A stretch of DNA of 61,334 bases, filler included, from Rhizaria sp. SCN 62-66 (Eukaryota): assembly GCA_001724265.1 (NCBI GenBank). It is 3 parts of 3 records of this genome, joined end to end, with 100 filler letters (N's around TTAATTAATTAA, not from the genome) between each part and the next. Parts side by side here need not be neighbours in the genome. Positions count along the whole stretch, not along the records: positions 18,974 to 44,031 come from MEDY01000482.1; positions 44,132 to 61,334 come from MEDY01000484.1; 1 more part is not named here. The stretch is one strand, 5' to 3'. The notes beneath the pieces were generated by a model. That model ran no database searches. It was not told the DNA's origin and saw nothing but the letters and a program-made list of their open reading frames with translations. Position 1 is the first letter of the stretch. Each line of letters begins with the position of its first letter. Below are positions 1 through 61,334 of this stretch, in pieces. The position numbers and the translations under genes were made by a program.

Positions 1-806
1 CCCCCCAACCATTTATTGGATCCTGCCCATCAAAAAGTCTAGCCAAGACACTAAAAACGCGTTTGTGGTCAGCACGCATTTTGTACATGTTTCTATGTCA
101 AAATGGACGTCATCTGGATCATCTCTTTGGTAACAGATGCTGTGTTTGTTAACATGTCTGATATCTAAGTGTGGAAGACATAAGTAACCGTCATTTTGAG
201 CTATCCCTGAAAATGTCTCTTCACCGAGTTGTTCACAGATGTTATGCGACGTTATGCGACGTCACAAAAGTCGCTCTCTCCAGCTGTCTGGGATCCTCGT
301 CCATAACGCGGTGGACACTGTTTCCAGTTCCAGCCCGACGTTTGCGCCCCCCGGGGAGATTTGATGTAGAATCCGAATTTCAGGGGATATATTAATGTTA
401 ATATGAAGTTTATATGCAAGGAAACCAAGAAATATGCTCAGTTATGCTTTTTTTTTAAGACTGTGTCCAAGGGAATTAAAAAATAAGTTTGTACATATAT
501 GTACATGTACTTTCCTAGATAGTTTGACTGCAAACTGGTGAGCGAAACGTTTTTTCGACCGCGATCGCATCGATGCCACAGTGAAAAAATGACTGGGCAA
601 ACCGCTAAATTGATCAGATCTCCGCATAATTACGTTGTCAGTATTAAAAAAAAAAGGCAGTATAGTGTAATGTGTGTACGTATTGGTGATTGAAATGTTG
701 TGCACTTATTCAAACATAAGGTGTATTCTAGGTATGCCAAATATCATGAAATAAATCGGTCTCGTATAAAAACACATAAGCTTACGGTTATAAACAGTAA
801 CGATAC

Positions 807-3800
807 TCAGTAGTCATCGCCAGCAAAGCGCGAGCCCGTCGCTGCCGTAGCCGCTGCTTTGTCCCCACCGAGCTCGACGAAGAACCGCAGTCCGCGCGGC
901 GCAAACGCGCTGTGCTGCGCCTCAGCCGCGGCCGCACCGACCCACGGCCGCCAGCGGCCCTCAGTGGGCTCCCAGGTCTCGACTGCGGGTGCCATGAGCA
1001 CTGTGACGGCGCGCGAACCCGCAACGGTGGCGGCGGCATAGTCGGCGGCCGCGATCGGGTCCACCGAGACCTGCAGTCGCGCCAGACTGCGCGCCGCCGT
1101 CCCGCTCGCAGCCCCACTCGCAGTCGCGGTGGCGCTCATCGGCGCAGTCGCAGAGAGAGATGCGCTGGCAGGAGCGGGCTGCATGGGTGAGATGACGAGG
1201 CGTGTCGGCGAGGTCGTGACGATGCCAGACGGCAGCGCAGCGGCGGCGTATTCCGCGGGCGTGTAGTCGCGCAACACTGATAGCGCGAGCTTCACCACAT
1301 CGCCAGAGCCACTGCCGTTGTCGTCGTCATCGGACTCATCTTCGTCGACGACGATGCCGGCCTCACGCTCCCACGCGGCAGTGCGATCGGCGTGCTCACG
1401 CCAGGCCTCGGCGCGCACGGCCTCCAGCGCAGCGAGCTGCTCCTCGCGCCGGGCGGCCGCGAGCTCCGCCTCGGCCTCGGCCGCCGCGGACGCAGCAGCA
1501 GCCGCAGCAGCCGCGCGCGAGGTCACCTTGGTGGGCTTGCGCTGTGCCGCGGACGCGTTGGCCTGCGCGGCCGCCGCCGACGCGGCGCCTGAGCCGCTGC
1601 CGATGCGCGACCGCGGGCGCTCACGCGTGCTCGCGGTCGCCACGGGCAGCGCGATGGGCGTCGCGTCGGTCGCGGCCTCGGGGACGTCCTCTGTCAGAGC
1701 GCGCAGCAGCGCGTCGGGCAGCGGGAGACACCACTGCGAGTGCAGCGGCACTGGACGGCGCCACACACGCTTGCGACAGCTGCTCGCAGCCTGCGGCTGC
1801 AGTGGAGCGATGGCGAGGCGCACGGCGGCCTGCGGCAGGCGCGCGGCGTCGAGCGGCACGTAGGTCACGCGCAGCGGCTGGCCGTGCGGGCTGCAGTGCG
1901 TGAACGTGATCGTACGCGACGGCGCCGCGGCTTGCGCTGCGGAGGCCGCGTCGAGCCGCCAGGGCACGCTCGGTAGCGCGGGGCCCCACAGAGGCGCGAC
2001 GGTGCGCGCGCGCTGGCGCCGCAGCAGCCACGCCGCCGCGGCCGCCGCATCGACACTCAGAGCATCGAACAGGCGCTGCGCCGCGAGGAAGTCCGCCGCC
2101 GGGGAGGACACAGCACTGGCGGGCTTCTTGGCCTTCGCAGACTCGGATGAGGACGCGAAGAGGTGCGCGAGCTTGGGGTGCGCAGAGAGCGTTTCGCGGT
2201 CGTACCAGGTTAGAGGCACGAGCTTCGCGAGCGCGCGCAGCAGCAGCTCCAGGTCCTGCTGCCCGGTCGAGAGCTCAGGCGCCGGGAACAGACTGGAGCC
2301 GGGCGCAGCGACCTGCAGCGACTGCGGCAGCCCGGGCAGCGTGGCCAGCAGCGCGGCGGCCCGTGTCGCGCGCGGCACGAAGCGCAGCCCGGCGTTAGCG
2401 ATGGAGCTGTCGCGCACGACGGCCGCCGGCACGGCGCACGCGGCGGCGCGGGCGGCCGCGGCGGAGCGCCAGCTCTCGGCGCCTGGAGCACCGCCTAGCA
2501 GGGACAGCGCGGGGGTCGCAGTGGCGCCGTCAGCGGCAAGAGCGGCATCGGGGGCGGCGATGACGTGCGCCACGGCCAGCGGCAGCGGCGCGGCGTCGTC
2601 CTCCGGCGTCGGCGAAAGCGTCAGAGTCTGAGGCTGCAAAAACTCGGGGTGCGGCGCGAAGAGAGCCGCTGTGGAGCCCTTGCGGCTGACTGAGAACGGG
2701 ACAGCGGCGGCAGCGGGGGCGCGCCGTCTGAGGCACGGGAGCACTATGGCGGGCTTCTGTGCGGCGCGGCCCAACGACGGCTGGCTCGCAGTCGCCACAG
2801 AAGCAAAAAGCGCGGGCGCGGGCGTGGTCAGGACCGTGATGAGCGTCTCGGTGAAATGCGCACTGTCAAAGTTGCCCGCACGGTCGCAGGCAACGGAGAA
2901 CGCAATGGTCTCGTGGGGGTTGAACACACCCGACGCTGGCCACACCACAGCCATAGACACAGACGCAGAGTCAGACTCTGCTGCAGCGCCGTCGACGGGT
3001 GCCACTGTGATTGTGAAAGGCACGCAGTCGGCGCTCGGGTTCGTGACCGTAAACAGCGACACAGCCGCCGCGGCAGGCGCGGGCACAGGCGCTAACGCAG
3101 ACACAGGCGCAGACACAGGCGCGGCGGCGGCGGACTCACTGGCAGCGGCAGTGACAGCAAAGCGGGCGGGCGACGACGTCGCCACGGGGTCCCAGCTCTG
3201 CGACACGGTCTCGCGCTCCATCTGTTGCTGCCGCTGCTGCTGCGCCGTCGCACTCTCAGCGTGAAGCCACGCGCCGTCGTCGCGCGCGCGCAGCAGCGGC
3301 GGCGAGCGCAGCAGCGCGTCCACGTCCGCGCTCGCAGCGGACTCGATCTCCAGTCCAGCCGGGTGGGCCTGAGCCAGCACGCGCACTAGCGCCACGGCCC
3401 CGGTCGACGCGATCACGGCCAGCAGCGCGCCCGCGGCGCATGCGGTTGTGGCGGCGAAGCTCACGGTCACCGCGGCCACAGGGGCCTCAGCTATGAGCGC
3501 GAATACAGCGGGGGAGGCTGTGAACGCACACTCAGGAGACTCGGACTCTGAGTTAGACTCGTGCGCGGAGTAAGTGTTAGTGATGAGTGCGCAGGAAGGC
3601 ACGGAGGCGACTTCGGCAACGGCGGGCGCACCAGTCTCTGCGTCAAAGCCCCACTCACAGCGCAGCGCGGCGTTGTCCGCGTTACTCGTCGCGCCGTTAT
3701 TGCCGCCGCACCGCGATTGCGCGTAGCTCTGCCACGATGCGTGCGAAAAACGGCCGTCCGGCGCGCGGTGGCGGCGGCGCAGCGCGGCCCACAGGCGGCG

Positions 3801-6800
3801 GCGCTGCGCAGTCGACAGTCCCCAGTCATCTGCGCCGAACGTGGGGTCGTCTTCGGGCCACACCGCGGCCTCGCTCTGAAGTGTGGTAGTGTTGTCTTCC
3901 CCTGCGATGACGGCCTCGTCGATCCCGGCCGCCGCGGCGGAGGGTGCGTCGACCCACAGCGCGCCATCGGCCGTCACGCCTGCCGCGGCGTCGGCGGCGG
4001 CACGCGGGTCGACCGTAAACACGCAGCCAGGCAGTGTAGACAGAAAAACGTCCTCGCCGCGCGCGGGCACCGCGGGCTGCGCCTCCGCGTCGGCCCAGCG
4101 GATCGACTGCGCCAGCCGGCGCTCTGACGCGGCCGCTGCAGCCGCCAGCGCGGTGGTCGCGAGCACGCCGTCGCCCTCGGGCACGGTGCGCAGACGCAGA
4201 GGGGTGGCCGCCAGCGCCGCGGCCGCCGCGCCCTCGGCTGTGCCCGCGAACGGGCAGTCTGCGAGCAGTGCGACGGGCCGCGGCAGCAGCGCGCGCACAG
4301 TCAGCGTCGGCCCCGCCGCGGGCGCGGGCTCGGAGTCGGCGCTGTCACCGCTGGAGAAGTGCGCGGCCGCGTCTTCGCGGAGGAGGGCGTCGACTGGCAC
4401 CACGTAGAACCCTGCTGCTGCAGTAGCTGCCGCAGTCATCGCTGCAGAAGACGATGATGACAACGACTGTGCATATGCGGTCATCGCGACTGCGCGTGCG
4501 CCGACGAGCGAGGCCGTCGCAGGCGCAGTGCCGTTTGCAGCGGCGTCCGCAGCGGCGGTGACCTCGGCCGCAGACGCCTGGGGCAGCGCGAGCACCAGGG
4601 CAGCGCGCGCGCCGGCGCCGGACGCGGTGGCGGCGGGCAGCAGCAGCACAGGCGGCAGCGCGGCGAGCGCCGCGGACGCGGACGGCGGCGGCGCGGCGTC
4701 GGCCCTCGCAGCAGCCAGCGCAGCCGCGGTCGCGGTCGCGGCGGGCTTGGCGGCGTGGGACGCAACAGAGGAGCTGGGCGCGAGCGCCGGGAGCGCGACA
4801 ACTGGCAGCCGTAGCACGCAGTGCTCCAGCGCCAGCGGCGCACCGTCCGGCCCTACAGCACCGTGACCGCTAGCAGTGGCGCTGGCGGCGACGAGCTCGG
4901 GGGGCGGCGCGAGCGGGTTCGCGTACCCTTCCACCGCGAGCGCGATCGCAGTGCGCAGCGGTGCGAGCGAGTCCGCCGTGAAGCGCACCGTGAGCTCAGC
5001 GGCCATGCCGGGTGCGATGAGCCCGCTGCCCGCGGCCGCGAACGCGCCGGTCCACGCAACGCCCACACGCGAGTCCGCGGGGGGCAAAACGCGGACGCGG
5101 CGCGCGACGGTGTCGCCGTTAACAAGCCGCACGCGCGCCGTGAGCGTGGCGCCGGGCCCCGGGACGGCGGTGAAGACCACGCAAGCGGGCTCGCACCGCA
5201 GCCGCGGGCGCAGCGGTGCCGGCAGCGAGGGGTCCGTCGCCGCCGAGGCCCACACCCAGTGCGCGGGCGGCGCGGCGCAGCCGGCGGTGTCGCCGCCCGC
5301 GACGGGGCCCGGGACGGCGATGAGCGCCTCGGCCGCGGCCGCGGTGCCGGCGTCGAGGCACAGTGCGGGGGCCTCGCGCCAGAGCAGCGGATGCGCGCGC
5401 AACAGCGCCAGCAGGCGCGCGCGCTGCTGCTCGGCGAGCGCGGCGGCGCCGGGGGGAGCCCAGTCGTCGTCGGGCGCGCGCGGCAGCGGCAGCGGGCCGT
5501 TGACGACGCCGCAGCGCGCGTGGGCCGCGGCGGCCACGGACCAGGGGTCGAGCGCGGCGTATGCGTGCTCGCTCGCCGCGGGGGCCGGCGCGGGCGTCAA
5601 CGCGTGCGCCGCGGCGTGGCTGCGCGCGCGCGCGCCCGCAGTATCGCGCGCGCGATACCACTGCACGGCGCGGTGGCGCACTGTGGTATCCGACAGCCGC
5701 TGCAGCCAGAACGCGCCCGGCACAGGCGCGGTGGTCGCGGCGGCCGCCGAGAGCGAGTACGCGGGCGCGGGGCCCGTCGGCGCGCGAGAGTGCGGCGCCC
5801 AGTGGGGCTCTCGGCCCGCGCGCGCCGGCAGCGTCGTCGTCAGACAAAGCGCCTCCGCCACCGACGGCACGTAGCCGCAACTGCTCTCGCCAGCTGCTGT
5901 GGCGTCGGCCGCGGTGTTTGCTGCGGCGGAGAGGGCAACGCGCGCGGGGGCGCCGGTGCGGACGAGCGGGTGCGGGCCGCCAGTCCGCGCCGCACTGAGC
6001 GTCGCGCCCAGCGCGCTCGACGGCTGCAGCAGAGCGGCGCCCGCGGCGGGGTCGCCGGCCTCCGCGGCGGCCGCGGCCTGCGCCAGCCCGCGCGCGAGCA
6101 CCTCGGACCGGTCCCGAAAGCGCGGGTTTTTACGGAACCGCAGCTTCGTGAGCGCGTCTGCGAGCTCCTTTTGCGCAGCGGTCGCCGCGGCCGCGCCCTC
6201 GGCATGGGAGCGCTGGTACCGCGCCTCAAGGGCCAGCGCAGTAGCTTCCGCGCGGGAGAGACCGACGGCGGCGCGCGCGCGCTCCAGGGCGACGTGCGCA
6301 CGCGCTGGCGGCATCTGAATACGACTACTACTCGTGGCCGTAGCCGTCACGCCGGCGTTGTTAGCGCCTGAGGTCAGACTCGTAGCGCCGGCTGAAGATG
6401 GTGGCGACGCGGTGACGTTGTGCTGCTGCGGCCGGGACTTGGTCTTGCCCGCCATGGCGGCCGTGGGCGAGAGCACGCTGCGGCTGGGGGACGCCGGCGA
6501 CAGCACGGCAGTGTCACCCAGCGCCGTCACACCAGCGCCCGCGCCCGAGGCCAGAGCAGCGCGCTGGTCGGCGATGATCGCGCGCAGCGGGTGCGCAAGC
6601 GGGCGCGTGGCGCTGGCGGCGGCCACACGCGCGGCGACGAGCGCGTCGTGCGCGGAGGGAACGCCGGGCAGCGCGGGCAGCGCGCCGCGCGCGGGGATCG
6701 CGGCGAGCACGGCGCTCTCGGCGATGCCCACGCCGGCGCCCGCGGCGGCCCCCGCGGCGGCGGACAAGCTGGCCGCAAGCAGCGCGGCCAGCCGGGCCTT

Positions 6801-6945
6801 GACGGCGGCGTCGGCGGCGTCGGCGGCGGCGGAGAGCGTGGCGAGCTCGGCGGCCGTCGCGGGGGGCAGGCGGCGTGCCGGCAGCAGCAGGGCGGCCCCG
6901 AGACGGGACGACGCGGCCGGCGGATCCGCGGGCGTCGCAGCAGCA

Positions 6946-6977
<32 letters not shown>

Positions 6978-7793
6978 CTCATCGGTCTGAGCAGCAGCAG
7001 CGGCGGCCGCGGCGGCCTGGGCAGCGGCGGCCGCGGCAGCAGCGGCGGCGGCGGAGGCGGAGGCGGAGGCGAAGGCGTTGGATTGCGCGGTCGCGGCTGA
7101 GGAGCCGCCGGCGCCGCGGGAGCGGTTGCGGCCGGCCGAGGGCACGCGGGAGCCGGAGCGGCCAGAGCTAGACGCAGACGCAGTCGCAGCGCCGCCAGCG
7201 CCAGGGCCAGGATAAGCGAAGGCGTTCCCCGCTCTGTTGCCAGCAGCGGTGTTGGTGCCGCGGCGGCCGCGCGCGTTGAGCGGCTGCGGGGTGGCAGCGG
7301 CGGTGGCCGTGGCGTCAGAAAGAGCGGCCAGCGCAGAGAGGGCCGTCTCAGCGAGCGGGGCGGGCGCGGGCGCGGGCTCCGGCGAGGGCTCGCGGGCTGG
7401 CGCGACAGGCGCGTTCATGAGGGCTGGGAAGACGCGGCGCGCTGCCAGCTCGAGGTCGCCGCGCGTGTGCAGCGGCACGAGCACGCGCGGAAGGTCCTCC
7501 TCAAAAAGGTCCGCACGGCGCTGGCGCTCGGCGATGACGGCCGCGGCCTCGGCCTCGCGCGCAGCGGCGGCGGCGGCCTCCTCGCGGGCCACGGCCTCGG
7601 CACGAGCGGCCTCCTCGGCCTCGGCTTGCTGCATCAGGAGCAGTTGCTGGCGGGTCATGTTCGAGCGCTTGGCGCCAGTCGCGGGCGTGCCGCCGCTGCG
7701 GCGCCGGGAGTTGGCCGCGCTGGAGCCGCCGGCGCCCGTCGTGGCCCCAGATTGGGCGGCACTGCCGCGCGACAGTCCGCTGCTGGAAAGCAT
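807..7793 (-). CDS. DLEC1: DLEC1/FAP81 (CFAP81)-like ciliary protein with ASH/Ig-like domains, heavily expanded by Ala-rich inserts; apparently intronless, about 2328 aa
   Basis: Open frame from ATG 7793 (MLSSSG) to TGA 807-809. Motif LRFRKNPRF is followed by an ASH-type domain RLRCEPACVVF...RVRLVNGDTVARRVRVLPP...SGLIAPGMAAELTVRFTADSL, matching the recalled DLEC1 signature (FLKNPRF...LRVLPP...GMVAPGM). A second degenerate ASH-like unit is present (FTVTNPS...VWPASGVFNPHETIAFSV). Confidence 0.75.
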
Positions 7794-8469
7794 GCTGTGA
7801 ATCCCCACGCGAGACCTATCTGTTTGATCAGTTGAGAATGAGACACGCTCGAGGGATACAAATCAAGGGGAAAATTCTAAATCGAAGAAGACAATATACC
7901 TGGAGATAAGCTTATGGTAGAATCGTCGCAGAAAGAGAAAACTAGCGTTGGGTAACGGCTGCAGTTGACTTGTTGAAAAGACCATGGTGCACACTACAAC
8001 ATCCGTTGTTGCATGTGAAAATTATTATTGGATACTATTCCACTACAATATAACATAAAACTACACAGCTTTCTTACTGTGCGTTGTCTTTCTGTTCCTC
8101 GGTGGATTTGATCCCGAGTCCTGGCCTCCCCGCCACAAACCACCGCAACCCAGCAGACAGCGAAGACGCCAAACTTGAGCGGGTAATTATGTGAACTGGA
8201 CCGAGAGATCCCGCTGAAATTCTAGACTGAACTTGGGGTGTCCTAAAATGTCACAACCGTTTATTATTCTTCCTTTTATTATTTTGCTATAGCAGTCAGA
8301 GACTTTTGAGTTCTGGCTTGATCTTGATCGGCGACCCCACGCTTTGCTTGACAGTTGGGTGATAACCCTAGCTCTCGGTTGACCGTCTACAAGCTCTCCT
8401 AGCTCGCCCAGTGACCCGCTCTGGCTGTGGCAGCTCGCCAGACCTTTGCTTTTGCCGCCCGCAACAACG

Positions 8470-11400
8470 ATGGACTCTCACTCGGTGCAGCACGACATGA
8501 AGCGCGCGCGGCTCGCGTCTGGCGTGGATAGCAGCAACAGCAACCATTCAGCGCACCTCGACTCGCGCATCGCGCGCCTGTCGGCCGGGCTGTCCTTCTC
8601 GCACACGGGCCACCAGACAACTGTGGAGCGCCTGGCCGCGAACGCGGAGGAAGTGCTGGCCGAGGACCGCTTCAACCTCACTGCCTGGGGCTTCCTGCTG
8701 CTGCGCGCGACGGCGCAGTTCCCGCTCCTGGACTCGGGCCGCGTCGTGCTGGACCGCTTCCTGGAGACGTTCCCGCTTGCCGCGTCGGTCTGGCGCCTGT
8801 ATTTGGAGCTGGAGACGGCCGCGGGCGAATGGGCGCGCGCCGAGCGCATCATCGTCAACTCCCTGCAGCAGTGTCTCGACGTTGCGCTGTGCGACGCCTA
8901 CGTCTCGTTCGTCGCGCGCCGCTACGAGCAGTCGGGCGAGCTGGAGCCGATCAAGGACGCGTTCTGCTTTGTGCTGCGTCTTGTCGGCGACAACGCGGAC
9001 GCGATGCCTCTGTGGTGGCGGTATCTTGACTTCCTTGAGGCCACTCCGCAGACCACCGCCGAGGACCGGGACATCGTGCGCAAACTCGTGCTTGCCGCCT
9101 CATCCGAAGCGCTTCACCTCCCCATCCTTGGCCTGCCCGCGCTGGCGAACCGCCGCACACGCTTTCTTGGCCACCCCGACGACGACATCGCGCTCAAGAT
9201 TGCTCGCCGCAACGCCGAAGAGGAAGTCAGCCGTCGCTGGCGCTTCGTCAGCGGCGCAGGCCTGCCCAGCTCCGCCGCACGCCTGCTGCTGCCCGAGAGC
9301 GCGTCCTCGTCGTCCGCCCGCGAGCGCGCGCCGCCGCGGCACTGGCGCGCGGGCCCCGTGGGCCGCGTCATCGCTCCGTCGCCCGTGCTCGCCCGCCCCA
9401 CCGCTGAGACGCCGCTGCCACTGCCGCCGCTGCTCGCGCGATTTGCTGCCTTTGCCGACCGCTTCCGGCTCGGCTCGACGCGCGTCTCGCAGGACGCCGC
9501 GTTGGCCGCCGTGCTCGACACCCCCGCTGCAGCGACCACCGCGGCAAGCGCTGGGGGGCAGCGACCGGTGGTGCCGGAGCCCGAGCCGCTGCTGCCCGGG
9601 GCCTCCGTCGAAGGCCTCGTCCCTGCGCTGCTGACGGCGGCCGAGCCCGCGCACGTGGGTGCGTGGTTGGCGTACGTGCACCACGAGCGCGAGAACACAC
9701 TGCAGCTCGACTCGCCGCTGCTGCACGCGCGCGTCGCCAACGCGCTGCAGCGCGCCCGCGCGGTGTGCGGCCAGTCGGTCGAGTTCTGGCGTGTGTTCGC
9801 GACTGCAGCGCTGCAGGCGGAGCAGCCTGCGCTGTCACTCGCTCCCGTCCCCGCCGCCGCCGCGCGCGGGACTGAGTCCCGCGCGGGCACGGACGCCGCC
9901 GCGGCCTCCGCCGCTGGCGCCGCTGGAGGCGCGGCTGGCGCGGCGGCGGCGGCAGTGGCGGTGGGCGCGCGCGACTGCTTCGCCAAGCCCCCCACCGTGG
10001 CTGCGGTGTGGGGCGAGGCGGCGCGCGCGATGCCGCACTCGCTGCTGCTGCGGCTCACGCATGCCGACTTCCTCGAAGATTCCGGCGCGACGGACGCGGC
10101 GGCCGCGGTGTACGCCGCCGCGCTCGCCACCGAGCGCGTCGCCGCCACGGTGGCCAAACTAGCCGCCGCCGCGGGGGGCGAGTTCGCTCTTGCTCCGCCG
10201 GAGGACGCCGCTGCCGCGCGCCGCGCCGCTGTCTCCGCCGCCGCTGCTGCTGCTGTTGCTGCGAATGGAGCTGTGCATGCGGTGGTCGACCGCGTGTGCG
10301 AGACGCTGCGGCTCGTGACGGCGGACGAGGTTGCCGACACACTGCGACGCGCGGTTGACGCGGGCGCGGTGTCGAGCGAGGACGCGGACGCAGTACGCCG
10401 CTACCACGACGTCGTCGTCGTCCGCGGCAAGCTGCTCTTTTCTGCCACTGCCGCCGTCAGTGCGACTCCGACTGCGAGTTCGAGTTCGAGTTCGGCAGAC
10501 GCGGTCCCCACCACAGCCAGGTCAGCGATCGGTGCCAACGGTGAGCCGCTTGCACTGGGCGTCAGTGTCTCGAAGCTTCTCGCGGGCGTGAAGCCCAATG
10601 TGGCCGCGCCCGTGAGCTACGACTTCGGCCCGCCGGCGCAGACGCCGCCGCTGATGTATATCGCGGCGATGCGCTTCCAGAAGCGCTATCGCGGCATCCG
10701 CGCCGCGCGCGACGTCTACGAGGTACGATTTCATGCTTAATCGCAGCGAACATTGATTGGCTCTCGTTAATTTCAATTCTGCGTTTGAAATCTTTTCACC
10801 TATTCTCACTTTATTTTTAAATATGTATTTTGGTTTGTATTTGTTCTGAGCAGAAGGCCCGTGTGAGCGCGACGTGCACGTGGCACGTCATGGCCGAGGC
10901 CGCGGAGTTGGTTGCAGACTCGTCGCGCGAAGCCCTGGCCATTATGACCGAGGCCGCGGACAAGCATCTTGCAGACTCAGACTTTGCGCGTGCGTTTGTT
11001 GACTTTCTCGAAGCACGCGGCTCCGTCACAGACTTCAAACCTGTCCTCGAAAAGGTACGTGCTTATTGTTCGCTTACCATACTTGAATTCGAATAGTGTT
11101 TTCTCGCTTGTGTGTATTTTAGACTCATATTTACATTTCATATTTTGTGCTTATTTTCGGTTGTCGATTCCACCGCAGCTGCGGTCTCCGGAGCTCTTGC
11201 AGGACAAGAGTCGCGCGTACCGCGCGTGGCTGTGGGATCGCATCGTAGCCTTCTCGCAGTCGCAAACGCTGTCGCTGGCGGAGCTTGAGCGCGTGCAGGT
11301 CGAGCGCAACGAGGCGCTGGGCCTCGCCCCGCCCGTGGTGACCGTGCACACCTCGCGCGCCATGGCGCGGCTGGAGGAGTCGCGCTCGGACGCGCGGCAG

Positions 11401-12481
11401 CGGACTCAGGACCAGCGCCGCATGGGCCTCGCCACGGCCGAAGACCAGGCCCGCGCGCTGAATGAGTCTATGCGCGCGCGGGCCGCCGTTGAGAATGCGG
11501 ACGCGCGACTTGACACGGCCGCGGGACGGCTGTTGCGCACGGGCGCGCTCGAGTGCATCGAGCGCCACTCTGCGCGCGGGCTTCTGCCCTGTCTCCACGC
11601 AGAACGGTACGGAACAGTCAGATGACAAAAGCAGACTTCACAAGTGACATATCCTTTTATTTTTCATGTTGTGTTTCTTTTTATAATAATTAGTCAGTAA
11701 TATTTCAATTGTACTCGATATTATCTATGTCTAACCGCTTCCAATACGAATTCTGTTCATGTTTCACAATAGGGACGCCTTGTTGAGCGCGCGCCTGCGC
11801 CATCAGAGCGAGAAGCAGCTGAGCGAAAGCGCAGAGGCGCCTCCCAGCGTGCGCCAGCTTCGCACCGTCGCGCACAACCCGCACGAGCTTGCCACACTAA
11901 AAGGCGTTTTCGTGCAGCCGTCACTAGCCGCTTTGACGCCGTATACGTTCACACACGCAGCTATGTGGCGCTACGAGCCCGGCGACGCGTTCCCCGAGCC
12001 ACTGCCGCCGCCCGCACTTGCCCGCGCCGCGCGCCCGCTCGCGCTGCCGCCGCGCGCGCGCGCGCTCGACCGTCTGCTGCGGCTACTTCCCGCGGGGCCG
12101 CTGCCGCACCTGGCGCTGCGCACCAACGCGCTGCTGGAGCGCACGGCAGCGGTGCGCGTGCCCACCTCGACCGCCGACGCCGCCACCGGGGGGCCCGGGG
12201 TCTGGCGCGCGCTGGCGATCCTGCTGCCCGACGCGCCCGCCGCGCCGCCCGCGCCGCCCCTGGCCCTGCCGGGGGGGCTCTCGGCCCCCCCGGCGCCGGT
12301 GACGGTCAAGACGTCCTCGCACAGCGCGCATGGCGCTCATGGCGGGGGGGCGGCGCACGGGCAGAGGCAGCAACACAGCGTGTCCGTGCCCCCGCCGCTG
12401 CCGCAGCAGCAGCAGCAGATGTCACAGCACTTGCCGCCGCCGCCGCCGTTTGGCGCATTCGGCCCCGGCGCGGGCGCGGGG

Positions 12482-12532
<51 letters not shown>

Positions 12533-12751
12533 AATAGTAACATGGGGCCTGGTTCGATGCAGATGCAGCATCAGGGAGGACTGAGCCACGGTCACGGTCA
12601 CGGCGTGCAACACGTGCACGGGATGGCACCCCCGCCGCCGCATCTGCCGCACCAGGGTCAGCAACAGCACGGCCACGGCCATGGTCACGGACATGTGTCC
12701 CAGGGGCAGGGGCAGTGGCAGGGACAGCCCACTCCCTACGGGCGCCGGTAA
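8470..12751 (+). CDS. CSTF3: Cleavage stimulation factor 77 kDa subunit (CstF-77/Rna14/Suf), HAT-repeat protein; exons 8470-10722, 10854-11054, 11179-11606, 11773-12751
   Basis: HAT repeats (FNLTAWGFLL...FLETFPLAASVWRLYLELE...LWWRYLDFL; WLAYVHHERENTL...RV; LMYIAAMRFQKRYRGIRAARDVYE|KAR...HV) match CstF-77. Three GT..AG introns (10723-10853, 11055-11178, 11607-11772) join four ORF-track pieces in frame. Ends in TAA. Confidence 0.85.
12482..12532 (+). repeat. (ATGGGC)8 hexanucleotide microsatellite encoding a Met-Gly dipeptide run in the CstF-77 tail
   Basis: Read directly: eight tandem ATGGGC units followed by ATG. Confidence 0.95.
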
Positions 12752-13607
12752 ATACGTGGAGTCCTGGACAAAAACAGCAACTCGAAGACTCCTACCTTTG
12801 CATCGTTAATATCAACTGTGGGTGGTGTGCTCTTAATTACGTACGCGCTTTTTTTAATTCACTCTTTGTACTTAGCTGTGATTGTATCACTGAATCACAA
12901 CAAATATATTTTGCTTAACTTTTAATACACACGCATTTTTCTGCGAATCAAATCTACTATTCGTAAGCTTACATCTGGTCAGATTACCATAGCTTTGTCT
13001 TGTTTTGATGGTCATATTGCGGATCCTGTCCTGTTCTTTGTTCATGTTGTTCACCCTATCTATCAGAGCGCGCGCTCGCGAGCAGCTGTTCCTACGTCAG
13101 AGTTGTCGCGAAATAGCGTGACGAACGGCAAGTTAGTTTTTTGGATGGCCTGGTGCAACAAAGCAACTGTGATAAAATATGCTGTGAAGAAAATATAAAG
13201 TGTATTTGCGAAGGCACGCGTGACGCGATCGGTCCCAGACGTGTCTTTTGAATTCCGCTCACCATAACTACGAACTACTGTTATTATTACTAATTATTAT
13301 AACTGAATATGCTGATTTTTGTTTTACAAAACGCACAACACAAAGCATGCGCACATCAAAAAATATCTGATACGAATAAGCTTGCTGCTCTGTCTATCGC
13401 AAACTTCGCAACAAACAAGACTACTCTCAAGTCCCAACTTCTTTTCTTGTTGCTCTCTGCTCTCAGCGCATTAAATATATCTCACTAACCCCCGAGACCA
13501 CTAAACGACACTACAATGAGCTTAATTGATCGTAATTGCAATGTCCTGTTTCCTTCCCTGTTACTATCTGCAAGCGCTTCTCTCAGCGTTGCGTCCCTTT
13601 GCTTAGC

Positions 13608-15566
13608 TTAGAAGAGAATCATGCCCTCAGGGTTCTCGATGTGGTCCTTGAGCTGGTTGGCGAAGCGCGCGACGTAGGCGCCGTCCAGGGCGCGGTGGTC
13701 CGCAGTCCAGCCGATGTTCATCACGGTCGAGGGGTAGACCTGAGGTTGTGGAGCGTTGCAACAAAAGTGAAAGAGAAACAAAGAGATCATAGGACGGAGA
13801 TTAGTGTGGTTCGAAAAATCACCACTATATAATCAGATGAAAAATTATGAAATAGCTATAGTTTAAGCAAAATCTAACTGAAACAACAACTATGAATGGA
13901 CACTAAAGGTTTAGCGATCTTAAAGGCTTAGCGTACCTGGCCGCGGGAGTCGAAGGCGGCGACGGTGTGGAAGCGGCCGAGCGCAGCAATAGCGACCTCG
14001 GGGACAACGAGCACGGGCGTGCAGTACGTGCCGCCAATGGTGCCGATGTTGGACAGCGTGATGGTGCCGCCGCGGAGGTCCTCGGGGCCCAGCTTGCCGT
14101 CAGCGCCAAGAGCCTAGGAAGAAGAAAAGAAAACAAAGGAAACCAAGAAAATGATCGTGAATGTGAGCACAATAAAGCTGATTTGTGGTGGATACTTATT
14201 ATAACATTATAAAGCATTCGACAACTAATTGCATCATAAATCCCGCTAAATTACAGCTTGCTTTGATAAACCTATGTACCTGAAGGCGGTTGAGCTCAGC
14301 GCCAATCTCGAGAATGGAGAGGTTCTGCACGTTCTTGATGTTGGGCACGAGGAGCCCCTTGGGGGTGTCCATGGCGAGGCCGATGTTGTGCGCGCCGCGC
14401 TGCGTGACGACGGAGCAATCGGCGTTGACGTGGGCGTTCATGAGCGGGTACTTGCTCAGCGACAGCGACAAAGCCTTGATGATGAAGGCGAAATACGACA
14501 GTTTGACGCCGTGCTGGTCCTTGGCAAGCGGGGCGACCTTCTTGCGCAGCGCGATGAGCGCGTCGACCGAGATCTGGTCCGCGAAGCCCAGAGTGGGGAC
14601 GGCGGCGGCGGCGGTCATGGTCTTGACCATGACGCGCTGGATGCCGGTGACGGGGCGCTCCACATCAACAGCGGCGCCCGCGGCGACGGCGCGCTTGGGC
14701 ACGGACGCGGCAGCGGCGGCGGCCTTCACGGGAGCAGCAGCAGCGGCAGGGGCAGAGGCAGGAGCAGCGCCGGCGGCAGCGCCGGCGGGGGCGGCGGCGG
14801 GGGCGGCGGCGGGGGCGGCGGGGGCGGCCGAGTTGGAGGCAATAAACGCGCGGTACGCGTGGATGTCCTCCTTGGTAACCTGTCCCTTGGTGCCGGTGGG
14901 CGCGACGCGGCCCAGGTCGACGCCCAGCTCAGCAGCGAGGCGGCGCACGACAGGGGAGGCAAGCACGTCGCGGCTGTTGCGCGGGGTCAGCAGCGCAGCG
15001 CTCGCGTTGGAGCCCGCACCGCCGGCGCCGGAGAGCGGGCACGCGGCGGCGGAGGACGCGCCCGCGGCGGGGGCCGCAGCGGCGGCGCCGGAGCCGACGG
15101 CGGTGGTGAGCTTGATGTAGATGAGCGGCTTGCCAACGGCGGCCATCTCGCCCTGAGCATAGCCGAGGCGCTCGACAATGCCGTCGTAGCGCGACGTGAT
15201 CTCGACATTGGCCTTGTCCGACTGCACCTCGCAGATCTTGTCGAACTGAGAGATCTTGTCGCCGGCCTTGATGTGCCACTGGATGATCTCGACTTCGGCA
15301 ATGCCTTCGCCGATGTCAGCCAGAGGGAAACCGACGACGTCGCCGACGGCGCCGGACACCTGAGCGCTCGCGGGCGACGCGAACGCGCGCGCGGGCACCG
15401 CAAACACCGGCGCCGCAGTAAAGGAGGCCGCGCGCACAGGGACAGGAGCGGCAGCGGAGAATGACACGGCGCGGGCAGGGGTGGCGGTGGTGGAGATCGG
15501 AGACGCACGAGCGGCCACGCATAGCGCGGAGGTGGCGGCGCGCTGCGCGATTCGAGCGGAGGCCAT
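13608..15566 (-). CDS. DBT: Mitochondrial branched-chain 2-oxoacid dehydrogenase E2 (dihydrolipoyl transacylase); exons 15566-14280, 14113-13937, 13739-13608
   Basis: Arg/Ala/Ser-rich presequence, lipoyl domain ([19 protein letters not shown]...[17 protein letters not shown]), E3-binding domain (ASPVVRRLA...[11 protein letters not shown]) and catalytic domain ending [10 protein letters not shown]...PEGMILF-TAA. Introns 14279-14114 and 13936-13740 preserve the frame. Confidence 0.93.
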
Positions 15567-16203
15567 AATTGAACGCTGCGGGGTAAATATTAGATTGGGG
15601 TGACAATAGTGGGATGAGAAGTGAGCTTTAAGTGGCGAAGGGCGAGATAGCACAAAGTAACCAAATTGCAGACAGTGGCAGGCACGAGAGAGTGCAAGGA
15701 ACGTACCGACGCGGTGCGAAGCATGTTGAGGTCTGGAAGGGTAGCAAGTATGACAAGGGCGTATGGGAGATATTGATAGACGTTAGCAAAAGCGGCACAA
15801 AAAGAAAACGGGCCAGTAGCAGGAGTCTGCCACAGCTCGCGCGGCCGCAGGCGTCACACAAGAGTGTCTCACAAGAAGCCGCCACGGGCACCTATCCCAC
15901 GAAGGCATATGAACGTCACTGACACAAATAGACTCATAGCAAAAACGAAACCATCTCGGCATCCCATAAAAATCACAAGTTCGCTAAACGCGCATGTGCT
16001 CATCGGTTGCAGGCTGTTTTTTAGAGAGCTCTTCAGTCTGTGCACGTCGCGCCGGAGTCGCGGTCGATCGATGACTGCGGTCGGCATTTTCGCGAACTGG
16101 GCGGCCGATCTCCAGTCCACCACCAACGAAATCGTGGGTGATGACGAAGTCGAGGGCAAACGTCCATCTTGATCTTTCTGACCGACAGATTGTCTCAACC
16201 AAA

Positions 16204-17155
16204 ATGAGTGAACAGGTACGTTGCAGAAATGTGGGTTTTAATTCTCGTGTTTTGTTTTGTTCACGCTTGACGGTCAATCTGTGCGTCTTTTGACGCTGCA
16301 AGGCGAAATCGTGAAAGCTCGTGTGCACACACTCCACCATCGGCCCGCTTTCCCGGCACCTCTGGCCGCGCAACCGCTCTGCCTGGACCTCGCTCACCCG
16401 CATTCCGTCTTTTGTTTTCTCTCTGTGACGCGTCTTTGCTGCGCACTTCGCTGCGCACGCACAGTCTAAGCTCGAGTACGACAGCATGAACAAGAACACC
16501 GAGTTCCTCTCTGGCAAGGGCTTCTTCGTGTTCTATGTCCTCACGCTCATCGGCGCGCGCACCGTGATCTACTTCTTCACGTCGCTCGTCTCCCAGAAGT
16601 GGGGCCAGTACCCCACCACCACCACTCACATTATCCACTCCATCGTACGTCGCAAGCCCCACTCGCGCGGCGCTTTAAACAACTGGGATCGCCGTCGACT
16701 CGAGGCGATATCTTGCTCAATGTCGCTCTCTCATGCTCTCTTGCGTCTTGAAACACTATGTTACATCACATATATGTATCCACGCTTTATTTTGTCTTAC
16801 TTCTCCTATCTTTGTGTTTGCGCGTTGCTTTTGCCTTTGTCCTCTCTTTCTCGTGTTTCTTTAGCTGACTCTGTACTCGATGCACTGGGTTAAGGGCGCC
16901 CCCTTCTGGGCCGCCGAGGACCAGGGCCGCTTTGCGCACCTCACCTTCTGGGAGCAGATTGACCACGGCCGTCAGAACACGTCCACCAAGAAGCTCCTGA
17001 CCGCCATCCCCGTCGTGCTGTACCTGCTGGCGTCAATGGAGACCGAGTGGAACACGGCGCTGCTGCTTGTCAACGGCGTCTTCACCGTCATCGCGGTGCT
17101 CGGTAAGCTGCCCTTCATGCACAAGGCGCGCATCTTTGGCATCAACAAGGATTAA
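16204..17155 (+). CDS. ORMDL: ORM1/ORMDL serine-palmitoyltransferase regulator; exons 16204-16215, 16465-16644, 16865-17155
   Basis: Family motifs HWVKGAPF...DQG...LTFWEQID...KKLLTAIPVVLYLLAS...KLPFMHKARIFGINKD-TAA. Introns 16216-16464 and 16645-16864 (both GTACGT..AG) give one frame: MSEQ|SKLEYDSMNKNT...IIHSI|LTLYSMHW. Confidence 0.92.
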
Positions 17156-17655
17156 GCGATTCTGCCAACTCACACTAAACATCGAAACGCGGCAGCAGCA
17201 TAGGCGGCGACGGCACTCACAGGGGCTGGTCATCATTGTCATGACCACTATCGCTATCGAGTTGTGTTTATCTTGCGACACCCAAGAACGGCAGATATAC
17301 GAGCAAGAATCATATCATATAATTCAAGTATTTTCCCAATCCAAAAGATTTAATTATCATCACAACAATTGTGTTATAAGTCCACAAATATATAGACACA
17401 CACAGCAACAACAGCACGGGGTGTGTAATTAAAACAACTCAAACGTGTTATTTTTCTTTAATGGGTGTGTGTGTGTTTTCCTAAACCTCCGAATCAATCG
17501 ATACAAAGATACAAAGCATATGTTACGCAATCACATTTCCCCCGCATGTCTTAACTCAAAAAGTTGTAAGCGTATACCACTGTGTAAGCTTATTGTTTAA
17601 AAAACGATAACCATCGGTCCTTCGTATACTGTCGTCGTCGTGCGCTGCAAACACA

Positions 17656-18638
17656 ATGCCTACTTCGCTCAGTCGTACGTTTCCTATCTTTCCACCCTAC
17701 CACATTAGCTTTTGACGCGCACTGATTCTTTACTCTCTTCAACTCGAGCTCGATCTCTCTCTTAATTTCTCCGCGCAAGTCTCGAGGCTGAGACAGGCTT
17801 CTCAAGCCTTACATTTCTCACTCTCCTGCCCCGCTCGACGCGGCCCTCGTCGAGCTCTGCCACCGCGCACTCCGCCGACGCCCTCACAGCGCAGCGTTGA
17901 TGCTGAGGTTGATGCGGAGAGCGAGACGGAGCGGCTTGTGGCGCGCTCGCGGTCTTGGCGCGGCACATGAGCTCTGTGCCCGAGCTTCCGCCGCTGAACG
18001 AGCCGCTGCACCATACACCTTCTCGTGGGAACGGGAACGCTAACGCGCAGTTGCAGCCACAGCCGCAGCCGCAGTCTTTGTCGGCGCATCTGCCGGGGCG
18101 CAGGGGCGGCGCGCTGCTGAGCCCAACTGGTCGGCTGCTGACAGGTGTTCCGACGCGCGCGGCAAGTGGTGACGAAGACTTTGACGATGACGATGACAAC
18201 TATGACGATGTCGGTCGTCCTGCTGCGGCGCAAAACAACAATGAGATGCGCTACAACGGTGATATTGTTGCTGGGATTGCGGACGCGTATAACTCAAAGA
18301 TTATTGCGCCTATAACAAGTCGCGTCTTTATCTTTGGTGTGAACGACAGCGCCACGAACTGTGACGCTCATAACAGCATTGCGCAGTTTCAGTCACATGC
18401 GCATTTGCCGCATGACAGCGTGCGCGCGCGTCTGGCGGCCGACAGTTCGGGGCTACCAGGATATGCGTTCCGCAGCAATAACAATGATAGCGAGCTCCTC
18501 GACGTCAATGATAACGACGGTCGAGGTAACATGAACGGCCAAGAAGACAATAGTTCCATCAGTAACTATGCCGATGACGTGTCCTTATTGAGTGAGCTGA
18601 GGTCGCAGCAAGACAACGTTGACAACTTCGACAACTAA
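17656..18638 (+). pseudogene. Probable degraded gene or orphan with Asn/Asp-rich low-complexity C-terminal part (ORF 17955-18638)
   Basis: ATG at 17656 is followed by a GTACGT donor at 17675 and a pyrimidine-rich stretch. Downstream protein-like text moves between all three frames (SPAPLDAALVELCHRAL; SVDAEVDAESETERLVARS; MSSVPELPPLNEPLHH). No family recognised. Confidence 0.3.
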
Positions 18639-18793
18639 ACAATGTGCACCGTGTTGTTTTCTCGGTCACCAACACGTTTTCCAGAGTCATATCGTTCCGG
18701 TGAGTGGAAATGGACGAACTCGTTGCATGTGCGACAGTTACCCAGATTTTTACATAGGTATTTTAAAGAAAGAGTAGTAGTATGGGGGGGAGC

Positions 18794-18873
18794 GGACTAT
18801 AACTCACACGAACAAAAATGAACTATCACAACTCAGTCACTGAGGACTATAACTCACACGAACAAAAATGAAC
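18794..18873 (+). repeat. Direct repeat with 50-nt period (30-nt identical copy GGACTATAACTCACACGAACAAAAATGAAC) running into the assembly gap
   Basis: Identical copies start at 18794 and 18844; the second is cut by Ns. Confidence 0.9.
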
Positions 18874-18973
18874 NNNNNNNNNNNNNNNNNNNNNNNNNNN
18901 NNNNNNNNNNNNNNNNNTTAATTAATTAANNNNNNNNNNNNNNNNNNNNNNNNNNNNNNNNNNNNNNNNNNNN
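18874..18973. other. Artificial contig/scaffold linker (44 N + TTAATTAATTAA + 44 N)
   Basis: Exactly 100 nt with a palindromic all-frame-stop core at 18918-18929; identical in structure to the linker at 44032-44131. Confidence 0.97.
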
Positions 18974-18976
18974 CCC

Positions 18977-21635
18977 GTGTGTTGGTTGCAAGATGCTGAG
19001 TTCATGCAAGGTTTGTCTGTTTACTCGTGCGTCTTTATCTCTGATGTATGGGCACGTCACTTGGAGCATCTTGTTGCGTCGTATCCGTCGAGACTTAAGT
19101 ATGGTGGCGATAGCCAAGACAACGACAGTCGACGACCTGGCCGCAATTTGTCCATCCAGTCAGGTCTTGCCACGTACCGCAACAGCATTATGATTGATAC
19201 TAAGAGCGAACTTAGCTTTTTGCTTCCATTTTCGAATGATACAGTCCGCAGCAGCCTTATTTCGATGTCCCGGGCCGCGCAGTTCGAGGCCGTGGCAACA
19301 CTACTGCAGCACGGCACGGTGCTATCGGACATGTTCGACTGTACCGCCATCTTAGGCACCGAGTGCGCTCTTCTTTGGGGCCTTGAGCCACAGTCTTTGG
19401 TGGGCGATACGTCAGATCGACGGGACGGGCAGTCTGAGTCTGCAACCACTGACTGCAACCCGGGCCCGTGGGAACTTTTCTCGGGTGACGCACTCCTGAG
19501 CGTGCCAGGCACTGTCGGTCACGCGCGCGCTGCGCGCATGCTGCGCATGGTGCTGATGTGGCCTTGCCTTCCGCGCAGATATCGACTGTTCTTGCCGCCA
19601 AATGACGCAAAAAGTCTCCGGCACGGCTCTTCTGGTCTTGCTTCCTCTGGCGACGGCGCAGCGATGAGCGACTTCGGGGACCTGCGCACTCTTGGTCGTG
19701 CTGACAATGAGCCAACGCAAGACCCGTTTCCTGCTGATGCAGCTGGATTGGCATCTACCACTGGATCTGGCGGCCCCGCCTTTGACCCACTAGTTCACTG
19801 GGACCCGATTCGTGCGAAGGCTGCACTGCGCCGCTCTCTTGCTGCAAAATTCGACTTCGCGCTGGTGGGGACTTTAGTGACTGCTATTTCCTCCGGCGCG
19901 CTCGAAGAGGACTTTGCTGAGGTGCTGGAGCCATACGCTGAACGCGCGCTGACGTTCCTGAACCCTGAGACTGCCCACTGCTGGGCGTTGCCGGCGCGCT
20001 TCATGTGCGTCGTCACGCGCCTTGGACTTGGGCACGCGAGGGTCAAGGTAGGAGAGAATGATACAGAAAACACGGCCAGCAACAATCGCGGCAAAACAGC
20101 AAACATATTTTGTGTTGAGAATCCTGCTATGGTGTCGACGTTTGGAATCATGCAATTCCTCTCGACGGCTAAGCTGCTATCACTTCACAAATCGACGACA
20201 AATGCTTCATCTGGCGGTAACACGAGCACCTCTACTGAACCAGTGATCGACGATAGCTGCCACGTACGCTGCCGCCGTCGAGCCTGTGCGCGACACGCTT
20301 GCAGCACTGCCTTCTATCATTGCAGCTTATGACGCACGGGTTGCCCGGCTTATTACACGCCTTTGTGGTGCCATCGAGAGCTTCAACAACAGCATAAAGG
20401 AAAACAGTAATGATAGCGGCAGCATGGAAAATCAAGTGCCACATCAATTTTTCTCGACTCTTGAGCTGTTGCAGCAACACCAGCGTCAGAAGCCGCGTCT
20501 AAAGTCTGTGCCACCGCTGTCTGCCTCGTTTGAGTGGGGGTTGTCTGTTGGCGCGCCGCTCACGGTCGCTGCGTGTTGCCGTCACGGCCTGCTGGCCAAC
20601 CTGGGGCACCACGTGCTCGTCGCTTTCATTATGGGCCATGGCACGCACAAGCCCCTGGACCCGCACACAGTGCCCTATCTGCTTCCGCCACGCTCTGGCA
20701 CCTGGGGCGCCGACAACAGCACGGCCGCAGGGCGGCGCGCCGTGGCCCGCGCCCTCGAGACGCTGCTCGTGGCGGCGACGAAGCTGGAGCTTTTCCGTAT
20801 TTTCACCACAGATGGCTCGCTGCTTCCGTGGCTGCCGCCACTGACACTGCTCGACGCGCTGTGTGTGACCGCCAATGCGGCCGCCGTCGAAGTCGTGCTT
20901 GCGGCCTACCGTCGGGCCACCGAGGGACTGGCGACGCCGCGTGCGGTGTTCTGCGCGCGCATGGCGTACTACGCGCTGCTCACGGGTGCTGTTGCGTCGC
21001 TGTCTGTTGCGCACAGCGCGCACGACGTTCTTGCCACAGCGCGGCTCCTGCTTGCGGCGCTGCGTCCATGCGCAGACTCCTGCACCCGCTGCGCGCAGGC
21101 GCGTTGCATCATCTACGAGGCGCCCGTTAAACGTGACGCAAAATACGCGCTGCCACTGCAGCGGCTGCTGCCGAGTGCGTACGGCCAGCTGGGACTCGCG
21201 GCGCACGCGCTGGTGGGGGGTCACGCCGCGGTGGGTTTTTTCACCGTGATGACGGACCCGCAGCGGCACCGCGCGTGGCTGTGGACGCTGCGCCAGGGCG
21301 TGCGCGCGGGCTTTGTGCAGTGGCGCGATGTCACGGACGACAAGCGCGCCAGTGAGCATGCAGCTGGAAAGAGCGCTGACGCGCAGCGTATGACTGATGA
21401 ACCGGCAGCGGAGCGAGAGCAAAAGCGTGCTGATGAACGGAGCCTGGAGCTCGTATTTGTGCGGGCCGCGACGAACTGGCCCTCGTGTTTTGATCGGCCA
21501 GACGTGGACAGGGGTGACGCCTACATCGGACTGAGTGCAACAGCGCTGAGGCGCGGACTGGCGGCGCTGCGGGCCTTCGTGGGCGAATGCGACGATGATG
21601 AGGTCATTGATGAGGAGAATGTCGACACCAAGTGA
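18977..21635 (+). CDS. 5'-truncated hypothetical protein with a frame change near 20245-20290 (ORFs 18977-20332 and 20286-21635)
   Basis: Two long overlapping ORFs (451 and 449 aa) with protein-like composition; the first starts at the gap edge and the second ends in TGA. No domain recognised. Confidence 0.55.
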
Positions 21636-22086
21636 CTCTCACGCACAACAACAGAAAGAGCAAGAGCAAAGTGAACGCAATGACCACCGCGTCCGAACTG
21701 ATAGAACTGATATGTGGTGGGGGGAGCAGGGGCAAGACACGCCCTAAGTCGAGATGAGGAAGACATTAAGTGTTCACAAGCTACGACATATATATAATAA
21801 TATTAATATTCATGCATTTCGTTGAAGGAAATAAATTCAAGTACCTATACTACTTTCAAATAATACATTTTTTTCATTAAAGATTATTGTCAATCTATGA
21901 GTCTTCTTTCGCAATACTCGAAGTAAGTTCGCGCTCGCGCAGCTGCAGTAGCGGGGGCGCAGCTTGCCCGCCTGCTGCTCTGCTGATTCTGCAAGGGTGG
22001 CAAGGACCGCGGGAGCAAAAGTAAAGGGACGTGTGCCAGTACCGCGGAGCGTGCGCGCAGGGCGGCGCGGCAAGGGCGTGACATGC

Positions 22087-22093
22087 AAAAAAA
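22087..22093 (-). terminator. RNA polymerase III oligo-T terminator of the tRNA-Met gene
   Basis: A7 on the plus strand (T7 on minus), 3 nt downstream of the tRNA 3' end. Confidence 0.8.
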
Positions 22094-22096
22094 TAA

Positions 22097-22169
22097 TGTC
22101 CAATGCGGGGATCGAACCCGCGACCTTGGGATTATGAGACCCACGCTCTACCAACTGAGCCAACTAGAC
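22097..22169 (-). tRNA. tRNA-Met(CAT), elongator type, intronless
   Basis: Minus strand reads GTCTAGTTGGCTCAGTTGGTAGAGCGTGGGTCTCATAATCCCAAGGTCGCGGGTTCGATCCCCGCATTGGACA (73 nt). It has acceptor stem GTCTAGT/ATTGGAC, D-arm GCTC/GAGC, anticodon loop CT-CAT-AA with a T31:T39 pair, and a T-loop starting TTCGA (not the initiator ATCG). Confidence 0.95.
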
Positions 22170-22684
22170 GGTAATCTTAACTAAACAGGAGTAGCTTTAA
22201 GATGAGGGCTGCAACCAAAATTTAGGTTATAGATACCAATTTTGACCTAGTTTTCCAGTGGTCACTGATCTTGAAAAAGCGCCATGGCTTTTGAATTGGG
22301 GATATTGAAGAAAATTCTCACATGCTCCGTTTTTAATTATATATATAATGAGAAATGTCACTTTTACTATTGATATCGTACGGAAACTTTGATCAACGGA
22401 ATCCTTGCTAACGAATTTGCTTGTTTTGATCACAGCACCCGACTTCGCGCGCGAGAACACAGATCCTAGAGATTCCGCGCTTTGCGACTGGTTCTCTTTC
22501 TGTAGACCTCACTCGCGTCAGCGCGCGGTTTTGATTTACGATTTCCGTAGGTATCCACCTGGTTTCTTCTTCTGGTGGTCTTCTTCTATCCCAACAAACC
22601 CGGCAGCGCGCGCACCGCCGCTGTTGTCAGAGTCGAGTGAGTTTCACCGCTTTCTCGCACTCCCTGTAAGTCGCCACTCTCAGC

Positions 22685-25600
22685 ATGAACCCTTCATCAC
22701 ATGGTGGTGACTCCTCACTACTTGCGACTTTTCCCGCTGCATTTCGCGCTGCCGCAGTCACAACTGCTGCTCCTGCATCAACTATTGCTGCGCCCGTCGC
22801 TGCGCCGACTGTCTCTGCGCCTGTTGCTGCAAGAATGCAGTCCTACGGCCCGTCGCCCGCGCTTTTCGCCGCCAGCGCGCCCACGCTGATGCTCTCCACA
22901 TCGGCCTCTTCCGCATCGTCCTCCTCGTCGTTTGCTGCGACTGCGGCGCCCGCGCCTGCGACTGCTGCTGCGACCGCCGCATCTCCTGCTGTCCCGGGCG
23001 CTCCATCTGCCACTGTGACGCTCTCGGGCTTTACCGCCGTCCCTGTCGCCGTGCCCCCGTCTTCCACGGGCGCCGCCGCGCTGCCCGCGGGCGCCGTCGC
23101 AGCGCCCGGCCTGTCTACTCAGGGTCTATCCACTGGAGGCGTGCCCACCGGAGACCTGCCCACGGGAGGCCTGTACACTGGGGTCCTGCCCTCCAATGGG
23201 GGCTTGCCCTCCTCTGGGGGCTTGCCCGCGGGGGCCGTTGTGACGACGGCGGCGGACGGCTCGGGCCGCCGCGTGATGCTCGTGCGTACCGTGGTCAAGC
23301 GGCGCGTGCCCAAGGCCGAGGCCGCGCTCATCCGCCAGCGCCAGGAGGTCGAGCGACAGGCCGCCGCAGCCGCCTCAGCCGCCGCCGCCGCCGCCGCAGC
23401 CGCAGCCGTCGCATCTGGCGCTGCGGGCGCTGGCAACGCCAGCGTCAGCGCTGCTGCTGTTGTCCCTGCTGCTGCTGCTGCTGCTGCCGCTGGTGCTGGT
23501 GCTGGAGCCGGCGGCCCCGGCGGCCCCGGCGGCGGCTTCGGGCTGCGGTCGGTGCCGGAGGCCACTGCGGAGGAAGAGGACTAGCACGATCACCTCCACG
23601 ACGATGACAACGACGCGTACGACAGAGATCACGAACACGACCCCGAGCAGGATGTAGGGAGCGTGCACGGCAGAGCGCAGGAGCAGCAGCTTCACATTGA
23701 GTTCGATCTGACGGATTCTAAAACTAACAATGCAAACACTCTCGCCACTGGCAGAAACACGGCAAGCGCGCCGAACACAACTGCTGCCGCCGCCGCCGCC
23801 GCCGCCGCCGCTGCTGACGCTGTGCTGTCCCCGGTGGCGGCCCCGTCGCCGGCCCTGGCGCCCGACGTGTTCGTGACCCACGGCGACCACCGGCGCCACG
23901 CGCGTAGCCTCGGGGCCGCAAACGCGCAGCCCAGCCTGGACGCGGACACGGAAGAGTACGCGGACGCCACAGCTGCAGCTCCTGCTCCCGCTGCTGAAAG
24001 CAGTGGCCGCGGGCGCGAGCGCGAGCGCGCATCTCCCCGTGACGCGGCCTACTATCCCAGCGCGGCTTACTTTCCCGACGCGACGGCGGAGGCCCTGGTG
24101 CCCGAGACGGCGGCCGCGCTGGCCAAAGACAAGGATGCGCCTGCCAAGGACGCGCACGCCGCGTACCTGCAGGAGTCGTTTCACTTCCTCACGCAGCCGC
24201 TGGGCGCCGTGGGCGGCCGCCGCCGCAGCGCGACCCCCGCCGCAGCGGCCGCCGCTGCTGCTGCGAGCGCCACGGCCGCGGCGACGACGGCCTCGAACCA
24301 GTATGTTTCGTTCGGCGGCTCTGCGGCGGCGGGGTCCGCGCCCGGCTCAGCCCGCGGAGCGACACCCCCGGTCCCGGCCGTCTTTAACGGCGCCAAAGTG
24401 CTGTCTGTGCCACAGGGGCAGGGGCCGGGGCCGGTGACGCCGGGCGCGGGCCGTTCGCACTCGCAACAGCGGCGCGGCGGCGGCGGCGGCGGCGGCGCGC
24501 AGGGGCAGTCAATGCAGCAACAGCAGCAACAGCAGCAACAACAGCAGTTGCAGCTGCAGGCTCAGTCGCAGTCGCCGCCGCGGCCGCGGGTCTCGTTCGC
24601 CCCCGCTGGCACCGCCGCAGCCGACGCCGGCGCAGGCGCAGGCGCAGCGCCTGCCTCGGCGGCCTCGCTCGCCCACAGTGCTGCGCAGCCCGGCGCCGCT
24701 GACACGCAGACCGGCCTGCAAGCTGGCGCGCAGACCGGCGGTGCGCGGACCGGTGACCTGCCCGCGTCGCCGAGCGTGCTGCGCGTGACCTTCCGCCGCC
24801 CCTCGGCCTCGTCTCTCGCATCGTTTGCCTCGGACGCGCACGGCATGGACGGCAGCGACAACAACTTCGCCAGAGCGCTCGCCGCGGCCGCGGAGGACGG
24901 CGGGATCGAGCTGGCTGTGCGCAAAAGTAACAACGCCGGCAGCGCGGCCGCGGCGGCTGAGGCGGCTTCTGCGACCGTCGCGCCGATGCTCGCGGCGGAC
25001 GAGAGCTTCGACAACTCGTTCGACGCGCACTTCCTCCATGCCGGCGGCCAGCCCACCGGTGCCCCCGGCGCGGCCGCGGCCCCCGGTGCGGCTGCTGTCT
25101 CCGCGACGACGGCGCAAAGCGCGCACTCGCACAGCGCGCACTCGCAACGGCTGAGGCTGCCGCTGCACGCGCACGCCGGGATTGGCTTTGACGCCAGCAT
25201 CGGCGGCCGCTCCGCCAGCAACGGCGACGGCGACGGCGGTGATGACAGCGCGGGCATCGATGCGAGCGCGCTCAGCAGCTCGAGCCACAGCGCTCTCCAC
25301 AGCCTCGGCGACACGCTCGCGCTCGACACGACGATGACGGCCGCGACGCTTGCGCGGTTCGCCGCGGCCCCCGGTCACCCCGCCGCTGCGGCGGCGGCTG
25401 CGGCTGGGCCGGGGACTGGGCCGGCTGCAGGGACTTCCGCGACAGTGGGCTTGCCCTCGCGGCGGCTGGGCGGCTACGGCTACGGCCACAGCGTTGGTGA
25501 CAGGCACGGCCACGGCCGCGGCGGCGGCGGCGACGGCGACGGCGGCGGCCGAGGCCACGGCGATGATCACGACGACGGCGACGACGGCGTCAGCGACAGC

Positions 25601-28600
25601 GAAAGAGACCGCCACAGCGACGGCGTCGACTCGGCCGCCTCCGCTGTCAACTCGGCCTCGGCTTCCGTCGTCGCCGCAGCGAATGTCTCAGCCGAAGCCG
25701 CCGCGGCCGCGGCCGCCACTGCAGCCGCAGCAGCAGCGGCCTCGGGATCACCGCTGTCTCCAGCTGCGGCGCCTGTCATCGTCACCGTGTCTGGCAAGTT
25801 GCAGCCTCGCGCGGCTGACGCGTCGTCCGTGGCCTCGCCGACCGCTGTGACGAACGCCGGCAAGCCAGACTCGCCGGACGCCGCCAACGGGCCGCCGCGG
25901 CGCGGGCGCCAGAACAGCTTCAACTACGACATGGGCCTCGGCTTCGGCGGCTTCGGCGGCGGTGGCAGCGGCGTCGGCCTGAGTCTGCAGCCCTTTGCCG
26001 CCGCCGCCCCGGCCGCGACTCCCGCCGCCGCTGCGACGGGCGCGTTCAACTTCTTTGGGCCCGCGATCCCCGCCTCGTCCTCGGCCTCCTTCTACCCTCC
26101 GGGCGTCGGCGCCGGCGCGAGCGCCTCGCTGGCCCCCTCGATCACGGGCTCCAACTCCTCCTCCCTGGGCTCGTCCTCCGCGTCCTCCGCGCCCGTCTCC
26201 GCCTTCGCCTCCGCCGGCGCGTCCGGGGCCTTCGCCGCTGCGCCCGCGACGGCCGCCGCAACTGCTGCGGCCGCGGCGGCGCTGTCGAGCATGTCGGCGG
26301 CGGCCGCGGGCGGGCTGGCGCTGTCGCCGCAGGACGTGCTGCTGCGTGCGCTCTTCAGTGGCGACGCGGCGACTGTGGCCGCCGTGCTCGACTCGTATGC
26401 CACGGCCGACGCCTTCCCGCCGCCGCCGCCGCCGCCGCCGCCCGCGGCCGAGGACGACGACGACGCTGAGGCCGCGCGCGCGGGCGGCGCTGACTGGGCC
26501 GCGCGCCGCCGGCTCTCCACTGCCTCCACCTCGTCGGCGTCCTTCACCTCGGCGACGGCGGCCGCGGCGGCAGCAGATGCAGCTGCAGCGGCACGCGCAG
26601 GCGCTCGCGCGGCACCGCGTGGCGGCCGCGGCCTTCGCGGCCTCGACGTCGCCGCCGCTGCGCACGCTGGCCGCCTTCTCGTGGCCCGCGCTCTTCTTTG
26701 CCTCGTGCAAGATCGAACGCAAGCTGCCCGTTGCGCGCCTCGCGCTGCAGCGCGGCGCAGACGCCAACGCGCGCGACCCCCGCGCCGGCTCCTCCGCGCT
26801 TGCGCTTGCGGTGCAGTTTGGCCCCCGCGCCGGCGCGCGCGCGCTGCTGTGGGAGGCAGGCGCGGACCCGCGCGTGGGCGGCGACGTCTTCAACTGCCTC
26901 CAGCAGGCTTGTCTGCGCGGCAACGTTGACTTCTTGCTCGACTGCTGCGCCGACACGGACGCAGACATCGACTCCGACGAAATCGCCGTGGTCCCCGCAC
27001 CGCTCTCTCACTCGTCCGCTGGCCCCGGCGCCGCGAGTGACAGCGACTTCACGTCAGCCGCCGCCGTCGCGATGAGCGCGATGAGCGCGGCGGGCGGCCG
27101 TGAGTCGGCGCTGGCGGCGTTTCTCGCGCACCCGCGCGTGCGGTGGCTGAGCGCCGCGCCCAGTTGCGCCAGCACGCCCGCAGCGCCGCGCAGCGCGCTC
27201 GCCGACGCGGAGGCCGGCGTCGTCGCCGCCAAGCGCGCGCTCCTCGCGCGCGGACTCGCGCTGCGCTCGCCCTTCGTGGTCGGGTTGGAGGGCGACCCCG
27301 CGTCCGCGGCCGGAGACGGCGGCCCCTTAGACGCGGGTAAGGGCCCCGCGGACTATGACGCGGACGACGCCTACGACGAGCTGGGCATGTCCATCTGGTA
27401 CCAGCTGTTGGGCGTGCGGGTGGCGCCGCTGCGCCGCACCTTCGTTCCGCTGACGTACACGGGCCCGCTCGCGGACCTCGTCGCACCCGCGTTGGCGACC
27501 CTCGCGGCAGGCAGCAGCGCCGGCAGCGGCAGCGCGAGTGCGAGCGCCGCGGGGACGGCGAGCGGGGAGTCGCTGGGCCTGGCGCGGCAGGCCTCCTCCG
27601 TCTCCGGTCTCTCGACCACGGCGGGTCTGTCGGGCACCGCCGGGCTGGGCCACGCGCGGCGCAACAGCCAGACGGCGTACCTGCCTCCGCACGGACACGC
27701 GCACCACGGTCACCACCACGGCCACCACGGCCAACAGCAGCAGCATGCGCCGCCGCCGCTGCCGCCGCTGCCGCACCTGCTGCCGCCCGCCGCGCTGCGC
27801 CTGGCCGCGGCGGGGCTGGTGCCGCGCCCGCGCGCATTCGCGCTGTCGGTCCGCTCGCCGTACGGCCCGCTGCTGTCGTTCGCCCTCGCCATGGGACTGC
27901 ACGACGCGCTCGTCGCGATGCTGCGCGTCCTCGCCACGGCGCCGCTGGCCGCCAGCCCGCTCTACCGCCGCGCGCTGCGGGCGCGCGCGGAGGCCGAGGC
28001 CGGCGGCGGCGGTGGCGGCGGCGGCAGCAACAACAACAGCGTCGGCGACAGCGCCGCGAACGCTCTGAGCCGCATTAGCAGCAGCAGCGCCGTTGGCATT
28101 AGCAACAGCAACAGCAGCAGCAGCAGTAACAATGGCGCGCGTGCGGAGGAGGCGCTGGGCGACATTGCGCACCTGCGGGGGCGGCTTAACTTTGCACCCG
28201 ACGACGACGCGGCGCGGCTGCTGCTCTCCTGCCTGCTGCACGCGCCCGCGGCCGTCACGCGCACGCCCTCATCCGCGTTCCACGGCGGCGGCGGCGGCGC
28301 GCCGGGCGAGGGCTGGGTGGCAGAGCAGCTGCAGCAGCAGCGCGGGCTGCTGTACCAGGTCGCCGCGGGGCCCGAGTTCCCCCACCAGGCCGCGCTGCTG
28401 CGGCTCCTCGCCGCCGCCGGCGCCGATGTCGACGGGCGCGGGCCCAGACGCACGCAGTCCGCTCTCGCGCAAAGCCGCTCCGGCGGCGCGGACGCGACGG
28501 GGCTGGCGGGCGCGATGCTCGTGGAGCGCCGCCGCGTGCCTGCCGCGCGCGTGCGGCGCCGCGTGCGCGGCTCGGGGCTGCTCGCGACGGCCGCCGCGGT

Positions 28601-30377
28601 CGAGCTGGTGTTGCTGACCGAGCCCGCGGTGTTCGCGCCCCTCACGCAGGCGGCGGCGGCCGCGGCCGCCGCGGCGCCCGGCGCGCTGGCGGCGGCCGCG
28701 GCCGAGGCGCCGTCGCCGCTGCTGCCGCTGCTGGCGCTGCTGCTGCCGCGGCTGCCCCCGTTGGTGGCGCTCGAGCCCGGCGCCGCGCTGCTCGCGCTGC
28801 CCTCGCTGGAGCAGTTCCTGCTGGGGCCCGGGCGCGCCGCCGCCGCCGCGCTACCCTCCCCGGCCGCCCTCGTTGCTCGCGCAGTCACAAGAGGCCCGCT
28901 GGGGCTGCTGCCGCGGGTGCCACGCGCGCCACTGCCGCGCGCGCCCCCGCTGGCGGCGGCGTGCGCGGCGGGCGCCGTGGCGGCGGCGCTGACGCTCCTG
29001 CAGCTGGGCGCGGACCCCTGGGCGCGCGACGAGAGCGCCGCCGGAGCCAACGCACTCGTTGCGCTCGTCACTTCGCCGCTCGCGGCCACGACCGCGGGCG
29101 CGCTTCTCACCAGTGGGCCCGAGTCCCCCGACGCGCGCTCGCGCACTGAGGGCGGCGGCGAGGCGGGCGGCCCGGTGGCGGGCGCGCAGTGGTGGCTGGC
29201 GGTGCCGCTGCCGGGGCGCCGCTGCACACGCGCCCGCAGCGCGGCCGCTGGCGACAGCGACACCGACTCCGACGCAGACTCGGACAGCGACGGCGACGGC
29301 GACGTCACTGCCGCCGACACCAACAAGCCCCAGCGCGGCACTGCCGACGCCGACTCCGGTGGGTTTGCTAAGAGTGTTCAGAGCGAGGCCCGCGCGTGGC
29401 GCCGCGCGCACCGCTGCGCGGCCTCGGCCGCCCCGTGCTCGCGCTGCCACCGCGTCGTCGCACTCTCGCCCGCCTCGGCCTCCGACGCTGACGCCGCTTC
29501 TGCCGCGGGCGGCGCGGGGCCGGCGGCGGCGGCGGCGCGCGGCGGCGGCGCGTCGCTGGCGGCGGCCGTGGTGACCGCCGCGCGACTGCGCCAGTGGTAC
29601 CGTTACCGCGCGGGGCTTTGGGCTGACCCCGCCGCGGACGGAGACGGCAGCGACGACGACGACGACGACGAGGGCTTCGGCGGCGACGACGGCGGCGGGG
29701 GCGGTGACGCGGACGTGTACAACACCAACGCGGGAAGCGGCGGCGGCGGCGGCGTCGAGCGGCGCGCGCGGCGGCCCCGCGTTGCGGCGGCGCTGAGCAA
29801 GCGCGCCCGCGCCCGCGCCCGCGCGCGCCTGCGCAGCCGGCTCGACGGCTACCCGCTGCCGCCCGCGGCCGTGCTGTCGCTGCTTGCCGGCGTTGACGCG
29901 TCCCCCGCGGGCGCGAGTGCGACTGCGCAGCGCGAGCAGCAGGAGGAGGAGGGCTGGGAGAGTGTGGCCGCGACGGTCGCCACGGGCCGCCCGCTGGATC
30001 TGGCCCACGGCGCGCACCCCGCGCCGCAGCTGCCTGTGCCGCCGCGCTACCTCTCCGCGGCCCGCGGCGCGGCCGGCGCGGCTGGCGGCGCGGCGGGGGC
30101 GCGGGCGTCGCTGGAGCCGCTGCGGCGGGCCTGTGTGCTGGCCGCGTCGGCAACAGTGAGTGCCGTGGCCGGCGGGGCAGTGGCGCTTGGCGCGTTCGAG
30201 TGGGCCACGGTCATGGCCAGGGACTGTGCGGAGGCCGCGGGGACGTGGGGCAGCGCAGAGTGGGGCGGCGCAGAGGCCGCGGCAGAGGCCGGGGCGTGGG
30301 CCGCGGTTGTGGACGAGATTGCGGCCGCGGAATCGGTGCCGATCGACGGGATTATTAATGTCGACGACGAGCTGTGA
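22685..30377 (+). CDS. Very large low-complexity protein with C-terminal ankyrin-like repeats (about 2560 aa if the TAG at 23582 is read through and a +1 shift at about 26570 is corrected)
   Basis: ORFs 22685-23584 and 23663-26929 share a frame and are separated only by one TAG. Protein-like sense moves to the frame of ORF 25995-30377 at about 26570. Ankyrin-like units: ALQRGADANARDPRAGSSALALAVQFG, LWEAGADPRV...CLQQACLRGNVDFL, LAAAGADVDGRG, PLAAACAAGAVAAALTLLQLGADPWARD. Ends in TGA. Confidence 0.65.
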
Positions 30378-30901
30378 TTACTGATCAGTGTACTTAAAAA
30401 ATGATTTATCGATACATAGTGACTTATTGATTCTCAATACACGTGATTTTCTTTGTGACTCATCAATATCGCTGGTATCTGACTTAAAATGATATTGTCA
30501 GGTGTTCCTCTGCGGGAACGGCTATCTAAGTTTGACCGAGTTGAGACTGGTGATTAGAAAACTGAGTATTCCAGTGTCTATAGATCTTCTTAAAAGATTT
30601 AATAAGAGTATTCGTTTCAGTGAAATGCAAATATTTTAGTCACTTTGTAACGATGCCACTGACGGATGTCTAGCGTGTTTCCTGACGAAAGTATGCCGAA
30701 TCTTCGTTTGAACATAGGACGCTCCTGTGACGTCAGATAACCGTCTTGTAGAACACTTTCTATAGACTAATTTGCAATTATCTCACAACTTTTCGGTTTT
30801 ATAGACATTATAGATACCAATTGCATTGCATAATACTCTATAGGCCTTGATATTGATACTGTAATCCGGTCCGAACAGATCGTCCAGCGTCCAACCCCAC
30901 C

Positions 30902-33900
30902 ATGTCGTCGCACCCCCGGGCCCCCGGCGCGGGCGGTCCGTCGTCCTCTGCAGCGCCGTCCTCCCTGGCTGCGGCAAAGCGCGCCGCGGCAAGCGGGCGT
31001 GAGCTGGACCCGGTGCGCTCCGAGCACGAGATCGCGATCATGGCGCGCATCAAGAAGCAGGAGCAGGCGACGCGCGACAAGATGGCCGCCCGTCGCGCGC
31101 GCCTCGCGCCCGCCTCGGCTACCGAGGAGGAGCGCGCGCTCGCGCTGCTGCTCGACGCCAACGGCATTGTTCCCGGTTCCGGCGTTACCGCGCAGGCGTA
31201 CCTCGCGTCGCCCGCGGCCGCCGCGGCGCTCGCCGAAACGCGCGCTCTCGCCCGCGGCCTCGACTGCGCCAGCCCCGCGAGCGCCATCAACACGAGCCAG
31301 GATGGCGCTGACATCGGCAAGACTGCGAAGGGCTCCGCGAAGCCCCCCGCCGCGGCCGGGCCAGCGCCCGCACTGCCCGGGACCGCGCTGGTGTACCCGG
31401 CGGTGGCCGAGCTGGAGATGTTCCAGGTGCCCGGCTGGCACCGCCTCTGCACGCTCGGCCGCTTCCCCGCGCTGGCCCGCCTCGAGGTCATGCTGCAGCG
31501 CATCCCAGCGCTTGAGGGGCTCGCCGCGCCGGCGCCGCTGCTGCACGCTTTCACCGCGCTTACGCACCTGACGCTGACCGACAACGCGATCGCGACATTG
31601 CCGCCCGGCGCGCTCGCCGCGTGCCCTGCGCTCACGCACCTCTACCTCAACCGCAACCGGCTCGCGGGCGTGCTGCCCGCGCGCCTGTTTGCCGCGCAGA
31701 CGCGCCTGCAGGTGCTCGACCTCTCGGAGAACCCGCTGCTGTCGCCGGGCCGCGCGCTGCGTTGTGTGCCGCGCCTGCGCTCGCTCTCGCTGGCGCAGAC
31801 GCTCGTCGCTGCGCCCGCCGCCGCGCTGGCCCCACTGCGCTGCCTCGAGACGCTGAACCTGGCCGCGGCGCCCGTGGCGTCGCTGGCGCAGGTGCTCGCC
31901 CTCGCGCGCGCTCACGGCCGTACTCTGCGTGAGTTCGCGCTCGCGCTGCCGCACCACGGCGCCGCGCCCGTCGCCGCGCCCTTCACCGCCACGCCCGCCG
32001 CGGCCGCCGCCTCCGCCGCCGCCACGGCAGCCGTCCTCGCCGCGGGCGGCGGCGCCGCGGGCGTCTTGCCCTCGGCCGCTGCCGCAGCTGCGCCCGCGTC
32101 CGTCGTCGCCTACCAGTGCCTGCTCTTGGCCGCATTCCCGGCCGCGACGTCGCTCGACGGCAGCGCCGTGCCCGCCGCCGCGCGCGCCGCCGCGGCCACG
32201 TTCCTCGCGCGCGTCCATGCGCAGGCCTCGGAGCGCGCGCGGGCGCTGCAGCGCGCGGCAGCCGCGGCGGCGCGGCGCGCGGCCGACGCGCGCACTGCGC
32301 AGGTGCAGACCATCACGGCCGCGCTGGCGCTGACTCCACAAGGCGCCACTGGCAGCGTTGGCGGCGGCGCTGGTATTGGCGTTGGCGAGACCGCGACTGC
32401 GCTGGCGCCCGCGCTGGCGCTGGCGCTGGCGCTGGCCGGCGAGCAGCGCGCGCAGCTGTTCTGCGGCCGCGCCGGCGCGGTCGCGGGCGCGCTGCAAAGC
32501 GGGCTGGGCGCAGTCCTGGAGGCCGCCGTCGGGCTCACGGCCGCTGCCGCTACGAACACAGCGGCTGCAGCCAGCGAGGCCAAGACTGCGACTGAGGCCT
32601 CGCCCGAGTCCGATGGCGCCGACATCGCGACTACGGCTGCGAGCGCGAGTGCTAGCGCGAGTGACGCGGCGGAGACCGGCGCGCGGCTGGCGGCCGAGGC
32701 CCGCGGCTGGGGCTGCGCGCGGGCCGAGCGCGCGGCGCTGCGGCGGCTAGCGCGCGCGCAGGGCCGAGCGCGCGCGCTGACGCTGCGGGCCGGCGCTGCG
32801 GCCGAGTCCAACCAGCACGACGACGACGACGACGATTATGCGGATGATTGCAGTGAGCACAAGAGCGACGACGACGATGACGACGGCGCAAACAGCGAGA
32901 GCAACGACGATGGTGACGACGAAGACGAAGACGATAGCAATACTGACGGCGAGGTGAACACCGAGCAACGCGCTGCTGTTGCCGCCGCGCGCGCGTGCCC
33001 TGTGTGCGCTCGCAGCGATCTCGGTATGTTCCCGCCTTCTCTGCTTCCCTCCGCGGCCGCTGCCACTGCGCACAGCCACTGCGCTGCGGCCGCCGCGCTC
33101 GCACCGCGCCTCACTGCGGCCGCAGACGGTGACGCTGCTGCGCCTGAGTCTGCCGCGGTGTCTGCGCTCGCCGCGGCGGCCGCGCCCTTGCTGCCGCTGC
33201 TCTTAACCGCGAGCTCGCCTGCGGCGCTGCTGACGCTCGAGGCGCTGTGGACTGCGTGGGCCTCCATCTCGCCCGCAGATTCTCCCAAGAACCCAGAAAA
33301 CGCCGCAGCCTTTGTCGCCGCGCTCATCAAGGCAATTCCCGCTGTCGCAGTGTCAGGCAAGACCGTGACCGCGTCTGCGTCTGCGTCCGCGCCCGCGGTC
33401 GATCCCCGCGCGCTGCTGCCGCTGGCGCTGGCGGCGCGCGCTGTGCTCCGCTGCCTGCGCGCGCGCGCTCTGTCGGTCCGCGTCGCCGCGCTCACCGCGC
33501 GCCTCGCCGCCGGCGCCGCCGTCTCGGGCTTTGTTACCGACAAAAACAACAGCAACAACAACAGCAGCAGCATCAGCAGCGGTAGCGGCATGGGGTGGTT
33601 CCGCACCGCCCTCGAGGCCGCTGCGGCCGCAGAAAGCGCGCTGGCGGCCGCGCTGCCGCTCGCGACCGTGGGCACCGTCACCACCGACGCCGCCGACTGC
33701 GTCGCCTCGGGCGGCGCTGCGCAGAACCTTGCCGCGGCTGCGGGCGCCGGCGCAGGGGTCGTGGCGCTGCTCGCCGCCGCTGCCGGCGGCGCGGTCACCA
33801 CTGCGCCGCCGCTGTCGCCCGGGGGGTCTGCCGCCGGCGCCGACTCAGACTGCGCTGCGGGGAGCAGTAACAGCAGCAGCAGCGCAAAGGAGCTGGGTCT

Positions 33901-36900
33901 GAGGCTTTCAACAGCAGCGCCTGCCGCGACCACCGCAGTCTCCCCCTTCGCTGTTGCCGCAGTTGCCGGCGCTGGCGCTCTGCCTGCCGCGGCCACTTTG
34001 TCCGCTGCCGACGCCGCACTCTCGGCGTCCTTTTCACAGCTCTTCCTTCAGCCTCAGACTGCGATTCAGAGCAAGAACGGCGATAGCGGCGCATCTGCGG
34101 TGACCGCGCGCCTTGTCTCGGTGCGCCGCGTGTCTTCTGTCCCCGCACAGCAGCGCTTCTGCTCCGCGCTGGCCACGCGCGCCGCGGCGGGCGCCGCACT
34201 GACGACCGCGCTGGCCGCTGCGGCGCGCACGCAGCCGCTCGCCGCGCAGCAGCAGCAGGTCGCGGCCGCCACCGCGGGCGACGCCGGCGGCGGCGGCCAC
34301 ACTATGGGCGCGCTCTGGGAGACGACGCCCGCGCGCCGCGCGCCTGCGCAGTCGCTGTTGAACGGCTTCATGCCTCCCGCGATGATCGCCCAGCCTTCGA
34401 ACACCGGCGCCGGTACTGGCGCTGGCTCCGGCTCTGTCTCTGGCTCTGCGCAGCCGCAGTTGCTGTCGCCGTCCCCGCTGGTGTCGCCGTCACCGCTGCC
34501 GCAGCCTTCCCCGCTGCCGGGCTGCGTGGCGACGGCGACCGCGGCGGCAACGGCGGCCGTGTCCGCGGCGGCGGGTGCGGTCTGCACGCGCAGCCAGTCG
34601 GGCTCCTGCTACGGGCTGCCGGGCTTCACTGACCCGCAGGACTGCGAGCTGCTCTGGTGGATCCCGCCGGCCACCCGCGCCGCCGCCTTCGCCCTCGCCG
34701 CCCAGTCCGGCTCCGGTTCCGGCTCTGGCTCCAGGGCTGCGGCGGCGCGCGCGGGTCGGGCGGCGGCCGCGGCGGCGCGCGGAGAGGTGGCGCGCGCCGC
34801 GGTGACCGTGAGCGGGCGCGCGCTCTGGTTCAGTGACCCTGTGGCCGCCGCGGCGGCCGCAGATGCCGAGGCGGACGCTGACGCTGACGCTGACGCAGAC
34901 CACGATGATGACGACGACAGCGAGTCCGCTGTTGTTGCGATTGAGACTGCAGATGGCGGTAACCACGACGGCGAGGAGGAGGACGAGGACGACGAAGAGG
35001 ATGACGAGGACGACACGGGCGTCTCCTTTGGCCGCGCCTCGCTCGAGTCCTTGCACTCCGCCGCGGTCGCCGAGGCCGCCGCGCTGTCTGCCTCGGCGGC
35101 GGAGACGTCGCCCACCGCGGCGCTGCTGCTCGCGGCCGTCGGCGGCGCGGGCGTGATGCCGCCGCTGCGCCCCCTCGTCCGCGCCCACAACAGCCACGCC
35201 ACGAACGCTAGCGCAAGCAAGGGCGCGTCTTCGAGCGCCGCCAAGAAGCGTGCCCGCGTCCGCGCCCGCGCGCGCACGCTGGGCCTGCTGCGCTCCGCGC
35301 CCGCGTCGGGCACGGCGCCCGTGCTGCTCGACTGCGCGCTGCCGCGGCGCGCGCCCGGCGCCGCGACGCACAGCGCCACGGGCGTGACCCTGCTCACGGA
35401 CTCGCTTCCACTGGCTGCGGCCGCCTTCTGCGCCCCGCTGCTCTCGTCACAGTCGCAGTTCCACCCTCACTTAAAGAGCGACGATAAGGGCAGTGGCGGG
35501 GCTAAGCAGCGCGGCGCGGACTGGGAGTGGCGCCGCGTGGGCTCGCGCACCGTGCTCGTTACCGCGCTGCTCGTCAAGGCATACCCCGGCGCCTGCGCCG
35601 CGCTGCCCGACGCCGCAGCACTCGCGCCATCAGCAGTGACGCCGCTGTCGTTCGCGTCGGCGGCTAGCGCGCTGCCGCGGCACGTGCTCTCGGCGCCCTC
35701 GCCGGCGCCGCTGGCCGCCTTCGCAAGCCCCGGCGCGGCGCAGACGGAGCGGCTGCTGCGCTCGCTGGCCGCCGAGCCCGTGGCCGCAGGCGAGGAGGCG
35801 CACCCGGTTATCTCGGCCGCGGCCGCCGCGCTGCCCGGGCTGCTCGCGGCCACCGCGGCCGCCGCCGCCTCGGCGGGATTAGGCTCTGCGGCGCTCGTCC
35901 CCAGCGGCGGCAGCAGGCGCAGTGGCGCGGCGTACGCGTCGGCGGCCGCGCAGGCCTCGGCCGCGGTCGCCGCCGCCGCCGCGTCCGCTGCAGCCGCGCC
36001 CGCCGCACTGTCCGCGCTGTCCGCGATCGCGCCCGTGTGGGGCGGCGCGCCGGTGTGGCCGCCGCTGCTGCCGCTGCACGTCGGGCCCCGCACGGCGCAC
36101 CCGCTTTCGCGCGCCTCAGCCGCCGCCGCCGCGTGCGCCGCGCCCTTCCCCGCGCCCCTCGCGCCCGCCGCGGTTCAGGGCGCCGCCGGCGCTGCTGCGG
36201 CCGCCGCGGTGACGAACGCGGAGCTGCAGTTCTTGGCGCTGCACCGGCCTGCGCTCGCGCCCTTCTTCCCGCTGCCGCCCGGTGCGCACTCGGCCCGTGC
36301 CGCGCCCGCCGCGCCCGCGCTCACCTCCGCCGCCGGCTCCGGCTCCGGCAGCTCGAGCGCAGTGGCGGGGCTTTCGGTTGCGGACCTCACGTGTCTCAGC
36401 AACAAGGGCGCGTTTGTGTCCATCGACACGTGCGCGCCCGCGCCCGCGCCCGCGCACCCCTTCGCGCCCGCCGCCGCAGCCGCAGCCGCTGCTGCAGGCG
36501 CTAGTGCGGGGGCGGGAGGTGTGCAGGACGCAGTGGTGCCAGCTGCGGACTCACTGCTGCGCACGCTGCCGTTGCCGCTGCCGCAAGCCGCGAGTGCCCG
36601 CAGCACTGGCGACGGCGACGGTGCGAATGGCGGTGGCAATGTGCACGTGATGTATCTGCGCGACTCTGCGCTTGCTGTGCCCGACGCCGTGGCGACGATC
36701 GAGATCACGGTGCCGCGCTATGCATGGCGCCGCCGCGCTTGCTCCCAGCCCGCTGCTGACACTAAGAGCGCAAAACCTGCCGCTGATTCCGCTGTTAACG
36801 CTGACGCTGCGCTGCGCAGTGCAGTCGCTGCCACGGGCTTTGCGCTCGCATCTAACACCAGCAACATTAGTACTGCTCTCGTTCCTGTCTCAGCAGCATC

Positions 36901-39900
36901 AAAAGCTGCGTCTGCAGCTCTATCAGCGCCTGCGAGTTGGCTGCACGGGCCGCTGCGGGCGCTGGCCACAGTGCGCCGCGCGGAGGCCGCCGCCGCCGTC
37001 GCCGCTGCCGCCGCACTGCGCCTCTTCAGCAACACGAGCACTGGCAATAAGACGAAAGCTGAGACAGGCTTTCCTGTCGCGGCGTCCGTGTCCGCCGCTG
37101 TCGCGGCCGTGCTGTCGTCCGCGGACTCCTCGCTCTTCTCCACAGCAGATGTGTTGCCCGCGCCATCCGCCGTTGCTGTCGCAGCGAAGCTTACCGCAGC
37201 CGCGCCTGCGCCCGCACAGTCTTTGTCCGCTCTCGTCGAGCGCAACGCCCGCGTCAGTCAACCCTTGCGCGCGCGCGCCCTGTTGCCGGCGCTCGCCAAG
37301 GCGCTCGCGGCCGCGGAGAGCAAGGCCAAGGACGGCGGCAAGAACAAGCACTCCGCGGCCGACGCCTTTGCGGCCGTGGCCGCCGCTGTGGGCGCCGCAG
37401 CTGGCGCTGCCTTGCCGTCCACGACTACGTCCGCGCCGCAAATCACGGGCGTCGGCACAGGCACGGGCGTGGGGCTGTACCTGGACGACGTGCCGTCGCT
37501 CCTGGTCGCGGGCTCAGCGCGCTGCGAGGCGCTGAGCGACGACACGGAGCTCCTGGTCCCCGCCGCCGTCCCTGTTGCCGCCACCGCCACGGGTGCGGGC
37601 GCGGGCGCGACTGGCGGCGCGGGCTGCGTGACTGCGCCGTTTGCGCGCGACTGGGCGCTCGCGCCCGCGACCGTGCGCGCCGTCACTGCGGCGCTGGGCT
37701 CCGCGCTCGCGGCCAAAGACACTGCCGCTGACGGCGACAGCCACGGTGCGGCGGTGCGCGCGCTGGTGGTGCGTCCAAGCGCGGAGAGCGGTGACCCGGC
37801 GTTGTCGCCCGCCGCAGCCGCGCTTCTGGCCGACTCACTCTCGCTGGCGCACACGCCGCTGGGTGCGGGCGCCCCACCGCCGCTGGCCTCGCTGTCGCTG
37901 CGCGCGCCCGCGCTGGTGCGGCTCGACGTCTCGCACTGCCGCCTGGCTTCGCTCGCGGGCGTCGAGGCGCTGCGCGGGCTGCGCGAGCTCTGCGCCAGCG
38001 ACAACGCGCTAGCCGACGTCGCGCCACTTGCGGGACTGCGTGCGCTGGTGCTGGCGGACGTCTCGCGCAACAGGCTCCAGTCGCTCGCGCCGCTGGCCGC
38101 GCTCCCGGCGCTCGCCACGCTGCTGTGCGAAGGCAACGCGCTGTCCTCTCTCGCCTCGCTCGTTCCAGTCGCCCCCGCAGCGTCCACTGCGTCGGCAGCC
38201 CCCGTCTCGGTGCTTCGTGCGCTTTATGCGGGCGCCAACGCGCTGCGCCCGCGCGACCAGGTGTCCGCGCTCGCCGCGCTTTCTGCACTCCAGGTCCTCG
38301 ACCTCACCGACCAGACCGCCGCCCCCGCGTCCGCCTTGAGCCCCCGTGGCGGCGGCAGCGGCGTGGGCGCGCTGGCCGAGTGGGGCGGCGCCGACGAGGG
38401 CGATGTCAGCGCCGGCCCCGCGGCGGCGCGGCTGTGGCTTGTTTACTCGCTGCCGCGGCTGCGCGCGCTCGACGGCGTTGCTGTCGACGCGGCGCAGACA
38501 GCCGCTGCGCGCGAGATGTTCGCCGGCCGCGCCACCGTGACCACGCTCACCGACGCGCTGCGCCTCGCGCCGGGCCCGCTGGCGTCGCTCGCGGCCGCGC
38601 TGCGCTCGCTCACCAGTCTGGACCTGTCCTCGCGCCGCTTGCGGTCCGTGTCGATCGTGACTGGCGCGGCGTGCCCGGCCCTGCGCACGCTGATCCTCGA
38701 CGACAACGCGCTCGAGGACCTGACCTCGCTGCGCGCCATCCCGACGTTGCGCGTGCTGCGGCTGAACCGCAACAAGATCGTCGCCGCCAACGCTGCCGCC
38801 GTGGGCGACACTGCGGCGACGGGCGGTCCGTGGCTGGCGCAGCTGTACCCGCAGCTCGAGGTGCTGGAGCTGAGCCACAACCGCGTGACAAGCATTGCCG
38901 ACCTGCGTCTGGGTGGGCTCTCCGCGCTCATTGCGCTGGGCCTTGAGGGCAACCAGGTGCGCCGCGTCAGCGGGCTCTCTGCGCTGCCCGCGCTGCAGCA
39001 CCTCGTGCTCTCGCACAACAAGATCCAGGCGCTGGACGAGCGTTCCTTCGCGGGCGTCACCACGTTGCGCGAGCTCCAGATCGAGTCTACGGGGCTGCGT
39101 TCGCTCGCCGGGCTGGGATACCACCCCGCGCTGCTCGCGCTCTTCATCGGCGGCAACCGTGTCGGCGACCTGGGCGAGATCGCCTACCTTGCGCCGCCGC
39201 CACCGCCGCCGGTGTACCCCGGCGACCCCGCTTTAGCTGCGGCGGACCCGCTGTGGCAGCAGACGCTGCAGCAGTACGCCGCACTGGCGCCGTCAGGATG
39301 CCCGCAGCTGGCCGAGATCGGGCTGCGCGGGAACCCGCTGGCGCGCAAGCAGCTGCTGCGCCGCACACTTATTTACCGCGTGCCGTCGTTGCGCGTCATC
39401 GACGGGCTTGAGGTGTCACCCGAAGAGCGCGACCGTGTGGCCGCCTTCTACGCGCCGCCGCCGCCGCCCTTGGGGCCCGACGGGCTCCCGCTCTTCCCCT
39501 TCACGATGCAGCAGCAGCAGCAGCAGATGCAGTTCGCGGGCGGCTACGGCGGCGCGCAATTTCAGCCCCAGCAGGGCTACTACCACCAGGGCGACCCCGC
39601 GGCCGCGGCGGCGGGCTGGGCCGCCACAGCGCAGGGCCTTGCATACGCCGCTGGCGCTGGCGCTAGCGGCGCGAGCAGCGGGGGCTACGGGGGGACAGTG
39701 GTCTCGTACCACCAGCACCAGTTCGGCGGCGGCGGCGGCGGCGCTGCTGTGAACAACGGCAACGCCGGCTTGATGGGTGTCGCTGCGGCGCTGCCATCTC
39801 GCATGGGCGGCCCCGCGCCCGGCGCCAGCCACGGCCACGTCGCGCACGGTCACTACGTCAACAATCCCAGCACCGCCGGAGCGACATTCACGGCCGCCTC

Positions 39901-40489
39901 ACCCCCTTCGGCCGCGGCTGCCGCCGCCGCTGCTGCCTCCGCGTCTGCGTCGTCCTCGGGCGCGGTCGGCCTCACGCCTGCGCAGCTTGTGCTGCTGCAG
40001 CAGGTGCGCGGCGGCGCGTTCGGCGCGCAGGCTGCCGCTGCAGCCGGCGCGGGCGGGAGCGCAGCGGCCACGGGGCCCGTCGCGATGGGCCCCGGCGCGG
40101 GGCTCGGAGTGGCGGGCACGCGCGTCGGCGCCGGACCCGTGTACCCTGGCGCTACTGCCGGCACCGGCGCTGGCGCTGGCGCGGGTGTTGCTAACGGGGG
40201 CCGGGGCGGCCGCACACCTTCATACGGCCAACAGCAGCAGCAACAACAGATGCAGATGCAGCAACAGCAGCAGATGCAGCAACAGCAGATGCAGCAAATG
40301 CAGGGCTTTGGCCTCGGCATCGGCGGCGTCGGCATTGGCCCCGGCGGCGCTGTCGCGCGCGTGGCGGTGCGGCCGCAACAGTTCAACATGGGGCTGGGCT
40401 TCGGCGTCGGCGTCGGCGGTAGCGGCGCGGGCGGGCTGGGACCGGCGCCGGGACAGGGACAGGGGCCGCAGGGCGCGGGCCGTCGGTGA
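30902..40489 (+). CDS. LRRC9: Leucine-rich repeat protein LRRC9-like, 3195 aa, single 9.6-kb open frame
   Basis: CCACC-ATG start. N-terminal LRR block (ELEMF...LTHLTLTDNAI...LTHLYLNRNRL...LQVLDLSENPL), a long middle region, and two C-terminal LRR blocks with caps RLWLVYSLPRLRALDG...AREMFAGR and GNPLARKQLLRRTLIYRVPSLRVIDG, matching recalled LRRC9 architecture. Q/G-rich tail; ends in TGA. Confidence 0.75.
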   Translation: MSSHPRAPGAGGPSSSAAPSSLAAAKRAAASGRELDPVRSEHEIAIMARIKKQEQATRDKMAARRARLAPASATEEERALALLLDANGIVPGSGVTAQAYLASPAAAAALAETRALARGLDCASPASAINTSQDGADIGKTAKGSAKPPAAAGPAPALPGTALVYPAVAELEMFQVPGWHRLCTLGRFPALARLEVMLQRIPALEGLAAPAPLLHAFTALTHLTLTDNAIATLPPGALAACPALTHLYLNRNRLAGVLPARLFAAQTRLQVLDLSENPLLSPGRALRCVPRLRSLSLAQTLVAAPAAALAPLRCLETLNLAAAPVASLAQVLALARAHGRTLREFALALPHHGAAPVAAPFTATPAAAAASAAATAAVLAAGGGAAGVLPSAAAAAAPASVVAYQCLLLAAFPAATSLDGSAVPAAARAAAATFLARVHAQASERARALQRAAAAAARRAADARTAQVQTITAALALTPQGATGSVGGGAGIGVGETATALAPALALALALAGEQRAQLFCGRAGAVAGALQSGLGAVLEAAVGLTAAAATNTAAAASEAKTATEASPESDGADIATTAASASASASDAAETGARLAAEARGWGCARAERAALRRLARAQGRARALTLRAGAAAESNQHDDDDDDYADDCSEHKSDDDDDDGANSESNDDGDDEDEDDSNTDGEVNTEQRAAVAAARACPVCARSDLGMFPPSLLPSAAAATAHSHCAAAAALAPRLTAAADGDAAAPESAAVSALAAAAAPLLPLLLTASSPAALLTLEALWTAWASISPADSPKNPENAAAFVAALIKAIPAVAVSGKTVTASASASAPAVDPRALLPLALAARAVLRCLRARALSVRVAALTARLAAGAAVSGFVTDKNNSNNNSSSISSGSGMGWFRTALEAAAAAESALAAALPLATVGTVTTDAADCVASGGAAQNLAAAAGAGAGVVALLAAAAGGAVTTAPPLSPGGSAAGADSDCAAGSSNSSSSAKELGLRLSTAAPAATTAVSPFAVAAVAGAGALPAAATLSAADAALSASFSQLFLQPQTAIQSKNGDSGASAVTARLVSVRRVSSVPAQQRFCSALATRAAAGAALTTALAAAARTQPLAAQQQQVAAATAGDAGGGGHTMGALWETTPARRAPAQSLLNGFMPPAMIAQPSNTGAGTGAGSGSVSGSAQPQLLSPSPLVSPSPLPQPSPLPGCVATATAAATAAVSAAAGAVCTRSQSGSCYGLPGFTDPQDCELLWWIPPATRAAAFALAAQSGSGSGSGSRAAAARAGRAAAAAARGEVARAAVTVSGRALWFSDPVAAAAAADAEADADADADADHDDDDDSESAVVAIETADGGNHDGEEEDEDDEEDDEDDTGVSFGRASLESLHSAAVAEAAALSASAAETSPTAALLLAAVGGAGVMPPLRPLVRAHNSHATNASASKGASSSAAKKRARVRARARTLGLLRSAPASGTAPVLLDCALPRRAPGAATHSATGVTLLTDSLPLAAAAFCAPLLSSQSQFHPHLKSDDKGSGGAKQRGADWEWRRVGSRTVLVTALLVKAYPGACAALPDAAALAPSAVTPLSFASAASALPRHVLSAPSPAPLAAFASPGAAQTERLLRSLAAEPVAAGEEAHPVISAAAAALPGLLAATAAAAASAGLGSAALVPSGGSRRSGAAYASAAAQASAAVAAAAASAAAAPAALSALSAIAPVWGGAPVWPPLLPLHVGPRTAHPLSRASAAAAACAAPFPAPLAPAAVQGAAGAAAAAAVTNAELQFLALHRPALAPFFPLPPGAHSARAAPAAPALTSAAGSGSGSSSAVAGLSVADLTCLSNKGAFVSIDTCAPAPAPAHPFAPAAAAAAAAAGASAGAGGVQDAVVPAADSLLRTLPLPLPQAASARSTGDGDGANGGGNVHVMYLRDSALAVPDAVATIEITVPRYAWRRRACSQPAADTKSAKPAADSAVNADAALRSAVAATGFALASNTSNISTALVPVSAASKAASAALSAPASWLHGPLRALATVRRAEAAAAVAAAAALRLFSNTSTGNKTKAETGFPVAASVSAAVAAVLSSADSSLFSTADVLPAPSAVAVAAKLTAAAPAPAQSLSALVERNARVSQPLRARALLPALAKALAAAESKAKDGGKNKHSAADAFAAVAAAVGAAAGAALPSTTTSAPQITGVGTGTGVGLYLDDVPSLLVAGSARCEALSDDTELLVPAAVPVAATATGAGAGATGGAGCVTAPFARDWALAPATVRAVTAALGSALAAKDTAADGDSHGAAVRALVVRPSAESGDPALSPAAAALLADSLSLAHTPLGAGAPPPLASLSLRAPALVRLDVSHCRLASLAGVEALRGLRELCASDNALADVAPLAGLRALVLADVSRNRLQSLAPLAALPALATLLCEGNALSSLASLVPVAPAASTASAAPVSVLRALYAGANALRPRDQVSALAALSALQVLDLTDQTAAPASALSPRGGGSGVGALAEWGGADEGDVSAGPAAARLWLVYSLPRLRALDGVAVDAAQTAAAREMFAGRATVTTLTDALRLAPGPLASLAAALRSLTSLDLSSRRLRSVSIVTGAACPALRTLILDDNALEDLTSLRAIPTLRVLRLNRNKIVAANAAAVGDTAATGGPWLAQLYPQLEVLELSHNRVTSIADLRLGGLSALIALGLEGNQVRRVSGLSALPALQHLVLSHNKIQALDERSFAGVTTLRELQIESTGLRSLAGLGYHPALLALFIGGNRVGDLGEIAYLAPPPPPPVYPGDPALAAADPLWQQTLQQYAALAPSGCPQLAEIGLRGNPLARKQLLRRTLIYRVPSLRVIDGLEVSPEERDRVAAFYAPPPPPLGPDGLPLFPFTMQQQQQQMQFAGGYGGAQFQPQQGYYHQGDPAAAAAGWAATAQGLAYAAGAGASGASSGGYGGTVVSYHQHQFGGGGGGAAVNNGNAGLMGVAAALPSRMGGPAPGASHGHVAHGHYVNNPSTAGATFTAASPPSAAAAAAAAASASASSSGAVGLTPAQLVLLQQVRGGAFGAQAAAAAGAGGSAAATGPVAMGPGAGLGVAGTRVGAGPVYPGATAGTGAGAGAGVANGGRGGRTPSYGQQQQQQQMQMQQQQQMQQQQMQQMQGFGLGIGGVGIGPGGAVARVAVRPQQFNMGLGFGVGVGGSGAGGLGPAPGQGQGPQGAGRR

Positions 40490-41750
40490 GTCCGTGAGTC
40501 ACTGACTGTCAATCAACAAAGCAAGGCAATCTCGAGACAGGTGTTGCAACATGTTTTTTTTCTGGTTGTTGTTGACAAATTTGATCGAAAAATAGGTTTT
40601 TTTACATTAGCGTTTCTGATAACTGTTATGATTTATTCAACAGGAATACAATTAGTCTATATACGTACTATCAAGTTTCGATGAAAAGTTACAACGTCGT
40701 CGTTGTCGTTGTAGTTGTGACCGTACCTCAGTGGTGAAGTCATGGATTTAGCAATTGAAAGCACATTTCTAACACGCATTGAAAGCAAACGTTGTTTCAT
40801 AAATATATCTTCAAGTCACATATCAACCAGTGACAAGTCACCTGACGCTTTCATGATGCGGAATCATGCATAACTCCAGCATTTAAGATCAAGCATCATT
40901 CTCGTTGATTGATACATGTATGCATTATGTGTGTCTATTTTGATGAAATTTTCAAATGCATTAGTTCAAAGTTGTCACTAAATTTAGTAGTGTGTATTTA
41001 CTCGAGAGAATGACACATAATTTGATTTGCACAGAGTGTCTGGTCAAACCGTGAGACTCAAATTAAACAAATGAAATAAATGAGAAGAGAAGTGCAACGC
41101 GCAAAATAAGACTATTTAGACACGGTGTGCGAGCATGCGAGCGTGCCTGGTGAACGAACGAAGAGCAACACTGCTGGCTGCTGCAAAGTATTTATCTAAT
41201 CGTCAGTGTCTTAACGCTTCAACGAGTCTCCTTGCACCTACCTATTACGCACTACTTAAGAGTAAAATAACGTACAATAGGTCAGCATAAGCGCGAGAGT
41301 ATTTGAGCGACAACAACAGCGACAACGACGGGCAACAGCAACAGCAGCAGTAGAAGCAGATACAGCGAGAGGATGAACTAAAGGGGGCCAGCAAAGGTGG
41401 CGCGCGCATACACATACACCAGTTTTGGTTGGTTGTGATTTGTGGTTTTTGAAAAGGGGTTTAGTGGTGCGTAAGTAAAGAAAAAAACGAGGCAGAAGCA
41501 AAAACTGGGAAAAGCAACAACAAAGCTGGACAGAACAAGATAAGAGGGAATTGCGCCGAAACGTAATATTTCGGCCGACGCATCAAAAACGAGCAAACAA
41601 GCACGACATGCAGTATTTAAAGCGAAATAACGGTTGCTGTAGCACATTCGCAACTCGTCTAGCTCTGCGTTCGCATTTTTCTTTAGCTAGGCATTGTTTT
41701 AAAACTTAGCAGAGCAAAGCAAAGCTTCGCATCGCTGAAATTTGCTTCGC

Positions 41751-43190
41751 TTAGTAATCGAGGTCGCGGTTGTACTCGAAGTGCGCGGCCGAGAGCTCAT
41801 CGCGCGGGCCGTGGCTGTGCTGGATGAGGGTCATCCAGTCCTTGATGCTGGCCTCGGCGGTGAGGCGGCCCGAGCGGTTCTGCTCCCAGATCGCCAGCGC
41901 GTCCTGCACCGTCTCGCCGTTGAACATGGTCGCCGTGTTGGTCTGCTTCCACTCCCACTCGAAGTGCGTCTTGTTCTTGATCTCCATCATGCCGTAGCCG
42001 TACGAGAGGAAGTACTGCGCCACGCTGCCCTTGTACGGCGCGAGCCCCTTGGAGATCTTCTCCTGGCAGCCGGGCGAGCCGACGACGATCTGCGTCCAGA
42101 ACGACGGATCCGTGAAGAGATGCTCGTCCTCGAACGTCTGGATGTTGCGCCGCAGCCCCGGGAAGAGGCGCTGGTAGTTGTGCTGGTGTCCGCACACGAG
42201 GACGTCGACGCCGTACTTGTGCGCCAGGATGCGGAAGTCGGTGTAGTCGACCTCGTCCTGCCAGTCGCACTTGTGCGCCAACATCACAATCCACGGCGTC
42301 ACCGAGCGGCGCTTGTTGGCAGCGATGAGGTCCTTCTCCAGCCACGCGAGCTGGCGCTTCTGCTGGCCCGGGTCGGGGAAGTACGAGTACACCTCGGTGT
42401 CGATCGTAACCAGGTGCGCCTGCGGGACGTCAAGACTCCACCACAGCGCGGTGTTGGAGCCAGAGGAGCGGCCAAGCGTCTCGAGCGAGCGGAAGCGCGA
42501 GGTGAAGTGGGTGAAGTTGCCCTCCTTCTCGTGGTTGCCGACGACCATGATGTAAGGCATGGCCGTCATAACCGGCTGCAGCGCCTCGATGAAGTCGTCG
42601 CCGCGCACGCCGTTGCCGTTGTGCAGGTCGTAGGCGATGTCGCCAACGTGGATGATGCCGTCGTAGAGGCCCTTGGCGCCGTCGTCGAGCAGGGTCTTGA
42701 GCGACTGCTCCATGTTAGTGTAGCCGTAGTCGCCGTAGATGGCCCACTTCTTGACCGGGCCCGCAGTGAACGAGTAGGTCGGGGACGTGGCGTCGAGGCC
42801 CGTCTCGTGGTCGCCGACGGCGTAGTAGTACTTGGTGCCCGCGGTGAGGCCCTTAAGCACGACAGTGTGCACGTCCGAGGCGTACTTGAGGTGCTCGAAA
42901 TGCTTCGACTCGCCAGTCACAACCTTGGACAGCGCGCTCTTGCTGGTGCCGTAGTATACGTTGGTCTTGGGCACCTTGGTGTAGGGCGGAAACTTGTGCT
43001 GCGTCTGCGCGGCGCTAGAGCCGGTGACATAGGTGAAGACGTAGCTGCCGTCATCGCCCGTGGGGTGGAACATGATGTTCATCGGCGTCACGGCCACCAT
43101 CGCACCGTTGACGGCCGCGGCAGCGGCGTAGGACGCCAGACAAACGAGCAGAAAGGCAACAAAGGGGACGACGCGAATCATGCCCATCAT
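41751..43190 (-). CDS. Secreted purple acid phosphatase (ACP7/PAPL-like metallophosphoesterase)
   Basis: Signal peptide (MMGMIRVVPFVAFLLVCLASYAAA), FN3-like N-domain (HTVVLKGLTAGTKYYYAVG) and all five PAP metal-binding blocks: GDYG, GDIAY, GNHE, VMLAH, GHQH. CDS has no intron; ends in TAA. Confidence 0.9.
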   Translation of the reverse strand: MMGMIRVVPFVAFLLVCLASYAAAAAVNGAMVAVTPMNIMFHPTGDDGSYVFTYVTGSSAAQTQHKFPPYTKVPKTNVYYGTSKSALSKVVTGESKHFEHLKYASDVHTVVLKGLTAGTKYYYAVGDHETGLDATSPTYSFTAGPVKKWAIYGDYGYTNMEQSLKTLLDDGAKGLYDGIIHVGDIAYDLHNGNGVRGDDFIEALQPVMTAMPYIMVVGNHEKEGNFTHFTSRFRSLETLGRSSGSNTALWWSLDVPQAHLVTIDTEVYSYFPDPGQQKRQLAWLEKDLIAANKRRSVTPWIVMLAHKCDWQDEVDYTDFRILAHKYGVDVLVCGHQHNYQRLFPGLRRNIQTFEDEHLFTDPSFWTQIVVGSPGCQEKISKGLAPYKGSVAQYFLSYGYGMMEIKNKTHFEWEWKQTNTATMFNGETVQDALAIWEQNRSGRLTAEASIKDWMTLIQHSHGPRDELSAAHFEYNRDLDY

Positions 43191-43683
43191 TTGCCTTGGT
43201 CTATACCAAGAGAAACAAGAGAAAAAAACAAAAGCGGGTCTCAGTGAGCGGCCATTTGAATCCTGAGCACGTGGTTCAGAGCAGGTCAACAAGGAGACTA
43301 CAAAGGGGGCAGTATGCACTCATGCCTGGGGTCCCTGCGCATAAAAAAAAATGATCCAATAGAGCTAACTTCAAGAACATCTAAAACACAACTTTCAAAC
43401 CAAACCATCGTTCTCAATCCAGTCATTTTCAATTCCTAGATATCCCTCTCTCGTCATTGTGACGCGTTTGAGCAAGCGAGGAGGGGTCGGAGACAGACAG
43501 CAGGCGACGTCTGGTTCGCAAAAAGTCGTGACTTCTGGAGAGTGACCGTGGGTCGAATATTAGCCGGACCTCAATTAGGCAGGCGACGAATTAGTCCTCC
43601 GCGCTTTGGAGCGGGGCGGTTCACGACAGTCGAGGTGACCAAACAGGGTCTTTTGTCTGAACTAACCAACAGGTTCTGCTCAA

Positions 43684-44031
43684 ATGGGTACGTAATAACT
43701 GCTACGCGTATTTTCTTTCTCGCATGTTTCTGCGCATGGGTGTGTCGATCGCTTTCGGCGTAGAGATACTATTCTGAAGTCTTCGTCCCCGCAAAGACAC
43801 TGGGGGCTCGCTCTCTGCTCAGCTCTCGACCCGTCTCGCCCCCCCTGTGCCCTGTGCTCATCTGATTGCCCTGTCGTTGTGTTGTGTGTGTGTTGTATAG
43901 GTATTACTCGTAACTCTCGTCACAAGCGCCGTTCCACCGGTGGCCGTCGCGCTGTCCACCAGATGAAGCGCAACTACGAGCTCGGCCGTCCTTCCGCCAA
44001 CACCAAGCTTGTCGGCGACAAGAAGCAGGCT
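43684..44031 (+). CDS. RPS8: 40S ribosomal protein S8 (eS8), 3'-truncated by the gap; exons 43684-43687 and 43901->44031
   Basis: ATG-G|GTACGT...TAG|GT-ATT gives [38 protein letters not shown], matching eS8 (MGI.R...HKRR.TGG.R...KR.YELGRP.ANTK). Confidence 0.92.
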
Positions 44032-44131
44032 NNNNNNNNNNNNNNNNNNNNNNNNNNNNNNNNNNNNNNNNNNNNTTAATTAATTAANNNNNNNNNNNNN
44101 NNNNNNNNNNNNNNNNNNNNNNNNNNNNNNN
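44032..44131. other. Artificial contig/scaffold linker (44 N + TTAATTAATTAA + 44 N)
   Basis: Exactly 100 nt; RPS8 does not resume after it. Confidence 0.97.
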
Positions 44132-44323
44132 ATGGACTATTTCGCTCGTAGTGAAATAGAAAAGTGCGCACCAAGGCGCGAAAATCGCGGAAAACACGTT
44201 TTTTCATAAACCTCTACATCGGGGGTACTACGTATTTATTAAATTGCTTAACTTGTAAGGCTACATAAGAGCACATATTGTACATTCGTCGAATCCCTCT
44301 AAATGTATGATTCTACGACGGTA

Positions 44324-44347
44324 GTACGTACGTACGTACGTACGTAC
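44324..44347. repeat. (GTAC)6 self-complementary tetranucleotide microsatellite
   Basis: Read directly from the sequence. Confidence 0.95.
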
Positions 44348-44863
44348 CTACGCAAGTCATTTTGCTCGCGAGTCGAGTACGTCGTTTTCTGAGGCTAAAG
44401 GGTGTTGTATTCGCAAATTATTGCAATTGACGCAGTATTTTGCAATATATGCTGTTGTTTGCGCCAATAGTGACATGTGCGCATGACAAAAACACATATC
44501 TGATGATTGAAAGAGAGAAGAAAGCGGAGGAAGACAAGGAAAACGGAAAAAAATAAAGCAGAAACAATTGGAACACATGGCAAACTACGACTCAAGTGAC
44601 ACAAATTTCACCGAACCAGACAGTACCAAAATTAAAGTACACTACTAGTATACAAGCACAGGAACGTGTCCTGCAGCAAAAGCAACACAAAGCAAACACG
44701 CGATAGCGAAAGCGCGAACCGAATCAACGCGCCGACAAAAAGCTGTGGCAACACAACGCGACACCGTGGCGTAGGCAAACAAATACAACTCTCGTTACTG
44801 CCTTGCTTCATGATTCGGTGCTGAATGCCACTGTTTGTCATGCTATTGCAGAGCAGTGACTGT

Positions 44864-47800
44864 TTACTGCTGCTGCTGCTGCTGTTGCTGCTGCTGATGC
44901 TGAATGAGCTTCTCCTGCGCCTTAACGAGGGACAGCTGCGACTTGGTCAACACTGCGCCCTCGCTCCCGCCGCCGCTTGCATTCGTGGTCGTCGTCATCG
45001 ACTGCCGCTTGCCATGCTGCTGGTGCTGCGGCTGCTGGTGCTGCTGTTCGTTGAGTCCCACGCGGTAGGGCGTGCCCGTGCCAGCCTTCCTCTTGGCGCC
45101 GCCGCCGGCAGCAGCGCCGCCGTTGTACTGGCTGTACCCCGCGCCGTGCGCGTGGCTGTGCGCGCCGCTCGCGCCGGGCACGTAGTAGGACGACGCGACG
45201 CCGCCCTGCAGCGCCGCCGGCAGCTCCGGCCGGTTCGCCGGCGGCGGCGGCCTCCGCGCACCCGACGTCGACCCCGACTGGCCGTGGCCGTGGCCCTGCT
45301 GGCCCTGCTGTCCCTGCTGAGCGGCGGCGGCGGCGGCGGCGTTGGCGCGCTTCTGGCGCTCCTTCTCGCGGTAGCGCTCGTGTTCGACGTCGCGCTGCGA
45401 GACGCCGTTGCCGTCCTGCGCCCACATGCGCTTGGCGTCGCCCAGCGCGCGGCGCGAGGCGTCTTGCTGTGCGAGGCGGCGCGCGCGGTGGCGCTCTTGC
45501 TGCTCCTCCGTCAGCTCGTCGACCAGGCCCAGCGAGGTCACCAGCGCCGAGTCGAAGCCCTGCGCGCCGGGGCCCTGGGTCAGCACCACCGACGCGGGCT
45601 GCTTGCTACGCGGCGGCCGCTTGCCTTCACTGCCATCGTCGTCGTGGTCGTCAGCGACGTCCTCGTCCTCGTTGTCGTCGTTGCCGTCGCCGTAGCTGTC
45701 GGCGTAGCTGCCGTTTCTACTGGCGCGGCCGCTGTGGCCGTTGCCGTTGTTGTTGCCGGATCGGCTGGGGCCGCGCGAGATGGCGGGCAGCGCGGAATCG
45801 TCACCGTTGCTGTTGCTGTTGTTGTTGGGCTTAACGCCACGAGAGCCGGTAGAACTCGCACCAACAGCAGCAGCGCCGGCACCGTTACTTGCGTTGCCGT
45901 TGTTGTTGCTGTTGTTGCTGCCCGACCCCCGTGGCGCCGACGCTTTTCCCGAGCCCGCACCGGTGCCGTTGCTGCCGCTGGCAGAGGACGAGGGGACCCG
46001 GGGCAGCACAAGCTGCTGATCGCCGCCGCCTCCTCCTCCACCTCCTCCTCCGCCGCCGGTAGCGCCGTTTGCGTGGCGGTACGGCGAGTTGGGCGAGCGG
46101 TTGGCGGCCGACTTGCCGCCTTGCTGCTGGCCCTGGGGCCCCAGAAGCGAGCTGTCAACCGTGTGCGCGAGCAGCGCGCTGTACTGCGGCGCAAGCGGCC
46201 GGGCTGAGCCGCGGCTGCTGCTGCTGCTGTTCGCGTGGTGCTGCTGCTGCTGCTGCTGCTGCTGCATGTAGGGACCGTTGTTGAGCCGGGCCGAGCTGGA
46301 CATGTGTCCGTTGCTGTTGGCAAACTGTCCCTGCTGCTCTTGCTGGACCTGGCCCTGGCCCTGCTGCTGTTGCTGCTGCTGCTGCTGCTGGAGCTGCGTG
46401 AGCGTCTCGAGCTGCTCGCTGTGCTGGTCCTTGAGCAGCTTGATGCGTTGCTTGGTGAGCGCGAGATGCTCCTGCACCGACTGCAGCTTGGAATGCTCGC
46501 GCAACAGCGCCTCGACGTGCTGCGCCTGCTTGCGCGTGCGCGCGCTCTGAGCCACCTCGCGCTCCAGGATCGCCAGCTTGGCCTGCACGGCCTCACGCGA
46601 CGCGCGCTCCTTGTCGCGCCCGGCGCGCGTCTCCTCGAGCTCGGCCAGCACCTGCGCGTGCTCCTTCTGCAGCTCCTCCAGCATGATGTCGGCCTCGAGG
46701 TGCGCGCCCGTCTTCTGGATCGACGCCTGGCCCAGCGACACGCACGTGTTGTAGTAGGACCACAGGCGCCGCGACAGCACCTCGACGGGCTCGCACAGCC
46801 GAGCCACCTCGGTGTCGAGCGTGTCGACCAGCGCGCCCAGCGACACGCCCTTGAGCGACACCAACAGCTTGCGGATCTCGACGCGGCGCTTGCCCACGGC
46901 CGTCTGCAGCGCCTTGGCCCAGGCCGGCGATGACAGCGGCACGAAGCGCTCGCCCAGCGGCTCGGGTCCCATCACCGCGGGCGGCGACGACTCGGCCTTG
47001 GGCAGCGCGCCCGGCTTGGCCAGCGCGCGCAGCTTGTCCACCTCGGCCGTCGCCGTCAGCAGCAGCGTGCTGGTGCGCGCGATCGCCGTGCAGATGCCCG
47101 CGCGCAGCAGCAACATGTTGCGGAACATGGTCTTGACCAGGTGCTTGAGGATCACGCGGTAGCACTTGCGCTCGTGCTCCAGCTCGGCAATGCGCGCCGC
47201 CGCGAGAGCCTCGTCCTTGTCCGCCGACGACTGCAGCGAGTGGAACTTGACCTCCCACGGCTTGAGGTCTGCGACCTGCCGCGTGAGCTCGGCCACCTTG
47301 GTGTTGGCGGCCACCAGCTCGGCCTGCAGCTCGGCGCCGTGCTGCGACGACTCACGCAGCTCAAGCCGCACATTGCGCAGCTCCTTGCGCTCGCCGCCCG
47401 TTTCGGCCTGCGCCGCGCGGACGCGGGCCTCAGTCTCGGCGACCTTGTCTTCGAGCGCGGCCTCGTTGGCCTTGTGCGCCTCGTCGCTCGCGACCCAGTT
47501 GGCCCGCTCGCGTGCCATCACACGCTCCAGCTCCGCCACGCGCTCCTCCAGCGCAGCCTTGTCCGCCGCCAGAGCGGCGCGCGCGGCCTCAGCCTCGGCG
47601 GCGAGGCGCGCGCGGTCGGCCCGTTCGGCGGCCTGCGCCTCGTCGCGCGTCTTATCCTCGTGCTCGTGCGAGGCCACCATGGCCTGCAGGTCCTCGCGCA
47701 GCGTCGCCAGGTCGCGCTGGAAGCCCTTACCCTGCCGCCGCAGCGCATCCTTCTCCTTGGACAGCGCCGTGAACTCGCCCACGAGCTGGCTGTACGCGCT

Positions 47801-48580
47801 CTCGTGCTTGGCGAAGAGCCGCTGCACCTCATCCAGCTGCCACTGCGTGCTGCGCTGCGCCGCCTGCGCCTTGCGAAACTTGACCACCTCTTCGGCCAGT
47901 GCCGCCGAGTCAGCCTCAAGGTCCTTGACCGGGCGGTACAGCGGCTGCTCCTCGGCGACCGCGCCCGCGCCACTCGCACTGGCGTTGCCGCCGCTGCTGT
48001 TGGCGGTGTTGCGCGCGCTCGAGGCCGGCGTCGAGAGCCCGGCGCGGGCGGAGTTGGTCCCTGAGCCCGAGCTGGATCCCGCGGCGCCTGGGCCCGCGGT
48101 GGAGCTGGTGCCGGTGGTGTTGCGGCGCACGGCCGTCACCGGCGAGCGCGCGGAGCTGGAGCTAGAGCTGGCGCTGGGGTTGGGGTTGGTGCTGCGAGCG
48201 CTGGCAGGGGTCGTCGGCGGCAGCTGCTTGTTCGAGTTCGTGGCGGAGGCGCGGCGCGCGGAGGACGGGCCCGGAGTGGCCGGGGCCGGCGCGGCGGGCG
48301 CAGACGGGGACGCAGCAGCAGCCGCTGGAGCGGGGGCCTCGGCTCTAGTAGTGGCGCTGGCGTCAGCGGCGGCGGCGGGCTCGGGGCTGGCGGCGGCCTC
48401 CGTCGCAGGGGCGGCGGCAGAGTCAGTGTTTACGTCCGTGGCAGCAGCAGCGTTCTCAGCCGCAGCCGCAGTCGTAGTCTCGGCGGAGGAGGACTCGGGC
48501 ACGGAGGTGGTGTTCTCATTGTCTTTGCGGGGGCCTGCGTCGGCCGCGGGGGCGCTGGCGCCCTGTTCTGTGCCCGACAT
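44864..48580 (-). CDS. Hypothetical long coiled-coil protein with disordered S/T/A-rich N-terminus and Q/N/G-rich C-terminus (about 1238 aa)
   Basis: Open frame from ATG 48580 (MSGTEQG) to TAA 44864-44866; central E/A/L/K/R-rich heptad-like region; strong GC3 bias. No family recognised. Confidence 0.8.
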   Translation of the reverse strand: MSGTEQGASAPAADAGPRKDNENTTSVPESSSAETTTAAAAENAAAATDVNTDSAAAPATEAAASPEPAAAADASATTRAEAPAPAAAAASPSAPAAPAPATPGPSSARRASATNSNKQLPPTTPASARSTNPNPSASSSSSSARSPVTAVRRNTTGTSSTAGPGAAGSSSGSGTNSARAGLSTPASSARNTANSSGGNASASGAGAVAEEQPLYRPVKDLEADSAALAEEVVKFRKAQAAQRSTQWQLDEVQRLFAKHESAYSQLVGEFTALSKEKDALRRQGKGFQRDLATLREDLQAMVASHEHEDKTRDEAQAAERADRARLAAEAEAARAALAADKAALEERVAELERVMARERANWVASDEAHKANEAALEDKVAETEARVRAAQAETGGERKELRNVRLELRESSQHGAELQAELVAANTKVAELTRQVADLKPWEVKFHSLQSSADKDEALAAARIAELEHERKCYRVILKHLVKTMFRNMLLLRAGICTAIARTSTLLLTATAEVDKLRALAKPGALPKAESSPPAVMGPEPLGERFVPLSSPAWAKALQTAVGKRRVEIRKLLVSLKGVSLGALVDTLDTEVARLCEPVEVLSRRLWSYYNTCVSLGQASIQKTGAHLEADIMLEELQKEHAQVLAELEETRAGRDKERASREAVQAKLAILEREVAQSARTRKQAQHVEALLREHSKLQSVQEHLALTKQRIKLLKDQHSEQLETLTQLQQQQQQQQQQGQGQVQQEQQGQFANSNGHMSSSARLNNGPYMQQQQQQQQHHANSSSSSRGSARPLAPQYSALLAHTVDSSLLGPQGQQQGGKSAANRSPNSPYRHANGATGGGGGGGGGGGGDQQLVLPRVPSSSASGSNGTGAGSGKASAPRGSGSNNSNNNGNASNGAGAAAVGASSTGSRGVKPNNNSNSNGDDSALPAISRGPSRSGNNNGNGHSGRASRNGSYADSYGDGNDDNEDEDVADDHDDDGSEGKRPPRSKQPASVVLTQGPGAQGFDSALVTSLGLVDELTEEQQERHRARRLAQQDASRRALGDAKRMWAQDGNGVSQRDVEHERYREKERQKRANAAAAAAAQQGQQGQQGHGHGQSGSTSGARRPPPPANRPELPAALQGGVASSYYVPGASGAHSHAHGAGYSQYNGGAAAGGGAKRKAGTGTPYRVGLNEQQHQQPQHQQHGKRQSMTTTTNASGGGSEGAVLTKSQLSLVKAQEKLIQHQQQQQQQQQQ

Positions 48581-49533
48581 AAGAGAGGAAGCACGTAACA
48601 AAGACGACCAGCAGGCGCGCGCGAGTGGGGGAGCTGTAGCGACAACAAGACTGGGGGCAGTTGTTGTGGGTGCAGGTCTGCTGCGGTGTGGGGTAGTTAC
48701 ACTGTCGAGAGCGGCGCAGAAGAAGGCGGGGTGCCCTTATGACCGGTCGACAAGTGTGGGTAAGGTCTAGGTGAGTAGTCGGGATGCGGTATCAGAGATA
48801 GAGAAAGAGGCACACGAGTGTGAGCAGTGATAAAGCATGTGATGTTAAGGGTGACCGGAACATCGGCAGTGACTACAAAGAGGCTGCTGCAGAAAACAGG
48901 ATGACAGAGATGCAATGAAATCAAAGACACACAATAATGACAAGTGCATCATACACAAAACCCTTCGAGTTTCTTTCAATTCGCCTGCTTTGCGGTTGAG
49001 AGACAATGATAAAAGCGCGTATCAGGAGGGTGGTAGAGTGCCCTCTCAGCAGAAAAGCAAAGTAGTGCTGGAGTCGAAGCATGGCACTAAGTTCACTTAC
49101 TAAAACAAAAAAAGATAATTCACGTCACCACTCCTCTTCGAGTTGAACCCTGTTTGAGTTTGTCGGTTTTTAACGGTGAAACGAACTCATCGAAATCTCT
49201 CGAGACGAAACTGCCAGCGGCTTGATTTTGGCTCCTCTCTGACCAAGAAGACCGACCACACAAGCGATCGACCGAGCGATCGCTCACGGTCACCCGCGAG
49301 CACCAGAGTCAGCACAACGAGGGGCCAAAATGATGGTCTATTTCGCGATGATAGATCCGTCATTTAGTATCATCCACCACACCATGGGTAGATATATGAG
49401 TTTTAATGCCATATCCTTGATTGTGTTCTCTATAATCACATTAAGCTTTATATCTACCGCTTTGTTTCCATGCTGTCGCTCACTCCTACAAACCACCCCC
49501 GAACCCTGCCGCCACTGCCCTGCTCGCAGCGAT

Positions 49534-50146
49534 ATGTCTTCCATCGCGCTTGCTAAGTCCAAGGACTGGAAGGTCATTTACCCCATCAGCATGGACAAGT
49601 CCCGCTCTGTCAGCGAGGGCCGTCTTGTGCCCTCGTACCTCGCTCTCTCGCAGCCCACTGCCCGCGAGATCGGCGATGCCTGCCTCCACTTCCGCATCCC
49701 CTACGTCATCGAGGTACGCCATGGAACTCATATGTTATTCGCCCTTACAGATGCAGATGCACCGCTTTTTTTGTCCGTCTGTACATTTCTCCTTGCTCTC
49801 AATGTTCGTTGGTGCACAGCAGGTTTCTCACCTCCCTCATCTTGTCCACCTTTGCTTCCTCCTCTCCACCTCCACGCCCCCCTCGCTCCAGCCCAACAAG
49901 CGCCACCCTTCGGACCCGTTCACTGCGGGCCGCGTGCGCTATCAGCTGGACCGCGACGGCGTGCTGATCGTGGACGATGTGGCCTCGAAGCCCGCGCTGG
50001 CGCGGTTGCTTGCCAAGCACATTGCATCTACGCCCATGCGCCTCGAGCTGGCCAAGAACAAGGCCAACGCGGCGGCCGCGGCGGCCGCTCCCAACCGCGG
50101 CCAGCCCAAGGCGCCCAAGGTCAAGAAGATTATTATCCGCCGGTAA
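49534..50146 (+). CDS. SRP19: Signal recognition particle 19 kDa protein; exons 49534-49713 and 49892-50146
   Basis: WKVIYPISMDKSRSVSEGRLVP...PTAREIGDAC...IE|PNKRHPSD...GRVRYQL is the SRP19 signature; intron 49714-49891 (GTACGC..CAG); basic C-terminus; ends in TAA. Confidence 0.92.
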
Positions 50147-50963
50147 ATGCGCGCGCCCGCGCGCCACGTTTGCTGTCCGCTATATACGGGGGACTCACAA
50201 GCAGGGCACAGACTTTAATAAATGGTCTGGCTTGAGCTGTCGTTGCTGCTCATGATCCTTGCGCTTGCTGTGTTTTCCCGCCCGCGTGTAGCCGTGACTG
50301 TGAAAGTATCAGTGCTGATGTCAGCCTCATTATGGCTCATTAAGTCGAGCTGCTGATGTTATGAACTCGCCCCCTGTTTTATTTCGATATCTTGTCATTT
50401 TATACCTGATTACATTAGCCTACCTTCCATGAATACATAAACGTCGTCTTTATGCTATTGCATTTAGCTGTCGATATTGAATTCAGCAACAACTCTCTAA
50501 CATGACGATGACTCGTAGCAAAGGAGAGTTTAATGTATTCATTATTTGTACGTAATCATCACTGTTGTTACTTGCTGCGAGCACGACCAACTGACTGGCC
50601 GACAACACAGAAATAAAAAGATACGAGGCAAACAGGAGAGGGTTTTCAAAAGTAAACATAACAAAACAAAGCACAGATAAGATTTACGTGCACGACGTGT
50701 CACCACGACACATCTCGACATTAAAGTGAAATAAATGTACACAAACAAACAAAAGTTCCAAACAAAAAAATGTCGTCGTTGTAACAGCAAACAATTAAAA
50801 CAGAAAAAAAAACGGCAACAGCAATACGTGATATGAACACAAACAAGCAAGAACACAAGCAATAGTCTTTTTAAACCCTTCACAAGTCACTTATAACAAG
50901 GTGCTCACACAGCTCGCGACCGCTCCCAGTGTGACACTGCGCTGCTGACAGTCACTTGGCTGC

Positions 50964-52580
50964 TCACAGTCCGCCGGCCTTCTTCGCGAGCCAGTTCTCG
51001 CGCCGCGCGATCTTGCCGACAGTGGCGTCGTGGACCATGTGCAGCACCGCGTCGCGCAGCAGCTCGGGCTCTTGCTCCGCGTGCCGCTTGATGAACCTCA
51101 GCGCCAGCTCGGCCACGGGCCCCGCCTGCAGCGGCGGCCACTTGCGGTAGTCGAGCAGCGTCTTGGGCGTCTCGAGCCCGATGAGCCGGTCGCGCATGAG
51201 CACGAGCTGAGCGACGACACAGTAGAGTGAGGCCGCGGGGCCCATCGCCAGCAGCGTGTCCCATAGCCGCACGGCCTCGTGCAGCGGCGCCACAGTCGCG
51301 GACATCGTCTTGACGCAAGGGAAGGCGTAGAGAATCGCGGTGAGCGAGGGCGTGCCGCTGGCGAGGTGCGTGTAGAGGTCGGGGTCAATGCTGGCGAGCA
51401 GTTTGTCGATGAGGTGGCAGCCGGCCTCGACACCGATGTGGTTGGCGCGCCAGTAGAGCGGGATAGCCTGCGTGCAGAAGAGCGAAAATGCGTTGAAGGC
51501 GTCCAACTCGGGCATGATGTAGAGGAAGACTCCGGCGTAGACGTTCATGCCCTGGCAATACTGCCAGTCGTCGCCGGCGAACTTGCGGTCGAACGCCGTG
51601 CACACGCGCGCGATGGCCTGCTCGGGCACGTTGTTGAGGAACGGCGACGCCTCGCGGTCGCTCGTATTGAAAGTCCGGAACGAGTCGTCGCGGATAAGCG
51701 GAAAGCGCTTCGAGGGGCCCTGCGTCGTCAGGGAAATGTACTCGGAGGCGGAGGTCCAGGAGCGAAGGTAAGCCGCGGCCAGACTTAACGCCGTCTCGGA
51801 GCCAGCCGCGGGATTCGCAGCCGACTGCTGCTCGGGGTCTGTGCTGCTGCCCGTCTTGTCCTTCTTGTCTTTGCTGGTGTAGGCGTGCGCGGCCTCACTG
51901 CCGACGGTGTACAGCGCGGCCAGGAAGGGCCCAGTGATGAGCAGCTTCCACACGGCCGCGCGCGGGCTGGCGGCCACGCCGCACGTCGCCACTGCCGCGT
52001 TGCGCAGCGCCGCCGTCGCTGGGTCGATGTCCAGCAGCTTCGACTCGGGCCCGCAGACCGCGTCCCAGAGCTCGGTCACCGCCGCCGCGTCGGCCTCGGC
52101 GTCTGCGCCGCCGCTGCTGCCGTCGTTCTTGGTCTGGGCCGCGCCGTGGGCCTTGATGGCGGCGGCGGCGTCTGCGGCGACGGCGGCGAGCGCGTCTGCG
52201 GCCGCGATGTTAGCCTCGGTCTTAAGGCTCGTGCTGTGCGGTGCGTAGGCCGAGGCAAGGCCCAGCTCGGCGCGGCGCGACAGGTGCAAGTCGTGCTCGT
52301 AGACGGGGCCCAGTCCGTGCGCCGTCACGGCGTCGCGAAGCTCGCCCAGGCACGCGGTCAGCTGCGCGGCGAGGGGCGGGGACGGCTGCAGCGGCACCGA
52401 GTGCTGCTGCAGGAACGAGTGCACAATCTGGAGCGCGGCCGCGACATGCGGGTCGAGCTGGCCGGAGACGGGGAGGTCTGACATCGCGGAGGACGATGAG
52501 GATGAGGATGTGACTGTTCCAGTCGCGGCTGTAGAAGGGGGCAGGGCGACGGGGCCGGCCGTGGTTGAGGACGAGCTCAT
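50964..52580 (-). CDS. BUB2: Bub2/Cdc16-type TBC-domain GTPase-activating protein
   Basis: TBC catalytic fingers IRDDSFRTF and YCQGMNV, plus Bub2/Cdc16-like segments GVEAGCHLIDKLL, LYAFPCV...PLHEAVRLWD...CVVAQLVLMRD...WPPL. ATG at 52580, TGA at 50964-50966; no intron. Confidence 0.8.
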   Translation of the reverse strand: MSSSSTTAGPVALPPSTAATGTVTSSSSSSSAMSDLPVSGQLDPHVAAALQIVHSFLQQHSVPLQPSPPLAAQLTACLGELRDAVTAHGLGPVYEHDLHLSRRAELGLASAYAPHSTSLKTEANIAAADALAAVAADAAAAIKAHGAAQTKNDGSSGGADAEADAAAVTELWDAVCGPESKLLDIDPATAALRNAAVATCGVAASPRAAVWKLLITGPFLAALYTVGSEAAHAYTSKDKKDKTGSSTDPEQQSAANPAAGSETALSLAAAYLRSWTSASEYISLTTQGPSKRFPLIRDDSFRTFNTSDREASPFLNNVPEQAIARVCTAFDRKFAGDDWQYCQGMNVYAGVFLYIMPELDAFNAFSLFCTQAIPLYWRANHIGVEAGCHLIDKLLASIDPDLYTHLASGTPSLTAILYAFPCVKTMSATVAPLHEAVRLWDTLLAMGPAASLYCVVAQLVLMRDRLIGLETPKTLLDYRKWPPLQAGPVAELALRFIKRHAEQEPELLRDAVLHMVHDATVGKIARRENWLAKKAGGL

Positions 52581-53349
52581 TGGAGCTTCAAGCCGACGCA
52601 AAAACAACGCAGTAGAGTGGTTGGCGCGTTAGACGAGGTCTTTATGGCGCTGTTGTTCGGGTTGGGGGCACGGCGCGTGCTCTGCTTCGAGGAGAGAGCT
52701 GTTGGAGGCGCGCGAGCAGCAACAAGGAGTGTTGCCCTGAGGGAAAGCTGCGGGCTGTCAGAGCGCGGTCAGCAGTAAGAGCAAACGTGCGTGCAGGTAG
52801 TTGCGCGGGTGGGTGCGGTGGCTAGAAAGGAGATACGGCGGGAGACAAGGAACGTGAGATGAGAGGTGGACACGAGCCAAATCAAGAGGAAAAAAGGGGG
52901 ATTAAGAAAACAGGCATACATGATCACCAGCTCGACTGTTTGGACATTGTTCAGCGATAAAACGAGAATGTGTTGCAATATATACTATATCGGATATATA
53001 CACAATTTGACGATTATTTTAGTGTCGAGCAGCTCAGTTTAATGAATGCAAACGGGGAGGCAACCAACGTGTCGTTTCTGATTCGAGTTTTTCAGAACCG
53101 GCGTGGCGGGATGAGACAACGGAAGAAACCGCTGATCTTTTAGTGCACATAGAGCCTTCAAAAATCTGTCAGTATCTCTGTTGACCCACATAACAGTAAA
53201 ATAATAGCGTGGCTAATATTATTCAAATTGCAATATCTGTACTGTATGTATATACATGCTCATACTCTCTGTCTCCAATCGCCCATTTCCCCAGTCCTCT
53301 TCGCTCTCTCACACCTGCCAGACCGAGTCACAGCAACCTCATCGCATCC

Positions 53350-56300
53350 ATGAGCACCTACCCCGCGCCTGGCGGTGGTGGCGACGCTCTGCCGTCTCTG
53401 ACGGACAGCCGGCGCATGATCTCCGCGCTCGACAGCCTGACGCTGCAGCGCTCCCGCGGCGGCCCCGCCCCTGCGCCCCCTTCGTCGCTGCATCCTTCGG
53501 CCACCACCGGCGCGGTGGCCTCCAGCTCCGCGCAGTACTCCGGCCAGGGCCTGCATTCCACCCCATCCAAGTCCGCGCTCTCCCGCTCCGCGCACTCGAT
53601 CCTCGGGACCGGCGGCGCCGCCTCTACCTCGCAGGCGGTGCAATCCCCGCGTTTGCCATTCCCGACGTTGCCCAGCAACACAAACGCCGGGCTCAGCAAG
53701 ACGCAGTCGCTGCTCGCGTCCCCACACTCGCTCGGCGTTTCGCACGGGCCCGCGCTTCCAGCGGCGTCGCCTGGCTACGTGGCCGCGAACAGCGCGGGCG
53801 CATCAGCCGCCGCCGCAGCCTCTGGCTCTGGCTCCGTCTCGAGCTCTAGCAGTGCTGCAGGCTTCGTGACTGCTGCTAGTGTGGAGCGCCGCTTGGGCGC
53901 GGTGCGCGAGCTGCAGCTGCTGCAGGAGGAGAACGCGACGCTGCGCGTGCAGGCGCGCCGCATGACCGAAGAGCACCAACGGCAGAAGCACGGCCAGGCC
54001 GAGCTGTGCGCGCGACACGACTCGCTGCAGCAGCACTACCAGTCGTCGCAGGCGCTCGTGGCGGCACTGCAGGCCGAAAGCGCCAAGTCGCGGCGCGAGC
54101 TGGCGCTGCTGCTGTCATCCTCGGCGCAGGGCCAGCGCATCACCGAGCTTGAGGCCGAGGTGGCCCGGCTTAAGGCCGAGACGGCGAGACTCAAGGATAA
54201 GGTCGACGAAGAGCGCGCCGGCGCCGAGAAGGTGCAGGGCCGCATGGCACAGCTCGACGAGGTTGCGGCGCGCGCCCTGCGTGAGCTGGCCGTCTCCGAG
54301 CGGCTGCGCACCGAGGCCAAGGACAAGGCCAAGATTGCCGCGTTGCAGGCGAACCTGAGCCGCGCCTAGGTGAGTGAGACCGAGAGCAGCGAGCGCGTGG
54401 CCGAGCTCAGGAAGCAGGTGCTGCGCGCTGTCGAGCAGTTTGAAACGACCGAGACGGAGCGCATTAGCACGCTTACGCTCAAGTACGTGCAAGACCAGCA
54501 CTCCGCGTCGCTGGAGAGCGACAACCTGACCGCGCTGCGCACCAAAGTGCGCGAGCTGGTGCAGCAGCTCACCATCACCTCGGCCTCACACATGCGCGCT
54601 GCGCACATGATCATCTCACTTCGCGAGCGCGTCACGGAGCTGGAGAACAACAACGCCGAGCTGGCCGCTAGCGTCACCGTCGCTGAGAAGGGCCGCGCCG
54701 CCGCGCAGCAGACGGCCGAGTCGTTCCGCGACGCGCACAGCACCGAGGCACAGCGCGCGGCCGCGCTCGAGGCCGCCGCCAAGGCCGCAGGCACTGAGTC
54801 GCGCCAGAACGACGCCGGCGCCGCCTTCTACCGCGACCAGCTGCAGCTGCTCACGGCGCGCGTCGCTCCCGCCGAGGCCACGCTCGCGGAGGCCAGGCAG
54901 GCGGCGGCTGCGGCCGCGGAGCACGCTACTGCGGCTGAGGCCAAGGCCGACCTCGTGGGCCGCGAGCTAGCTGCAGCGCGTGCGGCCACTGAGACGGTCG
55001 AGAGGGACCGCCAGGCTGCGGCACAAGTACGTAGACCAATGTTAGACCAATGTTATGTTTTTTATGCATTTTTCAACATGTTTGCTATGATTTACCTTGT
55101 TTCACAATATATTGCCGATATGTTATCATTCGTTTTATCTTAATTTGTCTTCAATTGTTTTCTCTAGGCTGCATCTGCGGCCCTCGCTGCTGCTAACGAG
55201 AGCGAGCGCAAGCGCGAGCGCACTGACCGTGAGCTCGTCTCGGCGCGCACCGAGATCGACGCTCTCAAGGCCGCCGTGGCGTCACACATCGCGGCCCGCA
55301 GCGAGCTTGTGCTTAAGCTCACCTCTAGCTCCAGCTCCAGCTCCAGTTCCAACGCAAGCACGGATACTCCCGCGAATGCTATTAATGGCAGCGGTGTCGC
55401 TGTGACCGCTGACGGCATTGCGCGGATGCAGCATGAGCACCAGCAGCAGCTCGCAGCCGTCCGCAGCACAGTCACAGAGCTCCAGGCCGAGCTTTTCTCC
55501 CGCGAGGCCTCGCTGGCTGCCGCATCCGCTGATGTGGCCGCCGTTAACGACGAGTGTGCCGAGCTCACCCGCGACCTCGCCACTGCGCACGCGCTGGTTG
55601 CTGACTTACGGGCCGCAGTGCGAGCCAAGGACAGGCTGATTGCGTCGCTGCCCAAGCCGCCGCCGACGCGGCCGTCGTTTGCACTGCGTCCCAACAACAC
55701 CACTGCGAAGAACGCGAGCAACAACAACAACAACAGTAATAACAACGCGGCTAATATCGGCTCGAGTGCCGCCAACATGGAGGCAGCCGCGGCCGCGGCT
55801 GCGACGGCGGCAGACGAGGCTCTGCATAACCACTTGGCGCAGGAGCGTGACAAACGCGCCCGACTGCGCGCCGCGCTGCGGTCGCTCGAGCCTCTGTTTG
55901 CGGCGACGACTGCGCGCGTTGCCGCTGCTGCCGCCTCCGCAGCGTCAACATCCGCCTCTGCTGCGAGCAGCTCCGACCTGCCGCAGTCGCAGCTTCAGCA
56001 GCAACAACAGCACCAAGAGCCTCCTGCGGTGTCCGCCGCTGCTTCCGCCGCCGCCGCACTGCGCTCCTTCATGGCGGCTCTGGACCAGGAGCGGGCTCGC
56101 CACCGCGACCTCTCGGTCGTCGGTCGCCTTATCCACGGCCTGCTAACCCACGTCACGGCCGCGCTCGACGCTGCCGCCGCCGCCGCGGGCGCCGGAGCGG
56201 ACACCGGGGCGAAGCTCGCCGCGGCCGAGCGCGGGGAGGCGCGCGCTCAGGAGCAGTTGGCGCTCGTGATGGGCGAGCTGCGGGCCGCTGCGTCGGGCGC

Positions 56301-59300
56301 GGCGAGCGCAAACGAGCGCGTGAGTGCGCTCACGCTCAAGCTGCGCGCTGCCGAGGCCGAGGCCGCCGCCGCGAGCAATGCCATCACAAGCACTAGTGCG
56401 AACACGAGCACTGCTAGTAACACTGCGAGTGGTGTCGTGGCGAAGCACTCTCTCGCCGAAGCAAGCGCGCGCGTGTCGCAGCTTACCACCGAGCTCTTGG
56501 CGTCGCAGCACAGCCATCGCGCCGCCGCCGCCGAGGCTGCCGCTCTGCGCGCCAAGCACGCGGCCTTGCTTAAGGAGCACGCCGCGGCCTTCACCGAGAC
56601 CGCCGCGCTTAAGACGGCGCTGGCCCAGGCCAAGGCCGACCTGCGTCTGCTGCCGGCGACCGCGGACCGGCTCCGCGCGCTGCTGCTGACGGAGCAGGCG
56701 CACAAGGCGCTGGCGGGCACCGAGGTGGCGTCGCTCAAGACGCAGCTCAGACACCTGCGCGCGATGCACGGCAAGAGCAACGGCAGCGACGACGCCAGTG
56801 TCGGCGGCGCTAGCGTCGCCGCGACGGCGTCAGGCTCGGTCTCCGCGGGCGGCCTGGTGAGCCCTGCCGAGGAGGTCGACGTGCTGCTCAGTGGCTCCGG
56901 CACCGTGGCGCAGGCCGTCGCGTCTCTGCTCTCAACGCTGATGACGGCTGCTGCGACCGCAACGGCTCCCGCTGCCGCAGCGAGTACGCTCGCTGCTCCC
57001 TCTACTGCAAGCGATGGATCCGCTGCGAATAGCAGCAGCCACAGCGGCGCCAGCGGCAGCGGCGGTGCTGACTGCGACAACGCCGCGACTGCAGCGGCCA
57101 TCGACGCCGCGTCAGCTCGCGTGCGCACCATCGCCCGCGCGATCGACTCGTTCTTGATCTCGGTCTCCACGGTCGAGCGCGACTGCCCGCAGCTTGCGTC
57201 GCTCACGCGCGCACTCGCCGGACTGGCCACCTACGTCAGGGCCGTGCCGGACGCCGAGGCCGTCACGCTGGACAGTCTGGTGACCGCGACGGCTGCGCTT
57301 GACAAGGCCAGCGCTGCTGCGACTGCGGCCGCCACGGCCAACGACGCCGCTGCCGCGATCAGCAACAGCTCGAACAGCAACTCCGACGACGCGAGTAGCG
57401 GAACTGGCTCAACCATGAACGCTCTTGTGCTCTCGGGCTTGAACAGCAAGCGCGCAGGTGTTGCTGGCGCGACTGGCCTTGTCGTCTCGCCGGTCAACAT
57501 CTTGTCAGCGACTGCAGATTCATTGCTTGCACTCGCTGCCGGTCTACCTCTATCCGTTGATTCTCTCAATAACAGCAGCACAAACTCGAGCTCCAGCGCC
57601 AATGCGAGCAGCGGCAGCGTGACTGCGAATGGCGGTGATATCAGCGCGACCGAGGGCGCTTCGCTGCGCCCGCTGCCGCCGCGTCCCACCGCGGCCGTGC
57701 TGACTCAGGTCGCAGCGCTGTTGCGTCGCGTACGTGACGTGTTTGCGGGCCTCGACGCAGTGTCTGCAGCGACGCGCGCGTGCGCCAACCAGCTCAACGC
57801 GCCTTGCTCTCAAACCAGTACCGGCAGCTTGAGCGCTGTGGTTTTAGTGGGCGCGAGGAGCGCTGGCAACGCGGCGACTGCGTTTAGCATGACGAAGGCG
57901 ACTGCAGAGGACCCGTCTCTGGCGCCCGCGTCTCTCGCCACCGCCGTCACCGCCGCGGGCCGCACGTATCCCAGTGTGCTCCCGCTCGCCGGCGCCATTA
58001 GTGCGCTGTCTGCACGCGTGGGCGACACGGTGCACGTGGTGAGCGCGCTGACCACTGCGCTGCAGCCCTTTACCTCAGGCTCCGGGGCCCTTACATTAGC
58101 ATCGACTGCAAGCAGTGACTCGAGCTCATCTGCTGCGACCAGCGCGCTTGCCAGTCTGCGCACCAACACCCTCCACACGCTGGCGCAGCGTTCCGCTATC
58201 ACGGCGCCGCTTCTGCAGTCCCTCGACAGCGTGCTCGGGCACTACCAGCACTCGCACGACACGGCCTCGCGCGTCGCAGCGGCCGCCCGGTCTGCGACTG
58301 CCGCCATGCAGCGGGACATGACTGTCAGCAGCCACAGCGCCCTTGCGCCGGCCAACGGGAAGTCTTCGAGCACCGGCAGTAACGGCCACGCAAGCAACGA
58401 CGCCGACGCCGCAGCGATTGCTCTCGCGACGGGACTCAACACGTTCCTCTCGACTCTCAACAGCAACAACAACTGCGCGATTGCTACCACAAGCAGCGAT
58501 CCATTGATGTCGACCCTGACGAGCTTCGGCTATCTCTGCTCCGACACTGTCTCTGTCGCCCGTGCTGGTGCGCTTGTTGCTCTCGAGCTGCGTCGCTTGG
58601 ACGCAGCTGCCGCCAGCGTCGCCACGCTCGCAAACAGCACCGAGAACTGGGCAGTGCACTACTCTGCAACCGCGTCTGCTGCCCCGAGTAGCTCCACTGC
58701 TGCAGCCACGTTGCTGCAGTCGCAGACCGCGGCCTTCAACGCCGCCGTGACCAACATCTCCGCGACTCTGCGCCAGGTTGCGTCCGCATCTGCTCTGGCG
58801 CCCACGCTCCTGCCGCTTGCCACGACTCTCCTGTCTGCAGTCTCCACGATTCAAACGCTGCAGTCGGCGCTTGCGCGCGCCCCCACAGCGGCCGCCGCCT
58901 CTGCCGCGGCCGCTGCGGTTGCTGCCGCCGAGGCTGAAGCAGTGAGACTCCGACGCCGGCTGCGGTACGGCGGAGCAGCGGGTGCGGCAGCGGTGGCGGC
59001 GCGCCAGGGCCTAGTGCGCTACCTGGGCGCGTCGTTCGCGCCTGCTGTCGACTACCACCAGCAACAGCAGCAGCTCGCTCGCCTGAACCCAGCGTCCGCA
59101 GACGCGAACACAGACGGTAGCAACGCAGGCCCCACTGAGTCATCGCGGGCGTTGGTAGTCATCTCCCGCCTCGCGGCCGACGGGCCGCTGGAGCTGGCCG
59201 GCGCTCGCGAGGGCGACACGGTTCTCGCAGTGGAGACCACTACCGTGGCCGGTCTGGAGGACCTGCAGACTGCGTTCGACGCGCACTGTCACGTCGGCCG

Positions 59301-59790
59301 CTCCGTCGCCGTGCTGCTGCGGCGCGCGGCGGCCGGTGGGCGCGGCGAGACGCTCGTGCCCGTTGTCGTCAAGGTCGGCGCGCAGGGGCTGTCGCCGCGC
59401 GCTACGACCGCCGTGCTTACGCTCGCGCGCGCCGAGGGGACCGACTGGGCTGCCGCCGAGGCCGCGGTCACGGCCGCGACCGCCGCGTCGAGCCAGGACG
59501 CGCCCAACGCGGCGGCCGCGGTCGCGGTGGACTGGGAGGCGGTGGCGCGCGACAAGGACTGCGCGGCGCTCTGGCGCGACACGGTCGAGCGTGGTGCCGT
59601 GGAGGAGCTGTGGGACGAAACGGCCGGCGTGAGCGATGACGAGGACGACGCGCGCGCTGGCGACAAGGGCGCGCGAAAGGGCAAGGGCAGGGGCCACAGG
59701 GATCACGGGGGCAGTGATGAAGATGAGGATGAGGACGAGGATGAAGATTATCACGGCAGCAAGAGCGACGCTCACGACGATGATGACTAA
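53350..59790 (+). CDS. Large coiled-coil protein with C-terminal PDZ-like domain (about 2099 aa if TAG 54367-54369 is read through); exons 53350-55026 and 55168-59790
   Basis: ORFs 53209-54369 and 54370-55143 abut in one frame across a single TAG. An AT-rich intron 55027-55167 (GTACGT..CTAG) joins in frame to ORF 55276-59790. PDZ-like segment: YLGASF...VVISRLAADGPLELAGAREGDTVLAV...GRSVAVLLRR. Acidic tail; ends in TAA. Confidence 0.72.
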
Positions 59791-60870
59791 AACAGCATCA
59801 TGCCCGCCCTAACTTGATCCACCCACTTGTTGTTTTGTTTATATTTCAAAACACCTCTTGTTATATTTCAGTTGAACATTTCCAGAATACAAACTAATGA
59901 TTTCATAGCAAATTCACATCATTAAAAACCGTCGGAACTTATCTTTGCCTAATGAAGTCCATTTCGGACCGCTCGAAACATATGTTAAATCGGAGCAACA
60001 CTTTTATCCGCTTGTTTCAGCAATTTTTCTGTCGCGATTGGATATAGTTGTTGAATTTTAGACACAGAAATCTAACAGTTGAGACGCTTGTCAGTTCGAA
60101 GACCAAGACGCGATTCTACGCGATATCTGAATGCAGGAGAAGAAATATCACGTGTCAACGTTGCCGCACACATGCAGATTTGTGCAGGCACTTCAATATT
60201 CGCAAAGTCCTGAGGCATACCTGCCGTCTGTTTCTGACCTCCAAGGGCATGACGTAAAGACTGGAATTTGACACACTCATATCGTTATTACAGGAGTCAC
60301 ATCTGATAACCTGCTTAAGTGCCTAGCTTGTCTACACGGATCAGCCTATACACCCGTCAAGAGAGACCAACAGAGTCACAAAGCGGCAACAAGACAGAGT
60401 AAAACGCAGTTTCTGTCTCTCGTCGCAGCAGCTGTGACAATATATCGCATGCAGAGCTTTGGAGCATCCACATCCAAAACCATATAGTTCATTTTCAGGT
60501 AGATTATCGTCCTAAGCTCATTTTGGGGCGTTTTCTATAATGGTAGCACGAAAGTGGACTTGTTGGTCTGTGGCTCGTCCTCAACGACGGCTTACTTTAT
60601 GGTTGTAGTTATTATGTTGGATTGAGTACCCGGGCGAAACGTGATGTACTAGTGTTGTATTTCACGTAGAAAGCAGTGACACAGGTTTTCCAAGCTATCT
60701 ATGTGCGAAACTAATTGACTTTGCTAAAACTTTTGCTTTTTGTGTCTCGGACAATTTCCTAATGCGTCCGCAGTTTAAAATTGTCCCCCCCGCCCCCTGC
60801 TTTCCAGTCCTGTTCCTGATCATCCTGGAGCTCATATTTCCCCATCACTCTTGTGTTTTCCTGCGTAGCA

Positions 60871-61334
60871 ATGAGGAAGCCAACCCGCCGCCAGGTGTTT
60901 ATTGGCCTTGCGGTGTTCTTTGGTATTGCTCTTGTCACCGCTGGTGTCCTCCTTGGCGTATTCGTACGTGAACTTTCGAGCTTCCGACCCTGTTGATCAT
61001 TTGATGGTCTCTGTTGTAATGAAACTACAGAACGCGCGCAGCAACAAAACGAGCGCTACTTTCTTTTCGACAATTAAATTTTAGTTGTATTAAAAATATT
61101 CGAATTTCAATTACCCCTTCTTTGTACATTAATCCAAGTAAGTTCGGAGTCTCACCTCCCTCTGCCTGTGACCATTGGCTTTCGACCTTTTCCCATTATT
61201 CGTCTCGCTATTCTTTTTAATTGCCCTTGCAGCTCGGTGCTAAGCCTAAATCTTCACGCTCCCCGGCGAGGTCGCCAATCACTTACGACCCCGAGCCGAC
61301 CGTCATTCATCCCGATGGCACGCGCCAGTACAAC
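60871..61334 (+). CDS. 5' part of a gene for a type II membrane-anchored or secreted protein, running off the window; exons 60871-60963 and 61233->61334
   Basis: MRKPTRRQVFIGLAVFFGIALVTAGVLLGVF (basic N-terminus plus hydrophobic helix), then a GTACGT donor at 60964, a pyrimidine-rich TTGCAG acceptor at 61232, and an open frame LGAKPKSSRSPARSPITYDPEPTVIHPDGTRQYN. Confidence 0.7.

Follow-up and report, generated by a model that had tools for sequence, protein, structure and literature searches.

Nuclear genetic codes in which UAG has parted from UAA are described for very few lineages, each of them with a long-established change and a UAG codon that is already common. They include Iotanema spirale (UAG read as Gln), the rhizarian exLh (UAG read as Leu) and phyllopharyngean ciliates (UAG read as Leu or Gln), where, in the excerpts of PMC5304391 and PMC11687900 used here, UAG occurs in frame while UAA and UGA serve as stops. 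According to these excerpts, 78-91% of genes in the UAG-only ciliates carry an internal UAG and the codon makes up 6.5-32% of the codons of its amino acid (PMC11687900), while exLh has 384 internal UAG codons in 71 genes (PMC5304391). In the same excerpts the UAG-only lineages favor UAA for termination and have no genes terminated by UAG (PMC5304391, PMC11687900), UAG stands at conserved alignment columns, and suppressor tRNA genes are given for two of the ciliate genomes. A stop codon can likewise be read as sense within genes in the ambiguous codes of Condylostoma, karyorelict ciliates and Blastocrithidia, which make heavy internal use of it and employ it as a terminator too. The codon capture and ambiguous intermediate theories predict a transient stage at which a codon has ceased to act as a stop and scarcely serves as sense. 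No description of such a stage was found in the literature searched, the excerpts of PMC5304391 and PMC11687900 covering lineages in which UAG is common, and none was found of a GC-rich eukaryote from wastewater that reads UAG as an amino acid.

The window analysed here, a 61,334-nt stretch of DNA, consists of three contigs joined by N44-TTAATTAATTAA-N44 linkers.

18874-18973, no strand: artificial contig joint, N44-TTAATTAATTAA-N44
44032-44131, no strand: artificial contig joint, N44-TTAATTAATTAA-N44

A sequence-only reading had proposed UAG as a sense codon in this DNA, by local context for Gln or Glu, with UAA and UGA still ending genes, from one in-frame TAG in each of two long genes. The features around these two sites were as follows.

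22685-26569, + strand: gene 1, initial frame, interrupted by the TAG alone, coding score positive throughout
23582-23584, + strand: site-1 TAG, in frame at codon 300 in gene 1, read directly from the sequence
53350-55026, + strand: gene 2, exon 1, with a conserved N-terminal coiled-coil domain, the TAG and further coiled coil, from translation and a five-sequence alignment
54367-54369, + strand: in-frame TAG of site 2, codon 340 of gene 2, read directly from the sequence
55027-55167, + strand: gene 2, intron, 141 nt, AT-rich, GTACGT...CTCTAG
55168-59790, + strand: gene 2, exon 2, an open frame of 1540 codons with a TAA end and a weak C-terminal PDZ match

A codon-usage log-odds score, for which eight further window ORFs with 11,590 codons served as training set, was used to score every stop codon in six frames over the whole window where 60 or 100 stop-free codons were present on each side. 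With 60-codon flanks, the TAG at 54367 was the single stop among 210 to exceed 0.2 both upstream and downstream. With 100-codon flanks, seven of 71 stops scored above 0.1 on both sides, the top two being 54367 (0.53 upstream and 0.58 downstream) and 23582 (0.28 and 0.48), while the remaining five were antisense or off-frame shadows of real genes with scores of 0.26 or less. No TAA or TGA interrupted any window gene in the same scan, and each TAG was the sole stop in its frame from the first ATG (22685 and 53350) to the next structural break. Both TAGs lie inside coding sequence and in frame, as had been proposed. Separate genes after the TAGs were rejected as the coding signal resumes immediately at both sites, an in-frame ATG comes only 310 codons after site 1, and the first methionine after site 2 is residue 75 of the following ORF.

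No stops of the window other than these two TAGs had strong coding signal both before and after them, and one possible reading, though not the one we favor, is a narrowed form of the earlier proposal in which UAG is translated at an early or inefficient stage and is almost unused while UAA and UGA are still stops. Under this reading eRF1 would recognize UAG poorly or a CUA suppressor tRNA would be present at a low level, so that UAG would be purged from gene ends and tolerated rarely, in weakly constrained parts of long genes. The amino-acid character on either side is consistent with translation through the TAGs, as an acidic run continues over site 1 (EEED-TAG-HDHLHDDDND) and a coiled coil over site 2.

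Fourteen gene ends were inferred in the window, nine with TAA, five with TGA and none with TAG. All thirteen of the ends listed in the earlier reading carried the codon given there, and the fourteenth, at 10738 in a Suf/HAT-repeat gene, was also TAA. TAA dominates the ends despite a third-position GC near 0.85. The lack of TAG ends and the prevalence of TAA would be expected if UAG were at an early stage of translation, and the published UAG-only lineages likewise prefer UAA in the excerpted part of PMC11687900. The chance of finding no TAG among 14 ends is 0.10, 0.044 or 0.018 at a normal TAG share of 15, 20 or 25%. A small TAG-ended ORF at 41378-41560 on the minus strand was rejected as a further gene, since the DNA there is intergenic with 41% GC and the translated product does not resemble a protein. 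The window contains no eRF1 gene. ARAGORN and Rfam detected no CUA-anticodon tRNA in the 61 kb, a difference, as far as the window reaches, from the two ciliate genomes with suppressor tRNA genes, and the following was the only tRNA present.

22097-22169, - strand: tRNA-Met (CAT), ARAGORN, Rfam 65.7 bits

Internal TAG accounted for two of 13,908 codons, in two of about 15 genes, unlike exLh and the ciliates where, in the excerpts cited (PMC5304391, PMC11687900), UAG is common. The window contains 78 TTG and 666 CTG codons, and if TAG stood to CAG as TTG to CTG then 53.9 TAG codons would be expected, against which the probability of two or fewer is 6e-21; the lowest published UAG shares would give 85-95 TAG codons here. 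Relative to any published reassigned UAG or to the neutral expectation, TAG is here rarer by a factor of 25 to 45. The proposal that UAG is an ordinary, if rare, codon was not borne out when set against the share of genes with internal UAG in the published lineages, and GC bias, offered as the cause of its rarity, fails as an account since the TTG and CTG counts still predict about 54. Genes of 3210, 2351 and 1290 codons contained no internal TAG, and none was present in the conserved domains of the window (DBT, ORMDL, purple acid phosphatase, TBC, Suf/HAT, LRR and ankyrin), unlike the UAG-only lineages with UAG at conserved columns in the excerpts. Both TAGs had been placed in poorly conserved regions from the outset; neither is in a conserved domain, and the site-2 alignment column is variable, with E, A and V in the relatives P0008, P0007 and P0013, respectively. 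The rarity of the codon, the long genes free of it, its absence from conserved columns and the lack of a CUA tRNA in the window all weigh against UAG being translated even at an early stage. From the ambiguous codes the window differs in that its TAG is neither frequent internally nor observed as a terminator.

The explanation we put first, held tentatively and at slightly less than an even chance, is that the standard code applies and both TAGs are ordinary premature stop codons. Being only two, the TAGs suggest broken or leaky genes sooner than they prove a new code. Each would be a nonsense change of one base, in a gene that is very long, fast-evolving and of low complexity, and would terminate translation. 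At the codon usage of these genes 70-73% of single-base nonsense mutations produce TAG, so that two TAGs out of two would be expected about half the time. Usage is also far too low for a sense codon, neither TAG is in a conserved domain, the window shows no CUA tRNA, and the absence of TAG ends, with a 4-10% chance at a TAG share of 15-20%, may be a small-sample effect in a genome strongly preferring TAA. As in nonsense alleles and young unitary pseudogenes, a single-base stop falls in an otherwise intact frame and gene 1 carries a second lesion. Unlike such alleles, the rate is high, a free-living protist hardly being expected to have two broken genes among about 15, no gene is interrupted by TAA or TGA, and none of the 14 ends is TAG.

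Taken as a whole, a GC-rich, intron-bearing, non-ciliate bioreactor eukaryote at an intermediate stage of UAG stop-to-sense change, with gene ends cleared of UAG, UAA favored, the first sense UAGs at unconstrained positions, and a weak suppressor tRNA or near-cognate tRNAs decoding UAG against an eRF1 that reads it poorly, appears rather unlikely. If it were true, the process of code change would be directly observable here. If it is not, the window is a warning case in which a few in-frame TAGs, combined with a small set of gene ends lacking TAG, can imitate a changed code, such mimicry being possible as about 70% of nonsense mutations yield TAG in GC3-rich genomes.

Third-position GC in gene 2 was 0.86-0.94 and unbroken across 54367, and over the 150 nt that follow site 2 GC was 0.63, above that of the same stretch after all 14 real stops (0.33-0.59). 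In gene 1 GC dipped to 54-59% after site 1 and was 0.55 over the following 150 nt, inside the range after real stops, in line with a premature stop. The uninterrupted GC-rich coding sequence earlier described around both TAGs is corrected at site 1 by this dip. Downstream of the TAG, gene 2 continues for 1,759 stop-free codons with full codon bias and no second lesion. Its recognizable domain, the PDZ, lies 1,700 codons 3' of the TAG and was matched by Pfam PDZ_2 at 0.001 in gene 2 and by PDZ_6 at 2e-07 in the distant orthologue P0008. P0008 is a single open frame of 2059 residues in the standard code, is colinear with gene 2 as far as the C-terminal PDZ domain, and shares 27% identity with its C-terminal part over 260 residues (E 6.8e-12). 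As its frame is uninterrupted, this relative shows no TAG use in the gene 2 orthologue, which favors premature stops over early translation of UAG. Gene 2 is a conserved and otherwise intact gene, with a C-terminus still alignable to P0008; this favors translation through the TAG and runs against a premature stop. Under the preferred reading of premature stops, gene 2 would be a conserved gene with a recent loss-of-function allele that is fixed, or at least dominant, in the strain from which several metagenomes of bioreactors and wastewater derive their contigs.

The site-2 TAG was identical in JGI contig L001, and a contig from another study (X3) spanned 52901-54666 with no differences, the TAG included. 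ORFs of the TAG allele were present on six contigs, where the ORF ends at 54367, and on three contigs. In a second haplotype (P0005), different by one residue, the ORF likewise began directly after the TAG. Being reproduced in independent DNA assemblies, site 2 is not a sequencing error; the earlier concern that the TAGs might be errors is removed for this site, and site 1 was found in no other assembly. A metagenome scan with gene 2 had L001 as its sole match, and no TAG-free ORF of 307-979 residues, including the expected ORF of 597 residues, was present in the protein collection. Among the contigs listed, TAG was the only site-2 allele over several assemblies and two haplotypes, which favors translation of UAG and is unlike a nonsense allele or pseudogene.

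A divergent strain (approximately 2.5%) was represented by the runs X4 (DNA) and X6 (poly(A) RNA). The comparison with contigs of the sequencing runs covered 44132-61334. No difference fell at 54367-54369 among the 40 of 213 differences listed, and the X4 and X6 contigs listed do not cross the site. The X6 contigs flank it at 53667-54031 and 54579-54894, none reaching across 54367 among the contigs listed. Sister-strain differences amounted to 17 of 1,202 and 3 of 584 letters downstream of the TAG versus 20 of 754 upstream, and this lower downstream divergence is weak evidence against premature stops, as it seems unlike decay. A metagenome scan for more DNA of the organism or its relatives with the TBC protein of the window gave no matches, as did scans of genome contigs and viral contigs, while a homology search with the Suf/HAT protein returned only the query, low-complexity words having probably swamped it. 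Taxonomic look-ups gave generic eukaryotic families alone.

Programmed readthrough, U-to-C RNA editing or an unusual intron acting on these two genes specifically is very improbable. Both TAGs come near the start, at codons 300 and 340, while the genes run to about 2,100-2,560 codons, which would suit recoding, and as in cellular and viral readthrough genes UAG is followed by a long open frame. Known cellular readthrough extensions are short, not 1,700-2,200 codons. The contexts TAG-CAC-GAT and TAG-GTG-AGT do not match the CARYYA readthrough type. Neither 120-nt stretch 3' of the TAGs folded better than shuffles (z +0.48 and -0.06, with real-stop controls at -0.07 and +0.72), so that, unlike programmed readthrough, neither stimulatory context nor downstream structure is seen here.

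In-frame GT/GC...AG intervals were enumerated around both TAGs. Four introns were identified in the window, all of them AT-rich and starting with GTAC (GTACGT twice, GTACAT and GTACGC), and two of the four have the acceptor form TAG|G, a point for an unusual intron. For the gene 2 intron an X4 DNA contig runs through, the RNA joint being absent among the contigs listed. GTAC donors upstream of the TAGs would require introns of 372-1362 nt with 68-74% GC, unlike the four identified, and rescue by splicing of the local type was therefore rejected. The GTGAGT directly after site 2 is a textbook donor in many eukaryotes and as such a point for an unusual intron; it was rejected as outside the local GTAC donor type. 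With no RNA contig across site 2 among those listed, recoding loses further ground, and the lack of a splicing solution for either TAG is a point for early translation of UAG.

The remaining features of gene 1 lie downstream of site 1.

23617-23754, + strand: possible in-frame intron, 138 nt, GTACGA...CTAAC...CAG, with a GTAC-type donor
26565-26577, + strand: frame switch (+1) in a GCG/GCA/CAG repeat, an apparent 1-nt frameshift
26577-30377, + strand: gene 1, frame after the switch, containing ankyrin repeats (Pfam Ank_4 8.4e-07) and TGA at 30375

The first frame is Ala-rich and of low complexity and matched no Pfam families, and a homology search with gene 1 found no relatives, low-complexity words having probably swamped it. 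The interval 23617-23754 is a possible intron, as suggested by its GC dip, loss of periodicity and GTAC donor; it lies downstream of the site-1 TAG and would not remove it. At 26565-26577 the coding score leaves frame 2 for frame 0 over some 15 nt without an AT-rich stretch, and the frame change without a GC dip indicates that the assembly has a true frameshift of 1 nt here. The TAG at codon 300 followed by a frameshift about 1,000 codons later makes gene 1 probably a young pseudogene under the preferred reading of premature stops, while early translation of UAG would need the frameshift to be put down to assembly.

It is improbable that the site-1 TAG and the frameshift are metagenomic consensus artefacts of assembly or strain mixing, leaving site 2 as the only real TAG and a single nonsense allele. 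Both lesions share one gene, in a repeat-rich stretch of 75-80% GC, and neither was recovered in another data set: nine guessed gene 1 ORFs were absent from the protein collection by exact look-up, the homology search was empty, and a pattern scan of genome contigs for site 1 gave no matches. The failure to find site 1 elsewhere counts against early translation of UAG as well, although a failed look-up does not prove error. Site 2 is reproduced exactly in independent contigs, and the other long frames of the window (3210, 2351, 1540 and 1290 codons) are all unbroken, indicating a low error rate that disfavors an artefact. As to a possible minus-strand gene at site 1, the antisense frame scored 0.46-0.74 at 23560-23740, the expected shadow of the Asp and His codons.

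The two in-frame TAG codons from which the sequence-only reading argued that UAG is a sense codon, with UAA and UGA kept as stops, were read at 23582 and 54367 as claimed, the former being codon 300 in gene 1 and the latter codon 340 in gene 2. A codon-usage log-odds score trained on 8 other ORFs (11,590 codons) was used to rate the sequence on either side of each stop across the six reading frames. When 60 stop-free codons were required per side, only one of 210 stops (54367) scored above 0.2 on both flanks. With 100 codons per side, seven of 71 stops scored above 0.1 on both flanks, the top two being 54367 (0.53/0.58) and 23582 (0.28/0.48), while the remaining five were shadows of real genes on the opposite strand or in another frame. 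No TAA or TGA with a like coding signal on both flanks was found in the six-frame scan of the window. The stop codons of the 13 gene ends reported previously were all correct and a 14th was added (10738, TAA), giving nine TAA, five TGA and no TAG. Both TAGs lie early in genes of approximately 2,560 and 2,100 codons, a placement of about 1 in 50 at random.

The window comprises three separate contigs and not one molecule, so synteny across the linkers, in which TTAATTAATTAA places stops in six frames, is meaningless; site 1 (TAG 23582-23584) falls in the middle contig and site 2 (TAG 54367-54369) in the last. The DNA is eukaryotic, with long, GC-rich exons (third-position GC approximately 0.85), coding sequence of approximately 24% alanine, AT-rich intergenic DNA (approximately 41% GC) and AT-rich GT-AG introns. 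Metagenomes of bioreactors, wastewater and microbial fuel cells, belonging to 7 studies, contain the sequence, and a single run among them is a possible source of it. At the extreme end of the first contig (18795-18873) the 30-nt direct repeat GGACTATAACTCACACGAACAAAAATGAAC occurs in 2 copies at a spacing of 49 nt and is probably the cause of the assembly break there. The middle contig breaks off (43920-44031) in the N-terminal region of what we take, by eye, to be a ribosomal protein S8e gene. The features were as follows.

18874-18973, artificial joint N44-TTAATTAATTAA-N44, first and middle contigs
44032-44131, artificial joint N44-TTAATTAATTAA-N44, middle and last contigs
22685-30377, + strand, gene 1, ankyrin protein (Pfam)
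53350-59790, + strand, gene 2, coiled-coil protein with C-terminal PDZ domain (Pfam)
Other Pfam assignments: DLEC1-like Ig protein
Suf/HAT-repeat protein
2-oxoacid dehydrogenase E2 acyltransferase
LRR protein, 3210 residues
Purple acid phosphatase
SRP19
RabGAP-TBC protein
14279-14115, - strand, intron, bounds approximate
13936-13739, - strand, intron, bounds approximate
16645-16864, + strand, intron, bounds approximate
55027-55167, + strand, intron of gene 2
23617-23754, + strand, putative in-frame intron of gene 1, 138 nt, GTACGA donor, CTAAC, CAG acceptor

Four introns were recognizable within conserved genes, of which the acyltransferase gene holds two and ORMDL and gene 2 one each, and all were AT-rich with YAG at the 3' end and a GTAC-type donor (GTACGT twice, GTACAT and GTACGC), a motif unusually uniform in this organism. 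Splicing was rejected as a likely cause of the TAGs because GTAC donors 5' of either one would give in-frame introns of 372-1362 nt and 68-74% GC, GC-rich against the local AT-rich type, and the GTGAGT directly after site 2 does not match the local donor. A perfect donor copy, GTACGT, occurs in coding sequence at 54483-54488, 116 nt past site 2 (codons AAG TAC GTG), with no sign of use. Gene-specific recoding of the TAGs is improbable; structure-driven readthrough was rejected as a likely cause since the RNA after each TAG was no more stably folded than its shuffled versions (z = +0.48 and -0.06).

Site 1 lies within an acidic run (EEED-TAG-HDHLHDDDND), after which GC drops to 54-59% over approximately 170 nt. 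From its sequence, this stretch may hold the 138-nt in-frame intron 23617-23754, which is 3' of the TAG and would not excise it. Past the putative intron the frame keeps its coding signal for approximately 940 codons and the first ATG comes 310 codons beyond the TAG, so the downstream sequence is unlikely to be a gene of its own. Over the 150 nt that follow site 1, GC was 0.55, which falls inside the span measured past genuine stops (0.33-0.59). Gene 1 also changes frame by +1 at 26565-26577, in a GCG/GCA/CAG repeat without an AT-rich stretch, the new frame being opened by an ATG at 26577; this is either a real 1-nt frameshift or an assembly error. Both the stop-like GC and the frameshift weaken site 1. 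Neither this TAG nor the frameshift was recovered elsewhere by homology search, ORF look-ups or a pattern scan of other data sets, and a consensus artefact at site 1 is unlikely.

Site 2 is not an assembly error. A JGI contig is identical to the window over 53077-54664 and a contig from another study's sequencing run spans 52901-54666 with 0 differences. The 339-residue ORF terminating at the TAG was recorded from 6 contigs and the ORF beginning directly after it from 3, with a one-residue variant of the latter (same start) on 2 contigs; a protein search able to detect a TAG-free 597-residue ORF found none. Third-position GC is unbroken across the TAG (0.86-0.94) and 1,759 stop-free codons follow. 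A HMMER search of 1.84 billion representatives with gene 2 returned seven matches, namely two of the window's own pieces, four clear relatives and P0010, a marginal match (E 6.7e-04). The distant orthologue P0008 is an uninterrupted 2059-residue ORF, with a JGI twin (P0011) on a 75-kb contig, and is colinear with gene 2 at 28% identity overall, 40% in the N-terminal domain and 27% in the last 260 residues (E 6.8e-12). Its PDZ domain exceeds the Pfam cut-off. Gene 2 is thus conserved, and its product should extend through codon 340. Relatives carry E, A and V at the site-2 column in a five-sequence alignment, so the amino acid at this site is not inferable.

Translation of UAG in this lineage is possible but doubtful. 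The two TAG sites are unique within the window, gene 2 is intact with its TAG allele ubiquitous in the data examined, and the absence of TAG from 14 gene ends has a chance of 0.10, 0.044 or 0.018 at a TAG share of 15, 20 or 25%. TAA predominates there despite GC bias, like the UAA preference of published UAG-only lineages (PMC11687900). Weak evidence comes from a sister strain, which diverges less downstream of the TAG (17/1,202 and 3/584 letters) than upstream (20/754). However, UAG is common in every UAG-only lineage described, with 384 UAG in 71 genes of the rhizarian exLh (PMC5304391) and, in phyllopharyngean ciliates, internal UAG in 78-91% of genes and 6.5-32% of its amino acid's codons (PMC11687900), whereas TAG made up 2 of 13,908 codons here and was absent from genes of 3210, 2351 and 1290 codons. 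GC bias does not explain this rarity, since, at the TTG:CTG ratio (78:666), approximately 54 TAG would be expected were TAG neutral as a codon for Gln. Random nonsense mutations at local codon usage would yield TAG in 70-73% of cases, so two TAGs out of two are unremarkable. Gene 1 carries a second lesion, P0008 has no internal TAG and no tRNA with a CUA anticodon was found in the window. No report of such an organism was found in the literature searched.

We tentatively favor, at a little under even confidence, retention of the standard code, under which both TAGs would be premature stops; gene 1 would then be a young pseudogene, and gene 2 would carry a loss-of-function allele. The in-frame TAGs and TAG-free gene ends of the sequence-only reading stand, while its sense UAG survives only narrowed, as a codon nearly unused, perhaps leaky and early in reassignment. 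The balance hinges mostly on the frequency of fixed nonsense alleles in such organisms.

The gene 2 family is unnamed, with five metagenome sequences known and none named by any source. It features a well conserved N-terminal segment of approximately 130 residues (53350-54100; P0006, P0007, P0008 and P0013; …LQ.ENA.LRIQ.RRMTEEH…LLS.S.QG) and a PDZ domain at the C-terminal end. P0008/P0011 begins at GTG (M in one source, V in JGI) with no ATG nearby, so the true start must be past an upstream in-frame stop or intron. Another relative, on a 20.6-kb contig (P0009 and P0013), has both proteins ending 6 codons past the site-2 position.

Follow-up and report, generated by a model that had tools for sequence, protein, structure and literature searches.

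Probable use of UAG as a glutamate codon, with UAA and UGA as stops, in the nuclear genome of a putative cercozoan

The stretch of DNA analysed here (61,334 nucleotides, referred to as the window) contains an in-frame TAG within a long protein-coding gene, and the combined data from the genome suggest that UAG specifies glutamate in a nuclear variant code that retains UAA and UGA as stops. The probability of such a full reassignment is placed at about three in four. We infer the decoding of UAG, the charging of its tRNA and the order of events from features of the DNA, namely in-frame TAGs, gene ends poor in TAG, a gene for a tRNA with a CUA anticodon and changes in the release factor eRF1. 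Within the open literature searched, a code in which UAG means Glu while UAA and UGA terminate appears to be undescribed. The window stems from a eukaryote with GC-rich DNA whose AT-rich introns measure ~140 nt or more; its assembly (G000) comprises 34.9 Mb in 714 contigs, and the runs that contain G000 sequence come from metagenomes of bioreactors, wastewater and the like. Standard-code annotation cuts short genes of this wastewater organism, the gene for eRF1 included.

The interrupted gene in the window

Translation from the ATG at 53350 (+) runs into a TAG at codon 340 (54367-54369), reproducing the context CGC GCC TAG GTG AGT GAG given in the initial annotation. The next in-frame ATG, described there as more than 70 codons away, is located 75 codons downstream (54592). 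Past the TAG the frame stays open up to a predicted spliceosomal GT..AG intron of 141 nt (55027-55167, +, phase 0, GC 0.29) and proceeds in phase into the second exon (55168-59790, +; 1,540 codons and a terminal TAA at 59788-59790), so that the clean splice into a 4.6-kb exon is recovered as well. Together with the first exon (53350-55026, +; 559 codons), the gene amounts to 559 + 1,540 = 2,099 codons. Sequence on either side of the TAG is coding-like (GC 0.71 and 0.62), a T-rich acceptor tract is absent from the 430 nt 3' of it, and nothing intron-like is found nearby. When the 350 six-frame stops of the window that are flanked on both sides by 40 open codons were ranked for how coding-like the two flanks are, the TAG at 54367 came first and a second one, at 23582, came eleventh. 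The TAG at 54367 is real, marks no intron edge and splits a gene of 2,099 codons.

A sense codon in the reads had been named as an observation that would speak against the TAG. A contig of run X3, from an independent study (P2, distinct from P1, the possible source study), shows TAG and covers 53000-54666 with 0 letters differing from the window. Contigs of runs X4 and X5 and of RNA run X6 have no long piece at 54367 and carry no weight either way; those of X6 leave 54328-54578 uncovered, and the intron at 55027-55167 is predicted from sequence. Runs X4 and X6, from another study, also contain a second strain, ~97-99% identical over 53000-57500, whose contigs miss the TAG.

The first exon encodes a low-complexity N-terminus followed by a helical region that includes the TAG, with no Pfam family above cut-off. 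The designation as a PDZ-domain gene holds in part: a PDZ-like segment is discernible at 59152-59325 (+), but its match to PDZ_2 (E 0.001) reaches 19.7 bits against a Pfam cut-off of 27. Similarly, the long helical, coiled-coil-like region is apparent, but the heptad position of the TAG varies by register: over 85 residues, the best one places it at "a" and the second best at "e". The coiled-coil argument for a polar residue is thus register-dependent and cannot fix the residue. A polar residue (Q/E/K) as opposed to Leu or Trp is instead backed genome-wide, where conserved columns and the tRNA narrow it to Glu (see below). Given the code proposed for the genome, codon 340 is most likely a sense codon for Glu, and the best reading of the window gene would be a single protein of ~2,099 amino acids with Glu at position 340.

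The second in-frame TAG of the window (23582-23584, +) is found within acidic sequence, close to the beginning of a gene with ankyrin repeats, and its earlier description as another case of the same pattern is borne out by the genome-wide evidence. The ankyrin-repeat gene shifts frame at 26600-26730 (+) in the absence of an AT-rich intron, with ankyrin-like text on both sides; this change may reflect an indel in the assembly, a short intron of high GC content or a genuine frameshift. Elsewhere in the window, two overlapping lower-GC ORFs devoid of Pfam matches (18926-21635, +) adjoin a scaffold gap, and a tRNA-Met gene is located at 22097-22169 (-). The N gaps span 18874-18973 and 44032-44131.

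TAG within genes, at gene ends and in conserved columns

For a set unselected for TAG, 142 Pkinase matches were inspected. Stops occurred in 14 of these, nine with only TAG and five with TAA or TGA. All five of the latter extend into AT-rich, intron-like sequence; four of the nine TAGs are intron acceptors and five are inside exons, TAG thus making up 5/5 of the in-exon stops. A Markov scan covering 921,244 bases of the organism's own sequence (839,613 distinct 31-mers, ~0.84 of 34.9 Mb) over loci partly chosen for TAG, and hence TAG-enriched as a sample, returned 32 read-through-like stops: 31 TAG, one TAA and no TGA. The sole TAA (L057:1551, -) is located in a Q-rich stretch directly 5' of an ATG and would be either a nonsense allele or the boundary between two adjacent genes. 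Single ORFs can carry several TAGs and no other stop, as seen for a Cdc25-like ORF (4 TAG in 1,333 codons) and a helicase ORF (4 in 1,095).

Overall, TAG is rare, at roughly 1 to 2 per 10,000 codons. The window holds 2 in ~13,600 codons, and the dyneins 0 in 34,993 codons against 2,226 GAG/GAA, a result counted against the reassignment. Among the kinesin (54), myosin (6), DEAD (43), SNF2 (25), HSP90 (5) and dynein matches read, exon-internal TAG was absent, and the TAGs encountered were acceptors or intronic; one HSP90 row with one TGA, kinesin rows with TAA/TGA only and some mixed-stop rows were left out of this reading. The 32 UCH matches include two true in-frame TAG sites, both residue-uninformative. 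Pattern searches for in-frame TAG gave 488, 27 and 0 matches; 22 were read fully and ~3 found to be true, most being antisense or Ser-repeat artefacts, and the Q-rich contexts from such matches were dropped for this reason. A lower-GC ORF of 1,198 codons (L078 and L203, G000:C681) with an internal repeat, a ubiquitin-like domain and two TAGs may belong to a mobile or viral element.

At gene ends the distribution is reversed. Gene-end-like stops comprised 78 TAA, 55 TGA and 7 TAG before strict filtering. With tighter score cut-offs and stops just after a donor word removed, 94 strict ends were retained (TAA 55, TGA 38, TAG 1). The lone TAG end (L059) is doubtful, with an in-frame TGA 17 codons later, and was counted against the reassignment. 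Within this sample of ~0.84 Mb out of 34.9 Mb, UAA and UGA are thus kept as stops and UAG is near-absent from gene ends, as in nuclear codes that reassign UAG only. The commonest +4 base at true stops is G (62/93).

In-frame UAG occurs at conserved positions of intact genes (eRF1, ADA2, Cdc25 and kinases), which allows the residue to be addressed. The eRF1 column of human E107, TAG here, contains E in 106, D in 10, V in 1 and Q in 0 of 117 homologues. At the ADA2 site the 147 aligned sequences (150 hits) show E 144, D 2, V 1 and Q 0. The in-domain TAG of the Cdc25-like protein faces E in 4/4 alignments shown, all of them to human paralogues; deep alignments back the eRF1 and ADA2 columns, and the Cdc25 column rests on these human paralogues. 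In deeply conserved columns TAG aligns to E and never to Q, L or W. A kinase hinge TAG (L246) corresponds to E in 14, D in 3 and P in 1 of 18 own kinases. Three observations were counted against Glu: the nearest solved kinases have S (KSR) or Q (TNNI3K) at this hinge position, NEK1 has Q at one TAG site in a column that is variable among own kinases, and a ubiquitin-like copy has TAG where its own paralogues have Q. Sites in CaMK (Y/K), USP5 (C) and loci L057 and L058 (variable columns) are uninformative about the residue, and the homologue search for one further TAG site returned no match.

A flanking-residue test over 36 TAG sites was rejected as residue evidence. The classifier performed well on controls (GAA called E in 171/200 sets, CAA called Q in 200/200), and the TAG value (E minus Q = -1.6) fell outside both the pure-E (median +44) and the pure-Q controls (-55 and -83), supporting neither. 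A score between the two would suit a young codon derived from GAG as well as from CAG, and lends no support to Glu.

The release factor and the tRNA with a CUA anticodon

The organism has a single eRF1 gene (L073:1117-1827, -), the other candidate locus reading as pelota. It shows strong codon bias (GC3 0.89) and an internal TAG followed by A, which is repeated in a separate assembly (L082, 100% over 1,626 nt). Compared with 117 homologues, eRF1 carries T32S (T in 117/117), G57S (G in 117/117) and T58K (T in 116/117). Altered stop-recognition motifs of this kind would be in line with a UAG-only code. The available portions of PMC5304391 and PMC9161772 describe T32 as contacting the G of UAG and as altered in Iotanema, whose standard-code relatives keep it, and T32A is lethal in yeast eRF1 according to an excerpt of PMC4381064. 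A relative (P0004) with an 84% identical eRF1 has T58K in common and keeps T32 and G57. The TAG within the eRF1 gene is possibly a means of self-regulation (see below).

Other eRF1 genes were encountered in metagenomes (L095, L096, L100, L101, L103). Two contain in-frame TAA/TAG, as in ciliate-like codes, and three shift frame just 3' of the NIKS motif, as in Euplotes.

A tRNA with a CUA anticodon is called by ARAGORN and alignment at G000:C84:76008-76080. It was the one such gene found by pattern search (63 of 506 tRNA candidates were scored) and is embedded among ordinary GC-rich nuclear genes of its contig, with a T run after it; a search of viral contigs for the same tRNA was negative. Within the tRNA types recovered from the organism, its identity is highest to Glu(CTC) (0.64), followed by Glu(TTC) (0.54), Gln(CTG) (0.45) and Gln(TTG) (0.39); nine tRNA-Glu genes were found by a relaxed pattern. 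With Glu(CTC) it has acceptor pairs one to five and the T stem in common, and it lacks the G1-C72 pair and U73 of the organism's own tRNA-Gln. The variable loop is short, and identity to own Leu tRNAs is 0.43-0.44. Folding by free energy does not yield a clean cloverleaf (z -1.53), so that the call relies on ARAGORN and alignment. Going from CUC to CUA takes one base change, and CUA is expected not to pair with UAA, as stated in the available part of PMC11687900. In E. coli, C36 belongs to the identity bases for Glu, and amber tRNAs tend to be Gln-charged (PMC9976931, in part). As CUA loses C36 and E. coli GlnRS is attracted by such anticodons, Gln or mixed charging is possible. One GluRS and one GlnRS were found, both with 0 in-frame TAGs in the parts read.

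These features are consistent with a course in which TAG would first have dropped out of use as a stop, with eRF1 losing or weakening its recognition of UAG. A copy of tRNA-Glu(CUC) would then have gained a C36-to-A change, yielding a CUA anticodon that pairs with UAG and not UAA. Codons one substitution away, GAG and CAG among them, could subsequently give rise to new TAGs, which would be retained wherever the protein accepts Glu. The rarity of TAG is as expected of a young or costly codon with one detected tRNA gene.

Alternative readings, related codes and host lineage

The alternative that survives best, albeit unlikely, is an ambiguous intermediate in which a suppressor tRNA decodes part of the UAGs as Glu and eRF1 recognises part of them as stops. 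The very rare and uneven use of TAG (none in the dynein codons, four in each of two regulatory genes), the single tRNA(CUA) gene and the one possible TAG gene end are compatible with it, and T32S would retain the hydroxyl group. Yet genes with four TAGs would lose most of their product at a sizeable termination rate, TAG occupies 1/94 gene ends, and the +4 base of the window TAG is G, the one most common at true stops.

Under such an intermediate the TAG in the eRF1 gene could provide negative feedback, more eRF1 leading to more truncated eRF1. Plants have a read-through-based autoregulation of eRF1, by another route (PMC5397192, available section). Against a need for any function, the chance of a TAG in a 437-codon gene at ~2 per 10,000 is an estimated ~8%. 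A genome caught in mid-reassignment, with UAG read as Glu, partly seen by the modified eRF1, and the UAG at a conserved Glu of eRF1 serving as a feedback switch for the strength of termination, seems a little less probable still. Bacterial RF2 regulates itself, and the switch, if true, would be a eukaryotic counterpart.

More doubtful than either is UAG as Gln, as in Iotanema, Hartmannula and Trochilia, or as a Glu/Gln mix through charging of the CUA tRNA by GlnRS. Q aligns at the three variable sites noted above (NEK1, TNNI3K and the ubiquitin-like copy), certain TAGs are found in Q-rich tracts (L173, L041, L159), and the attraction of E. coli GlnRS to amber anticodons (the same portion of PMC9976931) points the same way. 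The two deep columns (Q in 0/117 and 0/147) and the Glu-like body of the tRNA argue against Gln, and Q-like contexts would be expected anyway from CAG-to-TAG transitions.

A standard code combined with mRNA repair (U-to-C giving CAG, A-to-I giving UGG) or cryptic splicing is highly improbable. The donor-like word GTGAGT directly follows the window TAG, but a donor 3' of the TAG would keep the stop in the exon, and in-frame GT donors upstream would excise GC-rich coding sequence unlike real introns. Editing would yield Q or W where homologues have E, and leaves the tRNA(CUA) and the TAG-poor gene ends unexplained. Errors in the assembly or pseudogenes with nonsense mutations, for which the metagenomic origin of the assembly, the frame change near 26600-26730 and the read-through-like TAA (L057) could be quoted, are equally improbable and largely refuted by the recurrence of the window TAG in an independent study and of the eRF1 TAG in a separate assembly, by TAG being 31/32 of internal stops, and by the single eRF1 gene that would otherwise be dead. 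Even jointly, editing, splicing and error account for a very small share of the probability.

For UAG as Glu, the comparison with known codes is based on the available portions of PMC11687900, PMC5304391, PMC10553269, PMC10089648 and PMC9161772. As far as these go, UAA and UAG are almost always reassigned together, and the few exceptions that keep UAA as stop use Leu, Gln or Ser (PMC11687900). Nuclear UAG-only codes comprise those of the rhizarian exLh (Leu) and Iotanema spirale (Gln; both PMC5304391), phyllopharyngean ciliates (Leu, Gln), Protocruzia (Gln) and Scotinosphaera (Ser; all PMC11687900). The present genome resembles this class in its sense UAG with UAA and UGA as stops, shares a CUA tRNA with two ciliate MAGs of the class, and differs in the proposed Glu, which these portions do not give for the class, and in the great rarity of the codon. 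Its eRF1 GTS motif is changed at T32 as in Iotanema, to S instead of G, and L69 is kept, unlike in exLh (L69A). An exLh-type code is at odds with E, not Leu, in the TAG columns and with a tRNA(CUA) devoid of a long variable arm. An Iotanema-type code has Q at the three variable sites on its side, and is contradicted by the absence of Q from the two deep columns and by the Glu-like tRNA.

In the literature covered, UAG as Glu occurs only in codes that also reassign UAA. In the ciliate Oligohymenophorea sp. PL0344, UAG is Glu, UAA is Lys, UGA is the sole stop, and 10 CUA genes are closest to tRNA-Glu (PMC10553269, in part); here TAA is the main stop (55/94), a single CUA gene was detected, and gene structure together with the HSP90 tree indicates a non-ciliate. 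Peritrich ciliates and Blastocrithidia likewise read UAG as Glu but reassign UAA alongside it (UAR is Glu in both; in Blastocrithidia UGA is also Trp, its code being given in the available text of PMC12153298 and PMC5304391), whereas 1/32 read-through-like stops is TAA and 0 are TGA in the present genome. A sense UAA, common to all three, is not compatible with TAA as the commonest gene end here.

If correct, UAG as Glu with two stops would add a nuclear code, and in a non-ciliate. Low codon use, a tRNA traceable to tRNA-Glu(CUC) and a relative (P0004) with T32 and G57 in eRF1 make the genome a good test case for codon capture versus an ambiguous intermediate.

The host is probably a cercozoan. 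In an HSP90 FastTree of 35 sequences and 363 columns, sampled thinly from top hits, the organism belongs to a long-branch clade of environmental sequences inside a group that contains Mataza (0.977), next to Lapot and Leptophrys (0.994) and separate from the dinoflagellates, plants and fish in the tree. Two library sequences in this group, which bear the labels Euplotes and Ploeotia, may be contaminants. Branch length, a very divergent 18S and habitat lead us to guess at a position near Sainouroidea, the home of exLh; should the host be cercozoan kin of exLh, UAG would have been captured on two occasions within one group, each time by a different tRNA. Cercozoa are marked by an insertion at the polyubiquitin junction and a two-residue insertion in ribosomal protein L1 (PMC6133090, in part). 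No polyubiquitin junction is present in the ubiquitin loci read, and two candidate matches to cytosolic L1 stop at contig edges. The 18S rRNA gene (L051:1501-5945) is very divergent, AT-rich and 4.4 kb long with four Rfam group I intron matches; it is located on a small contig assumed to be from the same organism. Ubiquitin itself (L076, L079, L080, L249, L250) is divergent, with two extra residues at the N-terminal start, and is encoded by single-unit genes and L40 fusions.
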